NCBI GenBank assembly: GCA_031422915.1
Contig: JANPEK010000135.1
Location: forward strand, 5,895-69,894
Direction of reading: 5' to 3'
Source of the DNA: Phyllobacteriaceae bacterium
GTDB taxonomy: Bacteria; Pseudomonadota; Alphaproteobacteria; Rhizobiales; Rhizobiaceae
Length of the DNA: 64,000 bases
Shown here: piece by piece, positions 1 through 64,000 of the stretch
Numbering within the stretch: the first letter of the stretch is position 1
How the letters are laid out: the number at the start of each line of letters is the position of its first letter
Translations under genes and position numbers: made by a program
The notes under the pieces: model-generated
The model's input: the letters and a program-made list of their open reading frames with translations, nothing else
Told to the model about the DNA's origin: nothing
Databases searched by the model: none

Positions 1-469
1 CCAAATCCATAGTCAAGACACGATGGCCAGTAAGGGCAAGGTGCTGCGAAAGATGAGCGGCCGTGGTTGTCTTACCCGATCCGCCCTTAAAATTCACAAC
101 AGCAATAATCTGCAAGTGCTCACTGCCCCGCCGATGAGGAACGTATTTCTTAACGTCAGATCGACCGTTTTTATCTAGGTAATGCCTCATTTCGAGCATT
201 TGTTCGGCCGAGTACGAACGACGCCCAGTCGCTGTCATAGCTGGCTCTGGCCCTTTGCCTTCGAGCGATAGATTTTTGAGATGGCCAGCGGTGATACCCA
301 GATAACCAGCCGCTTCTGAAAGCTGAAATGAACGCAAACTCTTTTGGGCGTTTGGTGGAAAATTTTCTAACCGGTGCCGATGCAAGCGCTTAGAAAGCTC
401 ATTGCCCTGCCCAAGAATCAGCTCGTCAAAATTTGACAGGGCGTTTCTAAAGGAAGGTGCGATATTCAT
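1..469 (-). CDS. repA: Plasmid partitioning ATPase RepA (ParA family) of a repABC operon; N-terminal ~156 codons, gene runs off the left edge
   Basis: Reverse translation from the ATG at 469-467 gives MNIAPSFRNALSNFDELILGQGNELSKRLHRHRLENFPPNAQKSLRSFQLSEAAGYLGITAGHLKNLSLEGKGPEP..GRRSYSAEQMLEMRHYL..HRRGSEHLQIIAVVNFKGGSGKTTTAAHLSQHLALTGHRVLTMDL. An HTH-like N-domain followed by the deviant Walker A KGGSGKTT is the RepA architecture. Absent from the ORF track because the window edge truncates it. Confidence 0.9.
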   Translation of the reverse strand, partial: MNIAPSFRNALSNFDELILGQGNELSKRLHRHRLENFPPNAQKSLRSFQLSEAAGYLGITAGHLKNLSLEGKGPEPAMTATGRRSYSAEQMLEMRHYLDKNGRSDVKKYVPHRRGSEHLQIIAVVNFKGGSGKTTTAAHLSQHLALTGHRVLTMDL

Positions 470-558
470 ACTAAATTGTTCCGATATGCGAATTTACGAG
501 GGGAATTCTCTTAAATCGCATTTAGCTCCGATTCTCTCTACCGTGCAAGGAATTTATA

Positions 559-609
559 GTTAATGAAACGTTAACGAAAGCCCGTCTCTCGCGGTTTACT
601 ATGGTAAAC
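559..609. promoter_or_regulatory. Two GTT..AAC palindromes upstream of repA (candidate parS-like / RepA-RepB operator sites)
   Basis: GTTAATGAAACGTTAAC (559-575; 5-bp arms) and GTTTACTATGGTAAAC (594-609; 16 bp, perfect 6-bp arms). The second has the length and outer arms of the repABC parS consensus GTTNNCNGCNGNNAAC but an AT-rich centre instead of GC. Confidence 0.35.
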
Positions 610-1610
610 TTCTGGGCAGACTGTTTTAATTGCGCATTGCCCAATACGCCCTCAAAGCGCTGCAGCCACTCAGCCTGAACGCAGAGAAGATCAATCGCTC
701 AAAAGAGGCGTCTTTACGAACCCGAGCCGATGACCGCTAAAGACAGTTTTGTGATCGGCGATGTGGTGGGCCAACACGACGGCAAAAGCCAGGTTACTAG
801 CGGACACATAGGAGAGTCAGCATCGCGGCGCTGCAGAGCAGCGCCACTCTGGACTTGCTACGCCATTGAGTTTGCCTACGCAGGGCAGGGGCTTTGCCAC
901 TGTCTCTCCCAAGCGTGCGATTGTGGTTCGATCTTAGCAAGAGTGATCGTCACCCGAGCGGGCGCAGACTGCCGGCGAAAGGCTGCGTTTGCGAAGCGAA
1001 TAGAGCCTGGCCACCAGGCGGCATGCACAAACACCTCAATTCATTTTCGTCCGCCGCTCAAATTCAATTGCCGCTGAGATTGGCTCAAACATCAATTCAG
1101 CTCCGCCACCATAATGGTCTGCGCCTTTGGCCAATGCCAATTCAAGCGAGATCATGGCTGCCCGCCGCTGAAACTCAACGACATTTGCGTGGACTTTAAT
1201 GTTTGGACTTATCGTTCCCATCGCCCGAATGAAAAGACGCCGTATTATCACCACGTGTGGGGACATCACCGCCGCAATTTGCCAGTCTAAGAGTGACAGC
1301 TTTCAAGCAACGCATTTGCCGCGCACGAGGACGCGGGGCAGGGGAGAGTAGGCCGTCTGTATATTGAAGTCAGCGCCGTTGCAAAAGTGCCTGTGGCGAT
1401 GTATTAAACAACCGGCAGTGCCTTTTTAGAAATGTGGGCGGGGCAGGGCAGCCGATCAGCAAACTTTGATCGCTGCGCGGGCTAGGATTCTATTGTGCGT
1501 CTGCCGAACCCATCTGGCGCGGCCTCAATCTGCGGGCTCGTCCACTTGCAGAAAACGTCTTGCAATTATCTGAAAACACATGATAATCATATCACCTTCT
1601 CTTGGCATTT

Positions 1611-1637
1611 GAGGCGAATATCTGACATATTCGCCTC
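1611..1637. promoter_or_regulatory. Perfect 11-bp inverted repeat abutting the Fic pseudogene start (operator or hairpin)
   Basis: GAGGCGAATAT-ctgac-ATATTCGCCTC. It ends one base before the first recognisable Fic codon. Confidence 0.3.
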
Positions 1638-2280
1638 ATAAAGCATATCTGGCAGGCTCGCGTCTGGCCCAACTTCGACTATGATCGAGCGGAAACCGAA
1701 CCGCATCTGGCAGCGGCCATTGAGGCGCTGGGGAAGTATCGGGCCTTCTGGTAGGCCTCGACCCCGACGATTTGGAGGAACTGAGGCCTGCCCAGGTGGT
1801 GCAGGAAGCGATGTCCTCTTTTGGCATTGATGGCGTGACCCTAGACGCGGCCGAAATTGAGGCCTCCGTCATTGCCTCCCTGAAACAGCGCAACCGCGCC
1901 ATCGTATCGCGCTGATCGGATTCGATTGTCGAACTCATGCTGGCGGCGCAACGCGCGAAAAAACCGCTGACGGCGGACACACTCAAGGACTGGCACAGAC
2001 TCCTCTTTTACGGGATCGAAGTCGAAGATCTTGGAACATGGCGCAGATTCGAGATCGACATTGTCCGTTCAGCCGCTGCCGGAAACAAAGATATCCTCTA
2101 CATGGCGCCGCCGCCTGATCAGATGGACGCCGAGATGGCTGTCTTTCTGAAGTGGCTTGCGCAGGAGCAAAAGCATCCGACACCAATCGTGGCAGCAATC
2201 GCGCATCTGTAGTTTGAATCAATCCACCCGTTCTCGGATGGCAATGGGCGTATCGGGCCCGCCATCATCGAACAGGTGTC
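1638..2280 (+). pseudogene. Fic/DOC family protein (DUF4172-type N-terminus + Fido domain), disrupted and 3'-truncated
   Basis: Frame 0 reads KHIWQARVWPNFDYDRAETEPHLAAAIEALGKYRAFW then stops at 1752-1754. Homology continues in another frame (GLLVGLDPDDLEELRPAQVVQEAMSSFGIDGVTLD..). There is an in-frame TGA at 1913-1915 and an in-frame TAG at 2210-2212 just before FESIHPFSDGNGRIGPAII (Fic motif HPFxDGNGR). The gene is cut at 2280 by the IS3-family element. Confidence 0.8.
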
Positions 2281-2298
2281 TGAATAGCCCCGAGTTTC

Positions 2299-3213
2299 CT
2301 AGACACCTTGCGGGTTCATTTTTTGCTGTCTCGCAAACTCTACCGGCGACAGCATCCCGTTTTTAGCGTGTTTGCGTTGCGGATTATAGAACATCTCGAT
2401 GTAGTCGAAAACATCCGCCCTTGCGTCGTCTCTGGTCTTGTAAATTCTGCGTCTTACACGTTCGCGCTTGAGCAAGTTGAAGAAGCTTTCTGCAACAGCG
2501 TTGTCATGACAGTTGCCCCTGCGGCTCATGCTGTGTTCGAGGTTGTGCTGCTTGAGGAATGAGGCCCAGTCAATGCTGTTGAACTGTGAGCCCTGATCCG
2601 AGTGAATCAGGACTTTCCCTTTTGGCTTCCTGCGCCATACCGCCATGAGCAGGGCTTGCAGGACAAGATCGGTCGTCTGCCGGCTTTGCATTGACCAGCC
2701 CACCACACGCCTCGAGTAGAGATCAATCACCACGGCCAAGTATGCAAAGCCTTCGTTGGTCTTGATATAGGTGATGTCGGTGACCCATACTGTATCAGGC
2801 ACGGTGACATCGAACTGACGATCCAGTGTGTTGTTGACCGCGAATGATGGCTTGCCACCATAGGTGCCGGAACGACGCCTGTAGCCGATTTGGGCTTTGA
2901 TCCCCGCCATTCTGGCCAGTCTTGCAACCCGGTTTGGGCAGCAGGTCTCACCTTGGTCTTGAAGATCATCATGCAGTTTGCGGTAGCCGTAGACTTTGCC
3001 GCTGTCGTCCCAAGCCCTTTTGAGTAGCCCCGCCTGTCGCTTGTCTTCCAGAGCCCGCTTGCTGAAGGGTTGCTTCAGCCAAGCGTAGAAGCCACTGGGG
3101 TGGATGCTGAGCATGTCGCACATGCGACGCACACTAAACTGCTGGTGATGCCCCTTGATGAACGCGTATCTCATTTTGCATCCTTGGCGAAATACGCGTT
3201 CGCAAGGGCTCAC
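2299..3213 (-). CDS. IS3-family transposase OrfB (DDE integrase core)
   Basis: ..WVTDITYIKTNEGFAYLAVVIDLYSRRVVGWSM..LIHSDQGSQFNS..SMSRRGNCHDNAVAESFF..LSPVEF carries the rve-type DD(35)E signature. It lies in the +1 frame relative to orfA (see findings). Confidence 0.8.
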   Translation of the reverse strand: MSPCERVFRQGCKMRYAFIKGHHQQFSVRRMCDMLSIHPSGFYAWLKQPFSKRALEDKRQAGLLKRAWDDSGKVYGYRKLHDDLQDQGETCCPNRVARLARMAGIKAQIGYRRRSGTYGGKPSFAVNNTLDRQFDVTVPDTVWVTDITYIKTNEGFAYLAVVIDLYSRRVVGWSMQSRQTTDLVLQALLMAVWRRKPKGKVLIHSDQGSQFNSIDWASFLKQHNLEHSMSRRGNCHDNAVAESFFNLLKRERVRRRIYKTRDDARADVFDYIEMFYNPQRKHAKNGMLSPVEFARQQKMNPQGV

Positions 3214-3463
3214 CTCTTTTTAGTATGTCGCGCTCCTCGGTGACGCGAGCCAATTCTTGCTTCAGACGACGGATTTCCGCCGACTGATCGTCCTTCACAA
3301 CCGCAAAAGGACGAGCGGCATATCGCTTCATCCAACCGTAAAGCGAATGCGTGCTGACACCCAGGCGCTTCGAAACATCAGCGACAGAGCGCCCCCGCTC
3401 CGTAATCTGCTTGATTGCCTCCAGCTTGAAATCTTCAGTGAAGTTGCCTTTGCCCATGGTCAT
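3134..3463 (-). CDS. IS3-family transposase OrfA (HTH)
   Basis: MTMGKGNFTEDFKLEAIKQITERGRSVADVSKRLGVSTHSLYGWMKRYA..EIRRLKQELARVTEERDILK is the typical IS3 OrfA HTH plus leucine-zipper segment. The tail after ILK is out-of-frame read-through. Confidence 0.8.
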   Translation of the reverse strand: MTMGKGNFTEDFKLEAIKQITERGRSVADVSKRLGVSTHSLYGWMKRYAARPFAVVKDDQSAEIRRLKQELARVTEERDILKRGEPLRTRISPRMQNEIRVHQGASPAV

Positions 3464-3516
3464 CTCCTTGCCTCATTTTAAAGCGGCAAGGCGTCTACAA
3501 ATCTAGGGGCTATTCA

Positions 3517-3736
3517 GTTGGCCAGTCAGGTATCAAGGCTTGCAGCGGTTCGCTCGCACGATCAAACGCGATATCGTCGCAGTTCGAAACGTGATGACGA
3601 CCATTTGGAGCAACGGCCAAACCGAGGGGCAGATCAACCGGCTCAAGACTCTCAAACGGGCCATGTACGGGCGGGCAATGAATTGCTCCGCGCGCGCATG
3701 CTGCCGCTCCCAAACCGCTTTCATCACACACTTTGA
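3517..3736 (+). pseudogene. ISL3-family transposase, C-terminal remnant
   Basis: ..FARTIKRDIVAVRNVMTTIWSNGQTEGQINRLKTLKRAMYGRA, then a 1-nt frameshift, then GNELLRARMLPLP. This is the conserved ISL3 transposase tail (WSNGxxEGxxNRLKxxKRxMYGRA). It is 5'-truncated exactly at the IS3 right end. Confidence 0.65.
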
Positions 3737-3916
3737 GAAAGACCCATTTTATTTGATAAGGTTTCTTGGATTGATACACCTAAACGTCTACGGTTTTGTC
3801 CAGAAGAAGATGCACAAGTGCGTGGCCTACGCCCATGCTTTTCCTTCATCTTCTGATACTGTAAAGCGATAAGGAAATTGGTCGAAATTGCAAAAAGGCC
3901 CGCTTTGCTCGGCAAG

Positions 3917-4834
3917 CTATTTCGCGTTACTTGCTGGTAGAGTTTGGAAAGACAGGGCTAGTGTGGTTGCAACCATAGCGAACTCTCGAGCGAGAAGTGT
4001 GGCTCTCTGGGGCAGCGCGACCGATACGCAACAACTCGGAATGTCTTCAATCTCGGGAAAAGCCAAACCAGGTCTCGCGTAGAAGCGACTTGCCGCGATC
4101 GGTGTTATGCTAATCCCCCGACCTGAGGCGACTGCCTGAAATTCGGACTCGAACGTCGGCGCTTCGTGCACAACGTTGGGTGGCTGCCCCTTTCTGTACG
4201 CGCAGGCGAGCCAATAATCCCGCCAAACGCCGACACCCGGTGCGGCAATAATAGGTTCGTCCAGAAGGTCATAGATACTCACGGTCGTTGCGAGTGCAAG
4301 GCGATGATTTTCTGGAACGCATGCGACACAAACTTCCTCCAGAAGTGTTATCAGCTCAATGCCAGCTTCATCGACAGGCGGCCGCAGGATCGACACGTCC
4401 ATGCCGTGACGAATTCCGGCTTCGGGCATCGAAAAATCATACTCTTTTAAAATAATGTTCACGTCAGGGAATTGGTCCCCAAAGGCACGAATAATTGAAG
4501 GGACAATGTCTACACCTGCGCCGATGAGATATCCGACCTTCAAGGTACCTCGACGTCCTTTGGCAATGTCTCGGGAATGATCCATAAAGGCATGATAGCT
4601 ATGAAGGGTATCAAGCACATCGTCGAGGATCAGAGCTCCGGCTGCGGTCAGTTGAACGTGCCGGGTATTACGATAAAAGAGCTGCAATCCGAGTATTAAT
4701 TCAAGCTGCTTTATCGTCTGAGAGAGCGCTGGTTGGGAAAGTCGCAGCCGCTCAGCCGCCCTGACGAAATTTAATTCATCGGCTACGGCGGCGAACGCAC
4801 GGAGTTGCTGCAAGCTGGCACTTATAAGCCGCAT
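3917..4834 (-). CDS. LysR-family transcriptional regulator
   Basis: The N-terminus LQQLRAFAAVADELNFVRAAERLRLSQPALSQTIKQLE is the LysR HTH; a substrate-binding domain follows. Divergent from the permease gene. Confidence 0.9.
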   Translation of the reverse strand: MRLISASLQQLRAFAAVADELNFVRAAERLRLSQPALSQTIKQLELILGLQLFYRNTRHVQLTAAGALILDDVLDTLHSYHAFMDHSRDIAKGRRGTLKVGYLIGAGVDIVPSIIRAFGDQFPDVNIILKEYDFSMPEAGIRHGMDVSILRPPVDEAGIELITLLEEVCVACVPENHRLALATTVSIYDLLDEPIIAAPGVGVWRDYWLACAYRKGQPPNVVHEAPTFESEFQAVASGRGISITPIAASRFYARPGLAFPEIEDIPSCCVSVALPQRATLLAREFAMVATTLALSFQTLPASNAK

Positions 4835-4932
4835 GAATAACTTATGTCAAACTTTGTATTTCTAAGCAAGCCGCTTCTTAACTAACTTCGGCCTCTGCAC
4901 CGGGTGCAGGGTGAAATTGAGGAGGGACCCCC

Positions 4933-6408
4933 ATGACTGCAACTTTTGATTCAAACGCAGTTAACAGTGACGAAGCTGATCTTGCCGCGATGGGCTACTC
5001 CCAGAAACTTCATCGCACAATGAGCCCCTTCACTTCCTTTTGTTTGGCATTTTCCATGGTGTCCATCAATACAGGGGTAGTGACGCTGTTTGCCGATCCT
5101 TTTAACCGGGTGGGTGGTGCCGGCGTTCTGACTTGGCTCGTCGTTATTCCTTTTGTGATGTGCATCGTATTTGTTTACTGCCATTTATCATCACGCATGC
5201 CGGTAACAGGCTATGCCTACCAATGGTCAAGCCGCCTTGTGAACAAAAGCTATGGCTGGTTCACCGGTTGGGTTGCAATGATTTCTTTCATGGCTGGCAC
5301 CGCTGCCACCGCAGCGGCTATCGGGTCAGTTTTTGCTCCAGAAATCTGGGCCAGTCCCACCCAAGGACATGTTCAAGCGTTGAGTATCGTTGCGACCATT
5401 ATTGTGTGCGCCCTCAATATCTTCGGCATTAAAATAGCTACGAAGATGAACGATATTGGTGCGGTCATAGAGTTGGTCGGGACACTGGCTCTGGTTTTGA
5501 TGCTCATTGCTGGCGTGTTCGTTTTCTTTGATAATACAGGAGGTATCAGTCTGTTTTTCGATACCACACCGGCAGACGGATCTGAACTCTCATTTTGGAC
5601 GATTGCATTGGCAACATTGCTGCCTGTGAATGTTTTACTAGGCTGGGAAGGTGCTGCCGATCTGGCTGAAGAAACGATGGATCCCCGTCGTGCTGCAACG
5701 AGTGCAATGATTAAGGCTGTGGCCATATCTGCGATATTCGGCTTCACACTTTTCGCTTTGCTGGCGCTCGCTGTTCCCGGCCCAATTCCAGAATTGCTCG
5801 GCCAACCTGGAAACCCTGTGATCAACATCGTGCGGTTGCGGTTTGGCAATTTTGCCGCAACCCTCATGCTGTTTGTGACGTTTGCTTCCATTTTTGCTTG
5901 CCTTATCGCCAATATGGCGGTGGCCACGCGCATGTCCTTCGCCCTTTCGAGGGACAACATGTTGCCCGGATCTCGAGTCTTGGGTTCCGTCAACGCGGGC
6001 ACCGGAACACCCGTGGCGTCCATCGTGATGGTCACAGCAATTGCCATCGCCTTGAACTTCGCTAGCGGCGGCTTTGTGGGCGCAATCTACTCGATGGTCG
6101 GTCTCACCTATTACCTGACGTATTTTTTAACTCTGGTTGGTGCCTATATTGCCCATCGGAGTGGGCGCATTCCAAATGCACCTGAGGGCGTGTTTGGCCT
6201 AGGGGCTTGGCTTGTGCCAACGATAGGTGTCGGTGTCCTGTGGACAGTTTGTGTCATTGCAACGTTCTCTATTCCGCAACAAAGCCATACAGGTGCAATT
6301 ACGACAATGATCATGTTGGCCGTTGGCGCGGCATGGTGGGTGTTGAAACTTCGTGGCGACTTAGCCGCTGGAAGGGCCGGACCGCCAGACCTTGCCGTCC
6401 GCAAGTGA
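4933..6408 (+). CDS. APC-superfamily amino acid / amine permease
   Basis: 491 aa, about 12 hydrophobic segments. The N-terminal region ..GYSQKLHRTMSPFTSFCLAFSMVSINTG.. is typical of the APC family. An RBS GAGGAGG lies upstream. Confidence 0.85.
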   Translation: MTATFDSNAVNSDEADLAAMGYSQKLHRTMSPFTSFCLAFSMVSINTGVVTLFADPFNRVGGAGVLTWLVVIPFVMCIVFVYCHLSSRMPVTGYAYQWSSRLVNKSYGWFTGWVAMISFMAGTAATAAAIGSVFAPEIWASPTQGHVQALSIVATIIVCALNIFGIKIATKMNDIGAVIELVGTLALVLMLIAGVFVFFDNTGGISLFFDTTPADGSELSFWTIALATLLPVNVLLGWEGAADLAEETMDPRRAATSAMIKAVAISAIFGFTLFALLALAVPGPIPELLGQPGNPVINIVRLRFGNFAATLMLFVTFASIFACLIANMAVATRMSFALSRDNMLPGSRVLGSVNAGTGTPVASIVMVTAIAIALNFASGGFVGAIYSMVGLTYYLTYFLTLVGAYIAHRSGRIPNAPEGVFGLGAWLVPTIGVGVLWTVCVIATFSIPQQSHTGAITTMIMLAVGAAWWVLKLRGDLAAGRAGPPDLAVRK

Positions 6409-6439
6409 TAAAACAAAATGGCCTTTATGAGCTTCCTAT

Positions 6440-6466
6440 CCGCGCCTTCAATGTTTGAAGGCGCGG
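6440..6466 (+). terminator. Stem-loop downstream of the permease gene (no U-tract)
   Basis: CCGCGCCTTCAA-tgt-TTGAAGGCGCGG, a perfect 12-bp stem 32 nt after the stop codon. No T-run follows, so intrinsic termination is uncertain. Confidence 0.35.
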
Positions 6467-6584
6467 AGAATACTTCGAAGAAATCGCAGCACGTCTGGTT
6501 GAAATATTCCCGGAACGGACCGACCGGTTTTTTACGCAATTCATGCTTACCGCCTGAGGTCAACGTTCAAAAGGAAGCAACTCA

Positions 6585-7169
6585 ATGAGCTCAAACTTCA
6601 AGGAAGGCACTTGGCTAAACGAGCCTGCAATCTGGCAGGCTGATGATAATGGGCTCTCGATGACGACTGGCGCGAACACCGATTTTTGGCGGCAAACCTA
6701 TTATGGGTTCACGCGCGACAGCGGCCATTTCCTTGGACTACCTGCGGGTGACAGCTTCACCGCTCAGCTACGTATTCAAGGGAAATTCCGCACTTTGTAC
6801 GATCAAGCCGGCCTGATGTTACGCGTCGACGAGACGCGCTGGATAAAGACAGGCGTCGAATTCACCGATGGCGAACTATTTCTCAGCACTGTTATCACCA
6901 ATGGCAAATCAGATTGGTCCGTATCGCAGCCCTTCAAAGAGCTGGAAGATTTCTATCTCCGTCTAACGCTCGCCAAAGGCGCAGTGAGGATTCAGGCCTC
7001 GCGCGATGGTAAATTCTGGCCGCTTTTACGCCTAGCCCCTTTTCCTCTCTCGGCCTTATACCAAGTCGGCCCTACCGCTTGCACACCAGAGCGCAGCGGT
7101 TTGACAATCCACTTCTCCGAATTCTCGATCAACCCCGCAATTACAAATGATCTTCACGACCTGAGCTAG
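6585..7169 (+). CDS. DUF1349-family protein (concanavalin-like beta-sandwich)
   Basis: ..WLNEPAIWQADDNGLSMTTGANTDFWRQTYYGFTRDSGHF..YDQAGLMLRVDETRWIKTGVEF matches my recollection of DUF1349 proteins. The stop TAG (7167-7169) sits 1 nt from the IS481 end. Confidence 0.7.
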   Translation: MSSNFKEGTWLNEPAIWQADDNGLSMTTGANTDFWRQTYYGFTRDSGHFLGLPAGDSFTAQLRIQGKFRTLYDQAGLMLRVDETRWIKTGVEFTDGELFLSTVITNGKSDWSVSQPFKELEDFYLRLTLAKGAVRIQASRDGKFWPLLRLAPFPLSALYQVGPTACTPERSGLTIHFSEFSINPAITNDLHDLS

Positions 7170-8140
7170 GTGTTTGATCCCGGCATCTGGTGGATCGGAT
7201 CTTAAATGAATCGATCTGGCTCTAAAGTCCAGCATTTGCAGATGTGTTCGTATGGGGTGAGGCCTTTGAGGGTTTTGAGCCTGCGGGCGAAGTTGTAGGC
7301 CGCGAGGAAGTCAGCGAGGTGTATTCGCAGCTGATCGTGGCTGTCGTAATGGAAGCGCTTGACGGTCGCATCCTTGATCGTGCGGTTCATCCGCTCGACC
7401 TGACCGTTGGTCCACGGGTGGTTGGGCTTGGTCAACCGATGCTCGATCCCGTTGGCCTCGCAGATCATGTCGAAGCGCATCGGCCGGGAATAGATGGTGT
7501 TGCGGTTACGGGGCTGCTCGGCGAACTGGATTCCGTTGTCGGTCAATATGGTGTGGACCTGATACGGCGCGGCTTCGAGCATGTGCTGCAGGAACTCCCA
7601 GGCGGTTTTCCTGTCGGCTGTTGCAACGAGTTGGGCGACGGCGAATTTGGCAGTCCGGTCAATGCCCACGAAGAGCTAGAGCTTGCCTTCGGCGGTCTGC
7701 AGCTCAGCAATATCAATGTGGAAGAAGCCGATCGGGTAACGCTTGAACTTCTGCCGCTGGGGCTTGTCGCCCTCGACATCCGGCAGACGCGAGATGCCGT
7801 GACGCTGAAGGCACCGGTGCAACGCCGACCTTGTCAGGTGCGGGATTGTAGGCTGCAGGGCATAGAGGCAGTCATCCAGCGGCAGCAGTGCATGCCTTCG
7901 GAAGGCAACGGCCATCGCCTCCTCGGCCTCTGTCAGAACGGTAGATCGCGGTTCCGACGGCCCTGTCTTCATTTCCTCAACCGTCGCTCGCTTGCGCCAC
8001 TTGGCGACCGTTTTGGGATTGATGCCCAGTTCCCGACTCAATTGCGCGAGCAAAGCTTGCGATCGCTGTATTGCTGCTCTGACGGCGTGCGTGGTCGTGG
8101 CGCTCCCATGACGAACTTGTCCCATAATGCTGCCTTCCAT
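7166..8140 (-). pseudogene. IS481-family transposase interrupted by two in-frame stop codons
   Basis: One continuous frame: MGQVRHGSATTTHAVRAAIQRSQ..HIDIAELQTAEGKL-TAG(7676-7678)-LFVGIDRTAKF..TDNGIQF..HPWTNGQVERMNRTIK..EPDRFI-TAA(7202-7204)-DPIHQMPGSNT, final stop at 7166-7168. The ORF track splits it into 7676..8140 and 7202..7669. Confidence 0.85.
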
Positions 8141-8181
8141 TCCTGTGAAAGGATCGCACCATCAAACCGTGGGATCAAACA
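7171..8181 (-). mobile_element. IS481-family insertion sequence (~1011 bp)
   Basis: Terminal inverted repeats TGTTTGATCCC (7171-7181) and GGGATCAAACA (8171-8181). A single transposase frame spans the interior. No direct repeat is seen at the flanks, and the flanks belong to unrelated genes. Confidence 0.8.
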
Positions 8182-8928
8182 GGATTCGTCAACATCAGCC
8201 AGAATGCCTCGCGCCTTGTTCTCGCCGGAACATTTACGGCGGGCGGTCTAAACGTTGGCGTTAAAGACGGCGAGCTGCAAATTCTTCGCGAGGGAAATAT
8301 GCAGAAATTCGTCCCTGAGGTCGAACAGATTACATTCTCAGGTCAATTGTCAGTCGAAGTTGGACAAACTGTCCTTTACGTTACTGAGCGCTGCGTTTTC
8401 CGCTGCGGGCCAAATGCGCTGGAGCTGACCGAGGTCGCTCCAGGCATTGATATTGAGCGCGACATACCAAAACAGATGGGGTTTCTCCCGATTATCGAAA
8501 AGGTCAAAGCCATGGACGGGCGTTTGTTCCGCCCGGAACTAATGAGATTGCGATCCGAATTCCTGGAAGCCAGCCTTGTGGATCGCGTGTCATTCGATGC
8601 TGAAAAAATCAGCTTGCCGTAAATTTTTCGGGGCTACAGTCTTTCTGACTCGTCCGATCTAGCCCGGCTCGAAGCACTGGTGACTGGTTACTGCAACGAC
8701 AGGGCTGGCGAAGTGGATTGCGTTGTCTGGTATGACGGTTTCAGCGTCGATCCTTCGCTGGAAGCGCAGTATTCTGACCTGATCGCCAATCTTGAAAAAC
8801 GCTTTTATCGTTCTGCACGACGATACACCAGAAGCCCGTTTCAGCGACTGAAGTTCGGTGCCGAGCTTGCTAAACGAGATCTCAGAACCCGGATCACAAC
8901 TCAATCCGTAATTACAGGAATGGCATAA
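8182..8928 (+). pseudogene. Acyl-CoA:acetate/propionate CoA-transferase (YdiF/Pct-like), C-terminal part only, with an in-frame stop
   Basis: The frame opens at the IS481 boundary: GFVNISQNASRLVLAGTFTAGGLNVGVKDGELQILREGNMQKFVPEVEQITFSG..YVTERCVFR..LELTEVAPGIDIERDI. There is a TAA at 8620-8622, and the same frame then continues ..VVWYDGFSVDPSLEAQYSDLIANLEKRFYRSARRYTRSPFQRLKFG. Confidence 0.7.
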
Positions 8929-8999
8929 CTACTTTCAATTCCGCCGCAACAATTGCGCAAAATTCAAACCCAGTCCACCGAGAGGGAAGGGTACGTTGC

Positions 9000-9815
9000 A
9001 TTACTAAACAGGGTTTTCACAATATCGCCTATCGTGCTTGGGGCAATCCACATGCAACAACAGGCATCTTTTGCGTTCATGGCCTAACTCGCAACAGCAG
9101 CGATTTTGATCCTCTTGCGGCATCACTTTCCAAAAAGTATCGGGTGGTTTGTCCCGACCTTGCAGGTCGCGGAAAAAGTGAATGGTTATCCAACCCAAGC
9201 GACTACAACCTCCTTCAATATAACATGAACATGGTCGTTCTTGCTGCGAAGATTGGCTTCGACCGTTACGATTTGATCGGGACCTCGCCGGGCGGCTTGA
9301 TGGGCATCGCGCTTGCCGGAATCGAAAATTCGCCCATTCGCCGATTGGTGGTGAATGACGTAGCCCCCGAGATACCCTATTCGGCCCTAAATCGCATTGC
9401 TGCCTATGGTGGACACCACGCCAAGTTTCCGGACTTGGAGAGCGTCGAGAGGCATTTGCAGCTTACGCTTGCACTGTTCGCTCCAATGACCGGCGATGAC
9501 TGGACACGGATGGCCATGAACAGCACTCGCAAGGTCGATAACCACTATTTACTCCACCAATATGCTGAAATTTTCCGGAATGTTTCGTATTTTGTATTAT
9601 TCACCAACGTTGACCTTTGGCGGCAATGGGACAATATCGAATGCCCGGTACTAATCCTGCGCGGCAAAGACTTGGATTTTTTGACCAAAAGGCTGTTCGA
9701 TCGAGTGAAAGAGCGGCTGCCCAGGGCGGAAACGATTGAATTTGAGGGTGTCGGCCATACACCCACCCTGAACGCAGCATCGCAGATCAGGGCGATAATG
9801 GACTGGTTGGAATAA
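9000..9815 (+). CDS. Alpha/beta-fold hydrolase; no canonical start codon at the homologous N-terminus (possible pseudogene)
   Basis: Homology begins upstream of the tracked GTG (9144): ..ITKQGFHNIAYRAWGNPHATTGIFCVHGLTRNSSDFDPLAASLSKKYRVVCPDLAGRGKSEW. The nucleophile elbow is GTSPGG and a C-terminal GVGHTP is present. No ATG/GTG/TTG occurs in frame between the upstream stop and 9144. Confidence 0.65.
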   Translation: MTKQGFHNIAYRAWGNPHATTGIFCVHGLTRNSSDFDPLAASLSKKYRVVCPDLAGRGKSEWLSNPSDYNLLQYNMNMVVLAAKIGFDRYDLIGTSPGGLMGIALAGIENSPIRRLVVNDVAPEIPYSALNRIAAYGGHHAKFPDLESVERHLQLTLALFAPMTGDDWTRMAMNSTRKVDNHYLLHQYAEIFRNVSYFVLFTNVDLWRQWDNIECPVLILRGKDLDFLTKRLFDRVKERLPRAETIEFEGVGHTPTLNAASQIRAIMDWLE

Positions 9816-9991
9816 TCACAGTTATTGAGTCGTCCGCGAACATCTCTCAAGCCTCTGATTAAACGTCGTTTTCTGACACTTTCCCGGTTTTCATTTTGCA
9901 AGGAACCGCCATTCTTGGCCCGCTTTTCTTGCAGAGTGCCATGATGGTTTTCCTGTAATTCACTCCTCCAAACAGTGATTTAGAGGGTGCC

Positions 9992-11362
9992 ATTAAGCCT
10001 CGTGAAGCATTGGATGAAAGCCAGCGCGACATGTCCCAGGCGCGGCTCGACCAGATCATCGACATGGGCCACCCGAAGGCGGTTCTGGCGCGTCAGATCG
10101 ACTGGCGGCATTTAGCGAAGCGGTTTGGCGCATGTTACAGCGACGAGCCCGGCCATCCGGCGCTGCCGACGCGGCTCATAGCGGGGCTGCAAATCCTCAA
10201 ATATTCCGAGAACCTGACTGACGAGGTTTTGTGCGCTCGCTGGGTGGAGCACCCGTATTACCAGTACTTCTGCGGCGAGGAGTTTTTCCGGCACGAACTG
10301 CCGTTCGAGCGCACGTCGATGACCGGGTGGCGGCAGCGGATGGGCGATGAGAAGCTGGAGGCGCTCCTGCAGGAGAGCCTGTTTGTCGCGGTGAAGCTCT
10401 GCGCGGCCAAGCCCGCCGACTTCACGCAGATCATTGTTGACACGACGGTGCAGGAAAAGAACCCCGGCTTCCCGACCGACGCCAAACTGGCGCACCGGGC
10501 GCGTGAGCGGCTGGTCAGGCTGGCGGACAAGCACGATATGACGCTGCGCCAGTCCTATGCGCGCGACGGCAAGCTCGCCTTGATCATGCAGCACCGCTTA
10601 GCCCACGCCAAGCAGTTCAACCGCGCCAAAGCCAAGCTGAGCACGCTGCGAACCTATCTCGGCCGCACCGTCCGCGACATTGTCCGCAAAAAAGCCGGCG
10701 ACAGCTTCCTGCAGAACCAGTTTTCCGCCGAGCTCTACAAAGCCAACAGGGTCCTGACCCAAAGGCCACGCGGCGGCGGCAAGCATATCTAGTCCCTGCA
10801 CGCGCCGGAGGTCGAATGCATCGGCAAAGGCAAGTCCCACAAGCCCTATGAGTTCGGCGTCAAGGCCTCCATCGCCACCACGCTGAACCGCTGTAAGGGC
10901 GGCCAGTTCGCCATTCACGCCAAGACGCTGCCCGGACAGCCCTATGACGGGCACACACTTGAGACCGTGCTCCCGGATATCCAGGCCCTGACCGGCGCCG
11001 GCATCAAGCGCGTCCTGGCCGATGCCGGATACAAAGGCCACAACGTCCCGCTCGCCCACAAATTTCAGGTCTTCACCACCGGCCAGAAGCGCGGCGTCAC
11101 GGACCAGATCAAACGCCCGATGAAACGGCGCGCCACCGTCGAACAAGTCATCGGCCATATCAAAAACGAACACCGGATGAACCGCAGCTGGCTCGCCCAC
11201 AGCCATAGCGACGCAACAAACGCCGTCCTCGCAGCAGCCGGATACAATTTCAGTCTCATCCTCAAATGGATCAAGGCGCTTTGGCTCATTTTTCTACTGG
11301 GCGCTGTTTTCGTCAGTTCAGGCCAAAGCGGCGTTGTTGATGGACGACAAGACAGTTATTGA
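9992..11362 (+). mobile_element. IS5-family (IS5-group) transposase gene with an in-frame TAG; element ends not resolved
   Basis: (I)KPREALDESQRDMSQARLDQIIDMGHPKAVLARQIDW..PTRLIAGLQILKYSENLTDEVLCARWVEHPYYQYFCGEEFF..GGGKHI-TAG(10790-10792)-SLHAPEVECIGKGKSHKPYEFGVK..ADAGYKGHN..VIGHIKNEHRMNRS, all in one frame. The codon at the expected start is ATT (9992). Confidence 0.8.
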
Positions 11363-11564
11363 TCGGACAACGAATCCGAAATACCCAGGGACATATGGCC
11401 AGGGTGAGCGAATAGACCGTGTAATTAAGGACTTGTCCTTGGATGAAAAGTGTCGCCTGGTTGCACCGCGAAATATTTCAGTTTTCAAAACCGTCGTTTT
11501 GGACGAGTTTTAGAAATTTACGCCATGAGCCAACAACTTTCCAGAAGGGGTCTTCGGATTTTGC

Positions 11565-11580
11565 TTGCATACGTATGCGC
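11565..11580. promoter_or_regulatory. LacI-type operator candidate O1 (upstream of the SnoaL-like gene)
   Basis: TTGCATACGTATGCGC contains the perfect 12-bp palindrome GCATACGTATGC with a central CG, 82 nt upstream of the ATG at 11662. Confidence 0.55.
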
Positions 11581-11661
11581 AAACGGCAATGCTTTGCAAT
11601 CGTGTAAACTATTTGGAACGCAATCTGTCTGCACGGCGGCCGGAATGTAGGAGAAGTTGAA

Positions 11662-12819
11662 ATGGGAGAGAAAGTTGACACATCCAAGGTGGGCAGCGAG
11701 CCATTGCCTATCAAGGCAGAGCGCGTAATGCAGGTCGAACGGCACGATTATCCAAATCTTGCGCCGCAAGACGCCCCGCGCACGCAGTCGATGCGCGGTT
11801 TTGACGAAATCTACACAGACATTGTCGATTATATCGTCCGCTGCACGCACCGTATTTGGGACGAACGCGACATCGGGTTGATCTATACGCATTACACCCA
11901 CAACTGCGTTCTATACGGCACAACAGGTACGATCTATACGCGCGAAGAAATTGTCCGCGATACGATCCAGCGGCTTGTTTCCTTCCCGGAACGACGCGGA
12001 ATGGCGACGCATGTTGTCTGGAAAGGCAATGACAGGGAAGGTTTTTACACCTCGCATCTGGTGACAGGAACCGGAAGGCACAGCCAGAATGGCCACTTGG
12101 GTGCCGCGACGGGACGCGCTTTCACCTCGCGCACGATTGCGGACTGCATGATCTTTGAAAACAAGATTTATCGCGAGTGGGTGGTGGCCGATACCACTGC
12201 CATTCTGCAGCAACTGGGACTAGACGTGCAGGGCTACGCGGCTCGCATCGCTGCGTCCGCGTTCGATAAAGGCATGGTTTCGCTGGATATTGGTGAAAAC
12301 CGTCACATGATCGGCCAATACCCGCCGGAAGCCGAGGCAGACACATCGATCGCATCGACTGAGCTGGAGCGCTACACGCTGCGTTGGCTGCACGATGTTT
12401 TCAACCGCAAAATGCTCGGATTGATCCCCAAAGTTTATGCGCCGACGGTGCAGTATCACGGACCCTTGATGGCAGAGCTCTACGGTCATGCCTCGGTCAT
12501 TCACCAGACGCTTGGCCTGATTGGCTCGTTGCCGGATGCAGCATTCACCCCACAACATATTTGCACCACCCCTTGCGAAGAGGGCGGAGAGAAGGTTGCT
12601 GTCCGCTGGATCATGGAAGGGCATCATCTCGGCTTTGGGACGCTTGCGCATCTGGGCGCGCCGACTGGCAAACGTGTTCAGATCATGGGCATCAGCCATT
12701 ACCATTACAAGAATGGCAAGATTGTTGACGAGTGGCGGGTATTCGATGAAGCGTCTGCGTTGGTCCAGGTGAAACTGGCGCAAATGGCGGATGTGAAGGC
12801 AGCGTCCCTCACTGTGTGA
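11662..12819 (+). CDS. Tandem SnoaL-like / NTF2-superfamily protein (two ester-cyclase-like repeats)
   Basis: 385 aa with two similar halves (..IVRCTHRIWDERDIGLIYTHYTHNCVLYG.. and ..LRWLHDVFNRKMLGLIPKVYAPTVQYHGP..GKRVQIMGISHYHYKNGKIVDEWRVFDE), the pattern of SnoaL-like polyketide-cyclase-fold proteins. RBS AGGAGAAG. Confidence 0.65.
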   Translation: MGEKVDTSKVGSEPLPIKAERVMQVERHDYPNLAPQDAPRTQSMRGFDEIYTDIVDYIVRCTHRIWDERDIGLIYTHYTHNCVLYGTTGTIYTREEIVRDTIQRLVSFPERRGMATHVVWKGNDREGFYTSHLVTGTGRHSQNGHLGAATGRAFTSRTIADCMIFENKIYREWVVADTTAILQQLGLDVQGYAARIAASAFDKGMVSLDIGENRHMIGQYPPEAEADTSIASTELERYTLRWLHDVFNRKMLGLIPKVYAPTVQYHGPLMAELYGHASVIHQTLGLIGSLPDAAFTPQHICTTPCEEGGEKVAVRWIMEGHHLGFGTLAHLGAPTGKRVQIMGISHYHYKNGKIVDEWRVFDEASALVQVKLAQMADVKAASLTV

Positions 12820-12844
12820 TTTCATCTGCATAAGTCACAATGCG

Positions 12845-12880
12845 ATGCCCGGGTCCTGCCAACGACCCGGGCATTTTTCT
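12845..12880 (+). terminator. Rho-independent terminator after the SnoaL-like gene
   Basis: ATGCCCGGGTC-ctgccaac-GACCCGGGCAT followed by TTTTT; an 11-bp perfect GC-rich stem. Confidence 0.8.
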
Positions 12881-12918
12881 GCCAACGCACGGGCGAGCGC
12901 CATGCGCGCACTTAGTGT

Positions 12919-12934
12919 TTGCATTCGTATGCAA
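12919..12934. promoter_or_regulatory. LacI-type operator candidate O2 (upstream of the ABC binding-protein gene)
   Basis: TTGCATTCGTATGCAA, a 16-bp palindrome with one mismatched pair and a central CG, 84 nt upstream of the ATG at 13018. Confidence 0.55.
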
Positions 12935-13017
12935 AAGCTGCTTATCTTACGTCAGCCACACAAGAGGGCGTATCGGAGTCCGGCTATCAAGCCGTGAACC
13001 TGCAGAGAGGACAAGCG

Positions 13018-14274
13018 ATGAACATGATGGTGAAACGGAACCTTGCGCTGGGCGCGGTCAGCCTTATGGCTTTGACACTTGGCACGGGAATGGCGATAGC
13101 GGCCTGCGCCATTGATGGGGCGGGATCTGTCCGCATTCTGTCCAATGACTTTGAAGCGCTTCGCGCGGTAAACGACGCGGCGGCAACCTGCGCCAGCGGC
13201 ACGGTCACTGTAACCGCCAACGCCTCGGCGGAACACAAGAATATCCAGGGGCCGGCCCTTTCGGCCAACCCCGCAGAGTATACTGTCGCCGTCGTCGCCA
13301 ACAACTCGATTGTGCCACTTTTGAATGACGGGCTCATTCGTTCGCTTGACGACCTGGTTGCAAAATATGGCGCGTCGCTCCAGCCGAACCAGTTGATCAA
13401 GATTGACGGCAAGGTCATGGCCGTTGCCTTCATGGGCAATGGCCAGCATTTGTTTTACCGCAAGGATATTCTGGAAAAGGCCGGTCTGGATGTCCCCAAA
13501 TCCTATGAAGACATTCTCGCGGATGCGCAGGTGATCAAGGACAAGGGACTGATGGAGCATCCACTGGCCGCATCCGACAAGCCGGGCTGGGACCTCGCGG
13601 CAGAGTTCGTCAACATGTATCTGGGCACTGGCGGCGAGTTTTTTGCCAATGGCACTGCAGAGCTTGCCATCGACAATGACAATGGACGCAAGGTTCTTGA
13701 GACCATGCGTGGCATGACCAAATTCATGAATCCCGACTATCTGACCTATGATGCCAATGAACTTAACAAGGTCTGGGATGCCGGCAAAGTGGCGATGATG
13801 GTTCAGTGGGGTTCACTCGCCAGCGCCGCGACAGATCCGGTGAAAGCCAACGCGGACGTCGCCAAGAATACAGGATTTGCCGCGGCACCAACGATCAATG
13901 GCGGCACTCTTCCGGCAGCGGCTCTGTGGTGGGATGGCTTCACCATCGCCAAGAACATCTCGGATGAAGACGCTGCTGCGTCATTCCAGGCGATTGTCCA
14001 TGGCATCGGCCCTGAAACAGTGTCCGCAAATGCCGACAAAGCCACGTGGCTCGTTGCAGGCTATAATCCAGGTCCTGCCGCTGTGGGTGTAATCGGCAAT
14101 GCCACAGGTGGCGCACGCGCATATCCGATGCAGCCCTATATGGGTCTGTTGCACACAGCGCTGTCATCCGAGTTGGCAGACTTTATTGCCGGCAAGGAAG
14201 AAGCCGATCAAGCTTTGGCTGATGTCAAAGCCGCTTATGATGCCGCAGCAAAAGAGGGCGGGTTCCTGAAATAA
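13018..14274 (+). CDS. ABC transporter substrate-binding protein (family 1, carbohydrate type)
   Basis: Start chosen at MNMMVKRNLALGAVSLMALTLGTGMAIAA (signal peptide; RBS GAGAGGA). The mature part has typical CUT1 solute-binding-protein composition. The tracked ORF starts earlier at 12919. Confidence 0.85.
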   Translation: MNMMVKRNLALGAVSLMALTLGTGMAIAACAIDGAGSVRILSNDFEALRAVNDAAATCASGTVTVTANASAEHKNIQGPALSANPAEYTVAVVANNSIVPLLNDGLIRSLDDLVAKYGASLQPNQLIKIDGKVMAVAFMGNGQHLFYRKDILEKAGLDVPKSYEDILADAQVIKDKGLMEHPLAASDKPGWDLAAEFVNMYLGTGGEFFANGTAELAIDNDNGRKVLETMRGMTKFMNPDYLTYDANELNKVWDAGKVAMMVQWGSLASAATDPVKANADVAKNTGFAAAPTINGGTLPAAALWWDGFTIAKNISDEDAAASFQAIVHGIGPETVSANADKATWLVAGYNPGPAAVGVIGNATGGARAYPMQPYMGLLHTALSSELADFIAGKEEADQALADVKAAYDAAAKEGGFLK

Positions 14275-14298
14275 GGCCAGTTCTTCCCGGCCTTTCGG

Positions 14299-14331
14299 GG
14301 TCCGGCTACGCTTGTCACAGCCGGACCTTTT
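14299..14331 (+). terminator. Intercistronic stem-loop with short T-run between binding-protein and permease genes (attenuator / mRNA stabiliser)
   Basis: GGTCCGGCT-acgcttgtcac-AGCCGGACC followed by TTTT. Confidence 0.5.
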
Positions 14332-14431
14332 CCATCCCAGTTGCGCGCCCTTGTGAATGCCTTTGATCTGAAGTGCGCATGCGCCTTTTGGCTTGCATGT
14401 CTGCTTTTGGCCCTTTGACCGGACAAACCCG

Positions 14432-15463
14432 ATGCCGCATCGCACATTTTTCACATTCATCCTCCCGTCACTCGTGGCAATGCTTTTGTTCATCTCATTG
14501 CCGATCATGTCGGTCGTGGTGCAGTCGCTGTTTCAGGAACACGAGGCAATCTTGACCACAGTCGAGAATTGCGGACCGTTCGGTTGCGAAAAGCAGACCA
14601 AAGTGGATACGGAGGCGATGGAAAAGCTGAAGGGTGAAAGTCCGCTCGGGCAGTTCGCAGGCCTGTCCAATTACCTGAACCGCAACCATCTCGCCTTGCA
14701 GGAACTTGGTCAGATCTTCAGCACCGGCACTGGGCTGCGGAATATTGCTGCCAAAATCATGAATCTGCCATTCTACCGCGCGCTTGCCTTCACACTGGTC
14801 TACTGCTTCACGGTAACACCTCTGGCGATGGCGCTTGGCTTTGCTGTTGCCATGGCGGTCAATTCGCTGCCGCGCTTCTGGCGCGGGCCGGCAATTTTCA
14901 TTTCAATCCTGCCGATGATCATAACGCCTCTCATCGGCTCGTTGATCTTGGCATGGATGTTCAATCCTGCGGGCATTTTCGGTGCTTTGTTGCAAAATCT
15001 GACCGGTGATCCGACGCTTTCCCTTCGCGCGTCTCCGGTCCTGACGTGGGTGGTTCTTTTGGGCTACGGCATCTGGACCAACGGCCCGTTTTCGTTCGTG
15101 GTCTTCTATGCGGGACTGCAGACGGTGCCGCAGGACACGCTGGAGAGCGCCAGGATTGACGGGGCCACCCGTTGGGAAGCGACACGGTTCGTGATCATCC
15201 CGCACCTGATGCCCTTGGCGACATTTGTCGCGCTGGTGCAGTTGATGGACAATTTCCGCGTCTTTGAACCCATCGTCGGCTTTTCGGCGGAAGCCAATGC
15301 GACTTCGCTGTCGTGGCTTGTCTACAATGATCTGGTCAGTCAGGACGCGCAGCAATTTGGATCGGCGGCGGCAACGTCAGTGCTGACAATCATCGGCGTG
15401 GTGGTTCTGCTGACACCGGTCTTGATCCGCACATGGCGCGACTTCTCGCGAAAGGTAGTGTGA
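14432..15463 (+). CDS. ABC transporter permease (MalF/UgpA-like)
   Basis: Start at MPHRTFFTFILPSLVAMLLF. Multiple TM segments; the EAA-type loop reads ..ESARIDGATRWEATRFVIIPHL. Confidence 0.9.
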   Translation: MPHRTFFTFILPSLVAMLLFISLPIMSVVVQSLFQEHEAILTTVENCGPFGCEKQTKVDTEAMEKLKGESPLGQFAGLSNYLNRNHLALQELGQIFSTGTGLRNIAAKIMNLPFYRALAFTLVYCFTVTPLAMALGFAVAMAVNSLPRFWRGPAIFISILPMIITPLIGSLILAWMFNPAGIFGALLQNLTGDPTLSLRASPVLTWVVLLGYGIWTNGPFSFVVFYAGLQTVPQDTLESARIDGATRWEATRFVIIPHLMPLATFVALVQLMDNFRVFEPIVGFSAEANATSLSWLVYNDLVSQDAQQFGSAAATSVLTIIGVVVLLTPVLIRTWRDFSRKVV

Positions 15464-15464
15464 C

Positions 15465-16346
15465 ATGTCTGATCAGGTAAACAGCCGCCCGACTGGCTTG
15501 AAACTGTTGACCAACGCCTTTCTGGCTATTTGGCTTCTGGCGGCGCTGTTCCCGTTTGCGTGGACGGTATGGGGCAGCTTCAAGGTAGAGCCGGATTTCT
15601 TTTCCCGTGAAAGCTTCTGGAACGCCATCGTCGGCACACGAACGCAAATGCAAACCGGCGGTGCTTTCACACTGAATGGGTATGAGGGCGCGTGGATCAA
15701 AAATGAATTCTGGCGCTCCGCGATCAACACCGGAATCGTCACAATTTCCGTCACCTGCATATCGCTCTTTGTCGGCACGCTCGGCGGCTATGCGTTGGCG
15801 CGCTCCGGTTTTCGCTACGCATTCTGGATATTGATCGCGGCGCTCGTCTTCCGAGCCATGCCGCACATCACGCTGGTTTCGGGCTATCTGCTTCCATTTT
15901 TTGAATTGAACATCTGGGGCGTGATGCCGACCACCATCATAGTTCTGGTGGCTATCAACCAGCCCTTCACGCTCTGGATGCTGCATTCGTTTTTTCTGTC
16001 AATTCCCAAAGACCTTGACGAAAGCGCGATGGTGGACGGCTGCACGCGGTTCCAGGCGTTTCGCATGGTTATCATTCCGGTGATGTGGCCGGGCGTGGTG
16101 ACCACCGGTCTGTTCAGCTTCCTGCTCGGCTACAATGACTTTGCCGTCACGTCGATGCTTCTGAGCCAGGACAATCAAACGATGATCCCGAAGATCGCGT
16201 CGTTCCTTGGCTCGATACAGAACGAAGGCAACGTCATGTTCGCAGTCGCGGCTGTTGTTTCAGCCACTGTTCCACTCTTCATTCTCGTCCTCTTCTTCCA
16301 GCGCCAGATCGTTTCCGGTCTGACCGCCGGTGCTGTCAAAGGATAA
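15465..16346 (+). CDS. ABC transporter permease (MalG/UgpE-like)
   Basis: Begins 1 nt after the previous stop. The EAA loop reads DESAMVDGCTRFQAFRMVIIPVMWPG. Confidence 0.9.
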   Translation: MSDQVNSRPTGLKLLTNAFLAIWLLAALFPFAWTVWGSFKVEPDFFSRESFWNAIVGTRTQMQTGGAFTLNGYEGAWIKNEFWRSAINTGIVTISVTCISLFVGTLGGYALARSGFRYAFWILIAALVFRAMPHITLVSGYLLPFFELNIWGVMPTTIIVLVAINQPFTLWMLHSFFLSIPKDLDESAMVDGCTRFQAFRMVIIPVMWPGVVTTGLFSFLLGYNDFAVTSMLLSQDNQTMIPKIASFLGSIQNEGNVMFAVAAVVSATVPLFILVLFFQRQIVSGLTAGAVKG

Positions 16347-16349
16347 ATC

Positions 16350-17411
16350 ATGGCCCGCATCCGCCTCAACAATGTCGCAAAACGCTGGGGTACCGTTACC
16401 GGCGTCAGCGACGTCAATCTCGATATTGCCGACGGTGAGTTCGTGGTTTTTCTCGGACCGTCCGGCTGCGGCAAGACCACGACCATGCGCATGATCGCCG
16501 GTCTTGAAAGCATCACTGAAGGAGAAATCTGGATCGGTGATCGCTTGGTAAACAAGTTGGAGCCGAAGGACCGGGACATATCCATGGTGTTTCAAAGCTA
16601 TGGGCTTTACCCGAACCTGACGGTCTACGAAAATATCCGCTTTCCGCTGCGTGTGCGCCGCATTCCAAAAGCCGAACATCACGAGCGTGTCATGCGCGCC
16701 TCGGCCATGGTGGAGCTGGGTGATTATCTTGACCGCCGCCCGGCGGCTCTTTCAGGTGGTCAGCGCCAGCGCGTGGCGCTCGCCCGCGCCATTGTGCGCG
16801 AACCAAACGCATTCCTGATGGACGAACCACTGTCAAACCTTGACGCCAAACTGCGCGTCTCGACGCGGGCGCAAATCAAGAACCTGCACCACACGCTGAA
16901 AACGACAACTGTCTACGTCACCCACGACCAGATTGAAGCCATGACGTTGGCCGATAGAGTGGTCGTCATGAGCCATGGCCGGATGCAGCAGATCGGAACG
17001 CCAACGGAAATCTACGACCGTCCATCCAACACCTTCGTCGCAGGGTTCATTGGTTCACCGGCGATGAACCTCATTCCCGGTCATCTGACAGGCGGGACGT
17101 TCCGCGCTGACGGCATGCAGGTTTCAGGACTGACCGCCCCGGACGGGCCGGTCACACTCGGCTTCCGGGCCGAGGACGTAGCGACTGCAAATGGCGGATC
17201 CACCGGACAAATCAACGCTCCGGTCTATTCGATGGAGCTGTTGGGCGATGCCACGCTTGTGACTGTGCGGGTCGGCGAGGCATTGGTTGCCACAAAAGCA
17301 ACAAAGGATTTTCGTATTGGCATCGGCGCACCGTTGTCGATCAGCGTCCCCGCCTCCGTTGTACATCTATTTGACAAATCGACCGGCTCCCGCCTTTCAA
17401 ACCTGCGATAA
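16350..17411 (+). CDS. ABC transporter ATP-binding protein (MalK/UgpC-like)
   Basis: Walker A GPSGCGKTT, signature LSGGQRQRVALARA, Walker B FLMDEPLSNLD, and a C-terminal TOBE-like regulatory domain. Confidence 0.95.
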   Translation: MARIRLNNVAKRWGTVTGVSDVNLDIADGEFVVFLGPSGCGKTTTMRMIAGLESITEGEIWIGDRLVNKLEPKDRDISMVFQSYGLYPNLTVYENIRFPLRVRRIPKAEHHERVMRASAMVELGDYLDRRPAALSGGQRQRVALARAIVREPNAFLMDEPLSNLDAKLRVSTRAQIKNLHHTLKTTTVYVTHDQIEAMTLADRVVVMSHGRMQQIGTPTEIYDRPSNTFVAGFIGSPAMNLIPGHLTGGTFRADGMQVSGLTAPDGPVTLGFRAEDVATANGGSTGQINAPVYSMELLGDATLVTVRVGEALVATKATKDFRIGIGAPLSISVPASVVHLFDKSTGSRLSNLR

Positions 17412-17461
17412 CGGACTTGCCGCGACGCTTTGCATCTGAAAAGACGGTCGCAGGCAGGGGA

Positions 17462-18490
17462 ATGTCATCCATGGCGAATGATAAGGTAACTTCACTGGAG
17501 GTGGCAGCGTTGGCTGGAGTCAGCCAGTCAGCCGTCAGCCGCGTGTTCACACTCGGATCCTCTGTCAGTCCAAAGACCGCGGAAAAAGTCCGCGCTGCGG
17601 CCGAAAAGTTGGGGTATCGGCCAAACGTTTTGGCAAGATCCCTGAAATCCGGCAAGAGCCGTATAATCGGCTTGGTCGTGGCCTATCTGGAGAACTATTT
17701 TTACCCTGAAGTTGTCGAACGGCTGTCGGGTGAACTTCAAAAAGAGGGCTACCACGTCTTGGTCTTTCTGGCCCCGGTTTCGACTGTCAACGTCGATCAG
17801 GTGGTGCGCGAACTGTTGGACTATCAGGTCGACGGGATTGTCATGGCATCGATTTCGATGTCGTCAGACCTGGCGGAGCGTTGCCAGGCAACCGGAATAC
17901 CGGTGGTGCTCTTCAACCGCGCCCTGCCAGATCCGCGCCTGTCCTCGGTTACAACGGACAATTTCAAAGGCGGCCGAATGCTGGCTGATTATCTTATCTC
18001 GCTCGGCCATGAGAATATCGCCTACATTGCAGGGTTCTCCGGCGCCTCCACCCAAATCGACCGCGAAGCCGGCTTTCGTGCGGGACTGAAAGCTGCCGGC
18101 AAAGAACTCTATGCGCGCGCCGAGGGGAATTTCAGCTATCCGGATGCGCAACGCGCGACGCGACAATTGTTTGCCACAACGCACCGCCCGGACGCTGTTT
18201 TTGTTGCCAACGATCATATGGCTTTTGCAGTCATGGATGTGCTGCGCTTTGAAATGGGGTTGAATGTGCCGCGTGATGTCTCGGTTGTTGGCTTCGATGA
18301 TGTGCCTTTGGCAGCTTGGCCGGCTTACAGCCTCACCACAGTGCGTCAGCATGTCGATCAGATGGTCGCTGAAACCGTGCAGATGTTGATTTCATCAATT
18401 TCCGAACGGACAGGGGAATCAAAGCGCGTTGTGCTCGACGGTTCGCTCATCATCCGGGGGTCCACACGCAAGCATCGGAGCGTCAGTTGA
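17462..18490 (+). CDS. LacI-family transcriptional regulator
   Basis: Start at MSSMANDKVTSLEVAALAGVSQSAVSRVF (LacI HTH) after RBS AGGGGA; a periplasmic-binding-fold effector domain follows. The tracked ORF starts at TTG 17417. Confidence 0.9.
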   Translation: MSSMANDKVTSLEVAALAGVSQSAVSRVFTLGSSVSPKTAEKVRAAAEKLGYRPNVLARSLKSGKSRIIGLVVAYLENYFYPEVVERLSGELQKEGYHVLVFLAPVSTVNVDQVVRELLDYQVDGIVMASISMSSDLAERCQATGIPVVLFNRALPDPRLSSVTTDNFKGGRMLADYLISLGHENIAYIAGFSGASTQIDREAGFRAGLKAAGKELYARAEGNFSYPDAQRATRQLFATTHRPDAVFVANDHMAFAVMDVLRFEMGLNVPRDVSVVGFDDVPLAAWPAYSLTTVRQHVDQMVAETVQMLISSISERTGESKRVVLDGSLIIRGSTRKHRSVS

Positions 18491-18519
18491 CTGAATTGGG
18501 TGAGGAGGCATTCCAGCGC

Positions 18520-18654
18520 ATGCTGGAAAAGCATGGCTTGAGGCTTGATGAAAAAGCCTTTGCTGCAGCGTTACACGGTGCACGAGACTTAAGGACCGGG
18601 CTGGCGCAACTGACCCACACACGAAATTACTCTCAGGCCAGAATAGATGATTAA
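18520..18654 (+). CDS. Unannotated small ORF (44 aa from ATG 18520, 52 aa from TTG 18496), overlapping the amidase start; candidate GatC/AtzG-like small subunit
   Basis: MLEKHGLRLDEKAFAAALHGARDLRTGLAQLTHTRNYSQARIDD. GAGGAGG lies at 18501-18507. The stop (18652-18654) overlaps the amidase ATG (18647) by 8 nt. Below the 60-aa cutoff of the ORF track. Confidence 0.4.
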   Translation: MLEKHGLRLDEKAFAAALHGARDLRTGLAQLTHTRNYSQARIDD

Positions 18655-20002
18655 CGCCGCCGACCTGTCATTGTTCGAGGCAGCTGAGGCTTTAAGGTCA
18701 GGCACATTGACATCCTGCCAATTGGTTGAGGCCACGTTGACCCGCATAGTGGCCCGGACAGAACTTGCGGCATTCACATATCTGGCAGCCGATGCAATGG
18801 CTCAGGCACACACCGCAGATGCCCGCCTTGCCACAGGCGAAGACCCGGGGCCGCTTTGCGGCATACCTGTTGCAATCAAGGACTTGATCGACGTAGCAGG
18901 GCAACCAGCCACCTCGGGTTCCGCTGTGCTCGCCGGACACGTCGCCGAAAGTGATGCACCCTGTGTCGCCGCGCTCAGGGCCAAAGGGGCCGTGTTGATC
19001 GGCAAGCTTGCGACATATGAATTTGCAATGGTCGGCCCGGATATGAACCTGCCAACACCTCCAGCACGAAATCCGTGGAATTTGGCACATACGACAGGCG
19101 GATCTTCGTCGGGATCGGCGGCGGCAGTGGCCGGAGGTTTGGTTCGCTTGGCGCTTGGCACAGACACAGGGGGATCAATCCGCGCACCTGCCGCCTATTG
19201 CGGCTGTGTCGGGCTGAAGCCGAGTTACGACCGCGTCTCGCGCATCGGCGCGTTTCCGCTTTCGCCCTCGCTTGATCACACCGGGCCATTGGCGGCCACC
19301 GTCGCCGAAGCGGCGCTGGGGCTGGACATCATATCCGCCGGACATGTCTGGCGGCCGGCATCCGGTATGATCGGCCAGAGCATTGAAGGCGTTCGTATCG
19401 GATTTGCGCGCAGCTGGTTCGCCGAAGATCCGCAGGCAAGCCCGGCACTGATCTGCGCGATGGATGATGCTGCTGCGACACTGACAATGCTGGGCGCGTG
19501 GGTAAGCCTGATTAACTTGCCGGAATATCTGCCCTACGAGGCGGCGGCGGCGGTCATTCTTCATGCCGAGGCCCTCGCAGGCCACGCGGAACTCATTTCA
19601 ACCAGACAAGCCGACTATGGCCGCCCCACATTGGAACGTCTTGCCATCGGTGCGGCGATTTCAGAGGCAGACCTGTTGGCCGCCCGCGAGGCGGTCGTTC
19701 CACTGACCAAGACGATGAACGCGGCAATGGATGGATATGATCTGATCCTGACCGCAGCGACACTAACGCCTGCTTTGCCGTTTTCAGCGTTCGACGGCGA
19801 CCGTGCAGTTTGGACACCGATGCGAACAATACCCTTCAACCTGACAGGACATCCCGCCCTCTCACTGCCTTGCGGCTTTGACAAAGGGCTGCCGCTTGGC
19901 ATGCAACTGGTCGCGGCGGTTAGCGCGGAAGACATGTTGTGCCGTGTGGGCCATGCGTTCGAGCGGGCGACAGACCATTCGGCTCAGCGCCCGCCTTTTT
20001 AA
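18647..20002 (+). CDS. Amidase-signature family enzyme (GatA/AtzE-like)
   Basis: Amidase signature region ..GIPVAIKDLIDVAGQPATSGS.. and GGSSSGSAAAVAGGLVRLALGTDTGGSIRAPAAYCG. Confidence 0.9.
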   Translation: MINAADLSLFEAAEALRSGTLTSCQLVEATLTRIVARTELAAFTYLAADAMAQAHTADARLATGEDPGPLCGIPVAIKDLIDVAGQPATSGSAVLAGHVAESDAPCVAALRAKGAVLIGKLATYEFAMVGPDMNLPTPPARNPWNLAHTTGGSSSGSAAAVAGGLVRLALGTDTGGSIRAPAAYCGCVGLKPSYDRVSRIGAFPLSPSLDHTGPLAATVAEAALGLDIISAGHVWRPASGMIGQSIEGVRIGFARSWFAEDPQASPALICAMDDAAATLTMLGAWVSLINLPEYLPYEAAAAVILHAEALAGHAELISTRQADYGRPTLERLAIGAAISEADLLAAREAVVPLTKTMNAAMDGYDLILTAATLTPALPFSAFDGDRAVWTPMRTIPFNLTGHPALSLPCGFDKGLPLGMQLVAAVSAEDMLCRVGHAFERATDHSAQRPPF

Positions 20003-20005
20003 CCG

Positions 20006-21301
20006 TCAGCGTTTTTGCATGCGATCAAGCCGCAGCTGTGCTGCGCGACGATGGCCTTCAAGACCCTCGCTTGCGGCCTGACGGGCGGCTGGAGGAGCCA
20101 CAGCCAGAACCCCGCGCTCATCAAGCCACTGGTGCGTGGCGATCTTGACGTAGGCACCCACCCATAGACCACCTGTGTAGCGGCCCGCGGCCATGGTCGG
20201 CAGTGTGTGGTTGGTGCCCGAGCACTTGTCGGAATAGACCACGCTCGCAAGTTCGCCAATAAACAGCGAGCCATAGTTGCGCAGTTTCTTGCCGAAATCA
20301 TGCGGATCAGAGGTATGGACCTGCAAATGCTCGGCAGCGATGAAATCGGAATAGGCGATCATTGCCGCCTCGTCTTCACACACCGCTATTTCACCGAACT
20401 CGGCCCACGCCGGCGCCGCCACATGCGCCGTTGACAGGCCTTGAAGCTGCTTTTCGACTTCTGCCAGAACTGCCTCAGCGAGCGGGCGATGCGTGGTGAT
20501 GAGGCCGACACGTGTGCGCACATCATGCTCGGCCTGCGCAAGGAGGTCCGTCGCGATCATCTCGGCGTCGCCGCTTGCATCAGCAAGCACATAAATCTCG
20601 GACGGACCGGCCAGCTGATCAATGCCAACAGGTCCGAACACCTGCCGCTTTGCCTCGTTTACGAATGCATTGCCCGGACCCATGATCTTCATCACTTTCG
20701 GTACGGACTGGGTGCCATAGGCCATGGCTGCAATCGCCTGCGCACCGCCGATGCGGAAAATACGGTCCGCGCCCGACAAATGACAGCCCGCCACCATTGC
20801 TTTATGCGCGTTTGGTGGCAGGCAGGCAATCACTTCGTCAACGCCCGCAACCTTGGCCGGCACAATGGTCATGATCGGCGCGGAAAGCAGCGGAAAGCGT
20901 CCGCCCGGTACATAACAGCCGACCCGCTCGATCGGGATGACGCGGTGCCCCATGAAGACGCCTGGCAGCAGTTCCACCTCCAGCGGCAGGATTGTCGCAA
21001 GCTGCGCTTGTGCAAAGCGGCGGACATTTTCTATGGCAAACTCGGTATCCTTGCGCGTCTGCGGGTCGAGCCGCGCAACCACAGCTTCGCGTTCGCCCAT
21101 CGTCACTTCAAACGCGTCCAATTCGGCCTTGTCGAACTCTTTGGAATAGCGCCGTACCGCATCGTCACCCTTAGCCTTTACGTCTGCAAGAACTTTTGCA
21201 ACGGTGTCTGCGACGAGCTTGTTGTCCCCGTCCGAGCTTCGGGCCGGTGACTTGACCCAAGTGATCTTGTCAACAGGGTAGGCGTGTGGCTGGCTGGACA
21301 T
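20006..21301 (-). CDS. Histidinol-dehydrogenase-family oxidoreductase, paralog 1 (HisD/HpsN-like)
   Basis: ..[93 protein letters not shown]. are conserved HisD-family blocks. No other his genes are nearby. Confidence 0.85.
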
Positions 21302-21359
21302 GGCGCTCCTTTCAGGCCGCTCTGTTCCGTCGGCTCTTTCCAGCGCTTTCTAATCACAA

Positions 21360-21375
21360 TTGCATACGTTTGCAA
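21360..21375. promoter_or_regulatory. LacI-type operator candidate O3 (divergent promoter region of the two HisD-family genes)
   Basis: TTGCATACGTTTGCAA, a 16-bp palindrome with one mismatched pair and a central CG. It lies 59 nt from the minus-strand start (21301) and 185 nt from the plus-strand start (21560). Confidence 0.55.
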
Positions 21376-21559
21376 GATTGGATGTGCACCACTCTGCGGA
21401 AAATCCCGCAAGCGATTAATAACGCAATGTTTTCCGTATTCTGATAGGTCCTATTGGGCAGACACAAAACGTTTCTGTACAAATTCTCGACAAAGGACTT
21501 GCGCAATTATGGCATTCCAGCCTAGTTATATTGCACACGTATTCATACTGGAGTTTGAG

Positions 21560-22870
21560 ATGGCGGTGGTATGGCTGAAGCACGGTAAACCTGTGTTGGA
21601 AAGGGCCGAGGATGATGCCCGCACCCGCGCTACGGTGGAAGCCACGCTCGCGCAGATCGAGACGGGCGGCGATGCCGCAGTCCGGGCCTTGTCGTTGAAG
21701 TTCGACCGATTCGACCGTCCATCCTTCCGCCTTTCGCAATCCGAAATCGAAGCAGCGATGCAGAAGGTTTTGCCACGCGACATGGAAGACATTCGCTTTG
21801 CGCAAACGCAAATTCGCCGCTTTGCCGAAGCGCAGAAGGCTTCGATGCGCGACATCGAGATTGAAACCGAGCCCGGCGTTATTCTGGGTCACCGCAACAT
21901 TCCGGTTCAGTCGGTCGGCTGCTATGTGCCCGGCGGCAAATTCCCGATGGTTGCTTCTGCGCACATGTCGGTACTGACCGCAAATGTTGCAGGCGTGCCG
22001 CGCATTGTGGCATCGGCCCCGCCGGTGAACGGCGAGCCGCACCCGGCCATTGTTGCTGCCATGCAGATGGCCGGTGCGCATGAAATTTATGTGCTCGGCG
22101 GCATGCAGGCAGTTGGTGCCATGGCGCTTGGAACCGAAACCATCAAACCCGTTGATATGCTGGTCGGTCCGGGTAATGCCTTTGTCGCCGAAGCCAAGCG
22201 CCAGCTTTATGGACGCGTCGGCATTGACCTGTTTGCGGGGCCGACCGAAACAATGGTCATTGCAGATGATACTGTCGACGCCGAACTGTGCGCGACCGAT
22301 CTTCTCGGCCAGGCCGAGCACGGCTATAATTCGCCTTCGGTTCTGGTGACCATTTCGCGCAAACTGGCCGAAGGCACGTTGGCTGAGATCGAGCGTCTGT
22401 TGAAGATATTGCCCACTGCTGCGACCGCGTCAGTAAGCTGGGCTGATTACGGCGAGATCATCCTTTGCGACACGCATGACGAGATGCTCACTGTAGCCAA
22501 CGATATCGCGTCTGAGCACGTGCAGGTGATGACCGACCGCGACGACTGGTATCTGGAAAACATGCACAGCTACGGCGCGCTGTTTCTGGGTGCCCGCACC
22601 AATGTTGCCAATGGCGACAAGGTGATCGGCACCAACCATACTTTGCCGACAAAGAAAGCCGGGCGCTACACCGGCGGCCTTTGGGTCGGCAAGTTCCTGA
22701 AGACGCATAGCTATCAGCGCATCACCACCGATGAAGCGGCGGCACGGATCGGTGCCTATGGATCGCGGCTCTGCATGCTGGAGGGCTTTGTCGGCCACGC
22801 GGAACAGTGCAATGTCCGCGTTCGCCGCTATGGCGGCCAGAATGTTCCATATGGAGCGGCGGCTGAATGA
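21560..22870 (+). CDS. Histidinol-dehydrogenase-family oxidoreductase, paralog 2
   Basis: Start at [45 protein letters not shown] (RBS GGAG). Conserved blocks [85 protein letters not shown] and GTNHTLPT. The tracked ORF (21284) over-extends into the promoter region. Confidence 0.85.
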
Positions 22871-23631
22871 CCCTGCCGCGCACCCCTTCGTTTCGCCTCG
22901 ATGGCGGCTGCGCGCTGGTGACCGGTGCTTCGTCGGGCATTGGGCTGGCGGCGGCGGTGGCGTTGGCAGAGCAAGGCGCACAGGTCTGGCTTGCCGCCCG
23001 GCGTGAGGCTGAATTGCAGGACGTAGCGAGGACCATGCAGGCAGAGGGCTTCACCGTCCATGTGCTGCCGCTCGATATTTCCGATGTGGCGAAAACTGAA
23101 GTTGCGCTTGCCACATTGCCGACCTTTGATGTTCTGGTCAATTCAGCCGGCATCGCGCGTCACGGTCCTGCAATTGACACCACCCAGGAAGATTTTGACG
23201 ATGCCGTCAGCCTCAATTTCCGGGCTGCTTATTTCCTGACCCGCACAGTCGCCAAGCGGCTGATCGCAGCGGGAAAGCCCGGAAGCCTGATCAACATTTC
23301 CTCGCAGATGGCCCATGTCGGCGGCATCGACCGCGCTGTTTATTCCGCAAGCAAACATGCGTTGGAAGGCATGACCAAAAGCATGGCCATCGAATGGGGC
23401 CCGCATGGCATCCGCGTGAACACCATCGCCCCGACATTCATCCGCACGCCCATGACGGCTGCCACCTTTTCAAACCCCGATCGCGCGCAATGGATTGCAT
23501 CCAAGATCAAGCTTGGCCGCGTGGGAGAGCTTGAAGACATTATGGGAGCAGTCGCCTTTCTGGCCTCTGACGCCGCAAGCCTCATCACCGGAACCTCACT
23601 CATCGTCGATGGCGGCTGGACCGCTGACTGA
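22867..23631 (+). CDS. Short-chain dehydrogenase/reductase (SDR)
   Basis: TGASSGIG cofactor motif, NSAG, catalytic [20 protein letters not shown] overlap with the preceding gene. Confidence 0.9.
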
Positions 23632-23642
23632 AAGGAGACGTC

Positions 23643-24611
23643 ATGACACCGCAGGAAATGGAAGCGCGCATTGTCCGCTACGGCGATCTGAAGCCGTGCA
23701 AAACCGCGTTCATCGATGCGCACACACCGGGCTCGAACCGCAAGGAGAACTTTACCATTATCGGCGGCGGTGTCTCGGAATCGCCTGACCAGCACGTCCA
23801 CATCTGCGACACGCCGGGATTCAACATCGGCGCCGCTGGCCAGCCGCCCGCGTGCCGCAACTCGCTGCACACGCACCGCACAGCGGAAGTGTTCTTCGTC
23901 CTTTCAGGCCGCTGGCGGTTCTTTTGGGGCCGGTATGGCACCGCGGGTGAATTCATAGCCGAGGAAGGCGACATATTTAACATTCCGACAGGCATATTCC
24001 GCGCGTTTGAAAACGTCGGCACCGACTACGGAATGATCATGGCCATTCTCGGCGGCGATGATGCGGGCGGCGGTGTGGTCTGGGCGCCGCAGGTGATAAC
24101 CGACGCCAAGGACTACGGATTGATACTGGGCAAGAACGGCAAGCTGTACGATACCAAGAAGGGCCAGAATCTCCCTGATGGCGTTTTGCCCATGCCGCTC
24201 TTGACCGATGAAGAGTTGAAGGAATTTCCAGAGCCAACCACGGCAGAAGTCGTCCCCAACTGCGTTGCCCGTTATTGGGATTTGATGGCTCTCAGTGACC
24301 GTCAACCGGCCAAGGTGATCGGCGAAAATGGCAAACTGCGCGACCGCCCGGGCTTCGAGGTGGAATTCCTGTCGCGCAACTCGATCCCAGACACCGCCTA
24401 CACGCTCGACCGGCATGAAATCCTGATGCCGATGCGCGGACACTGGCGGCTGACATGGGATGGCGGCACCACTGCGCTCAACCCCGGCGATACAGCGGCC
24501 ATCCCGCCAGGCGTTTCGCACAGCCTCAGCCCGTCGATGACCGGCGAAGCCTCGCTATACCGTGTCATGAACACCGCGGACCCCGCCGGGGCCTCTAGAC
24601 GCCTGCTTTAA
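23643..24611 (+). CDS. Bicupin-domain protein
   Basis: First cupin motif NSLHTHRTAEVFFVLSGRWRF..EEGDIFNIPTGIFRAFEN. Second barrel ..MPMRGHWRLTWDGGTTALNPGDTAAIPPGVSHSL. Confidence 0.75.
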   Translation: MTPQEMEARIVRYGDLKPCKTAFIDAHTPGSNRKENFTIIGGGVSESPDQHVHICDTPGFNIGAAGQPPACRNSLHTHRTAEVFFVLSGRWRFFWGRYGTAGEFIAEEGDIFNIPTGIFRAFENVGTDYGMIMAILGGDDAGGGVVWAPQVITDAKDYGLILGKNGKLYDTKKGQNLPDGVLPMPLLTDEELKEFPEPTTAEVVPNCVARYWDLMALSDRQPAKVIGENGKLRDRPGFEVEFLSRNSIPDTAYTLDRHEILMPMRGHWRLTWDGGTTALNPGDTAAIPPGVSHSLSPSMTGEASLYRVMNTADPAGASRRLL

Positions 24612-24623
24612 AGGAGCGTGAAC

Positions 24624-25745
24624 ATGTCCCTTCTCGCAACCCACGTCGGCTCGCTTCCCCGCAGCCAGGAGGTCGTCGACTTCCTCTTTGCCCGCGAGAA
24701 GGGCCAGTCTTATGATCCCGCAGACTTTGACGCCTGCATGAGCGCGGCGGTCCATGAAAATGTCCGCCGCCAGAAGCTGGCGGGCATAGACATTGTCTCG
24801 GATGGCGAGGCGTCGAAAATCAGCTACGCCACCTACGTCAAAGACCGCTATACCGGTTTTGACGGCGACAGCCCGCGCAACGCGCCTTCTGATCTGAAGC
24901 TCTTTCCAACCTTTCTCGACCGCCTGGCCAAGGAAGGCGGCACGCCGCAATATGCGCGACCCCAATGTGTCGGCCCTGTCGCGTCCAAGGGCCAGGGAGA
25001 GCTACAGAAGGACATTGCCAACCTGAAATCCGCCATGGCGGCGCATGGAGTCGAGCGCGGTTTCATGAACGCGGCATCTCCCGGTGTCATCAGCCTGTTC
25101 CTGCAAAATGCCCACTACACAAACCGCGAGGCCTATCTGTCGGCGCTGGCTGACGCGATGTCTGGAGAGTATCGCACGATCCTGGACGCAGGGCTTGAGC
25201 TTCAGCTCGACTGCCCCGACCTTGCGCTCTCGCGGCACATGTTGTTTGCAGACCTGTCTGACGCAGAATTTCTCAAGATTGCCGCCACGCATGTCGAAGC
25301 TCTGGAGCTGGCGCTCAAGGGCCTGCCGCGCGAGCGCATCCGCCTGCATATCTGCTGGGGCAACTATGAGGGCCCGCATGTCTGCGACATCGATATGGCA
25401 AAGGTCTTTCCACTCTTGATGAAGGTTCCGGCGACCTACATTTTGTTCGAAACAGCCAACCCGCGCCACGGCCATGAGTGGACAGTCTTCCGTGACCGCG
25501 CGGCAGAAATACCTGACGACAAGGTGCTTATTCCCGGCGCAGTAGATACCACGACGAATTTTGTTGAGCATCCGGATCTCGTTGCACAACGGCTTGAGCG
25601 CTTCACCGGCATCCTCGGCAAGGAACGCGTCATCGCCGGTTCGGACTGTGGCTTTGGCACGTTCGCAGGCTATGGCGCGGTCGATCCGGAAATCGCCTGG
25701 GCCAAGCTTGCAGCGCTGAAAGAAGGCGCGCGGCGGGTGAAATGA
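24624..25745 (+). CDS. Cobalamin-independent methionine synthase II family protein (MetE C-terminal-domain-like)
   Basis: MSLLATHVGSLPRSQEVVDF..GIDIVSDGEASKISYATYV..HICWGNYEGPH..AGSDCGFGTF matches the MetE-like/URO-D-fold family pattern. RBS AAGGAG 7 nt upstream. Confidence 0.8.
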   Translation: MSLLATHVGSLPRSQEVVDFLFAREKGQSYDPADFDACMSAAVHENVRRQKLAGIDIVSDGEASKISYATYVKDRYTGFDGDSPRNAPSDLKLFPTFLDRLAKEGGTPQYARPQCVGPVASKGQGELQKDIANLKSAMAAHGVERGFMNAASPGVISLFLQNAHYTNREAYLSALADAMSGEYRTILDAGLELQLDCPDLALSRHMLFADLSDAEFLKIAATHVEALELALKGLPRERIRLHICWGNYEGPHVCDIDMAKVFPLLMKVPATYILFETANPRHGHEWTVFRDRAAEIPDDKVLIPGAVDTTTNFVEHPDLVAQRLERFTGILGKERVIAGSDCGFGTFAGYGAVDPEIAWAKLAALKEGARRVK

Positions 25746-26431
25746 CGCCACTTGTGCTGATCCCCGGCATGATGTGCGACGCACGGATGTGGGGCGGCTT
25801 TTCTGCTGGCCCCCGCCATATGATTCACGCCCTTCCAACAGAGCACGATACTGTTCAGGCACTTGCTGCTGCCATTCTTGAAGCCGCACCTGAGCGCTTT
25901 GCTCTTGCCGGCCTGTCCATGGGTGGCATTGTCGCGATGGAGATTTTCGCGCAGGCTCCCGAACGGGTCGAGCGGCTTGCGCTTCTTGACACCAATCCGC
26001 GCGCGGAAACCCCGGAAGCGCGAGCGCGCCGTGCACCACAAATCGCCAGAGCGCTCGCAGGCGGACTTTCGGCGGTGCTGCGCGAAGATATGAAGCCGAA
26101 TTATCTCGCGCCAAGTCCCAACAAGAAGGCCATACTTGACCTGTGCATGGACATGGCACTTGCGCTGGGTCCGGAGGTTTTCGCCCGCCAGTCCGCAGCC
26201 TTGCGCGACCGTCGCGATCAAACCGCCACCCTTGCCGCGTTCAAACGGCCGGCGCTGGTGCTGATGGGCGAGGAGGATAGCCTGTGCCCGCGCGACCGGC
26301 ATGATGAGATGCATGCGCTCATGCCGCAGTCGCTCTTCGTAATCGTTCCGGGCGCAGGCCATCTGCCGACACTGGAAAACCCCGAATACACTGCCACCCA
26401 TCTGATGGACTGGCTCTCAACCCCACGATAG
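25742..26431 (+). CDS. Alpha/beta-fold hydrolase
   Basis: PLVLIPGMMCDARMW.., nucleophile elbow GLSMGG, C-terminal PGAGHLPTLENP. ATGA overlap with the MetE-like gene. Confidence 0.8.
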   Translation: MTPLVLIPGMMCDARMWGGFSAGPRHMIHALPTEHDTVQALAAAILEAAPERFALAGLSMGGIVAMEIFAQAPERVERLALLDTNPRAETPEARARRAPQIARALAGGLSAVLREDMKPNYLAPSPNKKAILDLCMDMALALGPEVFARQSAALRDRRDQTATLAAFKRPALVLMGEEDSLCPRDRHDEMHALMPQSLFVIVPGAGHLPTLENPEYTATHLMDWLSTPR

Positions 26432-26438
26432 GACCACC

Positions 26439-27221
26439 ATGATCAACACCATGCACGCCCATTTCGCCGCCGGAGGCAAAGCCGTCAACGGCTGGTGCGC
26501 GCTGCCGTCACCGGTCACGGCCGAGATCATGGGTCGACAGGGCTTTGATCTGATGACGGTCGATCTGCAACACGGGCTGATAGATTATCAGATGGCGCTC
26601 ACCATGCTGCAGGTGCTGCAGGGCTTGCCAGCGCCCGTTCTGGCCCGCGTGCCGTGGAATGAGCCAGGCATCGTGATGAAATGCCTTGATGCAGGCTTTC
26701 AAGGCATAATCTGCCCGATGATCAATACGGTCGGCGACGCCGAGCGCCTGGTCCAATCCGCCCGCTACGCGCCCATGGGCAGCCGCTCGTTCGGACCTAT
26801 CCGCGCCAATCTTGTGCATGGCGCGGGCTACGTCAAAACCGCCAACGCCACAGTTATGGTCTTCGCCATGATCGAGACGCGCGAGGCGCTTGGCAATCTT
26901 GATGCAATCCTCGCCGTCAAAGGCATCGACGGCATATACGTCGGCCCCTCCGATCTTGGGTTGTCGATGGGACATGAACCCACACTCGATCCTTCAGCGC
27001 CGGAAGTGCTGGATGCAATCACCGCCATCGCTGCCCGCACCAAAGCGGCGGGGCGACTGGCAGGCGTTCACACGGGATCGGCAGAGATGGTCCAGCGCGC
27101 CTTCTCGCAAGGTTATGACTTCGCCTCGCTGTTGACGGACGCAAGGATGTTCACATCCGCCATTGCCGCCCAGCTCGCAGCCGTCCGTCACACCACCGCT
27201 AAAGATGTAAAGGGCTACTAG
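26439..27221 (+). CDS. HpcH/HpaI-family aldolase (2-keto-3-deoxy-acid aldolase type)
   Basis: ..VNGWCALPSPVTAEIMGRQGFDLMTVDLQHG..LARVPWNEPGIVMKCLDAGFQGIICPMI..AMIETREALGNLDAILAVKGIDGIYVGPSDL. Confidence 0.85.
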   Translation: MINTMHAHFAAGGKAVNGWCALPSPVTAEIMGRQGFDLMTVDLQHGLIDYQMALTMLQVLQGLPAPVLARVPWNEPGIVMKCLDAGFQGIICPMINTVGDAERLVQSARYAPMGSRSFGPIRANLVHGAGYVKTANATVMVFAMIETREALGNLDAILAVKGIDGIYVGPSDLGLSMGHEPTLDPSAPEVLDAITAIAARTKAAGRLAGVHTGSAEMVQRAFSQGYDFASLLTDARMFTSAIAAQLAAVRHTTAKDVKGY

Positions 27222-27375
27222 CCCGCGCCGATCTGCATCTCTATCTGCTTCCAGTTGGCGATTTCATCATAGAGCGTGAACTCGCGGTTGATGCCCCACG
27301 GGCCGAACTCGCAATGGCTGATTCCCATTACATGCACCTCTGCGCCGGTCGGAGTGCTATGATGGCATGACTCCC
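27222..27375 (-). pseudogene. C-terminal relic (~50 codons) of a second SnoaL-like gene
   Basis: The minus strand reads ..HHSTPTGAEVHVMGISHCEFGPWGINREFTLYDEIANWKQIEMQIGAG-stop, parallel to the end of the 11662..12819 product (..APTGKRVQIMGISHYHYKNGKIVDEWRVFDE..). No upstream body; the LysR gene ends at 27415. Confidence 0.5.
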
Positions 27376-27414
27376 TTTTGCATCGGCACCCAATACAGAG
27401 ATTCTATCGCTGAA

Positions 27415-28317
27415 TCAAAATGGTCGGTGCATTTGGGTAAGCACTTCAACCACGGCAATAAAGTTCGCAACCCGCCTGATAGTTCCATCGCGGTATCCGA
27501 TAGCGATGATGCTAAGCGGCATGTCGGCAATTTGTTTGAACACAACACCAGGGCGCGCATAGAACCGCGCGGTGCTCTCGGCCGTTATGCTGATCCCGCG
27601 GCCAGTTGACACGGCCTGAAGCTCAGTTTCAACCGTTGCTGCTTCAAATGCAATATTTGCCGGGCGGTTGTGACGGTGCTCTACGGCGATCCAGTAATCC
27701 CTCCAGATGCTTTGACCTGGAGCCGCAATGATGGGCTCGTCGAGGATGTCACTTAAGGTGACGAACGGGGCGCTATCAAGACGATGTCCGACGGGCAGGC
27801 AGACCACGCAAGGCTCCCGAGCAAGATCAAAAAAGGTGACGCCGGTAATGCCAAGCGGCGGGCGAACGATGGCGCAATCGACCGCGCCAGAGGCAAGTCC
27901 GGCGGTTGGGTCACTAAAATCGTACTCGGTGAGTACAAGCGTCGATTCAGGGTGGCGCAGCTTGAATTCACGAACAATGTCAGGGATGAATTCCAGTGCC
28001 GTTCCAATAAGGTAGCCGACGCGAAGCTCATTTCTTACAGTCTTTTGCAGCGCGCCGATCTCGGTTTGAAAGTGATCCATATTCTGACAAAGGCTTTGCG
28101 CGCCGACCAAAAGTGTCTGCCCAAGCGGCGTCAGACCGACGCTGCGGGTGGTGCGTTCAAAAAGGGAAAACCCTAAATTGTCTTCGAACTGCCGAATCGT
28201 CTGCGACAAGGCGGGTTGCGACACAAACAACTTCTCTGCCGCCCGAACATAGCTTTTTTCCTGCGCCACGGCCAGAAAGGCGCGGATGTGACGAAAGTGA
28301 ATATTCATAAGGGCCAT
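27415..28317 (-). CDS. LysR-family transcriptional regulator
   Basis: IRAFLAVAQEKSYVRAAEKLFVSQPALSQTIRQFE HTH. About 50% similar in layout to the LysR at 3917..4834. Divergent from the aminotransferase gene. Confidence 0.9.
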   Translation of the reverse strand: MALMNIHFRHIRAFLAVAQEKSYVRAAEKLFVSQPALSQTIRQFEDNLGFSLFERTTRSVGLTPLGQTLLVGAQSLCQNMDHFQTEIGALQKTVRNELRVGYLIGTALEFIPDIVREFKLRHPESTLVLTEYDFSDPTAGLASGAVDCAIVRPPLGITGVTFFDLAREPCVVCLPVGHRLDSAPFVTLSDILDEPIIAAPGQSIWRDYWIAVEHRHNRPANIAFEAATVETELQAVSTGRGISITAESTARFYARPGVVFKQIADMPLSIIAIGYRDGTIRRVANFIAVVEVLTQMHRPF

Positions 28318-28396
28318 GAATTAATCCATCAGGAAATCGTCCTTGTTGTCAAGTGGCGTTGCTTATTAATTGAGGCAACTTATTTAAGGAGCAGCC

Positions 28397-29725
28397 ATGA
28401 TGGACACCACTCAATCGGCAAGCGTTGAGGTACTGGATCGCGGCAAAACGTCGTTGGTCCACGACCCGCGTGATGGGGACAAAAGTAAGATCACGCTAGT
28501 TAAGGCCAAGGGGTCTTTAGTCTGGGATGACAAGGGGCGTGAATATCTGGACTGCACCTCGCAGGCCTGGTCGAACAGCCTTGGCGCTAATGATGACCGC
28601 GTGGTTGAGGCCGCAATCGCGCAACTGCGCGAGATCACCCACGCGCGCCCGAACTTCAATACCATACCTTTACTGCAACTGACATCAAAGCTGCGCGAAA
28701 TTTCCCCCGGGGATCTGAACCGGATCGGCTATTGCCTGCACGGAAGTCTGGCCGTTGAAATGGCCCTGAAGCTGGCGTTCAAGAATTGCCCCGGTGCGCG
28801 CAATGTCATTGTAATGCAGGACAGCTACCACGGTCGTTCGCTGGTCACGTTGGCGGCAAGCTGGCCACATCCGAACAACCCGTTCTACGCGATGCAGCCC
28901 CAATGCTTTACTCGCGTTCCTCATCCTGACAGCTACCGCCCGCGCATGGGTATGGATATCGAGGCGGAAACCCGGCTGTGCCTGAACCTGCTGGAAGACA
29001 CCATAACCAAGGGCGTGGACGGCGGTGTTGCAGCAATCATCATCGAGCCGATTCTGGGCAATGGCGGGCATATCGTTGTCGGCAAGGCCTATCTTGAAGG
29101 CCTGCGCGAGATTTGCACAAAGCACGGCATTGTCCTGATATTCGACGAGATTCAGAGTTGCTTTGGTCGCACCGGCGAGATGTTTGCAGCTGACTACTAC
29201 GGCGTCACTCCAGACATCATGACCTTTGGCAAAGGCGTTGGCGGCGGCTTCCCGCTGGCCGGTATCATGGCCAGCGACAAGCTGAACGGTTTTGAAACAG
29301 GCGAAGACGCGCTGACCTTCGGACAGTTTCCTGTGGCAATGGCGGCAGCCGTCGCGACACTAGATGCGATAATCGCAGACGATCTGTGCGGAAAAGCTCG
29401 GGCATGCGGTCAGTATGCAACCCAGCGTTTGCACGAGATGTCGGAACGTCACAGGCTAATCGGTGACATTCGCGGGCCGGGGCTATTTGTATCGATCGAA
29501 CTGGTCAAAGATCGTAAGATCAAGGAACCCGCCCAAAAGGCAACGTCCGAGGTCTATAAGCGCGGCGTTGAAAAGGGTGTTCTGTTTGGCGAGGCGCGCT
29601 ATGCGGGCTTGGGCAACCTGATCAAGATCAAGCCGCCGCTGGATTGCACCCACGAGCAGATGTCGCATGCGTTGGATGTGCTTGACGACGTACTTGGCAG
29701 CATCGAAGCCGACGGAATCGCGTAA
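28397..29725 (+). CDS. Class-III (omega) pyridoxal-phosphate aminotransferase
   Basis: ..DCTSQAWSNSLG..GSLAVEMALKLA..IIEPILGNGG..LIFDEIQSCFGRTGEMFA..PDIMTFGKGVGGGFPL (PLP-lysine context). Confidence 0.9.
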   Translation: MMDTTQSASVEVLDRGKTSLVHDPRDGDKSKITLVKAKGSLVWDDKGREYLDCTSQAWSNSLGANDDRVVEAAIAQLREITHARPNFNTIPLLQLTSKLREISPGDLNRIGYCLHGSLAVEMALKLAFKNCPGARNVIVMQDSYHGRSLVTLAASWPHPNNPFYAMQPQCFTRVPHPDSYRPRMGMDIEAETRLCLNLLEDTITKGVDGGVAAIIIEPILGNGGHIVVGKAYLEGLREICTKHGIVLIFDEIQSCFGRTGEMFAADYYGVTPDIMTFGKGVGGGFPLAGIMASDKLNGFETGEDALTFGQFPVAMAAAVATLDAIIADDLCGKARACGQYATQRLHEMSERHRLIGDIRGPGLFVSIELVKDRKIKEPAQKATSEVYKRGVEKGVLFGEARYAGLGNLIKIKPPLDCTHEQMSHALDVLDDVLGSIEADGIA

Positions 29726-29781
29726 TTTCACTTTACACCCACAGAACCCGTTATGGGGCAGCAAAACCGAGAGGATAAATC

Positions 29782-30924
29782 ATGACCCATATGACCAGAC
29801 GTGCCATGCTGTCATCGGCAGCAATAGCTACGCTTTCTGCCCCGTTTGTACGCCCGTCATGGGCCGCCACACCCGAATTGCGCGCTCTGATGTGGGAAGC
29901 TTACGTCCTTCCGGATGTCGTTTCGGCTTTTGAAGAGGCACACAAAGTCAAATTTGTGCCATCGTTCTTTGATGGCAACTCTGAGGCCTATAACAAGTTA
30001 CGCGTCGGCGGCTCAAAAGAATTTGATCTGGTGCAGGCAGACGGCTTCTGGCCGCAACTCTATTTTCGCGAAGGGCTAATCCGGGCGGTAGATTACGCTG
30101 CGGTTCCGGGGGCAGCAGGCTATTTGCCGGAATTCACGCCTAAGGCTTTTAAGGTGCTGACAGATCCGGCATCGGGTGTCAAAATTGGCTTTCCGTTCTG
30201 CTGGGGTGCCTATGGCATCACCTATGACGCTGCAGTCGTCAACCCTGATAAGACGCAATCCATCGCCTGCATGTTCGATGCCGAATGGGCTGGCCGCCTG
30301 TCAACCAGCGCACGTTTTGAAGAGAACATCGCGCTGGCCGCTCTGCTTGTCACCGCCGAAATGGGCACCCGCGAGGCTCCCCGCCCCGATGGCAAGGCCT
30401 TTAACCCCTATGTGTTGACCGACGATGAACTTGCCGGCGTGCAAAAAATGCTGATCCAGCAAAAGGGTCTCCTGTTGACTCGGTATCAGGACAACCCGAC
30501 GCTATTTCAGCTGCTACAGACAGGGGCCGTTGTTGCGGCGACTGAGTTTGCACAAGTTTATCGCCAATTACTGACTGCAACGGACGGCATGACCAAGGGC
30601 GATTTCCGTCACACCTTGCAGCCGAAAGAGGGTGGTCTTGGCTGGGTGGATACCTGGCTCGTGACGACGGGAGTTGCGGATGGCCAGAAGATGGATCTGT
30701 GTAACGCCTTTGTTGACAAAATGATTTCGCCTCCGGTGATGAAGCGGATCGGTGAAGTTGCCGGATGCTCGACCACAATTGATCTGCGCGCTGACGCAAC
30801 CGAAGACGAACGCAAGTTGTTTCTTATGGACCGTTCAAGCGAGATTGCAGGCCTGTTCATGTTTGATCAGCCATCGTCACCCGAAAAATGGGAGCGTGTC
30901 TGGTCTAATGTTCAAGCCGCCTGA
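29782..30924 (+). CDS. ABC transporter substrate-binding protein (PotD/PotF polyamine-type) with Tat-like signal
   Basis: MTHMTRRAMLSSAAIATLSAPFVRPSWAA, then a PotD-like body (..FDGNSEAYNKLRVGGSKEFDLVQADGFW..). Confidence 0.8.
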   Translation: MTHMTRRAMLSSAAIATLSAPFVRPSWAATPELRALMWEAYVLPDVVSAFEEAHKVKFVPSFFDGNSEAYNKLRVGGSKEFDLVQADGFWPQLYFREGLIRAVDYAAVPGAAGYLPEFTPKAFKVLTDPASGVKIGFPFCWGAYGITYDAAVVNPDKTQSIACMFDAEWAGRLSTSARFEENIALAALLVTAEMGTREAPRPDGKAFNPYVLTDDELAGVQKMLIQQKGLLLTRYQDNPTLFQLLQTGAVVAATEFAQVYRQLLTATDGMTKGDFRHTLQPKEGGLGWVDTWLVTTGVADGQKMDLCNAFVDKMISPPVMKRIGEVAGCSTTIDLRADATEDERKLFLMDRSSEIAGLFMFDQPSSPEKWERVWSNVQAA

Positions 30925-30938
30925 TTTGTAAATTTTCA

Positions 30939-30966
30939 GCATCGTGCAGCCTTGGCTGCACGATGC
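30939..30966 (+). other. Perfect 12-13-bp stem-loop between binding-protein and ATPase genes
   Basis: GCATCGTGCAGCC-tt-GGCTGCACGATGC with no T-run. Probably an mRNA-stabilising or attenuating hairpin. Confidence 0.45.
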
Positions 30967-30985
30967 ACTTCACAGGTGAATTCTA

Positions 30986-32044
30986 ATGACCGACGCTAAT
31001 ACTTATATCAAGATAGACGGCGTATCACGCCACTACGGAGCATTGAAAGCGCTACACAATCTGACAATTGATATTGCCAAACATGAGTTCATCGCCATCC
31101 TTGGCCCCAGCGGATCGGGTAAGTCTACGCTATTGCGCCTGATTGCTGGGCTCGACCGCCCGTCGGAAGGGAGGATTTTTTTCAAGGGTCAGGATGTGAC
31201 CGCCTTGCCGCCACACAAACGCGGCATCGGTATGGTGTTTCAAGAATTTCTGCTGTTTCCGCACCGCACCGTGCGCGAAAACCTCGCCTTTCCCTTGCGC
31301 ATGACCAATGACTCTCCAGAAATGATCAAGGAACGACTGGAGTGGGCGGAAGGGATTTTATCTCTGAACGGTTTGATGGACCGTTACCCAAATCAGCTTT
31401 CGGGCGGCCAGCAACAGCGCGTGGCTCTTGGACGCGGCTTGGTTGCCAATCCGACGTTGTTGCTTCTAGACGAACCACTGGCGAACCTAGACCGCGAACT
31501 TCGCCAAGAGATGGAGGTGGAAATCCGCCGATATCAAAAGCAGCTCGGAATCCCTTTTATTTATGTCACCCACAACCAGGAAGAAGCCCTGTCCATGTCG
31601 GACCGTGTGGCCGTCATCAACAAGGGCAGGCTTGAGGCATTGGGCGAGCGGCAAGAAATCTACGATCACCCCAACACGCCATTCGTGGCGCGTTTCGTTG
31701 GACGCTCAACTCGGTTTGACGCAGTTTCTGACGGCAAAGGCACAATGAACATCGCCGCCCACGGTATTTCCTTTAACCCGACAACAACAGTTCCCGCCGG
31801 AAAGTATGATGTTTTCGTTAAAAACGAACGCTTTGTGATGGGGCCAGCGGGCGGCCCTGGCATCCAATGCACCGTGATCGACGTAGTTCTGCGCGGGCCT
31901 TTCCTGGAATACATCTTGGAGGCAACCAACAAAACTCGTATCATCACTGTTCAATCCAAACGCAAAGACCAGCAAGGCCTCGGAGAGGCGCTATCGCTGA
32001 CTTGGGACGCAAGCCTTTGCCACATTTTTCCGGCGGAGGGTTGA
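30986..32044 (+). CDS. ABC transporter ATP-binding protein (PotA-like)
   Basis: Walker A GPSGSGKST, signature LSGGQQQRVALGRG, Walker B LLLDEPLANLD. Confidence 0.95.
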   Translation: MTDANTYIKIDGVSRHYGALKALHNLTIDIAKHEFIAILGPSGSGKSTLLRLIAGLDRPSEGRIFFKGQDVTALPPHKRGIGMVFQEFLLFPHRTVRENLAFPLRMTNDSPEMIKERLEWAEGILSLNGLMDRYPNQLSGGQQQRVALGRGLVANPTLLLLDEPLANLDRELRQEMEVEIRRYQKQLGIPFIYVTHNQEEALSMSDRVAVINKGRLEALGERQEIYDHPNTPFVARFVGRSTRFDAVSDGKGTMNIAAHGISFNPTTTVPAGKYDVFVKNERFVMGPAGGPGIQCTVIDVVLRGPFLEYILEATNKTRIITVQSKRKDQQGLGEALSLTWDASLCHIFPAEG

Positions 32045-32047
32045 GTG

Positions 32048-32914
32048 ATGTCAGAACCAAACGCTGCAACGAACAAGCGCCTGTTTTTGTACGTACCCAC
32101 AACGTTTCTGTTCCTGTTCTTTGTGTTGCCGCTGATTGCTCTGGTCGTACTCAGCTTATGGCAGACCGAGAACTACAAGATTGTCCACGAGTGGACGATG
32201 ATGAACTACGTCACGTTGGCGACAGAGACTGCCTATATTACCTTTTTTGTCCGGTCGCTTGTGATGGCCATTCTTGTGTCGATTTTTCTCGTAATCGTAG
32301 CTTGGCCGATCGCGTTTTTCATCGTGCGGTTTGGCGGGAAGTACAAACTCATCTTCTCTCTGTTGTTAGCCGTGCCGTTCCTGTCGGGCGAGGTTTTGAG
32401 ACTGATCGCACTGCAAGGCATGCTAGGGCCAGCCGGATTGATCAACGGAGGCCTGATCAGGCTAGGCGCAGCGCCGTTGCGCTTTATCATGTATTCCAAT
32501 TCAGCCACCTTCATCGCCTTCGTCTACTTGTATCTGCCGATGACGGTGACGACAATCTACCTGTCGTTGCTGAACTTCGACATGCGGCTGACTTCTGCAG
32601 CCAGCGCCTGTGGTGCCGGTCGGTCGCGGATATTCTTTGAAGTGATCTGGCCGCTAAACTTGTCGGGGACAATCATAGGCTTTCTTTTGGCCTTCATACC
32701 TACGCTGTCAGCCTCGCTGGCGCCGCGCTTTCTGGGGGGCCCAAATGGCACGCTATACGGCATGTCGATGGCTCAGCAATTTGGCGAATCCGGAACCTGG
32801 GCGCTTGGGGCCGCGATGGGCGTCGTGTTGGTGCTGTTTTCGGTGGCATCACTGGTGGTCCTTAGCCGCGCCGTCAATCTGCGGCGAACCGGCTTTACTG
32901 GAATGGAGCGTTGA
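32048..32914 (+). CDS. ABC transporter permease (PotB-like)
   Basis: Six hydrophobic segments. Starts immediately after the ATPase stop (GTG 32045 or ATG 32048). Confidence 0.85.
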   Translation: MSEPNAATNKRLFLYVPTTFLFLFFVLPLIALVVLSLWQTENYKIVHEWTMMNYVTLATETAYITFFVRSLVMAILVSIFLVIVAWPIAFFIVRFGGKYKLIFSLLLAVPFLSGEVLRLIALQGMLGPAGLINGGLIRLGAAPLRFIMYSNSATFIAFVYLYLPMTVTTIYLSLLNFDMRLTSAASACGAGRSRIFFEVIWPLNLSGTIIGFLLAFIPTLSASLAPRFLGGPNGTLYGMSMAQQFGESGTWALGAAMGVVLVLFSVASLVVLSRAVNLRRTGFTGMER

Positions 32915-33726
32915 AAGTGGAAAGCATGACCTTCAAGGACTTCGCTACGAAATGGTCGATGGGTTTGATCCTGATCGTGGCCTATGTCTTCCTTTATATG
33001 CCCATCCTGCACATCCTGTTCGCGTCACTATCCAATCACCCGAACTTTCCCTATCCGCCGGACTTCAACCCCAAAAGCTATGTCAGTCTGACGACCAATT
33101 CTATTTATCAGGGTGCATTCATCAACAGCATGATCATCGCAACCTGTACTGCCATTCTTTCCACCGTGATGGGATTTCTGGCTACCATAGGCGTGTTGCG
33201 GTTTGCCGGGCGGCGGGCGCTATTCTACGCGGTGTTCTTCGCAGGACCGCTGTTTGTGTCGGAAATCTTGCTTGGGATTTCCAGCATGTCCCTGTATTAC
33301 CTTGTTTTTGGGTTGCAGGGTAACATGGTCACGGCGATCATCGCCAACTCAGTCCATACTTTCAGTTTCAGCTTTCTGGTCATGGCAGCAATGCTGTATA
33401 AGTATGACTGGCGTATGAATGAGGCGGCGATTGTTTGCGGTGCCACACCGTTGCGCGCCTTTCGCGAGGTGATGCTGCCGCTGACATGGTCCGGCATACT
33501 GGGCAGCCTGATCGTCGCGTTTGTGCTGGCGCTGAACGGGCTCGACATCAGCTTCTACCTACTTGGAGCGACACCGACCATGCCTTCGGTAGCTTGGGGC
33601 GCGTTGCGTTATGGGGTCAAACCCGAGCTTTACGCGCTTTCGTCGATCGTCAATGTTGTAGTGTTCCTGGCAATCATCTGGCTTTATCTGAAAGTAAGGG
33701 CCGACAAGACAGCCACAGCTGAATAA
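32911..33726 (+). CDS. ABC transporter permease (PotC-like); start uncertain (TTG 32911, GTG 32917 or ATG 32926)
   Basis: Hydrophobic protein with the loop ..NEAAIVCGATPLRAFREVMLPL. Overlaps the previous gene's end. Confidence 0.85.
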   Translation: MKVESMTFKDFATKWSMGLILIVAYVFLYMPILHILFASLSNHPNFPYPPDFNPKSYVSLTTNSIYQGAFINSMIIATCTAILSTVMGFLATIGVLRFAGRRALFYAVFFAGPLFVSEILLGISSMSLYYLVFGLQGNMVTAIIANSVHTFSFSFLVMAAMLYKYDWRMNEAAIVCGATPLRAFREVMLPLTWSGILGSLIVAFVLALNGLDISFYLLGATPTMPSVAWGALRYGVKPELYALSSIVNVVVFLAIIWLYLKVRADKTATAE

Positions 33727-33869
33727 CAGTGGCTCTGCGGCGTCGATTGTCGCCATACGCTACCTGAAAATGCGGCATAATCTATCGCATCAACAAACGA
33801 AAAATTCCAATACACAAACTGTTTTGCTGACCCGTTTTATATAACGACGGCCAACAAGGAGACATCAAA

Positions 33870-34046
33870 ATGTTTGGATCTGTGGCGACCCTGGCCTTTG
33901 TGCCCTCCGGCTATGATTTTAATAGTTACGGAAGAACTTTTGAGCCAACTATTGGCGATAGAAATGAACCAAAACGCTCTCGTTGGAGTGGCTGGTTGGT
34001 GGCGACCATCCGGCGGGCTTTGCTTGTTTCTAGGGACGGCCGGTAA
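33870..34046 (+). CDS. Unannotated 58-aa ORF with a strong RBS in an AT-rich spacer (hypothetical)
   Basis: AAGGAGA, 7 nt, then ATG: MFGSVATLAFVPSGYDFNSYGRTFEPTIGDRNEPKRSRWSGWLVATIRRALLVSRDGR. No family recognised; below the ORF-track cutoff. Confidence 0.25.
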   Translation: MFGSVATLAFVPSGYDFNSYGRTFEPTIGDRNEPKRSRWSGWLVATIRRALLVSRDGR

Positions 34047-34191
34047 TGGTGTTTGACCGGAATTGGCGACTGCCTATCGGTCTCAGTACAAGGCTTGCCC
34101 TTTGTCTTGGTCGTTAGAAGAGATGCCAGACTTAAAGAAGTGATTGCAGTCATTCGGCTTCAACGCGGCCTAAAGAAAGTGAAAGATTAAA

Positions 34192-35352
34192 ATGCACGGC
34201 GTCGTCCATCTCACATCGCCGCAGCGCGTCTTCACGATGTTTGCAATCTATGCGTTTTCGATGGGAAGCATTTTCCCGCGTCTTGGGGATATTCAGCGCG
34301 GGCTTGGCGTCGAAGAGGGCGCGTTAGGCTTAGCGTTGATGGGCACCCCTTTCGGGACTTTCCTTTCGCTGACCTTCGCCGCACCCCTGCTGGAACGTCT
34401 GGGTCTGCGGTCCGCGGTGCTTTTCGGCCTACCGTTGCTTGCTAGTCTTTATGCAGTGGCGGTCCAAGCCCCTTCAGCGTTGGCTTTCTTTGTCCTTTTG
34501 CTTCCAGTCGGGCTGGTCATTGGCTGCTTTGAGATCATCCTAAATGTCGAAGCGGATCGGACCGAGCATCAGGTTGCCTACCGCATTATGAACCGTGCCC
34601 ATGCGTTCTGGAGCATTGGCTTCTTCCTGGCGGGCGGCTTGGGTGCCGTGCTAGCCTCAGCCGGAATTTCTCCTCAGTTGCATCTCGTTGGCGTGGCAAT
34701 TGTCAGCACAGCCGCTGTTCTGCTTCTCCTTCGTGATTTTCATCCTGCGGCCGAGCGGCAGGCCGAAAACGCTGAAGGTGCTCGCCGATTTGCCGCTCCG
34801 ACACCGGCAATCCTGCTTCTTGTGGCGTTTACGGTCAGTGCGATGCTGCTGGAGGGGGGCAGCATGGATTGGTCGGCCATATACATGCGTGACACCTTCC
34901 TTGCGGGCCCTTTCATGTCAGGCATTGCCGTTGCGGCCTTCGCCGCCTCACAGGCCGTCGCTCGCTATTTCGCGGACATCTTCATCGACCGCAACTCGCC
35001 CGCGAAAGTTGCACGAGCCATGCTGGTCCTGCTCTTCTTCGGTTGCACCATAATTGTGGTTTCGCCGAACGCCATTTTATCGATCTGCGGCTTTGCCCTG
35101 ATGGGGCTTGGAACGAGTGTGATCTTTCCGCTTGCAATGTCGGCTGCAGCGCAGCGGGAGGATCGTTCGGCTGTTCTGAACGTCGCCGCATTAGCGCAGC
35201 TTTCCTTCATGATGTTTCTGGTTGGCCCACCGCTTCTCGGCTTAGTTGCAGAGCACTGGGGCCTCAGGCTGTCGTACGCTATCGCTCTGCCGCTTATCTT
35301 GCTGAGCTTCGCTACTGCGCATGTATTGGTCAAGGAAAGATCAGAGAAGTGA
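34192..35352 (+). CDS. MFS transporter
   Basis: 386 aa, about 12 hydrophobic segments, typical MFS layout. The start may be the internal M at 34237. Confidence 0.8.
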   Translation: MHGVVHLTSPQRVFTMFAIYAFSMGSIFPRLGDIQRGLGVEEGALGLALMGTPFGTFLSLTFAAPLLERLGLRSAVLFGLPLLASLYAVAVQAPSALAFFVLLLPVGLVIGCFEIILNVEADRTEHQVAYRIMNRAHAFWSIGFFLAGGLGAVLASAGISPQLHLVGVAIVSTAAVLLLLRDFHPAAERQAENAEGARRFAAPTPAILLLVAFTVSAMLLEGGSMDWSAIYMRDTFLAGPFMSGIAVAAFAASQAVARYFADIFIDRNSPAKVARAMLVLLFFGCTIIVVSPNAILSICGFALMGLGTSVIFPLAMSAAAQREDRSAVLNVAALAQLSFMMFLVGPPLLGLVAEHWGLRLSYAIALPLILLSFATAHVLVKERSEK

Positions 35353-35669
35353 CGCACAAGATGCATTTGGCTGGGGCTGAAGCATCGCAGGTTTTGTTGA
35401 CCCTCGTTCCAAAGTTTTGATTTGGGGAAAAAAAGCAATCCGTTATCGCGTGATGTCGGTAAGGTAGGGCCCGATGATGCACAACCGCGATATCCGGGAT
35501 CAGCGCCTATGGCACAGAATTGAAGGTTTGATTTAAGGCGTTTTCGGTTCTCGTCATAGACGAAGGAACGAACAAGTAAACGAAGTCTCACGGCGGCAAG
35601 CGATCTGCTGAACATGTTGTCAAAGATATCGGCCGGGCAACCCGGCAACACGGCTCATCCGAAGACTAG

Positions 35670-35843
35670 ATCCGGATTGTTCTGGAAGGCCTGCGAGGCG
35701 AAGACAGCATTGCTGAGCTTTGCCGCAAGGAAGGCATTGCGCGGAGCTTGCATTACACTTGTTCGAAACAGTTTTTGGAGGCTGGTATGCGTCGGCTGGC
35801 TGGCGACACGGCTTGTGGAGAACAGTTCCTTAAAAAAACATGA
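35670..35843 (+). pseudogene. IS3-family OrfA remnant (degenerate)
   Basis: IRIVLEGLRGEDSIAELCRKEGIARSLHYTCSKQFLEAGMRRLAGDTACGEQFLKKT-stop. It resembles the ..RIVLEGLRGEDSIAELCRKEGIAQSLYYTWSKEFLEAGKRRLAGDTARAAT.. type of IS3 OrfA but is substituted and truncated. Confidence 0.55.
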
Positions 35844-35865
35844 TCGCGGATGGGGGCGACGACGA

Positions 35866-36287
35866 ATGAGATACCCCGCATGCAAGAAACTTGAGATCAT
35901 CAAAATTGTCGAACAGTCGCACTTGCCAGCAAAGAAGACGCTCGATCAGTTGGGTATCGCGAGTCGGACATTCTACCGATGGTATGATCGCTATCGTGAA
36001 GGCGGGCCAGAGGCACTGGACGACCGGCAATCACGGCCGAACAGGGTCTGGAACCGCATTGCGCCCGACATCCAGAGCCGGATCATCGAGATGGCTCTGG
36101 AATGGAACAATCTGAACTGTTCCGGCGGGAACTGGCGGTGCGCTTTAACGATGAGAAGCACTACTTCGTGTCGGAAGCCACGGTCTATCAACTGCTCAAT
36201 GCGTATGATCTCATCACCAGCCCCGCCTTTGTGGTGATCAAGGCGGCGGAAGTCTTTCACACCAAAAACACGCATGCTCAACGCTAA
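35866..36287 (+). pseudogene. IS3-family transposase N-terminal fragment, frameshifted and 3'-truncated
   Basis: MRYPACKKLEIIKIVEQSHLPAKKTLDQLGIASRTFYRWYDRYREGGPEALDDRQSRPNRVWNRIAPDIQSRIIEMALE, a frameshift near 36100, then QSELFRRELAVRFNDEKHYFVSEATVYQLLNAYDLITSPAFVVIKAAEVF. The catalytic domain is missing. Confidence 0.7.
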
Positions 36288-36417
36288 AACTGTGCCGTAG
36301 ACACAATCATCGTCTGAACTTCGGTAACCTTTGACAAAACCTCAATCCGTTGCAAATCGCGCTCGCTCATCACAATCAGTCCCATCTGCAATCTCCCACA
36401 CGACGAACTGCGGGAAG

Positions 36418-36479
36418 TGTGACATTCTTACTTTGCAGAAACAGGACATTCTAACTTTGCGGCTACATTCTCCATTCGC
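36418..36479 (+). repeat. Orphan transposon-end-like array: TGT terminus plus three direct ~16-bp repeats
   Basis: TGT-GACATTCTTACTTTGC (36421-36436), GACATTCTAACTTTGC (36445-36460), TACATTCTCCATTCGC (36464-36479). Multi-site ends beginning 5'-TGT are typical of IS21 / Tn7 / Mu / Tn5053-type DDE transposons. No cognate transposase gene or mate end was found in the window. Confidence 0.4.
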
Positions 36480-36771
36480 ATAAGGTTTGTTACGGAACTT
36501 CTTATCAAAGTATCGGCTATTTTTGCCACTGATTTTACCCATTAAGGATGAAATCCAAGATGCCTTACCAATTGTTGGCGACGCAATCGAGGTTACAAAT
36601 CCTTCTTTGTGTTACCCATACGCACGAACGACAACATCCGGGGCCGTCGCAAGGGCACATATTTTATACGTGTGGCGGGAGAGCGCCGTGTTTGGCGCGC
36701 ACTCACATCTCGCTTCATCTGGCATGCCGACGCTGGCGGTACCGGATTGTCAATTCGATGTAACTTCTGCA

Positions 36772-38391
36772 TCAAAGAGCGAGATACTCAAACAACCTGG
36801 CAACCGCCTCAGCACCTGGATCGACATGTCCTTCAAGCTGCGCGGCGCTGATGTAAGATGAGCGCCCGGCCTTCGCCTGAAGCAAGGTAGCGGTGAAATT
36901 CGCACCCTTGCGTGCTGCGACGGCTGCGTCCCTGATACCATTTTCAAGTGCGGCAAGGGCCGGAGACAAAGCGTCCACCATGGTGCGGTCGCCAAGACTT
37001 GCGCCGCCGATTTCCTGCATACGCATCAGGCCTGCTTTCAAAGCCTCGCGCATGGGAAGTCCACTCGAGGCGCCGTCACCTGCCGCCGCGAAGAAGATCG
37101 CCAAAAGCACTCCTGAGGAGCCACCCATTGTCTGGCTCAATTCCTGCCCGATCGCCCGGTAAAGCTGGGTGTGGTCTGAAAGGGGCAGTTTATCCATCGC
37201 GCCAATGAGCGCGCGCGCGGCACCGGCAAGCGTCGAGCCGGTGTCGCCGTCGCCGGATTTTGCGTCAAGCGCGTTGAGATCGGCTTCGATGGAAATCAGC
37301 AACTCGCAGCAGCCAGTGAGGAATTCGCGTGTCTGTTTGTGGTCTGACGGCAAGGGCATGATGGGCGTTAACCCGTCAGGCAATCCGACAATCTCGATTG
37401 GTGCGATGCGGCTGACACCGGGCCATGCTGCCAATGCGGTTTCCGTTTCCAAAGCGATGAGATCTGCGTCGCTCGCCGGGTAGACCGAAACTGAAAAGCC
37501 ATGCATGTCCAGCGATGTCATCATGGTTGCCGGGCCGATGATATGGGATATCCTGGACGAAACTGGCGAGCAGATCAGTTCATTCAGCAGAACTGACATC
37601 TCGAGCACAGATGTGCCGCCCAAATTGTTCAGAATCGCAACATGCGGCCCATCACCCATGACGGGACTCAATTTTCCAATCACGGCCGCCATCGCTTGTC
37701 TGGCACCCTGGAACGCAATCTGCTCAACGCCAGCCTCACCATGAATTCCAAGGCCTAGTTCTGCCATGCCGCGCGGGATGCGGTCCTCTTTAGGCGAGCC
37801 TGGAATGGTGCAGGTATCAAGCGACATGCCAATGCTTTTGGTGCCGCTTATGACCCTCAGCGCTGCCTCGGAGACGGCGGAAAGGTCCGCACCTGCCTCC
37901 GCCAATGCCCCGGCGATCTTGTGCACAAACAAGGTGCCTGCAACGCCGCGCGCCTGCGGCAAATCCGGCAAGGCGGCGTCATCGTCGACAATGACCATGC
38001 TGACATTGTGCCCGAACGCGCGGGCCCGCTCTGCGGCAAGACCAAAGTTCAATCGGTCCCCGGTGTAGTTCTTGACGATGAGCAGACAGCCGGCCGGGCC
38101 GGTTACCGCGAGTATGCCGGCAAGGACCGCGTCGACAGAAGGGGATGCAAACACGTCGCCGCAAACGGCGGCCGTAAGCATTCCTTTGCCGACAAAGCCA
38201 GCGTGCGCAGGTTCGTGGCCGGAACCGCCGCCAGAAACAAGCGCGACCCTGGATTTGTCCCAGTCCCGGCGGATGACCACCCTCACATGGGGATAGCCGT
38301 CCAGGCGCGCGAGTTTCCCGCCAGACGCCGCGACAATACCATCGACCGCTTCGGTGACGATATCCTCTTTCTTGTTCATGAACTGCGACAT
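36772..38391 (-). CDS. Dihydroxyacetone (glycerone) kinase, fused DhaK-DhaL type
   Basis: N-domain ..RVALVSGGGSGHEPAHAGFVGKGMLTAAVCGDVFASP... C-terminal DhaL-like domain ..SGDGDTGSTL..MGGSSGVL.. ending ..HVDPGAEAVARLFEYLAL. Confidence 0.9.
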   Translation of the reverse strand: MSQFMNKKEDIVTEAVDGIVAASGGKLARLDGYPHVRVVIRRDWDKSRVALVSGGGSGHEPAHAGFVGKGMLTAAVCGDVFASPSVDAVLAGILAVTGPAGCLLIVKNYTGDRLNFGLAAERARAFGHNVSMVIVDDDAALPDLPQARGVAGTLFVHKIAGALAEAGADLSAVSEAALRVISGTKSIGMSLDTCTIPGSPKEDRIPRGMAELGLGIHGEAGVEQIAFQGARQAMAAVIGKLSPVMGDGPHVAILNNLGGTSVLEMSVLLNELICSPVSSRISHIIGPATMMTSLDMHGFSVSVYPASDADLIALETETALAAWPGVSRIAPIEIVGLPDGLTPIMPLPSDHKQTREFLTGCCELLISIEADLNALDAKSGDGDTGSTLAGAARALIGAMDKLPLSDHTQLYRAIGQELSQTMGGSSGVLLAIFFAAAGDGASSGLPMREALKAGLMRMQEIGGASLGDRTMVDALSPALAALENGIRDAAVAARKGANFTATLLQAKAGRSSYISAAQLEGHVDPGAEAVARLFEYLAL

Positions 38392-38403
38392 GCTTGGCTC
38401 CTC

Positions 38404-39399
38404 CTACGCAATGCGTGCGCGATCCGCGCCGAAATAGAACGGCTTGAATGGCTCGATTTTCACGATGTCGCCTGCACGCAGTCGCGTGTGCGCATCTGTG
38501 ACCGTGATCAGATCGTGATTTTTGAATGACAGGTGCAGGCGCGTCTGGTCACCCAGATGCTCGACCCGCATGACAATGCTGTCCTCGCCTTTGCCTTGAA
38601 TGATCTGCTCAGGTCTGAGACCAATCGTTGCCGCACCTTGAGGCGCGCCCGCGAACAGGCTGGCAGGCAGAACATTGATCCTTGGCTGCCCGAGCCGGCT
38701 GGCGGCATAAATGCTGACCGGGTTTTCGTAGATTTCTCGCGGTGAGCCGAACTGCACGAGCCTTCCGGTGTCGAAGACGCCGATATGCGTGGCCATTGTC
38801 ATGGCCTCGATCTGATCATGAGTGACGTAAAGCAAAGTGGCGCCGCTGCTGGCTTGAATCCGCTTCAGCTCGACGCGGAGATCGGCGCGCAGTTTAGCAT
38901 CAAGCGAGCTCAGCGGCTCGTCCATCAGATATATTGACGGGTTCCTGACCAGAGCACGTCCAATCGACACGCGTTGCATCTCGCCGCCGGAAAGCGCCGT
39001 CGCCTTGTTGTCCAGCTTATGCGAGATCTGCAGGACCTGCGAGACTTCCCTGATCTTGCGTTCAATTTCCGCGGGGCTGGTTCTCAGCAAAGGCGATTTA
39101 AGCGGAAAGGCTAGATTCTCCCGCACTGTCAGATGCGGATACAGCGAATATTGCTGGAACACCATCGCGACGTTTCGCTGCGCCGGCGTCAGCCCATTCA
39201 TCGAGCGGCCGCCGATGAATATCTCGCCGGAGTCCGGCTGATCGAGGCCGGACACCAAGCGCAGCGTTGTTGTCTTGCCCGCACCTGTCGGACCGAGCAT
39301 GACGACAAAAGAGCCGTCCGGAATTGTCATGGATACATCATCAAGCGCCCGGGTGCCGCCGAAGCTTTTGCTGATGTTCCGCAATGTCACCTCAGCCAC
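38404..39399 (-). CDS. ABC transporter ATP-binding protein (second ATPase of the importer)
   Basis: GPTGAGKTT, LSGGEMQRVSIGRA, IYLMDEPLSSLD. 8-nt overlap with the upstream ATPase gene. Confidence 0.95.
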   Translation of the reverse strand: MAEVTLRNISKSFGGTRALDDVSMTIPDGSFVVMLGPTGAGKTTTLRLVSGLDQPDSGEIFIGGRSMNGLTPAQRNVAMVFQQYSLYPHLTVRENLAFPLKSPLLRTSPAEIERKIREVSQVLQISHKLDNKATALSGGEMQRVSIGRALVRNPSIYLMDEPLSSLDAKLRADLRVELKRIQASSGATLLYVTHDQIEAMTMATHIGVFDTGRLVQFGSPREIYENPVSIYAASRLGQPRINVLPASLFAGAPQGAATIGLRPEQIIQGKGEDSIVMRVEHLGDQTRLHLSFKNHDLITVTDAHTRLRAGDIVKIEPFKPFYFGADRARIA

Positions 39400-40489
39400 G
39401 GTTCAGCACTCCTTCATTCGCCTCGGAAACCAGCGCCCTGTCCCGCTCGCCTTCAAAAATGGTCAGCGTTCTGGCGTCAAACTCAAGGCCGACGGTTTCG
39501 TGAACATTGGCGATTGCGCCGGAGGGTGCCCTCGCCTTGATTTCACCGTTTGGTGTGGCAAGCGTCACGATCTGTGTGGTACCCAGATATTCGGTGGCGA
39601 TAACCTTGGCCCGGTAATTGGAGGTGTCGGAGAACCGGACATGCTCTGGACGAACGCCAAGAGTCAGTTGGCCCCTCGCCCCTTCCCTTGAAGCCGGGAT
39701 GCTGAAGGCTACGCCATTCAGCGCAACAGAGGTGGCTCCGATGCCGATCATGCCTTCAAAATTGAGAAAATTCATCGCTGGAGAACCGATGAATTTGGCG
39801 ACAAATTTCGTTGCCGGCCAATCGTAGATCTGCTGCGGCACACCGAACTGCTCTATAACTCCGTGGTTCATCACCACGATCTTGTCGCCCATCTGCATGG
39901 CTTCGAGCTGGTCATGGGTGACATAGACCGTAGTTGCATGCATCCGGTCGTGGAGCGCGCGCAATTCTTCCGCCATATGCTCGCGGAATTCGGCATCCAG
40001 CGCGCCGAGCGGCTCATCCATGAGGAAGGCCTTGGGATCGCGGACAATCGCGCGGCCAAGCGCCACCCTTTGGCGGTCTCCGCCGGAAAGCCCGCCGACC
40101 GGCTTGTTCAAAATGGCGGTGATCCCCAGAATCTCGGCGACTTCCGTCACCTTCTTTTTCACCGCAGCCTTGGGCATGCCCTGGCTGACCAGCGGATACG
40201 CCATGTTCTTGCCGACATTCATGTGCGGATAGAGCGCGAACATCTGAAACACGAAGGCGATGTCGCGCTTGCTGGCGGGCTTCTGGCCAACCTCGTCGCC
40301 ATCAATGTAAATCTCGCCGCTGGTGGGCAATTCCAGTCCCGCCATCATCCGCAGTGTCGTGGTTTTGCCGCAGCCGGATGGTCCCAGGAGCATGAAGAAT
40401 TCGCCGTCCTCAACGGTAAAGCTTGAAGACTTCACCGCATTGAAAGACCCGAAGTCCTTGCGCACGTTTTTGATTTTGATTTGCGCCAT
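39392..40489 (-). CDS. ABC transporter ATP-binding protein (first ATPase)
   Basis: GPSGCGKTT, LSGGDRQRVALGRA, FLMDEPLGALD. Confidence 0.95.
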   Translation of the reverse strand: MAQIKIKNVRKDFGSFNAVKSSSFTVEDGEFFMLLGPSGCGKTTTLRMMAGLELPTSGEIYIDGDEVGQKPASKRDIAFVFQMFALYPHMNVGKNMAYPLVSQGMPKAAVKKKVTEVAEILGITAILNKPVGGLSGGDRQRVALGRAIVRDPKAFLMDEPLGALDAEFREHMAEELRALHDRMHATTVYVTHDQLEAMQMGDKIVVMNHGVIEQFGVPQQIYDWPATKFVAKFIGSPAMNFLNFEGMIGIGATSVALNGVAFSIPASREGARGQLTLGVRPEHVRFSDTSNYRAKVIATEYLGTTQIVTLATPNGEIKARAPSGAIANVHETVGLEFDARTLTIFEGERDRALVSEANEGVLNRG

Positions 40490-40492
40490 CGG

Positions 40493-40681
40493 TTACTCCG
40501 GGAAATGGCTGACGATGATGAACATCACCGTGCCGATCAGCGTGATGACAAATGAGTAGGTGAACATCCACAGTGCAAAAGGCTGCATCAGCATGAACAC
40601 GCCGAGCGCGATCAGCACGGAGGCCACCAGTTCCCAGGGACCGCGCTTGACGCGCAGCAGGCCATTGATGAAACGGCTCAT
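40493..40681 (-). CDS. 62-aa hydrophobic peptide (two predicted TM helices) embedded in the ABC operon
   Basis: MSRFINGLLRVKRGPWELVASVLIALGVFMLMQPFALWMFTYSFVITLIGTVMFIIVSHFPE. ATGA overlap with the upstream permease stop (40678-40681). Ends 3 nt before the ATPase start. Confidence 0.6.
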   Translation of the reverse strand: MSRFINGLLRVKRGPWELVASVLIALGVFMLMQPFALWMFTYSFVITLIGTVMFIIVSHFPE

Positions 40682-41619
40682 TTGCGTACCGCTCCGAAGG
40701 TGATGCCGCGAAGCAGGTGCTTGCGCAGAAGAATTGTGAAAACCATGACCGGGACAAGAAAGATCGTTGCGCCTGCGGCGACGGCCGGCCAGTCAAGACC
40801 GCCAGAGCCGATGATTGTGGGGATGAACGGCGGGGCCGTTTGCGCAGCGCCGGAGGTCAGAAGAACCGCCAGCGCATATTCGTTCCAGGCAAAGATCAGA
40901 CAGAAGATCGCGGTCGATGCGATGCCAGCAGCAGCCTGCGGCAGGACTACCTTGTAAAACGCCTGGAACCGCGTGTACCCGTCAATCAGCGCCGCCTCCT
41001 CATACTCAATCGGAATCTCGTCGATGAAGCCGTTGATGAGCCACACCGCGAGCGAAAGATTGATCGCCGTGTAGAGAAGGATCATTCCAGCGTGGGTGTC
41101 ATTGAGGCCAAGCTGGCGGAACATCAGGAAGATAGGGATGGCCACGGCGATCGGCGGCATCATCCGGGTCGACAGGATGAAGAACAGAAGATCATCTTTC
41201 AGCGGCACTTTGAAACGCGAGAACGCATATGCAGCAGCCGTGCCGAGCACGATGGCGAAGAAAGTGGAGCTGAAACCGATGATCACCGAATTGAAAAACC
41301 GCTCGCCATAGCGCGAGGGACCGGAGATGATCATGCCGTACTGCCGTACGATCCGGTCGTACCATGTTGCCGGCTCGCCCAGCTGCTCAAGCATTTCCGG
41401 GGTTGCGCGCGTGCGGGCCGTGAAAAGGTTCACATAGCCTTCAAGCGTTGGCTCAAATAGAACCTTGGGCGGATAGGCGATTGCATCTGACGGCGACTTG
41501 AACCCGGTTGCGATGATCCACAGCAGTGGCGTGATCGTGACGAGCGCATAGAAGACGACCAGCGTTCCTGCCACCCATTTCTGCAGCTTGGATGGTTCTG
41601 TGACCGAATAACCGCTCAT
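40678..41619 (-). CDS. ABC transporter permease
   Basis: Start taken at MSGYSVTEPSKLQKWVAGTLVVFYAL (ATGA overlap with the upstream permease). EAA loop EEAALIDGYTRFQAFYKVVLPQ. The tracked ORF over-extends to 41721. Confidence 0.9.
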   Translation of the reverse strand: MSGYSVTEPSKLQKWVAGTLVVFYALVTITPLLWIIATGFKSPSDAIAYPPKVLFEPTLEGYVNLFTARTRATPEMLEQLGEPATWYDRIVRQYGMIISGPSRYGERFFNSVIIGFSSTFFAIVLGTAAAYAFSRFKVPLKDDLLFFILSTRMMPPIAVAIPIFLMFRQLGLNDTHAGMILLYTAINLSLAVWLINGFIDEIPIEYEEAALIDGYTRFQAFYKVVLPQAAAGIASTAIFCLIFAWNEYALAVLLTSGAAQTAPPFIPTIIGSGGLDWPAVAAGATIFLVPVMVFTILLRKHLLRGITFGAVRK

Positions 41620-42563
41620 CTTTCTTTGACCTTCTTCAATGCCTTCACGTAGATTGAGGCGAGACCAAACACCGTCACGAACAGGATCACGGCATAGGCC
41701 GAGGAATAGCCGGTGCGCCATTTCTCGAACGCTTCACGCTTCAGGTTGATCGACGTCAGTTCGGTCGTCGAGCCAGGTCCGCCGCCGGTCAGTTGCACGA
41801 CAAGATCAAACATCTTGAAGTTCTCGATGCCGCGAAACAGGATCGCAAGCATCAGAAAAGGCAGGATCATGGGAATGGTGATCGTCCAGAACTGCCGCCA
41901 TTTGCTGGCCCGGTCGCACTCTGCGGCCTCGTAGATGCTGTCGGGTATTGAGCGCAGACCGGCGAGGCAGATAAGCATCACAAACGGCGTCCACATCCAC
42001 GTGTCGACAATCACGATTGCCCACGGTGCCAGCGACACGTCGCCGATCATGGAGAAGCTTGACGGGTCGGTGCCAGTCAGGAACCCGACCACGTAATTGA
42101 AGAGGCCGATTTGCGGCTGATAGAGAAATGTCCAGAAGTTGCCGACAACTGCAGGGCTCAGCATCATCGGGAAGACGATGATGGTCGTCCATAGATCGTT
42201 GCCCCTGAATTTCTTGTTGATCAGGTAAGCGAGCGCAAAGCCGATGAGCACCTGCAGGGAAATGGTCCAGAACAGAAAATGCGCTGTCGCCTGCATCGTG
42301 CTCGAGATGTCGGGATCGGCAAGTATGCGCCGGTAGTTATCCAGGCCGACAAACTGGACTTCGGCATTGGGTCTGTTGACGCGGAAATTGGTGAAGCTGA
42401 GCCTGACTGTCCAAATGAGCGGAAAAATGTTGATGGCAAGCAGCAGAACAATGGTGGGCGCAACGAAAATCCAGGCAAGCGCGCGGTCCGATAGACCCTT
42501 CATGCTGGCTGCAGGATTCGGTGATACTGCACTCCCGGCGCGCTCGGCTGGAGAGTTGGACAT
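41616..42563 (-). CDS. ABC transporter permease
   Basis: Six TM segments. EAA loop YEAAECDRASKWRQFWTITIPM. Confidence 0.9.
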   Translation of the reverse strand: MSNSPAERAGSAVSPNPAASMKGLSDRALAWIFVAPTIVLLLAINIFPLIWTVRLSFTNFRVNRPNAEVQFVGLDNYRRILADPDISSTMQATAHFLFWTISLQVLIGFALAYLINKKFRGNDLWTTIIVFPMMLSPAVVGNFWTFLYQPQIGLFNYVVGFLTGTDPSSFSMIGDVSLAPWAIVIVDTWMWTPFVMLICLAGLRSIPDSIYEAAECDRASKWRQFWTITIPMILPFLMLAILFRGIENFKMFDLVVQLTGGGPGSTTELTSINLKREAFEKWRTGYSSAYAVILFVTVFGLASIYVKALKKVKER

Positions 42564-42674
42564 GGCTCGCCCTCAAATTAAGTCATTGGGAATTGTGGGC
42601 ACAGGGCTTGGCAAAACGCCAGACCCTGTGCACACGCTGATCCGCCGGGAAAACGGTGCGATCAGATCTGGCGG

Positions 42675-43994
42675 CTATTTGCCTTCGTCTTTGAACACGG
42701 CAGCCCAATCGGCAGCCAGACCATCCATGGCTTCTTTCGCAGTGCCTTGTCCCGCAACCACATAGTCATGGAAGCGCTTTTGCGAGGCTTGCAGAAGTGA
42801 TGCGTAGCTCGGTTCGGCCCAGAAGTCCTTCACGATTGCCATCGAATCCAGGAACGTCTGCGCGTAAGGCTGGCTTGTGGCAAAGCCCGGATCATTGACG
42901 ACAGCGTTGAGCGCCGAATAGCCGCCAAGCTTCCACCACTGCGCCTGTATCTCCGGCTGGGCGAACCACTTGATGTATTCCAGCGCGGCTGCCTGGTCGT
43001 CTGAGTTTGCCACAACCGAAACGCCCTGTCCGCCGAGCTGGGCGAACTGCTTGCCGCCAGGACCTGCCGGATTGGGGAAATAGCCAGACTTGTCGCCGCC
43101 GACATTGGGATCAGCATGCACGCCGGGCCAGATGAACGCGAAGTTCATCTGCATGGCGACCTGGCCGGATTTGTAGGCGTCAATATTCTGCGACATGTAG
43201 GCGTCCGAAGCGCCCGGAGGTGTGCAGCAATCGTAGAGCGCCTTGTAGAATTCGAGTCCTGCGACGGCATCTGGCGAATTGACGAAGCCTTCAAGGTCGT
43301 AAGGCTTGTCTGGATTGTCATACTGGAAGCCGAAGCTGTAGAGCACGTCCATTGCGCCCATGGTGATGCCTTCGGACCCACGCTCCGTGTAGATGGCAGC
43401 GCCGTAGACTTTCTTGCCGTCAATATCGCGGCCCTGGAAAAACTCGGCAATGTCCTTCAGCTCGGCAAACGTCTTGGGAACGGCAAGGTCGCGGCCGTAT
43501 TTGCCCTTGAATTCGGTCTGCAGTTCGGGACGTCCGAACCAATCCTTGCGGTAGGTCCAGCCGACGACATCGCCGAAGGCCGGCAGCGCGAAATAGTTCG
43601 GTGTGTTCTTTGGCCATTCCGCATAACCGGTCACGGTTGCAGGAATGAAGTCGCTCATCTTGATGCCTTCCTTGTCAAAGAAGTCATTCAATTTCACGTA
43701 CTGGCCGTTTTCGGCCGCGCCGCCAATCCACTGGCTGTCACCGATCAGAAGGTCACAAAGCTTGCCGCCGGAGTTCAGCTCGTTGAGCATGCGATCAGCA
43801 AAGTTTGGCCATGGCACAAATTCAAAGCTCATCTTGTGTCCGGATTTGGCTTCAAAATCCTTGCTCAGCTCGATCAATGCATTGGCTGGGTCCCATGCCG
43901 CCCAGCACAGGGTCAGATCGGCGGCCTGCGCCGAACCTGCGCCAAAAACTGTCAGGCCAAGAGCAGCGGCCGAGTTCAATAGTGTGCGTTTCAT
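42675..43994 (-). CDS. ABC transporter substrate-binding protein (family 1)
   Basis: Signal peptide MKRTLLNSAAALGLTVFGAGSAQA, then a CUT1-type binding-protein body. Confidence 0.9.
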   Translation of the reverse strand: MKRTLLNSAAALGLTVFGAGSAQAADLTLCWAAWDPANALIELSKDFEAKSGHKMSFEFVPWPNFADRMLNELNSGGKLCDLLIGDSQWIGGAAENGQYVKLNDFFDKEGIKMSDFIPATVTGYAEWPKNTPNYFALPAFGDVVGWTYRKDWFGRPELQTEFKGKYGRDLAVPKTFAELKDIAEFFQGRDIDGKKVYGAAIYTERGSEGITMGAMDVLYSFGFQYDNPDKPYDLEGFVNSPDAVAGLEFYKALYDCCTPPGASDAYMSQNIDAYKSGQVAMQMNFAFIWPGVHADPNVGGDKSGYFPNPAGPGGKQFAQLGGQGVSVVANSDDQAAALEYIKWFAQPEIQAQWWKLGGYSALNAVVNDPGFATSQPYAQTFLDSMAIVKDFWAEPSYASLLQASQKRFHDYVVAGQGTAKEAMDGLAADWAAVFKDEGK

Positions 43995-44078
43995 TGAGTA
44001 ATCCTCCCAAAATCAGTCCCGGCCCTCGGTCAGGATCTGCAAATGCCTGTGCGATGCCGGGTGCTGTAGAACCAAAAC

Positions 44079-44235
44079 GAGGTGCGAACCTCAATTTTCT
44101 TCCACCGGCCGGCTTCCAGAACCAAACTTCCTCCGTAATCCATGAACGACGAGTCTGAACTGGGTATGCGTCTGTAACTGAGGGGCGCACCTCAATGCAA
44201 GTCTTTTTTGAGGAGCGCACCTCAATTTTCTTGAT
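44079..44235. repeat. Three copies of a 17-25-bp motif GAGGnGCGmACCTCAAT(TTTCTT) in the divergent promoter region
   Basis: GAGGTGCGAACCTCAATTTTCTTCC (44079-44103), GAGGGGCGCACCTCAAT (44180-44196), GAGGAGCGCACCTCAATTTTCTTGA (44210-44234). The core GAGG-N6-CCTC is itself an inverted repeat. Confidence 0.6.
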
Positions 44236-44299
44236 TTTCTTCCGTGTCTGTAAGACAACCCACTTCCAGGCCCTGGAATTGCCTGCGTTTGGAGGAGCG

Positions 44300-45322
44300 A
44301 TGCGGCCGACCACGAAGGACTTGGCAAAGGCGGCGGGCGTCAGTCTCGCGACCGTCGACCGAGTGCTTAATGAACGGCCGAACGTCAGTCGCAACGCGGC
44401 TGAGAAAGTTTCTGAAGCCATTGAAAAGCTTGGGTTTGTTCGCAACCTGGCCGCTGTCAATCTGGCTCGCAACCGTACCTACCGCTTCCGCTTTGTGCTG
44501 CCAGACACGGGAGACCAGTATCTAAGCGAACTGCTACATCAGGTGGAAGAGACGAGCAAGAACCTCTCATCCGAACTTGTCACACTGGACGTCGCGCAGA
44601 TTGGCGTTGAGGACCCTCATCGCGTTGCAAATTATCTGGCGGCACTCGACGCGGATTCCATTGACGGGATTGCCATTATGGCACCGGAATCGCCGCAAGT
44701 CCGCGATGCCATGAACCGTCTGCGCGAGCGCGGGATCAAGCTCGTCCAGTTTCTCTCAGGTCAGGAGAAGCTTGAGAACGTTGATTTTGTTGGAATTGAC
44801 AATTTCGCTGCGGGAGCGACTGCCGGCAGGTTGATCGGCCGATTTCATCCAAATCAGAGAGGTCAGATTCTCATCGTCGCTGAAACCATGCAGGCACAAG
44901 ACAGCATTGAGCGGCGAATCGGCTTTGACAGGATTATCAACGAAAAGTTTGATAATCTGAAATGCTTGCCATCACTGGAAACACACGCCGATCCTGAGCG
45001 GGCCAGACGGATCATTGCGCGCAGCTTTGAATACAATCGCAATATCATTGCCGTCTACGTGCTGAGCTCGGAGGCGCGGGTTCCGATAACTGCCGTTTCC
45101 ACGTGTATGGATCTGCGCGCGCTTTCAATTGTCGTTCATGAGCGCACCCAGTTTACAGAAAATGCAATCCGGGCAGAACAAATTGACGCAATAATTGCTC
45201 AGGATCCCGGGCATGCGGTGCGGAGCGCCGTGCGGATCATGCGGGCGCGCGCTGAGTTCAGGGAACCAGTTGCTTCCCAAGAAAAGATACGGATTGAAGT
45301 ATTGATTAGAGAAAATCTCTGA
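44300..45322 (+). CDS. LacI-family transcriptional regulator
   Basis: Start at MRPTTKDLAKAAGVSLATVDRVLNERPNVS (HTH) after RBS GGAGGAG. The tracked ORF starts at 44195. Confidence 0.9.
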   Translation: MRPTTKDLAKAAGVSLATVDRVLNERPNVSRNAAEKVSEAIEKLGFVRNLAAVNLARNRTYRFRFVLPDTGDQYLSELLHQVEETSKNLSSELVTLDVAQIGVEDPHRVANYLAALDADSIDGIAIMAPESPQVRDAMNRLRERGIKLVQFLSGQEKLENVDFVGIDNFAAGATAGRLIGRFHPNQRGQILIVAETMQAQDSIERRIGFDRIINEKFDNLKCLPSLETHADPERARRIIARSFEYNRNIIAVYVLSSEARVPITAVSTCMDLRALSIVVHERTQFTENAIRAEQIDAIIAQDPGHAVRSAVRIMRARAEFREPVASQEKIRIEVLIRENL

Positions 45323-45618
45323 GGAAGCGGCAAGTTTCGCAACTTTAATTCAGACGGCAACGGTTGGCTCTCCCAATCAGCTGGCCAAATGATGTGTTCG
45401 GAAATTGACGGTGGTCAACATTTATCTCGGCAATTGGGTCCCATGACCTGAATTCCACTATCCTGCCCAAATTTGGTAGTGTGTCGAAATGAAACCTATA
45501 AGGAACTGTCGAGGAGTTGTGCCAACGGGATCTGGAATTTTCAGGGTTTAGGCTCAGCGCTTATGCGCAGTTCATAAACGGTAGACGCACTTAGGATCTT
45601 TCTGACGCACGTTAACGC

Positions 45619-46010
45619 CTATCCTTTGCCTAAAATGTAATTTGCGCATGCGGCGGGCGGGAACTGGGCGAGAAAATTTCGATGCGCCGCCAGTCGCCTC
45701 GACGGTGCGCTCATTGGCCTTGCGCACAGCCGCTTGAGCTTCGAGAACATCTCTTCAATGGGGTTCAGGTCGGAAGAATAGGGTGAAAGGAAGAAAAACT
45801 TCTTACCTGCTGCCTTGAGCAGCTTGCGCACGCTTCTGCCTTGATGGCTGCCCAGATCGTCGAGGACGATTATGCTTGGTTCGAGCGTCGGGATCAGAAA
45901 CAGATCGACCCATGCATCGACACTCTCAGCATTGATCGCACCGTCGATCACGCAGGGGAGATGTTGCCGTCGTGCCGCAATCCGGCGATGAACGTAGGCG
46001 TAAGCCTTTC
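45619..46010 (-). pseudogene. IS630-family transposase, C-terminal fragment
   Basis: ..LPCVIDGAINAESVDAWVDLFLIPTLEPSIIVLDDLGSHQGRSVRKLLKAAGKKFFFLSPYSSDLNPIEEMFSKLKRL.. is the DDE region of IS630/Tc1-type transposases. The upper boundary is approximate. Confidence 0.65.
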
Positions 46011-46018
46011 CCTTGAAC

Positions 46019-46404
46019 AGGTGGTGGGATGCGGCTGCGGACTGGCCATTTGTTATGACATCGAGTTCCTGAAGCCAGCCGCGACATGAAGCGACGAGGC
46101 GCAGAAATTGTCTTTGTCCCGACTGCCAATATGGAACTCTATTCGAGGTTCCGACAAGTTGGTGCGCGCCCGGGCATTGGAGAGTGGCGTTGCGATTGTC
46201 TATGCCAACATGTGCGGTATTGAGCGAGACCAGCGCCATGCCGGCCTCAATGGTGTTGTATCGCCCGATGGCAAGGATCCGGCGCGTGCGAGCCACGACC
46301 AGTGCATCTTGATCTGCGATCTGGAACCGGGCCTTACGCGCAATGAACGGCTGCCGTCATGCAGGCAACTGGAAGATCTGAGCGCCAGCGGGCGGGGGTT
46401 CTAA
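46019..46404 (+). pseudogene. Carbon-nitrogen hydrolase (nitrilase-superfamily) C-terminal fragment with frameshifts
   Basis: ..GCGLAICYDIEF.. (catalytic Cys context), then a frameshift to ..GAEIVFVPTANME.. and another to ..KLVRARALESGVAIVYANMCGIERDQRHAGLNGVVSPDG..ILICDLEP. Confidence 0.6.
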
Positions 46405-46424
46405 CGCAGACTTGGAAATTGCCA

Positions 46425-46527
46425 ATATGACTTACCTAAAAGTCATATGATGATTAATGACTTATAAATAAGTCAATTTGTTGACATCATCCCGAATTTC
46501 TTATAGCCTTCCTGATGATATCAGGAA
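46425..46527. promoter_or_regulatory. hipBA control region: three palindromes bracketing a sigma70-like promoter
   Basis: P1 ATATGACTT-N6-AAGTCATAT (46425-46448), P2 TGACTTAT-aa-ATAAGTCA (46458-46475), TTGACA (46481-46486) then 15 nt then TATAGC (46502-46507), P3 TTCCTGAT-gat-ATCAGGAA (46509-46527) next to the RBS. Confidence 0.55.
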
Positions 46528-46533
46528 ATCGCA

Positions 46534-46881
46534 ATGATGCCAACGGACAAGCCTGCGGCGCGGACTTATTCCCGCTATGGGCGGGAAGCTATTGCCGTGC
46601 TTGGCCAGCTCATCCGCATCAACCGGATTGAACGCAAACTCAGCGTGGCGCAACTGGCGGAACGGGTCGGCGCGTCGCGGGATTTGATCCAGCGCATCGA
46701 GCAGGGTGACCCTCGTTGTGGCATCGGCCTTGCCTTTGAGGCAGCAGCCATCGTGGGCGTTCCGCTGTTTGAGGAAAACCGCAGTCGCTTGACGCTGCGT
46801 TTGAACGAGCAAGAAGAAAAGCTGCGGCTTCTGCCAAAATCCGTTCGCAAAAAGGCAACGGTGGTGAAGGATGACTTCTGA
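46534..46881 (+). CDS. hipB: XRE-family HTH antitoxin (HipB-like)
   Basis: ..IRINRIERKLSVAQLAERVGASRDLIQRIEQGDP.. HTH_XRE. 11-nt overlap with the downstream hipA-like gene. Confidence 0.8.
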   Translation: MMPTDKPAARTYSRYGREAIAVLGQLIRINRIERKLSVAQLAERVGASRDLIQRIEQGDPRCGIGLAFEAAAIVGVPLFEENRSRLTLRLNEQEEKLRLLPKSVRKKATVVKDDF

Positions 46882-48148
46882 CCATCGTTATGATGAGGCC
46901 TATGTTTGGATTTGGCTGCCGCACGAAACGCAACCCGTTGTCGCCGGGCGTTTGGCGCGGCAGAGCGACGGACGACTTGTGTTCAACTACGGGCAAAGCT
47001 ATTTGGCTAGAAACAATGCCATGGCGATTTATGATCCGGAATTGCCGCTGAAAGCCGGTGAAATTCCGCTGCATGACAAATTGCAATTGCCAAACTGCAT
47101 ACGCGACGCCTCGCCCGATGCGTGGGGCAGACGGATTATCCTCAACCGGACTCTGGGGTTGAAAGGGCCGAGTGCGGACAGCGCGGATCTTGACGAGCTC
47201 ACCTATCTGCTAGACTCCGGTTCTGACCGCATCGGAGCACTTGATTTTCAAGGCTCCGCAACGGTTTACGTCCCGCGCCAACAGTCAAATGCGACGCTCG
47301 AAGAGCTGTTGCAATCAGCAGAGCGTGTCGAAAATGGCGTGCTGCTGTCTCCCGATCTTGATCAGGCACTTCAAAATGGCACGTCACTAGGAGGCGCACG
47401 CCCCAAGGCGTTGATTGATGCTGATGACAGGAAGTACATCGCCAAATTCTCCGCCAGCAATGACCTCTACAATGTGGTGAAGGCGGAGTTTGTGGCGATG
47501 CGACTGGCGCATCGTGTTGGCCTCACTGTTGCCTCCGTGGAGCTGGTGCAGGCGCTTGGCAAAGATGTCCTCCTGATCGAACGCTTTGACCGTGTGGTGG
47601 TCAGCGCCGGTTGGGAGCGACGGGCGCTTGTGTCGGCATTGACGATGCTGGAACTGGACGAGTTGGAAGCCCGCTATGCAAGCTACGAGGACCTTTCCAC
47701 GTTGATCCGCCACCGGTTCACCAAGCCCAAGCAAACTCTGGAGGAACTGTTCGGGCGACTGGTGTTCAACATTCTGGTTGGCAACACGGATGATCACGCC
47801 CGCAATCACGCGGCGTTCTGGGACGGTCACATGCTTGCACTCACGCCCGCCTATGACATTTGCCCGCAAGGCAGAACGGGCGGTGAGGCGACGCAAGCGA
47901 TGTTGATCACCGGCAACAAGCGGCTCAGCCAGCTCGTGCTGTGCCTGGAATCGGCACCGCAATTCCTGATAAGCACCGATCAGGCGCGAGGCATCATCGC
48001 GGCGCAAATTGCCGGGATTCGGACGCATTGGAGCGAGGTTTGTGAAGAAGCCGGATTAAGTGATGTCGACCACGCATTCATTTCAGCATGTTTACGAATA
48101 CCGTTTCAAAATTCTGGAAAACTCCGCTCAACGAGTCGTCTGATCTAG
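46871..48148 (+). CDS. hipA: HipA-family serine/threonine kinase toxin
   Basis: ..DASPDAWGRRII..LDSGSDRIGALDF..SLGGARPKALI..IAKFSASNDLYNVVKAEFVAMRLA..LLIERFDR..VGNTDDHARNHAAFWDG..LTPAYDI.. are HipA N-terminal and catalytic motifs. Confidence 0.9.
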   Translation: MTSDHRYDEAYVWIWLPHETQPVVAGRLARQSDGRLVFNYGQSYLARNNAMAIYDPELPLKAGEIPLHDKLQLPNCIRDASPDAWGRRIILNRTLGLKGPSADSADLDELTYLLDSGSDRIGALDFQGSATVYVPRQQSNATLEELLQSAERVENGVLLSPDLDQALQNGTSLGGARPKALIDADDRKYIAKFSASNDLYNVVKAEFVAMRLAHRVGLTVASVELVQALGKDVLLIERFDRVVVSAGWERRALVSALTMLELDELEARYASYEDLSTLIRHRFTKPKQTLEELFGRLVFNILVGNTDDHARNHAAFWDGHMLALTPAYDICPQGRTGGEATQAMLITGNKRLSQLVLCLESAPQFLISTDQARGIIAAQIAGIRTHWSEVCEEAGLSDVDHAFISACLRIPFQNSGKLRSTSRLI

Positions 48149-48242
48149 AGCTGTTGTGACATCTGAATAAAATGATCAACTGGCATAATGCGATGTCGGT
48201 CAGTAGGTTGCCGACGGCTTTTATCTTGAACATATTTTAGCA

Positions 48243-48990
48243 ATGTTAAGGATCGTGCAGGAAAGCGAAATTGCGAAACTTCAATTGAAAGAGCAGGTCG
48301 CCACAAGTTTGGCCGTGGACATATCCAAGCGCTCGGTTGGCCGCATTCTATATGAACGCAAATTCAGCCGTCTTGTTCCGCGCCTGCGGCATCCCAATAG
48401 CGACGAGGCGCGCCAAGAGGCTTTTAAAAAATTCGCAAAAGCAGTGAGACAGGCGATCCCAAAAGAGGCTTGCGCAATGCCCGTTGAGGTCTGGTTCCAA
48501 GACGAAGCCAGGATTGCCAAAAGGGGACGCTGACCCGTTTGTGGGCGCGGCGCGGCTCTTGTCCACACGCTGATCAGGACACACGCTATGAATGGGCCTA
48601 TCTGATCGGCGCTGTCTGTCCCGGCCGCGCAGTCGGCGCAGCGCTCGTCATGCCCTAATCCAGCACCAATGCCATGAACAAACACTTGGCCGAGATCGCC
48701 AGCGCGTTCGCGCCTGACGCCCATGCCATTCTCGTGCTTGACAGCGCCGGACGGCATGGCAGCCAAGCACTCACTATCCCCCCCCCCAAATCTTGATGGT
48801 GACCCAGCCGCCCCGTGCGCTCGAGCTCAATCTGGTCGAAATTGTCTGGCACCATCTGCGCGCCAACAAACTCACCAACAGCCTATATCAAAATTGTCAA
48901 CACATCGTCGATGCATGTTTCAAGGCATGGAATGACTTCATGGCAAACCCGGCCCAAATTGCATCCTTTACAAGCCAAGATTGGGCGTAA
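48243..48990 (+). pseudogene. IS630-family transposase (different subgroup from 45619..46010), 5'-truncated, with frameshifts and an in-frame stop
   Basis: ..SKRSVGRILYERKFSRLVPRLRHPNSDEARQEAFKKF..VEVWFQDEARIAKRG, a frameshift, LTRLWARRGS..DTRYEWAYLIGAVCPGRAVGAALVMP-TAA(48656-48658)-SSTNAMNKHLAEIASAFAPDAHAILVLDSAG.., a C10 run at 48778-48787, then ..LELNLVEIVWHHLRANKL..ASFTSQDWA. Confidence 0.75.
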
Positions 48991-49039
48991 GTGTCATGAG
49001 TTTTGGCGATTGGTATTAGAGGGCAAATTTGTGAAAGAA

Positions 49040-49400
49040 CCAAATTAGGGCATGTGTGCACCCAAGCGCCTGATTTTGCTGCCCCTTATGCACCTGCTGC
49101 CAAGACATGGGCGCGTACCACGGTCGAATCGAACATCTGGATCAGATGTGCTGTGGAACTTAGCCCAGCCAAAGTGTCAAAGAAAACCTCGAAACCACCA
49201 GCCTTGATCAGCCAGTCAAAGCATTTCCAGACGCTGTTCCAAATGCGAAAGCGCTCCGGCAGGGCCCGCCAACTGAAGTTGTGGACGGAAAAATAGTGCA
49301 GTGCTTCGAGAAAAAGCCGATCGTCCTGATCCTTCGCCCCGCTGCGCGGCATAAACGCCCGGAAAACCGTCAACGCGTTCACAAAGTCGATGTCGCTCAT
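49040..49400 (-). pseudogene. IS5-family (IS427/IS1031-like) transposase N-terminal fragment
   Basis: MSDIDFVNALTVFRAFMPRSGAKDQDDRLFLEALHYFSVHNFSWRALPERFRIWNSVWKCFDWLIKAGGFEVFF..MFDSTVVRAHVLAAGA, then a frameshift, KGQQNQALG, and truncation. Confidence 0.6.
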
Positions 49401-49739
49401 CTTCGTGTGGACATCGCCGAGTCTCCAACTCGACCGGCCTTCCATGAATCACAGAGTTGGGCGCAAAGGAATCCCAAGTCATATACTTGACACTGAACTC
49501 CCAAATCCTTCGATAGTTGTCGGTTGGAAATCAGTTTCTGACAGGATTTCCGCGTCGAGTTCGCCGACGTTGCTGCGAGGTCGAATAGACGCCCGTCTAA
49601 TTTTGTGAAAAGCTCGTGTTATCAGTATGATGGGAAAATGTGCGACTTTACCAATAGAATCCCCCACTCGCTGGAGCTATTTCCATTGCGGAAGCAAAGA
49701 AGAAGAATTGAATAGAAAACTGGCTTAATGACGCAAGAT

Positions 49740-50529
49740 AAGACGTTCGTGAATTTAAAGAGCAACGTCCATTCTGCTCCGCATTGACGCTGCCAGTTTT
49801 GACGGCATTGGCCTGACGCGGACAGAATTCCTGTTTGAGGGCGGCCATTTGCCAGACGAAAATCATCATATGGACGTATACATATGGACGATTGAGTGGG
49901 CCACCGGCCGGCCGGTGACGATCAGTACACTGGATGCCGGTGGCGACAGGTGTGACCTTCCAGGACGAGCCAAATCCGTTCCTTGGCATCCGCGGATATC
50001 GCCTATTACGCATACGCAAAGACATTTTCGCGACGCAATTGCGGGCCTTGGCCCGACAAGCTGTTTTTGGGCCTCTCAAGGTCATGAATCCGATGGTAAC
50101 CGTGCGTTCTGAAATGGCCGAGTTCAGCACAATATATACCGACGTCATCAACAGTTTGCGCATTGAAGGCACTGACTGTGCGGTTCCGTCATTGGGCGTC
50201 CGATCGAAGTGCCGGCCGCAGCTCTGGACGCTGACAGCATCGATGCAGACTTATTTTCCATTGGATCAAATGACCTCGTTCAATATGTGACCGCGTGCGC
50301 AAGGGACAACGCCTTGCTGGCGCACCTTGCCCAAGCAGACAATCCGGCAGTGATCAAACTCATAGGCATGGTTGCCGCGACGGGACTGCAACAAGACAAG
50401 GAAGTCAGCGTCTGCGGCGACATGGCCTCGACGCCTGCTTTGGTTCCGTTACTGTTGAAGGCAGGCATCGGCAGCCTTTCTGTTGCGATTGCGCAAGCGC
50501 CAGTTGTCAAAGAAAAAAACGGGGTTGGG
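49740..50529 (+). pseudogene. PEP-utilising enzyme (PTS Enzyme I-like) C-terminal domain, 5'-truncated with at least three frameshifts
   Basis: ..DGIGLTRTEFLFEGGHLPDEN..GRPVTISTLDAGGDR / ..DEPNPFLGIRGYRLLRIRKDIFATQLRALARQAVFGPLKVMNPMV.. / ..PAAALDADSIDADLFSIGSNDLVQYVTACARDN..VCGDMASTPALVPLLLKAGIGSLSV.. are read in three different frames. Confidence 0.65.
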
Positions 50530-51006
50530 ATGGTCGAGAACAGCTTGGAGGCGGGATCTGTGCCTGAAAAACCGGACGAGAACGACGACCTGATTGGTGC
50601 CTACAAGGACTTGATCCGCAGCTATTTGGCGATCAGACCATCAGGATTGCGCAAGAAAATCTCCGACGCCATCGGCACAAACCGAAGCTTTGTGACCCAG
50701 ATCACCAACCCGAACTACCGGGTTCCCATTCCGTCGCAATACATTTCGAAGATCATGGATGTCTGCCATCTGACAGTGGTCGAGCGGTCCAACTTCATGA
50801 ATGCCTACCTGGCAGCGCACCCGGGCCAGGCGGATTTGCTGAACGCAAGGTCATCCGCCAAGGAAGCATCCTTTACGGTTGATCTTTCGACTGTCGAGGA
50901 CGTGGAAACAAGAGAGATGATCAAGCGATCGCTGCGCAGTGTCGCAGAGACTCTGATCGCCATGTCCAACAGGGACAAGACCGAAAAGCAGGATCCAGGC
51001 CGATGA
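50530..51006 (+). CDS. Hypothetical protein with an HTH-like segment (currently fused in frame to the EI remnant)
   Basis: MVENSLEAGSVPEKPDENDDLIGAYKDLIRSYLAIRPSGLRKKISDAIGTNRSFVTQITNPNYRVPIPSQYISKIMDVCHLTVVERSNFMNAYL... ATGA overlap with the dhaK remnant. No family recognised with confidence. Confidence 0.35.
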   Translation: MVENSLEAGSVPEKPDENDDLIGAYKDLIRSYLAIRPSGLRKKISDAIGTNRSFVTQITNPNYRVPIPSQYISKIMDVCHLTVVERSNFMNAYLAAHPGQADLLNARSSAKEASFTVDLSTVEDVETREMIKRSLRSVAETLIAMSNRDKTEKQDPGR

Positions 51007-51286
51007 AGAAAATCCTAAACAGTCCGCAATCCGCGCTTGCGGAGTGTCTCACAGGAATGGCCCTCGCCCATGGCGACCGGCTCACCTATCATGAGCAGGG
51101 TCGTTTCATCGCACGCCGCGATCGCAAGAGTGCCGGCAAAGTCGCGTTGATCTCCGGGGGTGGCTCAGGCCATGAGCCGATGCATGCGGGCTATGTCATG
51201 AGGCCAGAAGCCTGAATGGTGTTGCCGATCCCGGTGCAGAGGCTGTCGCACGCATTTTCGAAAGCTTGGCGAACGAGCTTCGCTGA
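51003..51286 (+). pseudogene. Dihydroxyacetone kinase relic with a large internal deletion
   Basis: N-terminus MKKILNSPQSALAECL..GKVALISGGGSGHEPMHAGYV (stop at 51213-51215), then in another frame LNGVADPGAEAVARIFESLANELR-stop. This is the extreme C-terminus, comparable with ..HVDPGAEAVARLFEYLAL of the intact gene at 36772..38391. Confidence 0.7.
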
Positions 51287-51308
51287 ATGCGCGCAGGCGG
51301 TTTGGACG

Positions 51309-52133
51309 CTATTCTGAATCCATCAACAACTTCGCCGCCGCAGTCCGCAGTGCCGATACCGTTGGCGTGAGCAACTTGATGTGGTCGAACTCGCCAGATT
51401 GGTCATGAATCGACCTCCGCAGCGCCTGTCCGAAGGCCATGCGCAGCTCGGTGCCAATGTTGAATTTTGAGACGCGCGTTGTCCGCGCAAGCAAACGCCT
51501 GATGTCATTTGGCACGCCGCTGCCTCCATGAATGACCAGAGGCAGGCGGGTGACCGCTTCAATAGAACGCAGTGCATCCATGTCTATGCCGTTGGTCTTT
51601 TCAGTGTTGAGATGAACATTCCCGACCGAGATGGCAAGCGCATCCGCGCCGGTCTCAAGGTCAAAGCGCCGCGCCTCTTGCGGATCTGTAAACCGTCCGG
51701 CCTCACCGCTGGAATAGCCGACAAATCCGACCTCTCCTTCAACCGAAACACCGTGTGATTTTGCCTCCGCCACAACTCTTGAAGTGAGCGCGATGTTTTC
51801 ATCGATCAACAGGCGGGAACCATCGATCATCACCGATGAAAAACCATGGTCGATGCCTTCGCGGCATTCATCTAGTGTGTAGGCGTGATCGATGTGACAG
51901 ACGACCTGAGCGCGCGACTGTTCCGCAAGGTAGCGGAACATTTTGCCGAGGATTGGCACCGGCATATTCTTTCGGCACGCAGGACCGGCTTGCAGGATCA
52001 CAGGCTGTCCGGTTTCGTCGGCCGCTTCAACAAAGGCGCGCGCTTCCTCCCAGCCAAGAACAACAAGCCCCAAAACGGCGCGTCCCTCGCCCATTGCAGG
52101 GATGAGAACATCTTTGAGCGATGCGACGGTCAT
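51309..52133 (-). CDS. Class II ketose-bisphosphate aldolase family protein (IolJ-like position in the cluster)
   Basis: ..AVLGLVVLGWEEARAFVEAADETGQPVILQ..HIDHAYTLDEC..FSSVMIDGS..VEGEVG..ALAISVGNVHL..PLVIHGGSG.. are class II FBA/TBP aldolase blocks. 4-nt overlap with iolB. Confidence 0.8.
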   Translation of the reverse strand: MTVASLKDVLIPAMGEGRAVLGLVVLGWEEARAFVEAADETGQPVILQAGPACRKNMPVPILGKMFRYLAEQSRAQVVCHIDHAYTLDECREGIDHGFSSVMIDGSRLLIDENIALTSRVVAEAKSHGVSVEGEVGFVGYSSGEAGRFTDPQEARRFDLETGADALAISVGNVHLNTEKTNGIDMDALRSIEAVTRLPLVIHGGSGVPNDIRRLLARTTRVSKFNIGTELRMAFGQALRRSIHDQSGEFDHIKLLTPTVSALRTAAAKLLMDSE

Positions 52134-52972
52134 TTGAACTTTGCAATCATGTCCTTGATGCCGGGGATGGTCTCGATCTGATGGGCATGGCTTGGCTGGA
52201 AGAACTGAACGAGCGGACGCTGCGTGAGCCCGCCAAGAATTGTGAAATAGTACATCTCATATCCTGGTGCGACAACACAAGGATGATATCCCTTCTCCAA
52301 CACCACTGTTGAACCGTCAAGCAAGTGATAGGCATCTCCAACCTTGCCATCTTCCCGTTGCACCAGTTGCAGACCGAATCCGTTATTGGGGCGAAAACGG
52401 AAATTGTAAGTCTCATCGTGGCGGGTTTCCAGCGGCAGCCGGTCTGTGTCGTGCTTGTGTGGCGGAAAGCCTGACCAGCCGCCCTGCCCTACCGTGAACA
52501 ACTCCGAGACGAGAAGGCGGCCGACCCTGTCACGGTACTTGGTGCCCAATATGTGTTTGATCTTGCGATGGGTCTTGGTTTCATCCGACCCGTATTGAAC
52601 ACGGTCAATATCCGCCTCGCGCACAGCAAACGGTTCCAGCACGATCTCGAATTTGGCACCGGCGACAAATATCTCCGCATTGTCCGAACGACATACCAAC
52701 AGGGCTTTGGCACCAGTTGGGCAATAGACTCCCTCCGGCTCGCCGTCCCAGACATCGCTTCCGCGCTTCCCGATGTCCTCAAACTTGATCCCTTCAATTT
52801 CGACATCGATGGTCCCGGTCGCGGGGACGATACCAGTCTCGTACCCCCGGACCTGATACTCGAACGCCTCCCCGCGTTTCAGTTTGACGATGTTGAAATA
52901 ATTCAGCGGCACCCTCATGTCTTCCACATCAACGATTGGACGATTGTAGTTGTCGTAAGGAGCAATGTGCAT
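52130..52972 (-). CDS. iolB: 5-deoxy-glucuronate isomerase
   Basis: ..LNYFNIVKLKRGEAFEY..LLVSELFTVGQGGWSGFPPHKHDTD..ETRHDETYNFRF..GYHPCVVAPGYEMYYFTIL.. matches the KduI/IolB family pattern. Confidence 0.85.
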   Translation of the reverse strand: MHIAPYDNYNRPIVDVEDMRVPLNYFNIVKLKRGEAFEYQVRGYETGIVPATGTIDVEIEGIKFEDIGKRGSDVWDGEPEGVYCPTGAKALLVCRSDNAEIFVAGAKFEIVLEPFAVREADIDRVQYGSDETKTHRKIKHILGTKYRDRVGRLLVSELFTVGQGGWSGFPPHKHDTDRLPLETRHDETYNFRFRPNNGFGLQLVQREDGKVGDAYHLLDGSTVVLEKGYHPCVVAPGYEMYYFTILGGLTQRPLVQFFQPSHAHQIETIPGIKDMIAKFK

Positions 52973-52978
52973 CAGGGA

Positions 52979-53947
52979 TCAATTCGCAGTTCGAGTGGCA
53001 ATAAATGCGGCGAGTTCTTCGCGTGTCGGACTTGCTGGAGCGCAGCCTACACGGGTCACAACGATTGCAGCCGAGGCAGACCCATGTCGCACCGTCTCGT
53101 AAAGTGTAACGCCGGTTGCAAATGCCGTGCAAAACCCCGCGAGAAAAGCATCGCCGGCGCCGGTGGGTTTGATGGCGTTGACGGGGAACACCGGAAGCTC
53201 AAATGACCCTGCATTTGAGAACGTCACCGATCCGCGCTCACCAAGCTTGTATATGGCAATCACATCGGGCTTTGCCGCCAGCTGGCGAGCCAGATCAAGA
53301 CCGCCACCGTCTCGTCCGGCAATAAGATCAAATTCAATATCATTGCCCACGACAATATCCGCCACCTCAGCGGCTTGGCGGCAGACGCGCTGCGCTTCCG
53401 AACGCGATGTCCAGCTGTAAGGCCGGTAATCAATGTCAATGATCACAGGCAGCTTGGCAAGATTGGCGCGATGCAACAGATCAAGGCACGCTGTGCGCGA
53501 TGGATCCATCGCAAGAGCTGTGCCGGTCATCACGAGCGCGCCAAAATCTGAAAGATCAGCTCTGCCGACTTGCTGCCCGGACAAAAGGAAATCAGCTGCA
53601 TTGTTCCGGTAGATAACCGATTGGCAATTGTCGACGCGTGTTTCAACCACGGCCAAAGACGTTCGGGTCTCGCCTTTGACGGTGGAAATGTATCGGGCGT
53701 CAACGCCATACATCGCAAGCTGCGCGGAGATATATCGACCTACCGCGTCATCTGAAACAGCGGTCAAAAGCGCCGCCCTCCCGCCCAGCCGGCATATGCC
53801 GACAGCAATATTGGCGGCAGACCCACCGAGTGCGGACTTGAAGCCTGTTGCCTCTTCAATTTTGGCTCCTGGCGGGTCGGCGTATAGATCGAGCCCGGCA
53901 CGCCCGACGACCAGGAATTGATTGCGGCTGAAGCGTTGTGCATCCAT
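52979..53947 (-). CDS. iolC: 5-dehydro-2-deoxygluconokinase (PfkB family)
   Basis: ..VVGRAGLDLYADPPG..GGSAANIAVGICRLGG..VETRVDNCQSVIYRNNAADF..KPTGAGDAFLAGF.. PfkB motifs with IolC-type context between iolD and iolB. Confidence 0.8.
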   Translation of the reverse strand: MDAQRFSRNQFLVVGRAGLDLYADPPGAKIEEATGFKSALGGSAANIAVGICRLGGRAALLTAVSDDAVGRYISAQLAMYGVDARYISTVKGETRTSLAVVETRVDNCQSVIYRNNAADFLLSGQQVGRADLSDFGALVMTGTALAMDPSRTACLDLLHRANLAKLPVIIDIDYRPYSWTSRSEAQRVCRQAAEVADIVVGNDIEFDLIAGRDGGGLDLARQLAAKPDVIAIYKLGERGSVTFSNAGSFELPVFPVNAIKPTGAGDAFLAGFCTAFATGVTLYETVRHGSASAAIVVTRVGCAPASPTREELAAFIATRTAN

Positions 53948-53950
53948 TTT

Positions 53951-55843
53951 CTAAACCCCGACGCGCTGGCGCGCCCGTCCAGCCTCTATTTTGGCATGCG
54001 CCCTAGAAATGGCTTTGCTTGCAGAAACTTCCGGTGATCCGACTTCCCACCAGGTGTGACCTTCGCCTGTCCAACCATCAAAAGCATCAACCTTGAGCGA
54101 AATGACATAGGTCCGATCAGATGCCTTGGCGCGCGCAAAGGCTTCCTTGAGACCGGAGATCGATTCTACCAATTCAGCGCTTGCACCCATCGCGCGGGCG
54201 TGGGCCACAAAATCGACGGCAAACGGTTCAACGGCAATGTTGCAGTCGGCAATGAGATTGTTGAACGAGACGTTTCCGGTGTTGTTCTGCAATTTGTTGA
54301 TGACTGCAAAGCCGCCATTGTCACATACGATGATGATCAGTTTCTTGCCTGTCAGGACAGACGAATAAATATCCGAATTCATGATCAGGTATGAGCCGTC
54401 ACCGGTGAACACGATCGTGTCCTGCTCAGGCTCGCCTTCCATTTGGGCAATGCGCGCCCCCCAACCGCCAGCAATCTCATAGCCCATGCAAGAGTAGCCA
54501 AACTCCACATCGACCGAGCCAAACGACTTGGTGCGCCAATTGGCCATGACTTCCGCCGGAAGGCCGCCAGCCGCCGCCACGATGCGGTCACGCGGTCCGC
54601 AGACTGCGTTTATCGCGCCAATGACCTGCGCGTAGGACATCAGGCGATTGGTTCCGCTGGCAGTGAACGGGTTGGTGTTGCCATCAACATATGTGTTCCA
54701 TTTGTCGCGCTCCCGGGCGGCAAACCGACCCCAAGATATGGGTGCTTGATAGGTATCCAGATCTGAACTCAGGTGGAGAAGCGCGTGCCGTGCATCCCCT
54801 ACAACTGCAAGCGAGCGATGCTTGGTCGCATCAAAGCGGCCAACATTGATCGAAACAATCTTCGCCGTCCTGGAGAAAGCGGTCCACGAGCCCGTGGTGA
54901 AATCCTGCAGCCGTGTGCCAACAGCCAAAATCACATCGGCTTTTCCGGCTAAACTATTTGCAGAATTTGAACCGGTAACACCGATGGGCCCGCAATTCAG
55001 CGGATGCTCGAACAGCATGTTGGCGCGCCCGGCGATGGTTTCACATACTGGAATCCCATGTTTCTGCGCAAAAGCGGCAAGCTCATCCGTGGCACCAGAA
55101 TATTGCACGCCACCACCGGCGATGATGAGCGGCGCTTTGGCGGTTCTCAACAAAGCGGCCGCGTCGGCGATATCGCGCTCGTCAGGCACTTGTCTGCGAA
55201 TGCGATGAACACGGTCTTCAAAAAATTCAACCGGATAATTATAGGCCCAGCCTTGCACATCCTGCGGCAAGGCAAGAAAAGCCGGGCCGCAATCTGCAGG
55301 GTCCAGCATCGTTGCAATGGCATTTGGCAATGATTGGATCAGTTGAGCCGGATGCATTATGCGGTCCCAATAACGAGTGACCGGTTTGAACGCGTCGGTA
55401 ACTGAAATTGCCGGATTGTTGAAATGCTCAACCTGCTGAAGCACCGGATCGGGCAAGCGGGTGGCGTAGCCGTCGCCGCAAATCATCAGAAGCGGCAAAC
55501 GGTTGGTATGGGCAATCGCCGCAGCCGTAACCATGTTGGTCGTGCCGGGTCCGGCAGACGCCGTAACAAACATGAACTGTCGGCGCAGCTTCTGCTTGGC
55601 ATAAGCGATACCGGCCATAGCCATGCTCTGCTCGTTCTGTCCTCGCCACACCGGCAATTCAAGCCGGTGGTTGAACAGCGCTTCCCCAAGGCACGTCACA
55701 TTGCCGTGCCCGAAGATTGCGAATCCGCCGCCGCAAAGCCGCGTTTTCTTGCCGTCGATTTCAATGAATTGAGCCGCCAAATGCCGCACAAGCGCTTGCG
55801 CCATGGTCAGCCGAACAGTGGAAAAAGGTGCATTCTGTTTCAA
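53951..55843 (-). CDS. iolD: 3D-(3,5/4)-trihydroxycyclohexane-1,2-dione acylhydrolase (ThDP-dependent)
   Basis: 630 aa. ..RLTMAQALVRHLAAQ..FAIFGHGNV..GPGTTNMVTAAAIAH..GYSCMGYEIAGGWGA..FTGDGSYLIMNSDIYSSV.. are ThDP-enzyme blocks in the IolD arrangement. Confidence 0.9.
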   Translation of the reverse strand: MKQNAPFSTVRLTMAQALVRHLAAQFIEIDGKKTRLCGGGFAIFGHGNVTCLGEALFNHRLELPVWRGQNEQSMAMAGIAYAKQKLRRQFMFVTASAGPGTTNMVTAAAIAHTNRLPLLMICGDGYATRLPDPVLQQVEHFNNPAISVTDAFKPVTRYWDRIMHPAQLIQSLPNAIATMLDPADCGPAFLALPQDVQGWAYNYPVEFFEDRVHRIRRQVPDERDIADAAALLRTAKAPLIIAGGGVQYSGATDELAAFAQKHGIPVCETIAGRANMLFEHPLNCGPIGVTGSNSANSLAGKADVILAVGTRLQDFTTGSWTAFSRTAKIVSINVGRFDATKHRSLAVVGDARHALLHLSSDLDTYQAPISWGRFAARERDKWNTYVDGNTNPFTASGTNRLMSYAQVIGAINAVCGPRDRIVAAAGGLPAEVMANWRTKSFGSVDVEFGYSCMGYEIAGGWGARIAQMEGEPEQDTIVFTGDGSYLIMNSDIYSSVLTGKKLIIIVCDNGGFAVINKLQNNTGNVSFNNLIADCNIAVEPFAVDFVAHARAMGASAELVESISGLKEAFARAKASDRTYVISLKVDAFDGWTGEGHTWWEVGSPEVSASKAISRAHAKIEAGRARQRVGV

Positions 55844-55899
55844 ATCACAGCTCCAGACTTGCCAAATCCTGACGTCATGCTAAATGCACTTTTGTTGCT

Positions 55900-55915
55900 T
55901 TGCAATCGATTGCAA
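55900..55915. promoter_or_regulatory. Perfect 16-bp LacI-type palindrome in the iolD / oxidoreductase divergent region
   Basis: TTGCAATCGATTGCAA is fully self-complementary with a central CG. It lies 57 nt from the iolD start and 19 nt upstream of the ATG at 55934. Confidence 0.6.
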
Positions 55916-55933
55916 AAAATAAGGTTTGTGTCT

Positions 55934-57049
55934 ATGGCCGAGATCGGAATTGGCGTTGTCGGTGCGGGCTACATGGGCAAGGCACACTCGGTGGCCATGG
56001 CCGCTGTCGGTGCCGTTTTTGACACCAGACTACGCCCGCGCCTCGAGATGATCTGCACCACAACGCCGGAGGGTGCACTGCAGAAGGCCCGGGCTTACGG
56101 CTTTGCAAGTGCTGCAAGCGATTGGAAAGCGCTGGTGGAAAATCCCCGCGTTGAAGCGATAGTAATTGCCAGCCCGCAAGAAACACATCGCGAAATCGCG
56201 TTGGCGGCTTTCGGGCTTGGCAAGCCGGTTCTCTGTGAAAAGCCATTGGGTGAAAGTTTGGCCGATAGCCGCGCCATGGTGGCGGCTGCTGAAAATGCCG
56301 GGGCCATCAACATGGTCGGCTTCAACTACATCCGCACACCAGCCTCCCAGCTTGCGCGTGAAGTCATCGCCAGCGGTGAGATTGGCGAGATCACCTATCT
56401 GCGCGGCGAGCATACAGAAGATTTTCTGGCTGACCCGTCACTGCCGTCAACGTGGCGCACGAAAGACCGGGCAAATGGAAACATGGGAGATTTGGCACCA
56501 CACATAATCAACGCGGCAGCTGCACTTGCCGGTCCGATACGGTCACTTATCGCAGATATTCAAATTGTCCATCAGATGAGGCCGGGGCTGAACGGGCATG
56601 AGGCAGTGACCAATGATGATCAGGCGCAGATCATGTGCCGTTTTGAAAATGGTGCCATGGGCGGGCTCTACATCAGCCGCATCGCGACGGGACGCAAGAT
56701 GGGATATGCCTATGACATTTATGGCACCAAGGGTGCAATTCGCTTTGATCAGGAGGATCAAAATGCGCTCTGGCTATACAAGGGTGATCAACGCCCCGAC
56801 AGGCAAGGGTTCACCAAAATTCTTACTGGTCCGGAGCATCCGGACTACAAGCCCTTCTGCCTTGGACCGGGCCATGGAACCGGCTACCAAGACCAGATCA
56901 TCATAGAAGCGCGCGACTTTCTTGAAGCTATCGCCAGCGGACACAGCCGATGGCCAACATTCCGCGATGGCATGATGGTGAACCAGATTATCGAAGCTGC
57001 ATTTTGCTCACACGATGAACGCCGCTGGGTAGATGTCGCTTCAATCTAA
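55934..57049 (+). CDS. Gfo/Idh/MocA-family oxidoreductase (inositol 2-dehydrogenase-like)
   Basis: Start at MAEIGIGVVGAGYMGKAHSVAM (Rossmann GxGxxG). ..VLCEKPLGESLADSRAM... The tracked ORF (55424) over-extends antisense to iolD. Confidence 0.85.
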   Translation: MAEIGIGVVGAGYMGKAHSVAMAAVGAVFDTRLRPRLEMICTTTPEGALQKARAYGFASAASDWKALVENPRVEAIVIASPQETHREIALAAFGLGKPVLCEKPLGESLADSRAMVAAAENAGAINMVGFNYIRTPASQLAREVIASGEIGEITYLRGEHTEDFLADPSLPSTWRTKDRANGNMGDLAPHIINAAAALAGPIRSLIADIQIVHQMRPGLNGHEAVTNDDQAQIMCRFENGAMGGLYISRIATGRKMGYAYDIYGTKGAIRFDQEDQNALWLYKGDQRPDRQGFTKILTGPEHPDYKPFCLGPGHGTGYQDQIIIEARDFLEAIASGHSRWPTFRDGMMVNQIIEAAFCSHDERRWVDVASI

Positions 57050-57074
57050 CTTACGTGGATATATGGAACCGGAT

Positions 57075-57968
57075 ATGACAGTCAAAATTGGAAATGCACC
57101 ATGCTCCTGGGGTATCGAGTTTGCGGATGATGCACGCAATCCCTCATGGGAACGGGTTCTCGATGAGTGCAAGGCCGCAGGCTATGACGGCATTGAACTC
57201 GGCCCCATCGGGTTTATGCCGGAGGATCCTGCGATACTCGGTGAGGCGTTGGCAACGCGCGAACTGACTTTGATCGGCGGCGTGGTTTTTCGTCCGTTCC
57301 ATGATGCCGGAAAATGGGATGACGTGATTGATGCTTCGATCCGCACCTGCAAGGCACTTGTCGCACACGGTGCCAAGCACTTGGTCCTGATCGATTCCAT
57401 TTCACCCCGCCGCGCGCCCACAGCCGGTCGCCCCTTGGAGGCCGAACAGATGAGCGAGCCGGAATGGCGCGATTTCGTGGACCGGATCCGCACCATTGCC
57501 AGCATGGGCACAAATGAATACGGCCTCACTGTTTCGATCCACCCACACGCTGCCGGCTTTATCGATTTTGAGCCCGAGATCGAGCGCCTGCTGAGCGAAA
57601 CACCGTCAGACCTGTTGAAGCTTTGCCTTGATACCGGTCACTCCCATTATGCTGGCTTTGACCCGGTGCCGTTCATGCGTCAGCATATGGAGCGCATTGC
57701 CTACATGCATTTCAAGGATATAAACCCGACCGTGCGAACAGAAATTGTCAAAAACCGAACCGGGTTTTACGATGCATGCGGACAAGGAATATTCTGCAAT
57801 CTCGGCAATGGTCTGACTGACTTCAAAGCTGTCAGGCAACTCCTGCTTGACAACAATTACAAAGGTTGGTGCACCGTCGAGCAAGACTGTGATCCAGAGG
57901 GAGATACGTCTCCCGCAATGGATGCTGTCGCGAACCGCACATATCTTCAATCAATCGGCTTCAACTGA
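57075..57968 (+). CDS. Xylose-isomerase-like TIM-barrel protein (IolE/MocC-like sugar isomerase/dehydratase family)
   Basis: MTVKIGNAPCSWGIEFADD..AGYDGIELGP..VSIHPHAGFIDF..LCLDTGHSHYAG..HFKDI..WCTVEQD... The start could also be 57033 or 57063. Confidence 0.75.
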   Translation: MTVKIGNAPCSWGIEFADDARNPSWERVLDECKAAGYDGIELGPIGFMPEDPAILGEALATRELTLIGGVVFRPFHDAGKWDDVIDASIRTCKALVAHGAKHLVLIDSISPRRAPTAGRPLEAEQMSEPEWRDFVDRIRTIASMGTNEYGLTVSIHPHAAGFIDFEPEIERLLSETPSDLLKLCLDTGHSHYAGFDPVPFMRQHMERIAYMHFKDINPTVRTEIVKNRTGFYDACGQGIFCNLGNGLTDFKAVRQLLLDNNYKGWCTVEQDCDPEGDTSPAMDAVANRTYLQSIGFN

Positions 57969-57981
57969 TGGAAACATTCAC

Positions 57982-59139
57982 ATGAAGAAACTCAACTGGG
58001 GCATGATCGGCGGCGGCGATGGCAGCCAGATCGGACCAGCCCACCGGATCAGTGCCGCAATGGACGGGCACTACACAATGGCTGCCGGCGCGCTTGACAT
58101 CAACGCCGACAAAGGGCGTGAGTTTGCCATCCGACTGGGCATCGCTGCAGATCGGGCCTATGGCGATTGGTACGAGATGTTGGCGGGCGAGCGAGCCCGC
58201 CCTGACAAGATTGACCTTGTCACAGTCGCGACGCCCAACTCGACCCATTATGAAATCACCAAGGCTTTCCTCGAAGCGGGCATTAACGTCCTATGCGAAA
58301 AGCCAATGACGATGACCGTGCCGGAAGCAGAGGACATCGTTGCCGTTGCAGCGCGTACGGGGTCGATTTGTGCCGTCAATTACGGCTATTCCGGCTATGC
58401 CCTCGTGCGCCACATGCGGGCCATGGTCGCGCGCGGAGACCTTGGCAAGGTGCGGCTGATCAAGGCGGAGTTCGCCCATGGTTTTCATGCTGATGCTGCC
58501 GATGCTGACAATCCGCGCGTGCGCTGGCGGTACGATCCTGCACTGGCTGGCATCTCTGCCCAGTTCGCTGATTGCGGCATCCATGCCTTGCATATGGCAA
58601 GTTTCGTGGCTGATCAGGAGCCGGTGGAGCTTACAGCAGATTTCGTGTCCTGCGTGCCATCCCGCACACTTGAAGACGATGCAATGGTTTCCTTCAAAAT
58701 GAGCGGCGGCACCGTGTTGCGCCTTTGGACCAGCTCCGTAGCCATTGGACGGATGCACGGCCTGAACATTCAGGTCTTTGGTGAAAAAGGAGGACTTCGA
58801 TGGGCGCAGGAATGGCCCAACCAGCTCTATTGGACACCGCTGAATGGGCGCACGGAGATACTTGAACGCGGAGGTCCCAATTTGTCACTAGAAGCAGATC
58901 GCGCATCGCGGGTGACAATTGGCCATGCTGAAGGCATGCCGCTGGCGTTTGCAAACATCTATGCGGACTTGGCAGAAGTCATCACCGCCAAGCGCGAAAG
59001 CAGGGTGCCAGACCCTCTTGTGTGCCACTATCCAAAAGCACTCGACGGATTGCTGTCGATGGCGGCAATCAGCGCTGCCGTGCATTCGGCCTCCAACGGC
59101 GGCGCGTGGACAGATGCAAGGCCTCCCTCGCGGCGTTGA
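57982..59139 (+). CDS. Gfo/Idh/MocA-family oxidoreductase
   Basis: MKKLNWGMIGGGDGSQIGPAHR..VTVATPNSTHYEITKAFLEAGINVLCEKPMTMTVPEAEDIV... The tracked ORF starts earlier, at 57847. Confidence 0.85.
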   Translation: MKKLNWGMIGGGDGSQIGPAHRISAAMDGHYTMAAGALDINADKGREFAIRLGIAADRAYGDWYEMLAGERARPDKIDLVTVATPNSTHYEITKAFLEAGINVLCEKPMTMTVPEAEDIVAVAARTGSICAVNYGYSGYALVRHMRAMVARGDLGKVRLIKAEFAHGFHADAADADNPRVRWRYDPALAGISAQFADCGIHALHMASFVADQEPVELTADFVSCVPSRTLEDDAMVSFKMSGGTVLRLWTSSVAIGRMHGLNIQVFGEKGGLRWAQEWPNQLYWTPLNGRTEILERGGPNLSLEADRASRVTIGHAEGMPLAFANIYADLAEVITAKRESRVPDPLVCHYPKALDGLLSMAAISAAVHSASNGGAWTDARPPSRR

Positions 59140-60138
59140 TCAAACAATCAGCGGACGAAGAGACCCGCGCTCTACAATCACGCACGGAAACAGTTGCATG
59201 GTCGGAGGCGCTCGAGTTTCATCCATGCCGACAATGACCTCGACTGCCCGCTGGATAATGTCCGCGACCGGTTGGCGGATCGTTGTCAGGTCATAACCCT
59301 GCCACCCGGCCATTTCCATGTCATTGAACCCGAGAAATCCGATTTCAGACGGAATCGACAGCCCCGCCGATCGTGCAGCGTCCATCGCACCCATGCAGAT
59401 CAAGTCATCTCCGCAGAAGATCGCCTCCACGCGAGTCCGTCTGAGTAAGGCTCTCATGGCTTCAAGGCCGGCCGCATGGGTGTAGTTTTGCGCGTAGGAA
59501 ATACTGGCAATGCTGTGCCCTGCGCTCTTCATCGCCTCGCAAAAGCCTTTGACACGATCCTGCGTCGAGGTTGCAGATTCAGGCCCCCCAATGATTGCGA
59601 TTGTGCGGTAACCTCTCGCCAGCAGCGTTTTCGCCGCCATCTCTCCACAGCCAACATTGTCAATGCCCACCACATCAACGTTGACGTTCGTGTCAAACCG
59701 TCCAAATGCATGAACAACCGGGACATTGGCTTGATGAAACGCCCGGGCAAATGCCGGTGGCAGTGTTGATGTCGCGACAATCACACCATCGACGCTATAT
59801 TGCCTTACCATGTTCACTGAATTCACCGGGTCTGTCTCATCAGTGAGATTGACGAGCAGCGGTCTAAAGCCTCGCGCCTGCAATGCGCGGGTGAACAAAT
59901 CAAAGACCTGCAAGAATACAGGGTTCTGAAAGTTGTTGGCCACAAGACCAATCAGCTTGGTGCGCTTTGTCTTCAAGCTGCTGGCGATTATGCTGGGCGT
60001 ATATCCGAGCGCCACAGCAGCGTCCTCGACCTTCTTGCGCATTTTGGCAGATACGCTTGCGCCGTCCGTGAAAGTTCTGGACACAGCCGATCTCGAAACT
60101 CCGGCGCGCAATGAAACCTCTTTCAACGTTACTGTCAT
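59140..60138 (-). CDS. LacI-family transcriptional regulator
   Basis: MTVTLKEVSLRAGVSRSAVSRTFTDGASVS HTH plus a sugar-binding-fold domain. Convergent, with zero gap, to the oxidoreductase gene. Confidence 0.9.
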   Translation of the reverse strand: MTVTLKEVSLRAGVSRSAVSRTFTDGASVSAKMRKKVEDAAVALGYTPSIIASSLKTKRTKLIGLVANNFQNPVFLQVFDLFTRALQARGFRPLLVNLTDETDPVNSVNMVRQYSVDGVIVATSTLPPAFARAFHQANVPVVHAFGRFDTNVNVDVVGIDNVGCGEMAAKTLLARGYRTIAIIGGPESATSTQDRVKGFCEAMKSAGHSIASISYAQNYTHAAGLEAMRALLRRTRVEAIFCGDDLICMGAMDAARSAGLSIPSEIGFLGFNDMEMAGWQGYDLTTIRQPVADIIQRAVEVIVGMDETRAPPTMQLFPCVIVERGSLRPLIV

Positions 60139-60229
60139 CGTTCTGCAATCAATAGTTGCTGGTACAATTGCTTTTTCATTGGCTCATCTTTGATCGAATT
60201 CCCCGCTCAACTCGAATATTTTTGGACTA

Positions 60230-60286
60230 GGCGGTCTCAAATTTGGAATGCAGAGGCGCGTGCTGCACTTCAATTTTGAGACCGCC
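60230..60286. repeat. 57-nt imperfect palindrome (24-nt arms, 3 mismatches, 9-nt loop)
   Basis: GGCGGTCTCAAATTTGGAATGCAG-aggcgcgtg-CTGCACTTCAATTTTGAGACCGCC; the outer 12 bp are perfect. No flanking T-run on either strand. Confidence 0.6.
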
Positions 60287-60673
60287 AAATCTGGTCACTT
60301 TCACAACTGATAATTCGAAAAGGGCAAACATTTTCTAGGCCATTTAGAATCCTAATCCAAGCTACATCGAATCGGCACAGAACGAAGTAGTGTTCAGGAC
60401 GACGCAGCTTGCGCCCGCCGTGCCTGGTCGGCGCAATCAGAGCCTCCACATGCCCCTTCCGCATTCGTCAAATCGCTCAGATAGCGAAGCCTGTTTCGGT
60501 TGTATGTCTGCCAGTTCACTGTCGCCCAGATAGTGCCACCTGCGAGTCACTCAACTGCACAGAATCACAAGTGATACGAAGGAGTTCGCTTCTTTTCGGA
60601 CGGGCTCTAAGGGAGAAGTGGAGGTTTCTCGTTGCACCGTTGACAAATTCTGGCGGTCAAGCCGGTCTCAACT

Positions 60674-61012
60674 TCAGGCGCTGAATTCATTGTTGGAAGG
60701 ATCGAACCGGTTCAACAACAAAACAATGAGGTCAGTCGAATAGACTTTCTGACCATTGCGCTCATATGTCGAATTCGCCACACGCGCCTCTGCATAAATC
60801 GGGTCGCCCTTCGAAACGTTGGAGCCGACATATTCAATCGTCTTTGCATCAAGAACGGTCAGCGTGCACCAGTCAGTCGTAGTCTGGTTCTCACCAGACT
60901 CGTCTTTCCAATAGCGGTTGGTGCCAACATCAATTTTGGTCACTTTCTGCAAGGGTATAACTTTACCCACGTGACCGAGTATCTGAACCCGATTGATTGA
61001 CCGCATCGCCAA
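60674..61012 (-). CDS. Single-stranded-DNA-binding protein, short OB-fold-only form (no acidic C-terminal tail)
   Basis: MAMRSINRVQILGHVGK..TNRYWKDESGENQTTTDWCTLTVLD..YVGSNVSKGDPIYAEARVANSTYERNGQKVYSTDLIV follows the SSB pattern (NRV.L.G..G, TDW, KG..V..EG, Y.TE.V). It ends ..DPSNNEFSA without a Gly-rich linker or DDxxPF tip. Confidence 0.7.
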   Translation of the reverse strand: MAMRSINRVQILGHVGKVIPLQKVTKIDVGTNRYWKDESGENQTTTDWCTLTVLDAKTIEYVGSNVSKGDPIYAEARVANSTYERNGQKVYSTDLIVLLLNRFDPSNNEFSA

Positions 61013-61033
61013 ATTCCCTTCAATTCTATGCCG

Positions 61034-61534
61034 CTATTTTTTCAACGAAAACCAATGCGTCTCGACTTGGTTGGTCTGACTGTTTCTGATCCGGAAATTG
61101 TACGGCTTGGCGCGCACCGCACGCGGCTTTGACACAACGCAAAAGTGACCCATCACACCGTCACCCCTCGCGACTGTATCTCGGCAATCGCTTTTGTTTT
61201 GCACACAAGTATCAAGTTCACCTCGGCCTATGGAGGTAGAAGTTGATGATCGCGGCGTCCAACCTACAGGGCAATCCTCGTACTTCGCATAACCAGGCTT
61301 GCCAACATCGCCTTCGGGGCATGTCGGCCACGGACAAGCTCCAAAGGTCTTAAATTTGCAGGCGATGAGTTTATACATTGGTGGCAGACAGGACGGCACA
61401 CTCTGCCAGGAAGGATTGTCCGAGGCGGCGCACAAGAGGACTTTGCAGCCCCAGTCACTTGCCACCGCAGGCAACCCGGCGGCCCCTAGAATGGAAAGAC
61501 AAAAACTTATAGTAGCTATGCCACGCTTAAACAT
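61034..61534 (-). CDS. Secreted cysteine-rich protein (hypothetical)
   Basis: Signal peptide MFKRGIATISFCLSILGAAGLPAVAS. The mature part has 10 Cys (..WGCKVLLCAASDNPSWQSVPSCLPPMYKLIACKF..). The CxxLLC..C..Y..I stretch is reminiscent of TrbM-type conjugation proteins, but this was not verified. Confidence 0.55.
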   Translation of the reverse strand: MFKRGIATISFCLSILGAAGLPAVASDWGCKVLLCAASDNPSWQSVPSCLPPMYKLIACKFKTFGACPWPTCPEGDVGKPGYAKYEDCPVGWTPRSSTSTSIGRGELDTCVQNKSDCRDTVARGDGVMGHFCVVSKPRAVRAKPYNFRIRNSQTNQVETHWFSLKK

Positions 61535-61578
61535 TACATTCCCAGTCAGTTGTCAAAAAGAACAAGGCCTCAAAATCA

Positions 61579-61833
61579 ATGACAAGATCCCCGCAATTGC
61601 GGTCCTTTGAAACCGAGACCAGCCGCAAAATTACGGTAAGCATCGGAAAGAATCTTGCCAAGATCCGCAAGGATCGCGGCATGACCAAAGGCCAATTCGC
61701 AGCTGAGCTCGGAATTTCCCAACCGGTTTATCTGGCCATTGAGGCGGGACGTAGCAATCTGACCATCCAGACGATTGGCGGCATAGCTGAACAATTGAAG
61801 GTCTCCGCTGTCGGATTGATGTTGGACACGTAA
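61579..61833 (+). CDS. XRE-family HTH transcriptional regulator
   Basis: ..IGKNLAKIRKDRGMTKGQFAAELGISQPVYLAIEAGRSNLTIQTIGGIAEQLKV.. Divergent from the secreted-protein/SSB pair across a 44-bp gap. Confidence 0.75.
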   Translation: MTRSPQLRSFETETSRKITVSIGKNLAKIRKDRGMTKGQFAAELGISQPVYLAIEAGRSNLTIQTIGGIAEQLKVSAVGLMLDT

Positions 61834-62261
61834 AATATTCACTAACTATACATTGTTCGATTCGCAAGCGGCAGTTTTGAAAAATGCAGACTATTTCTGG
61901 GTGTGGGGAACGGTCCTTGAGTTTCGGAAAGGTGAACCAACGGTGCACATAAAAGTCGAAACAGCGACTGATGGGCCAAGTTTTTGGATCGGAGGTTTGC
62001 GAGCAATAAGCTAGAAGTGCGGCCATTTCGTATGTTTTCGGGAAAAAAGCGTTGCATTCTTGGCGAGAGAATTCTCCTTCGTATCGGTTTGCCGCTTTTA
62101 GAACGCCTTTTGTTGTCCAGACCCCGAATTGATCCAGGTCTCCACAAACTTCTCTTCAAGTCTCGATCCGGCCGCCGCCCTGAACAGCAACCCACGCTGC
62201 CAGTCATTCTCGGGCGCCCGATTCCCAAGGGTTGGCGCAACTCAATTGACTAACTTATATA

Positions 62262-62765
62262 TTGTTTTCTAGAACGCCCTCCGACGTCTTCCACAGAGAG
62301 CTCCAAGGAAGAAGACTGCTCATACCTCGAACGTTTGCACGCGCGTTTCTGGCACTTTCGCTGCTTGTCGCGCTACCGTCGGTCTGTCTTGCCGGTGAAA
62401 ACCCCACGTGGAAGTGGGGCCATGACTGGGTATGCACACAGGGCGGCGCGCTGACCTGCGAACGTGGCGACAGCTGCTCGTTCGGTCCCGCACCTGCGAC
62501 TCATATTCAGATTCTGTTTGAGCACAGCGAAGTCAAAATCGGTGCGGAAGTTTTCAGAATCAGTCGCCACTACTGCCAGCGTATCGACGGATCGCCATTG
62601 ACTGACAAAGTGAAGATCAAGCTGGCCAACAATTCGGTGATTTGGCTGTCGCCAGTGGATGCGGGCGGAATCTGGTCAAACATCTGGACCGGAATGATCA
62701 TTGAGCCCAAACGCGGTGTGGCGCTGTCGGTATCCCACTCGCCTTTCTGCAGGCCGAAGAACTGA
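62262..62765 (+). CDS. Hypothetical secreted protein (start uncertain; no ATG/GTG before the signal peptide)
   Basis: ..RRLLIPRTFARAFLALSLLVALPSVCLAGENP.. is signal-peptide-like. Possible CTG start after AAGGAAG. The tracked TTG start is 62262. No family recognised. Confidence 0.4.
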   Translation: MFSRTPSDVFHRELQGRRLLIPRTFARAFLALSLLVALPSVCLAGENPTWKWGHDWVCTQGGALTCERGDSCSFGPAPATHIQILFEHSEVKIGAEVFRISRHYCQRIDGSPLTDKVKIKLANNSVIWLSPVDAGGIWSNIWTGMIIEPKRGVALSVSHSPFCRPKN

Positions 62766-63174
62766 TACGGCGCTCCAACAGTGGCTCTTTCAAAATCACG
62801 TGTTTGAATGACAGAGCTCCCTACCGTTGCGTAACTATTTTTGCTGCATTGTATATAAAGGGTTGCAATTGCTGAACCGGCGGGGTTATCAACCGCCCGC
62901 AAGAAGGATGTCGCAATCTGTGGCGAGCCACCGCGGTACTTGCCTCGGGGGCAGCCACCGCGGCTCTCAGAGGCGGGATTAGGGGTGACGCTCCGTCACT
63001 CCAAAAAGCAGATCCGCCTCAGCGGTTCCAATACAGGCGGTAGACACATGAGCAATCAACCAAGCCCGTTGCAAGAGGCAGATGCCCTCATTGACATCTT
63101 GGACGCGATATTGCTGCAAATCGGTGCATCGGCGTTTTTTCTGAATCTCACCGCTTCCTGAACCGAGTGACGGC

Positions 63175-63426
63175 ATGATGTTTCAGGAAGGGCTTGAACT
63201 GTGCTGGATGCGCAACAAGGATTTCTATCTGGGAATACTTGAGGTCATCATCGCGCGCATGGAGCAACTCGATATCACCATCGACGAGGTGTCTTTGGCC
63301 TCGGGTCTGGAGCCAAAGCGACTCATTCATATTCTCGGCGGCATGATCGAGGACCTCACTTTACTTGAACTCGACAACCTGTTGATTGCCGTGAAGGTGA
63401 CGCCAACGACCTTTACGGTGGCTTGA
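63175..63426 (+). CDS. Hypothetical 83-aa protein with a degenerate XRE-like HTH segment
   Basis: ..LDITIDEVSLASGLEPKRLIHILGGMIEDLTLLELDNLLIAVKV.. resembles the helix-turn-helix plus following helices of XRE regulators. Weak. Confidence 0.35.
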   Translation: MMFQEGLELCWMRNKDFYLGILEVIIARMEQLDITIDEVSLASGLEPKRLIHILGGMIEDLTLLELDNLLIAVKVTPTTFTVA

Positions 63427-63445
63427 ACGAAACTGCGTGGAACGC

Positions 63446-63979
63446 CTATTGAGCCGGCACTTTCAGCAGCATTTGCACCGGATGCGAAAAACCACCGGCC
63501 CAAAGTCCCTGGCGGGCATTTTTGGCGACAAGCTCGGTGACGAGGTAGTTCGGGTTGACCGGCGCTCCTGATCCGGCAACTGCCGCAAACGCATATCCAG
63601 AAGCAATCAACGCTGTTCCAACGTCAATTGTCACCTTACCCAGTTTCGCGCCGCATACGACAAACATTGCACCGTCATTTGCGGCTTCGAGCGGCTGACA
63701 TGAAGCAGGCGATGTTTGAACAAGCGCCGCGAATTGGGCGATCGAGGCAAGGCCGCAGTCGGCACGCTGCGCGCCTTGAACAAAATCCGTGCCGCGCAAG
63801 CAGGACTGCACGCCATAAAGCCGATACTTCACGCCGTCCTGCGTCCAGGTGTCGCCCGATTCGATCTGGATGTTGCTTGCGATCACAAACTGCTTCTGCG
63901 CCGGCTGACCCAGCACACTTGTCGGCCAAGCCATAAAGGCCGCAAGCAAAAACCGCTTACTGCACATCATCGGCCCCAC
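63446..63979 (-). CDS. Thermonuclease (SNase)-like secreted protein lacking the canonical catalytic motif
   Basis: Signal peptide ..FLLAAFMAWPTSVLG. Body ..GVKYRLYGVQSCLRGT..CGLASIAQFAALV..VVCGAKLG..DVGTALIASGYAFA..ARQGLWAGGFSHP.. follows SNase-family spacing, but the usual R-L-x-G-I-D-A-P-E reads RLYGVQSCL. Confidence 0.6.
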   Translation of the reverse strand: MGPMMCSKRFLLAAFMAWPTSVLGQPAQKQFVIASNIQIESGDTWTQDGVKYRLYGVQSCLRGTDFVQGAQRADCGLASIAQFAALVQTSPASCQPLEAANDGAMFVVCGAKLGKVTIDVGTALIASGYAFAAVAGSGAPVNPNYLVTELVAKNARQGLWAGGFSHPVQMLLKVPAQ

Positions 63980-64000
63980 CCGTCCACTTCGAGAGCGCCT

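Follow-up and report, generated by a model that had tools for sequence, protein, structure and literature searches.

The question raised by this locus is whether the genes for a sugar-type ABC transporter and those for a set of catabolic enzymes, spread along some of the 64,000 nucleotides of DNA analysed here (the window), are controlled together, and by which protein. A first-pass annotation had described three LacI/GalR-type palindromes at 11565, 12919 and 21360, the first two some 82-84 nt upstream of start codons, and had proposed that they unite the transporter and enzyme blocks in one regulon under the LacI-family protein encoded at 17462-18490, with no further copy seen by eye in the window. 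All three palindromes were found at these coordinates with the sequences described, and the first two (O1 and O2) lie 81 and 83 nt from the ATG codons at 11662 and 13018, respectively. A fourth site within the cluster, O4, had been overlooked, and the degenerate pattern used, TTGCAWWCGWWTGCAA, also matches a palindrome at 55900-55915 that belongs to a different regulon.

Table 1. Genes, predicted operators and other features of the window.
Feature	Position	Strand	Description
O1 (predicted operator), TTGCATACGTATGCGC	11565-11580		5' of double-SnoaL gene; PWM score 20.0
Double-SnoaL protein, 385 aa	11662-12819	+	Pfam SnoaL and SnoaL_2; single-gene unit
Intrinsic terminator	12844-12881	+	3' of SnoaL gene; 12-bp GC-rich stem, then T run
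O2 (predicted operator), TTGCATTCGTATGCAA	12919-12934		5' of ABC transporter/LacI operon; PWM score 27.4
Sugar-type ABC transporter genes	13018-17411	+	Pfam BPD_transp_1, ABC_tran, OB_MalK
ABC binding protein	13018-14274	+	Distant relative of sorbitol- and sugar-binding proteins
ABC permeases	14393-15463 and 15465-16346	+	
MalK-like ATPase	16350-17411	+	
LacI-family regulator, proposed binder	17462-18490	+	Pfam LacI and Peripla_BP_1/3/4
Small ORF, 55 codons	18487-18654	+	Overlaps LacI stop codon and amidase start codon
AtzE-like amidase	18647-20002	+	Pfam and NCBIfam AtzE family
HisD1, HisD-family dehydrogenase, 431 aa	20006-21301	-	Pfam Histidinol_dh; convergent with amidase gene
O3 (predicted operator), TTGCATACGTTTGCAA	21360-21375		58 nt 5' of HisD1 start (21301, minus strand); PWM score 28.2
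O4 (predicted operator), TTGCACACGTATTCAT	21531-21546		13 nt 5' of HisD2 ATG (21560); PWM score 19.9
Six tightly packed enzyme genes	21560-27221	+	Pfam and NCBIfam
HisD2	21560-22870	+	
SDR	22867-23631	+	
Bicupin	23643-24611	+	
MetE-like Zn protein	24618-25745	+	
Alpha/beta hydrolase	25742-26431	+	
HpcH-type aldolase	26439-27221	+	
Look-alike palindrome, TTGCAATCGATTGCAA	55900-55915		Between iolD and Gfo/Idh/MocA gene
Second LacI-family regulator	59140-60138	-	Near inositol genes

The consensus of the 16-bp palindrome is TTGCATACGTATGCAA, of even length with CG at its centre, which agrees with the LacI/GalR geometry first proposed and is the commonest form of LacI-family operator (PMC4052901). 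O1 and O4 are imperfect, with 2 and 3 mismatches respectively. Allowing up to three mismatches to the consensus, the motif scan of the source organism, which covered the 64-kb window, gave 4 matches compared to 0.22 expected from shuffles, and none of 100 shuffled windows reached four. Control palindromes of equal half-site composition (n = 300) matched 0.16 times on average and never more than twice. All four palindromes are intergenic and there is one for each transcription unit. We consider it very likely, from sequence comparisons, that they are operators of a LacI-family repressor encoded at 17462-18490 which controls four transcription units, such that one switch would join a sugar-type ABC transporter to an uncharacterised catabolic enzyme set.

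The first of these units would be the double-SnoaL gene. The terminator that follows it has a fold energy of -23.8 kcal/mol (z-score -4.5) and is retained, stem and T run alike, in orthologous loci, hence the transporter operon needs an operator of its own. This second unit would comprise the ABC transporter, LacI, small ORF and amidase genes. The regulator gene starts 50 nt after the ATPase gene and is probably co-transcribed with the transporter; since it lies inside the transporter operon, it is probably autoregulated via O2. The overlaps between the LacI gene, the small ORF and the amidase gene suggest that these three share a single transcript. The small ORF gave no match in a Pfam search and is conserved as a protein in orthologous loci L002, L003, L004 and L016. 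HisD1 would form the third unit, and HisD2, SDR, bicupin, MetE-like protein, hydrolase and aldolase the fourth, in which the genes are separated by at most 11 nt or overlap by 4 nt and keep the same order in orthologous loci. The two HisD-family proteins are 42% identical and are discriminated by the motifs G-R-F-P-L in HisD1 and G-K-F-P-M in HisD2.

The phylogenetic footprinting of orthologous intergenic regions proposed in the first-pass annotation was carried out on 80 loci (1.42 Mb) from Rhodobacterales and Hyphomicrobiales, and 60 of them retain the motif at the same promoters. The remaining 20 have no site; nearly all of these are truncated ahead of the first promoter. The 80 loci contain 148 matches, about 60-fold more than the average of 2.3 for the 300 control palindromes, none of which exceeded 27; no match to the motif falls inside the mapped cluster genes, even though these make up 54% of the ortholog DNA. 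The spacers of the 18-20 or so same-architecture loci cannot be aligned except at the operators, each of which forms the only conserved island. O1 precedes the SnoaL start by 58-161 nt in the 19 same-architecture loci that reach the SnoaL promoter, and by 77-94 nt in all but two of them. O2 is kept mostly as TTGCAATCGTATGCAA. In 17 loci O3 is separated from the HisD1 start by 53-60 nt; O4, also in 17 loci, is kept as TTGCAaACGTATTCA and stands 10-16 nt 5' of the start of its gene. LacI-family sites mostly lie 30-140 bp upstream of starts (PMC4052901).

Both half-sites are kept in the orthologs, and this bears on whether the repeats are regulator sites at all. TTGCAT and TTGCAA are similar to a -35 hexamer and a 16-bp palindrome could in principle form a hairpin, so palindromic -35 elements, hairpin-forming elements or chance matches might be envisaged. 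However, the half-site distal to the promoter is conserved as well as the proximal one, and asymmetries are conserved without compensation (17 loci share TATTCA at O4), a pattern that speaks against a hairpin. The palindromes are not followed by a T run, and an Rfam search found no matching family. Together with the excess over control palindromes and the co-occurrence of the motif with a LacI gene, these observations largely refute such an explanation, to which we attach almost no probability.

The motif also follows the regulator. Where gene order is rearranged in the orthologs, the palindrome moves with the LacI gene, and the transporter-LacI operon of many genomes directly includes the HisD2 and SDR genes, hence the transporter and enzyme blocks belong together. 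Metagenome contigs were also scanned without bias for the perfect palindrome TTGCATACGTATGCAA. Of 50 stretches with a GC content of at least 0.5, 35 had a HisD-family, LacI or cluster-type ABC gene no more than 400 bp from the match, and a LacI gene accompanies the motif wherever the contig is long enough.

The regulator itself is complete, with an HTH domain and a periplasmic-binding-protein-like domain. Its recognition helix is GVSQSAVSR and its hinge VLARSLK, the Leu of which we take to correspond in position to the leucine lever of PurR. In loci with the GVSQSAVSR helix (n = 48), the third base from the operator centre is T or A in 257 of 270 half-sites, whereas 21 of 26 half-sites in those with GVSRSAVSR (n = 12) have C there, as in TTGCACACGTGTGCAA. 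The Q-to-R change in the helix therefore tracks a T-to-C change in the operator, although the co-variation is limited to one clade and so may reflect a single evolutionary event. Six of the nine LacI-family classes with Ser at AA-16 recognise CA at NT-5/NT-4 (PMC2978694 Table S1), and the operators here carry this predicted step (TTG-CA-TAC). The co-variation and the joint movement of motif and gene support the LacI-family protein as the binder, as first suggested; conservation, regulator co-occurrence and co-variation likewise support co-regulation of the transporter and enzyme blocks, so the one-regulon proposal holds, with four predicted operators rather than three.

The window encodes a second LacI-family regulator, at 59140-60138, which might bind the palindromes wholly or in part, or the two paralogues might cross-regulate their targets. 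The palindrome TTGCAATCGATTGCAA is the probable operator of this second protein, judged from orthologous inositol loci. The inositol regulon (iolD, iolC, iolB and Gfo/Idh/MocA genes) resembles the present one in its paralogous regulator with Ser at AA-16, and in operators with the same TTGCA...TGCAA arms and central CG in divergent promoter regions. One half-site of the usual ortholog O2 is identical to the inositol half-site, and with a PWM built from this regulon's sites the inositol site scores 21.9, higher than O1 or O4, so the PWM alone fails to separate the two paralogous regulons. They differ, however, in target genes and in the inner operator bases, AAYCGRTT in the inositol sites and ATACGTAT here. 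Orthologous inositol loci carry TTGCAACCGGTTGCAA (twice in each of L202 and L203) or TTGCAATCGATTGCAT (in L204) and never the ATACGTAT core, and hence TTGCAATCGATTGCAA was rejected as a member of the present regulon. Conversely, where an orthologue of the 17462 regulator occurs in a locus without inositol genes, the ATACGTAT motif accompanies it, and the Q and R helix variants track operator variants within that orthologous group. Binding by the second regulator thus appears very unlikely as an explanation of the four sites, although some cross-talk between the two regulons may occur.

With the 17462 regulator as the favoured binder, the promoter context suggests how it may act. The rhizobial promoter consensus is CTTGAC-N17-CTATAT; a scan of the operator sites with the E. 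coli consensus gave no matches, and our putative promoter assignments rest on conservation and the rhizobial consensus. At O1-O3 the first hexamer is followed, 16-17 nt on, by a conserved -10-like block: at O1 a tCA.Tt block lies 16-17 nt 3' of the left half-site, which can serve as a -35 hexamer, and at O2 a TTAgCt block follows with a 17-nt spacer if the left half-site is taken as -35. O4 directly follows a conserved promoter-like pair, cTTGCc-N17-cTAnCn. We envisage a repressor dimer binding each of the four operators, its hinge-helix leucines entering the central CpG. The first hexamer of O1, O2 and O3 (TTGCAT or TTGCAA) would double as the -35 element, while O4, immediately 3' of the HisD2 promoter's -10-like element, would cover the likely transcription start. 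Given this overlap, bound repressor would exclude or block RNA polymerase, and induction would follow when an imported compound or early intermediate binds the sugar-binding-type domain and the regulator leaves the DNA.

The same positions could be read differently, with the LacI-family protein binding all the same but activating transcription from some sites, or serving there as a dual regulator. A few members of the family, for example Cra/FruR and CcpA, activate some promoters. Activation has also been described for PckR (PMC4052901), and O1, O2 and O3, 58-83 nt upstream of start codons, are compatible with a class II-like activator position. We regard this as unlikely, given that O4, between a -10-like element and the ribosome-binding site, can only hinder transcription and that the best conserved -10-like hexamers at O1-O3 place the operator over the -35 element and spacer. 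Moreover, most local LacI-family regulators bind DNA ligand-free and repress (PMC4052901). We favour repression, in a standard LacI-type local regulon of ordinary mechanism.

Such a regulon shares many features with those of PurR, RbsR and the RegPrecise type (Ravcheev et al. 2014): an HTH joined to a periplasmic-binding-protein-like effector domain, a Leu lever in the hinge, a CG-centred even palindrome of 16 bp located tens of bp 5' of the genes under control, a regulator that is clustered with its targets and probably autoregulated, and the AA-16 to NT-5/NT-4 recognition code. In contrast, the genes regulated here are not recognisable sugar-catabolic enzymes, and the operator TTGCATACGTATGCAA with this target-gene set was not found in the literature searched. 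The closest known relative is the HpsR/hpsNO system for catabolism of DHPS (2,3-dihydroxypropanesulfonate), known from hpsN-hpsO-hpsP clusters in Ruegeria pomeroyi, Cupriavidus pinatubonensis and Paracoccus versutus. There too a LacI-family regulator adjoins a four-electron dehydrogenase of the HisD family, after which comes an SDR, a CG-centred palindromic box precedes the HisD-family gene, and tandem boxes 54-55 bp apart are common to that system and to loci with the present motif. Within the PDB, HisD2 is closest to HpsN (E 9e-110, compared to 5e-75 for true histidinol dehydrogenases). However, the regulator is only around 31% identical to HpsR, its helix reads SQSAVSR rather than SMATVSR or STATVSR, and the HpsR-associated box identified in this analysis is ATGAAAGCGCTTTCAT rather than TTGCATACGTATGCAA. 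The His of the HpsN-specific motif G-R-Y-A/S-H binds the sulfonate (PMC11382572); this motif is replaced in HisD2 and HisD1 by the sequences given above and is absent from all 128 palindrome-associated homologues. The present cluster is also without HpsP, SuyAB, Xsc and CuyA, takes up its substrate by an ABC system where DHPS clusters have a TRAP or MFS system, and carries additional enzymes, namely the bicupin, MetE-like protein, hydrolase, aldolase, amidase and SnoaL proteins.

The three palindromes reported by the first-pass annotation lie exactly at the coordinates it gave, as seen on inspection of the sequence; its statement that there is no further copy has to be corrected, since it overlooked a fourth site (O4) and its degenerate pattern also matches a look-alike palindrome in an inositol gene cluster. 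The observation of the palindromes is confirmed and extended from three to four operators (O1-O4), which we predict to belong to the LacI-family regulator encoded in the same cluster. All four are even palindromes of 16 bp with a central CG, and these two bases are nearly invariant in the unique orthologous sites (C8 in 138 and G9 in 135 of 139). At up to three mismatches the window holds four matches to TTGCATACGTATGCAA against 0.22 expected from dinucleotide-preserving shuffles, no shuffle gave as many as four, and 300 control palindromes made by permuting the same half-site gave a mean of 0.16 matches and a maximum of 2. LacI-family operators are even palindromes of 16-22 bp with a central CG, typically found 30-140 bp before the start codon (PMC4052901). 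The distances of O1, O2 and O3 fit this range, and O4, at 13 nt, is nearer to the start than is typical. Rfam gave zero matches across the whole window, and the operator sequence and its close variants were absent from the literature found by search.

Predicted operators, genes and neighbouring features of the window
Feature	Coordinates	Strand	Sequence or remarks
O1	11565-11580		TTGCATACGTATGCGC; near edge 81 nt from start codon of SnoaL gene
O2	12919-12934		TTGCATTCGTATGCAA; near edge 83 nt from start codon of binding-protein gene
O3	21360-21375		TTGCATACGTTTGCAA; near edge 58 nt from start codon of HisD1
O4	21531-21546		TTGCACACGTATTCAT; 13 nt 5' of HisD2 ATG (21560), just ahead of GGAG ribosome-binding site
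Unit 1 (behind O1), two-SnoaL-domain protein	11662-12819		385 aa
Terminator 3' of SnoaL gene	12844-12881		12-bp stem, -23.8 kcal/mol, z-score -4.5, then T run
Unit 2 (behind O2), sugar-type ABC transporter genes	13018-17411
Unit 2, LacI-family regulator	17462-18490		50 nt downstream of ATPase gene
Unit 2, small conserved ORF	18487-18654		55 codons; overlaps LacI stop codon and amidase start codon
Unit 2, AtzE-like amidase	18647-20002	plus
Unit 3 (behind O3), HisD1	20006-21301	minus
Unit 4 (behind O4), six tightly packed genes	21560-27221		HisD2, SDR, bicupin, MetE-like Zn protein, alpha/beta hydrolase, HpcH-type aldolase, in this order
Alpha/beta-hydrolase ORF	9144-9815
DUF772 transposase-like ORF	10010-10792		directly upstream of cluster
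LysR-family regulator and class-III aminotransferase gene	27415-29725		divergent, regulator on minus strand; directly downstream of regulon
Inositol-catabolism cluster	50209-60138
iolD	53951-55843	minus
Look-alike palindrome	55900-55915		TTGCAATCGATTGCAA; spacer between divergent iolD and Gfo/Idh/MocA genes
Gfo/Idh/MocA gene	55934-57049
Second LacI-family regulator (inositol cluster)	59140-60138	minus	recognition helix GVSRSAVSR

Relatives of the regulator were sought in one genome per species, which gave 80 loci (62-85% identity) from Rhodobacterales, Hyphomicrobiales and related metagenome-assembled genomes. Mapping the proteins of the window onto these loci recovered the same genes in several arrangements. 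The gene order of the window is common to about 20 loci, and in many others the genes for the dehydrogenase HisD2 and the SDR lie directly between the transporter genes and the LacI gene. Their placement inside the transporter-LacI order is independent gene-order evidence for the transporter and the enzymes belonging together.

A scan of the orthologous loci (1.42 Mb, up to three mismatches) gave 148-149 matches, compared with a mean of 2.3 and a maximum of 27 for control palindromes in the same DNA, and none fell within the mapped cluster genes, which make up 54% of it. Sites were present at equivalent promoters in 60 of the 80 loci, and nearly all of the 20 loci with no match are truncated ahead of the operon's first promoter. 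Where the architecture is that of the window all four sites recur in the same places, with O1 mostly 77-94 nt before the SnoaL gene, O2 83-111 nt before the binding-protein gene, O3 53-60 nt before HisD1 and O4 10-16 nt before HisD2. In other architectures the motif precedes the first gene of the transporter operon, the bicupin gene or HisD1, often as two tandem copies spaced by 22, 26 or 54-55 bp. Phylogenetic footprinting, which the first-pass annotation had proposed as a check, finds the palindrome as a conserved island in three spacers that can otherwise barely be aligned.

A metagenome contig collection was also scanned for the exact 16-mer in a gene-blind manner, after which the cluster proteins were mapped onto 120 stretches. 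Among the 50 stretches with a GC content of at least 0.5, 35 have a HisD-family (26), LacI-family (5) or cluster-type ABC gene (4) no more than 400 bp from the palindrome, and the high-GC stretches lacking this association are mostly short. The corresponding number for the 70 stretches with GC below 0.5 is 14; an AT-rich 16-mer is likelier to arise by chance in low-GC DNA. The recurrent kernel consists of the operator, a HisD-like gene, an SDR gene and a LacI gene, the last being present in every contig that is long enough.

Family features, conservation, co-variation of recognition helix and operator, and the published recognition code all point to the LacI-family protein of unit 2 as the probable binder, as had been proposed at first pass. 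The protein matches the Pfam families LacI (4.9e-13), Peripla_BP_1, Peripla_BP_3 and Peripla_BP_4, that is, a helix-turn-helix followed by a periplasmic-binding-protein-like domain, and its best PDB matches are the LacI-family members RbsR, CcpA, PurR and LacI. The hinge YRPNVLARSLKSGKS (VLARSLK) aligns by eye with YSPSAVARSLKVNHT of PurR. The PurR segment carries Leu54, the hinge leucine lever that inserts into the central CpG, and we take the leucine of VLARSLK to occupy the position of this lever.

Where the recognition helix is GVSQSAVSR (48 loci), 257 of 270 half-sites have T or A as the third base out from the operator centre. In contrast, this base is C in 21 of 26 half-sites of 12 loci with the helix GVSRSAVSR, whose operator is TTGCACACGTGTGCAA as opposed to TTGCATACGTATGCAA; these loci (L046, L047, L052, L056, L057, L060, L061, L065, L070, L075, L076 and L077) come from a Roseobacter/Tateyamaria/Sulfitobacter clade. 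The Q-to-R change in the helix with the T-to-C change in the operator is an apparent natural specificity switch of one residue and one base pair. Because the co-variation may represent one evolutionary event, we regard it as supportive and not as statistical proof. In the code of Camas et al. the helix residues AA-15 and AA-16 are tied to half-site bases NT-5 and NT-4 (PMC2978694). The pair CA is recognised, alone or beside another pair, by six of the nine classes with Ser at AA-16 (Table S1, PMC2978694), most clearly by P,S (22), T,S (9) and R,S (5), with other pairs for K,S, E,S and V,S. AA-16 of the regulator is Ser and the half-site TTG-CA-TAC fits CA, the class Q,S itself not being listed in Table S1.

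Perfect copies of the palindrome also adjoin distant LacI-family genes with the helix VSQSTVSR in six low-GC metagenome contigs (L102, L103, L136, L169, L183 and L185), and L102 and L103 have five related sites each. The encoded proteins are 24-29% identical to the regulator over their whole length and 29-41% over the N-terminal DNA-binding region. Hence this operator class seems to serve unrelated regulons of other lineages as well, and the motif appears to be dictated by the helix rather than by the regulon.

The look-alike palindrome, which is perfect, belongs to an inositol-catabolism cluster comprising genes for an iolD-like TPP enzyme, an iolC-like kinase, IolB/KduI, a class II aldolase, two Gfo/Idh/MocA proteins and a TIM-barrel protein. 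We checked three orthologous inositol loci, all from plasmids. Ruegeria sp. TM1040 and Rhizobium sp. WL3 have TTGCAACCGGTTGCAA in both divergent promoter regions and Paracoccus seriniphilus has TTGCAATCGATTGCAT; the ATACGTAT core was found in none of the three. The inositol operator resembles O1-O4 in its arms and centre but differs in its inner bases, and a separate operator type implies two paralogous regulons in the window. The position weight matrix (PWM) scores the inositol site at 21.9 compared with 19.9-28.2 for O1-O4, so the two regulons are not cleanly separated and limited cross-talk between them is conceivable. Two paralogous LacI-family regulons in one window provide a natural example of operator discrimination via the inner half-site bases.

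Pfam and NCBIfam scans together with the ORF coordinates give four transcription units, each with one operator ahead of it. The hairpin terminator behind the SnoaL gene is kept in orthologous loci. The small ORF between the LacI and amidase genes is unannotated and has no Pfam match, and its protein sequence is conserved in at least four orthologous loci; since the amidase is AtzE-like, the ORF may by analogy encode an AtzG/GatC-like small partner subunit. The amidase and HisD1 genes are convergent with stop codons 3 nt apart (20000-20008), which leaves no space for a terminator. On the upstream side, the Pfam alignment of the alpha/beta-hydrolase ORF begins at profile position 31, so that this ORF is possibly truncated, and together with the DUF772 ORF it may indicate that a mobile element borders the cluster here. 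On the downstream side, the LysR/aminotransferase pair has no copy of the palindrome and is therefore presumably separate from the regulon. No plasmid in the collection searched resembled the cluster closely; the best match had 76% identity over 22% of it.

The operator flanks were aligned by gene direction. At O2 a conserved TTAgCt begins 17 nt beyond the first hexamer (TTGCAA or TTGCAT), and the equivalent downstream block is ta..aa at O3 and tCA.Tt at O1. O4 is preceded by a conserved cTTGCc-N17-cTAnCn, the second element of which ends 3 nt before the operator. The rhizobial promoter consensus is CTTGAC-N17-CTATAT. Read against this consensus, O1-O3 would overlap the -35 element and the spacer and O4 would cover the transcription start, such that the bound repressor would occlude the promoters and binding of an effector to the regulator would relieve repression. 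As the regulator gene sits within the O2-led unit it would also control its own expression, and autoregulation has been reported for 72% of LacI-family regulators (Ravcheev et al., PMC4052901). Scanning for promoters and terminators of the E. coli consensus type gave no match at the operators and also missed the obvious SnoaL terminator; such a scan is uninformative for GC-rich alphaproteobacterial DNA like this.

Looping of the DNA between O3 and O4 is not supported, because the orthologous spacing (111, 122-124, 149, 159-160 and 170-172 bp) does not preserve helical phase and a LacI-like tetramerisation helix is missing from the C-terminus of the regulator. The TTGCA of the half-site recalls the -12 box of a sigma-54 promoter, but by eye there is no GG element at the right upstream distance. 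The regulation is that of a routine, textbook local LacI-family regulon.

Collectively, conservation, the gene-blind metagenome scan and regulator-operator co-variation argue for the original proposal of one LacI-type regulon joining transporter and enzymes. The two blocks would thus answer to one signal, and the operator firmly delimits, by sequence, a catabolic system of 16 genes. Orthologues of the regulator, the operator and the HisD-like and SDR genes occur in 80 loci from marine and soil Alphaproteobacteria as well as in numerous metagenome contigs, which makes the regulator a ready-made biosensor and genetic handle toward the substrate. What remains of interest is the pathway, widespread and uncharacterised, and a dehydrogenase subfamily under regulon control that is neither HpsN nor HisD.

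The binding protein is related, though only distantly, to sorbitol- and sugar-binding proteins, and the MetE-like protein appears to keep a MetE-like Zn site (HxC ... SDCG). Pfam, NCBIfam and PDB sequence searches gave family-level matches only for the bicupin, MetE-like, SnoaL and binding proteins. We consider it quite possible, while leaning slightly the other way, that the cluster encodes a pathway not yet described, in which a third HisD-like, four-electron dehydrogenase subfamily with the motif G-[KR]-[FY]-P-[MLI] acts on a small hydroxymethyl-bearing metabolite (for example a 1,2-diol, amino alcohol or polyol) and the regulator senses this same metabolite, in parallel to HpsR/HpsNO. If this is true, the kernel of operator, HisD-like, SDR and LacI genes would be a handle for substrate discovery; the system itself is common among marine Rhodobacterales and soil Hyphomicrobiales.

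The closest PDB relative of HisD2 is HpsN, the sulfopropanediol (DHPS) 3-dehydrogenase (E 9e-110, identity about 50% by eye), compared with E 5e-75 for true histidinol dehydrogenases. HpsN has a specific motif, G-R-Y-A/S-H, and its His126 binds the sulfonate (PMC11382572). In contrast, this motif is absent from HisD1 and HisD2, which have G-R-F-P-L and G-K-F-P-M, respectively, at that position, and all 128 of 128 homologues from the fetched loci show G-[KR]-[FY]-P-[MLI]. A HisD-family protein of the cluster passes the NCBIfam hisD domain model, which also covers HpsN-like paralogues; a true histidinol dehydrogenase is rejected, as the G-S-A-P-L motif is not present and the context is a catabolic transporter cluster and not histidine biosynthesis. 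HisD1 and HisD2 look like a third HisD-like subfamily, separate from the histidinol dehydrogenases as well as the DHPS dehydrogenases, and hence automatic annotation of these genes as 'hisD' is probably mistaken. In our literature search, histidinol dehydrogenase was not linked to cupin, SnoaL and LacI in any paper; neither hisD, histidinol nor cupin occurs in the supplements of the LacI-regulon compendium, and searches on PF00815 and HisD-like names returned only DHPS and cysteinolate work.

True hps clusters have the same kernel as the cluster described here. HpsR of R. pomeroyi is annotated as LacI-family (PMC4334477), and C. pinatubonensis and P. versutus each have a LacI-family gene that diverges from hpsN-hpsO. 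The regulator of the present cluster is 31-32% identical to these two hpsN-adjacent proteins, and its recognition helix is different. The hpsR-hpsN spacers contain ATGAAAGCGCTTTCAT or ATGAAAGCGCTTACAT, with two copies 54 bp apart in the Cupriavidus pinatubonensis hps locus (L205, 6857-6872 and 6911-6926) and one copy in that of Paracoccus versutus (L207, 7836-7851), whereas the TTGCATACGTATGCAA PWM scores at most 5.6 in hps loci. This box, of which we found no description in the literature examined, is a candidate HpsR operator. Orthology with HpsR is ruled out by the 31% identity and the different box. The closeness of HisD2 to HpsN also raised DHPS or cysteinolate as possible substrates; membership of those pathways is rejected, as the sulfonate-binding His motif is absent and the cluster genes (11662-27221) include neither HpsP nor a desulfonating enzyme (SuyAB, Xsc or CuyA), domains of a kind that true hps loci carry. 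As every feature tested for membership fails, the cluster is not a member of the hps systems, yet it would work like HpsR/HpsNO.

Follow-up and report, generated by a model that had tools for sequence, protein, structure and literature searches.

A conserved alphaproteobacterial gene cluster with a LacI-family repressor and a possible role in the oxidative catabolism of a hydroxymethyl-bearing polyhydroxy compound

The dehydrogenase HpsN, to which two of the enzymes described here are most closely related, carries a diagnostic G-R-Y-A/S-H motif with the sulfonate-binding residue His126 (PMC11382572). Among the bicupins, the gentisate and salicylate dioxygenases have a three-histidine site, and the quercetinases and oxalate decarboxylase (OxdC) have a fourth metal-binding histidine. 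In this study, a 64,000-nucleotide stretch of DNA from a Phyllobacteriaceae bacterium (the window) was analysed, in which 15 genes between positions 11662 and 27221 had been proposed in a preliminary description to match no nameable pathway. None of the NCBIfam equivalog models for pathway enzymes reached its cut-off, a threshold passed by the generic hisD domain model only. A full-text literature search found no paper on the cluster, nor was a characterised orthologous cluster found. The enzyme combination thus matches no described pathway, and the genes form a coherent import-plus-catabolism module.

Pfam scans recovered the families named in the preliminary description, and its overlaps were found when the junctions were read directly (Table 1). 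The gaps are 1 nt between g03 and g04 and 3 nt between g04 and g05, the LacI gene overlaps the small ORF g07 by TTGA, and g07 overlaps the amidase gene by 8 nt. ATGA overlaps couple HisDb to the SDR (22867) and the MetE-like protein to the hydrolase (25742), and the remaining junctions of the enzyme operon are gaps of 6-12 nt. The block is not one operon. A terminator-like hairpin follows g01 (0 of 200 shuffles folded equally well), and HisDa lies on the minus strand, convergent with the amidase gene and divergent from HisDb, which makes for four or more transcription units. Between the two HisD genes lies a regulatory region of 258 bp (21302-21559). The catalytic motifs read as intact in all cluster enzymes.

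Table 1. Genes and regulatory features of the cluster (positions in the window)
Feature	Position	Strand	Assignment and remarks
g01	11662-12819	+	Tandem SnoaL/NTF2-like protein, 385 aa; Pfam SnoaL, 2 stretches, 88 bits
g02	13018-14274	+	Periplasmic solute-binding protein (SBP), family 1, CUT1 type; signal peptide
g03	14432-15463	+	ABC permease 1; Pfam BPD_transp_1
g04	15465-16346	+	ABC permease 2; Pfam BPD_transp_1
g05	16350-17411	+	MalK/UgpC-type ABC ATPase; Pfam ABC_tran + OB_MalK + TOBE_2
g06	17462-18490	+	LacI-family repressor, co-transcribed with transporter; Pfam LacI HTH + Peripla_BP_1/3/4
g07	18487-18654	+	Conserved 55-aa ORF, translationally coupled
g08	18647-20002	+	Amidase-signature enzyme, optional module; Pfam Amidase, 306 bits
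g09 (HisDa)	20006-21301	-	HisD-family paralog, optional module; Pfam Histidinol_dh, 450 bits
g10 (HisDb)	21560-22870	+	HisD-family paralog, core, HpsN-like clade; Pfam Histidinol_dh, 445 bits
g11	22867-23631	+	Classical SDR; Pfam adh_short_C2, 210 bits
g12	23643-24611	+	Bicupin, signature enzyme; Pfam Cupin_2, Cupin_1, AraC_binding
g13	24624-25745	+	Single-domain MetE-like (core-MetE) zinc protein; Pfam Meth_synt_2
g14	25742-26431	+	Alpha/beta-fold hydrolase, PcaD/BioH-like esterase or lactonase type; Pfam Abhydrolase_6/1
g15	26439-27221	+	HpcH/HpaI class II pyruvate aldolase; Pfam HpcH_HpaI, 107 bits
Palindrome	11565-11580		TTGCATACGTATGCGC, operator-like, half-degenerate; two mismatches to TTGCANNCGNNTGCAA
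Palindrome	12919-12934		TTGCATTCGTATGCAA, exact 16-bp LacI type; ~85 bp upstream of SBP start
Palindrome	21360-21375		TTGCATACGTTTGCAA, exact; HisDa/HisDb divergent region
Palindrome	21531-21546		Second, degenerate site; HisDa/HisDb divergent region
Hairpin	12847-12878	+	Terminator-like with U-run, after g01; 12-bp stem, -23.8 kcal/mol, z = -4.4

The exact 16-bp palindrome has 3 matches in the window against 0.03 expected. A similar site, ~80 bp ahead of g01, is not significant alone. In the other loci fetched, 39 exact sites were present in 34 of 85, and where a mapped gene start lies within 100 bp of the site, the position is nearly always an equivalent promoter position. The palindrome precedes the SBP/ATPase operon in L001, L016, L024, L038, L041, L079, L080, L085 and others, and it lies 56-60 bp from the HisDa start in L003, L006, L013, L017, L018 and L023. 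Sites 19-64 bp ahead of solitary, unlinked bicupin genes also belong to this set. The presence of the palindrome in the cluster promoters, and its recurrence at corresponding places in 34 of these 85 loci, therefore indicate that the cluster is one regulon, controlled by LacI through predicted binding to these sites.

A bicupin scan of species-representative genomes gave ~570 relatives. Of 51 fully flanked loci, 37 have HisDb next to the bicupin, and in the other ~14 the remaining cluster genes are not nearby. The 37 linked loci contain LacI (35), the SDR (31), the permeases, the hydrolase and SnoaL (29 each), an RraA-like or HpcH aldolase (26) and the MetE-like protein (23). The syntenic gene set occurs in Rhodobacterales and Hyphomicrobiales and more distantly in Sphingomonadales, which contradicts a co-occurrence in this replicon only. 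The block is thus a real conserved cluster in hundreds of alphaproteobacterial species and not a chance assembly. In Roseibium a TRAP (organic-acid) transporter is inserted, and in Novosphingobium a TonB receptor and an MFS protein take the place of the ABC system. On this evidence the pathway is defined by its enzymes rather than by its transporter, and acidic forms are imported as well.

The most likely function is oxidative catabolism of a hydroxymethyl-bearing polyhydroxy compound with pyruvate as end product. In its full form, which we regard as about as likely as not, the LacI-repressed regulon would import and oxidatively degrade a small polar compound of this kind, probably cyclic or enolic and of algal, cyanobacterial, fungal or plant origin. 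We infer every chemical step from family membership, and the order of the steps is tentative. Uptake would occur through the CUT1-type ABC system g02-g05, and the compound or an intermediate would free LacI from the palindromes that precede the SBP gene and separate the HisD genes. HisDb would convert -C(OH)-CH2OH to -C(OH)-COOH with two NAD+, and the SDR coupled to it would oxidise or epimerise a secondary alcohol; motifs are intact in both enzymes. The SnoaL-type proteins would isomerise, dehydrate or hydrolyse an intermediate, and the bicupin, with its 2-His-1-Glu site, would cleave the skeleton open, most likely using O2. The hydrolase would then cleave the resulting ester or lactone, and the class II aldolase (HpcH here, RraA-like elsewhere) would yield pyruvate. 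For decorated substrates, the optional module of small protein, amidase and HisDa would act on an amide as well as on a side chain of amino-alcohol or diol type, and the optional MetE-like zinc enzyme would methylate or alkylate a thiol by group transfer. The leading specific candidate, a gadusol/mycosporine-type C7 cyclitol, is speculative and of low probability.

The ORF of the SBP spans 12919-14274 with a likely start codon at 13018; the protein has no Pfam match at E < 1e-3 and weak NCBIfam matches to sugar and UgpB SBPs, and its best PDB matches, with E ~1e-10, are 5iai ('Sugar ABC transporter') and 4rya ('(Sorbitol)'), binders of sugars or polyols. The SDR has the TGxxxGxG and YxxxK motifs; its similarities to KduD, gluconate 5-dehydrogenase and L-rhamnose 1-dehydrogenase fall short of the NCBIfam equivalog cut-offs. 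It is always adjacent to HisDb and coupled to it by ATGA. The aldolase g15 matches the S. wittichii hydroxyketoacid aldolase 6r62 (1e-57), then GarL and HpcH, and its relatives include the sugar-acid aldolases GarL and YfaU. In most other loci an RraA-like protein replaces it, at the equivalent position in L001, L004 and L085 (PF03737). Since the RraA-like proteins are only weakly similar to any solved chain, the label 'CHA/HMG-type aldolase' is that of their Pfam family. A pyruvate-type aldolase, as had been proposed, is conserved as the last gene, and the exchange at this position speaks for conservation of a step that cleaves a 4-hydroxy-2-oxoacid or is of oxaloacetate type.

Together with the LacI regulator and the MalK-type ATPase, these similarities would also suit an acyclic polyol or deoxy-sugar route lacking ring cleavage. 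HisDb would oxidise a (3-deoxy) alditol at its terminal 1,2-diol to a 2-hydroxy acid, and the SDR would turn this into a 2-oxo acid; SnoaL, the bicupin or the MetE-like protein would serve as dehydratase or isomerase, the hydrolase would open a lactone, and the aldolase would give pyruvate and an aldehyde. However, the deoxy-sugar route lacks its dehydratase. None of the 80 loci contains an enolase-, IlvD/Edd- or UxuA-type dehydratase, and likewise none has a kinase, or an aldehyde dehydrogenase that could take up the second product. The top 50 structural neighbours of the bicupin include no sugar isomerase, and the zinc-thiolate MetE-like enzyme would be left without a role. We regard the acyclic route as possible but rather doubtful.

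In the bicupin, residues H76, H78 and E82 are invariant and the fourth histidine is replaced by R120, the metal site being confined to the N-terminal barrel. Foldseek matches comprise oxalate decarboxylase, MncA, quercetinases, salicylate and gentisate 1,2-dioxygenases and 3-HAO, all O2- or redox-dependent bicupins, but with a moderate model (pLDDT 68) and a TM of ~0.45 they identify at most a generic bicupin. A non-oxygenase role as isomerase or decarboxylase may apply instead. These matches raise the question of a hydroxymethyl-(hetero)aromatic substrate, for instance a molecule resembling salicyl alcohol or pyridoxine, or its glycoside. In that case a ring -CH2OH beside a phenolic OH would be oxidised by the HisD paralogs, two paralogs fitting two such groups, the bicupin would cleave the ring as a dioxygenase of gentisate/salicylate type, and the hydrolase and aldolase would complete a meta-cleavage-like lower pathway. 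The hydrolase has a GLSMGG nucleophile elbow and resembles PcaD, its best NCBIfam models being 3-oxoadipate enol-lactonase and BioH, both below cut-off, and an SDR-hydrolase-HpcH-bicupin mini-cluster lies amid aromatic-degradation genes on pSWIT02 of S. wittichii RW1. Yet the site reads H-x-H-x3-E with Arg at the last His, unlike the three-histidine site of these dioxygenases, and a hydratase, glycosidase or ring-hydroxylating enzyme is not conserved. A sugar-type ABC importer with LacI is unusual for aromatics and the second HisD is optional, and aromatic catabolism therefore appears unlikely.

The MetE-like protein g13, whose AlphaFold2 model (pLDDT 79) matches the C-terminal domain of T. 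maritima MetE at TMq 0.73, has the invariant motifs GSLP, DGE, LDCP, HIC, FETAN and SDCG, and >8000 homologues, 84-93% identical among the matches listed. Its retained zinc/thiol motifs make methyl or alkyl transfer plausible. The amidase g08 has the GGSSSGS motif, PDB matches to GatA and 6c62, and best NCBIfam matches to PRK06169 and the AtzE family, both below cut-off. Amidase and HisDa co-occur in 12 of 12 cases, never one alone, and are present in 12 of the 37 linked loci, so that the amide does not take a central place. The small ORF was found by tblastn in 11 type II loci at 51-89% identity; in Rhodobacter sp. SY28-1 it is annotated as a gene of 49 aa. It has no detectable Pfam, NCBIfam or solved-chain similarity, and its position suggests a GatC/AtzG-like small subunit; the proposed analogy to AtzE/G/H is not supported. 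An amide-linked, methylated opine- or rhizopine-type polyol from plants or nodules had been proposed as the substrate. The window does contain an amidase, a MetE-like protein and a sugar-type importer, and rhizobia are among the carriers, S. medicae with the cluster on its chromid. However, carriers are mainly free-living marine or freshwater Rhodobacterales, other non-symbionts and diverse Hyphomicrobiales, with the cluster on chromids and often on chromosomes. S. meliloti plasmid records are absent among the matches, and Pfam scans gave no opine oxidase/dehydrogenase or moc-type genes. Such a substrate is quite improbable.

Oxidation of an organosulfonate (DHPS or cysteinolate-like) was also considered, since HpsN is the nearest relative of each HisD paralog. 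The best PDB matches of both are DHPS-3-dehydrogenases, (R)-DHPS dehydrogenase 8wwe for HisDa (4e-96) and HpsN 8v35 for HisDb (9e-110, against 5e-75 for true HisD), and the Asp-Lys pair of HpsN is retained. The catalytic motifs are intact in both, with QAEH and GDK retained in HisDb, in line with the proposed role in alcohol oxidation. In contrast, the diagnostic motif reads GGRFPL (not GGRYSH) in HisDa and GGKFPM in HisDb, so that the sulfonate-binding histidine is missing from both and the analogy to HpsN does not hold. The cluster also lacks SuyAB, CuyA, Xsc, an HpsO/P pair and a sulfite exporter, making a sulfonate substrate highly improbable.

In RefSeq, the SnoaL proteins, g01 included, are annotated as 'ester cyclase' with a polyketide GO term. 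A biosynthetic cluster, in which polyketide-type cyclases, for instance, would help to make a secondary metabolite, would suit these labels but deserves hardly any credence, as import through an SBP, repression by LacI and a pyruvate aldolase at the end are hallmarks of catabolism and PKS, NRPS, exporter and tailoring genes are absent. Roseibium, S. medicae, Novosphingobium and loci L020 and L080 have orthologues of g01 with 60-74% identity, and additional SnoaL paralogs recur in related loci.

ORF listing and Pfam scans bore out the gene set that the preliminary description had assigned to the cluster (table below), and direct reading of the junctions agreed with the tight packing claimed there, including ATGA overlaps at 22867 and 25742. 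The transporter genes are separated by gaps of 1 and 3 nt, the LacI gene and the small ORF meet in a TTGA overlap, and the small ORF overlaps the amidase gene by 8 nt. The operon-like packing suggested for the block holds for these close junctions, but not for g01, which is a separate unit, or for HisDa, which lies on the opposite strand. HisDa is convergent with the amidase gene and divergent from HisDb, and a 258-bp control region separates the two HisD genes. A strong hairpin with a U-run is located 3' of g01 (12847-12878, -23.8 kcal/mol, z = -4.4). This terminator-like element and the orientation of HisDa imply that the block comprises at least four transcription units. A scan for consensus promoters and terminators gave fewer sites than in shuffled sequences and missed the g01 hairpin. 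The motifs interpreted as catalytic signatures of the respective families are intact. The amidase has GGSSSGS, the hydrolase GLSMGG and the SDR TGxxxGxG with YxxxK; QAEH and S/GDK are present in each HisD paralog, and HIC...FETAN...SDCG in the MetE-like protein.

Genes of the cluster, copies of the LacI-type palindrome and solitary bicupin genes in comparison loci
Feature	Position	Strand	Location or basis
g01 tandem SnoaL	11662-12819	+	ORF listing and Pfam
g02 solute-binding protein (SBP)	likely start 13018, stop 14274	+	
g03 ABC permease	14432-15463	+	Pfam
g04 ABC permease	15465-16346	+	Pfam
g05 MalK-type ATPase	16350-17411	+	Pfam
g06 LacI	17462-18490	+	Pfam
g07 55-aa ORF	18487-18654	+	
g08 amidase	18647-20002	+	Pfam
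g09 HisDa, HisD family	20006-21301	-	Pfam
g10 HisDb, HisD family	21560-22870	+	Pfam
g11 SDR	22867-23631	+	Pfam
g12 bicupin	23643-24611	+	Pfam
g13 single-domain MetE-like protein	24624-25745	+	Pfam
g14 alpha/beta hydrolase	25742-26431	+	Pfam
g15 HpcH/HpaI aldolase	26439-27221	+	Pfam
Degenerate palindrome copy	11565		upstream of g01
Exact palindrome	12919		upstream of SBP gene
Exact palindrome	21360		HisDa/HisDb divergent region
Degenerate palindrome copy	21531		directly before HisDb
Exact palindrome	55900		in a different, myo-inositol cluster that has a LacI-family gene of its own
Solitary bicupin genes	most about 10001-10966		L033, L035, L039, L066, L075, L081
Solitary bicupin gene	3090-4079		L040
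Solitary bicupin gene	2306-3271		L042

The boundaries of the cluster are sound. Directly upstream are a truncated ORF for an alpha/beta hydrolase (9144-9815) and a DUF772 transposase gene (10010-10792), which suggests that the left border is a point of insertion or rearrangement. The downstream flank holds a LysR gene, a class III aminotransferase gene and another ABC system, none of which was found conserved beside the cluster elsewhere by tblastn mapping of the fetched loci.

Comparison of gene neighbourhoods, a check proposed in the preliminary description, found the block to be syntenic in other genomes, and the grouping of its genes is more than chance. Apart from the SnoaL gene, Rhodobacter sp. 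SY28-1 matches the block in gene content and order, with HpcH, the amidase, the two HisD genes and a 49-aa ORF all present. Rhizobium sp. SSA_523, Roseibium aggregatum and S. medicae carry variants, as does Novosphingobium sp. EMRT-2 at lower identity. A scan with a bicupin alignment, applied to one genome per species, confirmed at least 570 bicupin relatives. Eighty bicupin loci were fetched and gene presence was mapped in each by tblastn with the window proteins, the 51 loci with full 10-kb flanks forming the base of the counts. HisDb adjoins the bicupin gene in 37 of these 51. The linked loci almost always include LacI (35/37) and mostly the SDR (31/37), the ABC permeases, the alpha/beta hydrolase and the tandem SnoaL protein (29/37 each), as well as an aldolase (26/37; RraA-like in 19, HpcH in 7). 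The MetE-like gene is present in 23, and the amidase and HisDa occur together in 12 of the 37, neither ever alone in that set. The commonest layout is SBP-P1-P2-ATPase-HisDb-SDR-LacI-SnoaL-bicupin-MetE-like-hydrolase-RraA-like, while the window carries the fuller type II layout with amidase and HisDa, found mostly in a freshwater Rhodobacter-like clade. Cultured carriers include S. medicae WSM419, Roseibium aggregatum, Cypionkella aquatica, Neogemmobacter tilapiae and Paracoccus sediminis.

The transport genes vary between versions. On a Roseibium aggregatum plasmid (L004 7818-10618) a three-gene TRAP transporter lies between LacI and HisDb, and on a Novosphingobium sp. EMRT-2 plasmid (L086) a TonB-dependent receptor and an MFS protein replace the ABC system. 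These swaps imply that the enzymes define the pathway. The Roseibium plasmid also carries a second LacI gene and no MetE-like gene, and the sphingomonad version adjoins GH95 and GH127 glycosidase genes. Additional SnoaL paralogs of the tandem or the single-domain kind are found repeatedly in related loci. The window has only one SnoaL-like gene, whereas many versions have two or three (L001 6179-7285, L016 6657-7220 and others); in such loci there are two tandem types with a mutual identity of only 26-30%, plus a single-domain type. At the DNA level, no near-identical match to the cluster was found in PLSDB, the best match having 76% identity over part of the block, and two searched stretches covering 11662-47000 gave no close match to the window replicon.

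The LacI protein g06 has an N-terminal LacI HTH and a periplasmic-binding-protein fold according to Pfam. A generic LacI-type palindrome of 16 bp with a central CG, TTGCANNCGNNTGCAA, has three exact copies in the window versus 0.03 expected; this statistic applies to the generic palindrome only, as the degenerate operator pattern was derived from the sites themselves and is circular. Among 85 other fetched loci, 34 contain the exact palindrome, in 39 copies, and 30 of these copies are no more than 100 bp away from the start of a mapped gene. Fourteen of the 30 precede the transporter operon, 9 of them upstream of the SBP gene and 5 upstream of the ATPase gene; another 6 are at a distance of 56-60 bp from the start of HisDa, and 8 lie 19-64 bp upstream of solitary bicupin genes in marine roseobacters. 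This distribution implies that the blocks of the cluster are co-regulated, and the copies upstream of solitary bicupin genes imply that in some genomes the regulon is dispersed. Judged from sequence, g06 would be the protein that binds these palindromes. The solitary bicupin genes belong to marine roseobacters, Planktotalea, Planktomarina and others. A KefB-like Na+/H+ exchanger gene adjoins in five and is the only recurrent neighbour in the solitary-bicupin loci, which is uninformative.

The cluster draws on known superfamilies to form a substrate-specific catabolic regulon; the combination is undescribed and several of the subfamilies are new. We give about an even chance that it encodes an oxidative pathway, repressed by LacI and fed by the transporter, for a polar compound bearing a -C(OH)-CH2OH group. 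The families, their conservation, the operator and the intact motifs are observed, and from them we infer the chemical steps. HisDb would yield a carboxylate, the SDR would oxidise or epimerise a secondary alcohol, and the SnoaL proteins would isomerise, dehydrate or hydrolyse. The bicupin, probably using O2, would open the skeleton, the alpha/beta hydrolase would cleave an ester or lactone, and the aldolase would give pyruvate. The amidase, small protein and HisDa may form a module for a decorated substrate with an amide and an amino-alcohol side chain, and the MetE-like enzyme a module for a methyl group on it.

The aldolase g15 scores 107 bits with PF03328 (cut-off 25), and its closest solved relatives are the S. 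wittichii hydroxyketoacid aldolase 6r62 (1e-57), GarL (1e-38) and HpcH (1e-37). In most genomes a RraA-family protein, with only weak similarity to solved structures, replaces it in a non-orthologous swap, which supports a conserved pyruvate-releasing last step. The order hydrolase, then RraA-family protein, at the end of most cluster versions resembles LigI-LigJ-LigK of the lower protocatechuate 4,5-cleavage or gallate pathway, which has a lactone hydrolase, a hydratase and an RraA-like CHA/HMG aldolase, and the product would likewise be pyruvate plus an oxo-acid. However, the hydrolase here has an alpha/beta fold and is not an amidohydrolase, a LigJ/GalB hydratase is absent, and the window has HpcH in place of the RraA-like protein. 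The CUT1 importer consists of a family-1 SBP, two BPD_transp_1 permeases and a MalK-type ATPase with an OB/TOBE tail; since the SBP matches sugar SBPs weakly (E about 1e-10), its substrate class is uncertain. A route for an acyclic polyol or deoxy-sugar suits this transporter and the HisDb-SDR-aldolase logic, yet it is unlikely, as dehydratase, kinase and aldehyde dehydrogenase are missing and the MetE-like protein and bicupin are left unexplained. The resemblance to non-phosphorylative deoxy-sugar routes seen in the preliminary description does not hold. Routes of the LRA1-4 type comprise a sugar 1-dehydrogenase, a lactonase, an acid-sugar dehydratase and a KD-aldolase; neither the window cluster nor the 80 loci contained any dehydratase family, and the SDR scores 172 versus 400 for the Lra1 model.

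In Foldseek, the predicted structure of the MetE-like protein (pLDDT 79) superposes on T. maritima MetE (1xpg and 1t7l) over its catalytic domain, with a TMq of 0.73. A His-x-Cys...Glu...Cys zinc-site motif lies in the predicted (beta-alpha)8 domain, and its residues H242, C244, E276 and C342, assigned as the zinc ligands by analogy with MetE, are invariant in 28 sequences, as are the substrate-anchoring motifs. The protein shares this fold, the invariant HxC...E...C motif, GS[FL]P, DGE and D-x-P with MetE, but has a single domain of 373 aa and lacks the folate-binding N-terminal half of MetE, which has two domains and roughly 750 aa. Its gene belongs to a catabolic regulon, and about a third of the cluster versions lack it. 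No NCBIfam methionine-synthase model comes near its cut-off (best NF003317, 82 bits versus 406), and the MetE model NF003556 covers only residues 4-79. The missing folate-binding half speaks for alkylation of a thiol from a donor other than folate. Core-MetE relatives, including epoxyalkane:CoM transferase, are single-domain as well. Homologues number more than 8000, many from metagenomes; the exact protein was found nowhere but on a single Logan contig of 7 kb.

The bicupin fold was confirmed in a structure model of moderate confidence (pLDDT 68), so that the Foldseek ranking indicates fold class and not function; the neighbours are oxalate decarboxylase, MncA, quercetinases, salicylate and gentisate dioxygenases and 3-HAO, with no sugar isomerase among the best 50. 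A metal site is present only in the N-terminal barrel (H76, H78 and E82, invariant), the C-terminal barrel having no HxH, and Arg120 replaces the usual fourth His ligand of the quercetinase or OxdC type. A bicupin with an H-x-H-x3-E site in one barrel, followed by an alpha/beta-fold esterase, recalls the cleavage of flavonols by quercetinase plus esterase. Quercetinase is among the best structural matches, yet identity is only 14-17%, the fourth His is changed to Arg, and the genetic context of flavonol degradation is unlike the set of HisD, MetE-like protein, SnoaL and aldolase found here. The related cupin dioxygenases Dke1 and acireductone dioxygenase act on enol-diones. A pathway for a hydroxymethyl-aromatic compound, at which a mini-cluster of SDR, hydrolase, HpcH and bicupin genes amid aromatic genes on pSWIT02 hints, appears improbable. 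In this mini-cluster of S. wittichii RW1 (L087, Swit_5033-5036), two IS4 copies flank the genes and hydroxyquinol-type aromatic degradation genes adjoin.

The small ORF (49-55 aa) is conserved and translationally coupled to the amidase gene, and has no detectable sequence similarity to any PDB chain or Pfam family; by its position it may encode a small partner subunit of the AtzG/GatC kind. The coupling, the AtzE family as the amidase's second-best NCBIfam match and the presence of an NTF2-superfamily protein resemble AtzE-AtzG-AtzH of cyanuric acid mineralisation, an analogy drawn in the preliminary description. On the other hand, the SnoaL tandem is from a different NTF2 family and AtzD and AtzF are absent. 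AtzE, the 1-carboxybiuret hydrolase, is rejected as the identity of the amidase, both models scoring below cut-off (NF006631 269 versus 461, TIGR02715 260 versus 426), and the analogy fails at these cut-offs. The same description had guessed at an opine- or rhizopine-like substrate. This is very unlikely, as it conflicts with the distribution of the cluster and with the amidase being optional.

Both HisD paralogs have the PF00815 fold (Pfam 450 and 445 bits), with the catalytic Glu-His and the Zn-binding Asp, and their QAEH and S/GDK motifs align to 8wwe. They are nearer to HpsN (DHPS-3-dehydrogenase) than to biosynthetic HisD and retain the Asp-Lys pair, the coupling of HisDb to the SDR parallels HpsN-HpsO, and the chemistry is likely the same, a four-electron oxidation of a primary alcohol beside a hydroxyl. 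The motif defining HpsN is G-R-Y-A/S-H, in which the final His (His126) binds Zn or sulfonate (PMC11382572). At the CYVPGG anchor, however, HisDa has GGRFPL (versus GGRYSH in 8wwe) and HisDb GGKFPM, so the His126 motif is absent. Neither hpsO/hpsP nor a sulfolyase gene (SuyAB, CuyA, Xsc) was found in the cluster or within 10 kb in related loci, and the system named for DHPS uptake in PMC13335735 is of the TRAP type, in contrast to the sugar-type ABC system here. The sulfopropanediol analogy of the preliminary description therefore fails for want of the diagnostic motif and the desulfonation genes, and sulfonate oxidation, which the kinship with HpsN might recall, is extremely unlikely after the failed motif test. 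The HisD domain model TIGR00069 is passed with 440 and 428 bits (cut-off 244), the only NCBIfam pass among the pathway enzymes, as this domain model is generic and no equivalog model reaches cut-off. Biosynthetic HisD was rejected for both paralogs (equivalog NF010343 265 and 246 versus 647, no GSAPL motif, no his-operon context). A biosynthetic role of the cluster as a whole, in conflict with the importer, repressor and aldolase architecture, is scarcely credible. HisDa and HisDb represent new subfamilies, in which oxidation of a primary alcohol beside OH or NH2 to a carboxylate is most likely retained. DHPS/cysteinolate, cyanuric acid, L-ascorbate, pantothenate, pyridoxine, flavonols, apiose, anhydro-sugars and betaine-lipid head groups were set aside as substrates, since they either left too many of the conserved genes without a role or called for genes that are absent.

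For the oxidative pathway acting on a -C(OH)-CH2OH group, chemical reasoning leads to a rather improbable but specific set of candidate substrates, mycosporine-like amino acids, mycosporines and gadusol, whose missing bacterial pathway the regulon would be. Algae, cyanobacteria, fungi and fish eggs contain these C7-cyclitol compounds as sunscreens. The SnoaL proteins, together with the amidase and HisDa if present, would strip or convert amino-acid, amino-alcohol or glutaminol substituents, and HisDb would convert the ring C(OH)-CH2OH to C(OH)-COOH. The MetE-like enzyme would transfer the enol-ether methyl to homocysteine or another thiol, or alternatively the methyl may be lost later as a methyl ester. 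The bicupin and O2 would cleave the cyclic reductone or beta-diketone, the alpha/beta hydrolase would remove an ester, and the RraA-like protein or HpcH would split 4-carboxy-4-hydroxy-2-oxoadipate into pyruvate and oxaloacetate. Such a scheme would employ nearly every conserved gene, leaving the SDR without a step, and would balance carbon as C8 -> C1 + C3 + C4. No catabolic gene cluster for gadusol or mycosporine-like amino acids was found in the searched literature, and a full-text literature search found no paper on the present cluster.

The cluster is among the more widespread uncharacterised catabolic regulons documented here in Alphaproteobacteria. Identification of its substrate would reveal a compound that numerous bacteria from the sea, fresh water and soil have the means to consume, and functions would follow for new subfamilies of HisD/HpsN, core-MetE, SnoaL and bicupin proteins, one possibility being catabolic methyl transfer by a folate-independent MetE-like enzyme. 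The conserved operator and the several cultured carriers make the question directly testable.

Three further loci in the window were observed. At 27415-32044 a LysR gene is divergent from a class III aminotransferase gene, followed by SBP and ABC ATPase genes; the arrangement is identical on Logan contig L002 and is probably a separate amine-related uptake and catabolism unit. The stretch at about 36780-43920 is about 77% identical to Shinella and Ensifer plasmids or chromids, where DhaK and a sugar ABC transporter are annotated; in the PLSDB search of 11662-47000, no other long stretch had plasmid relatives of even moderate closeness. A myo-inositol-type cluster at 52130-60138 encodes IolB/KduI, a PfkB kinase, a TPP enzyme (IolD-like), two GFO/IDH/MocA dehydrogenases, a xylose-isomerase-like TIM barrel and its own LacI-family regulator, and the exact palindrome TTGCAATCGATTGCAA at 55900 lies in its divergent promoter region.
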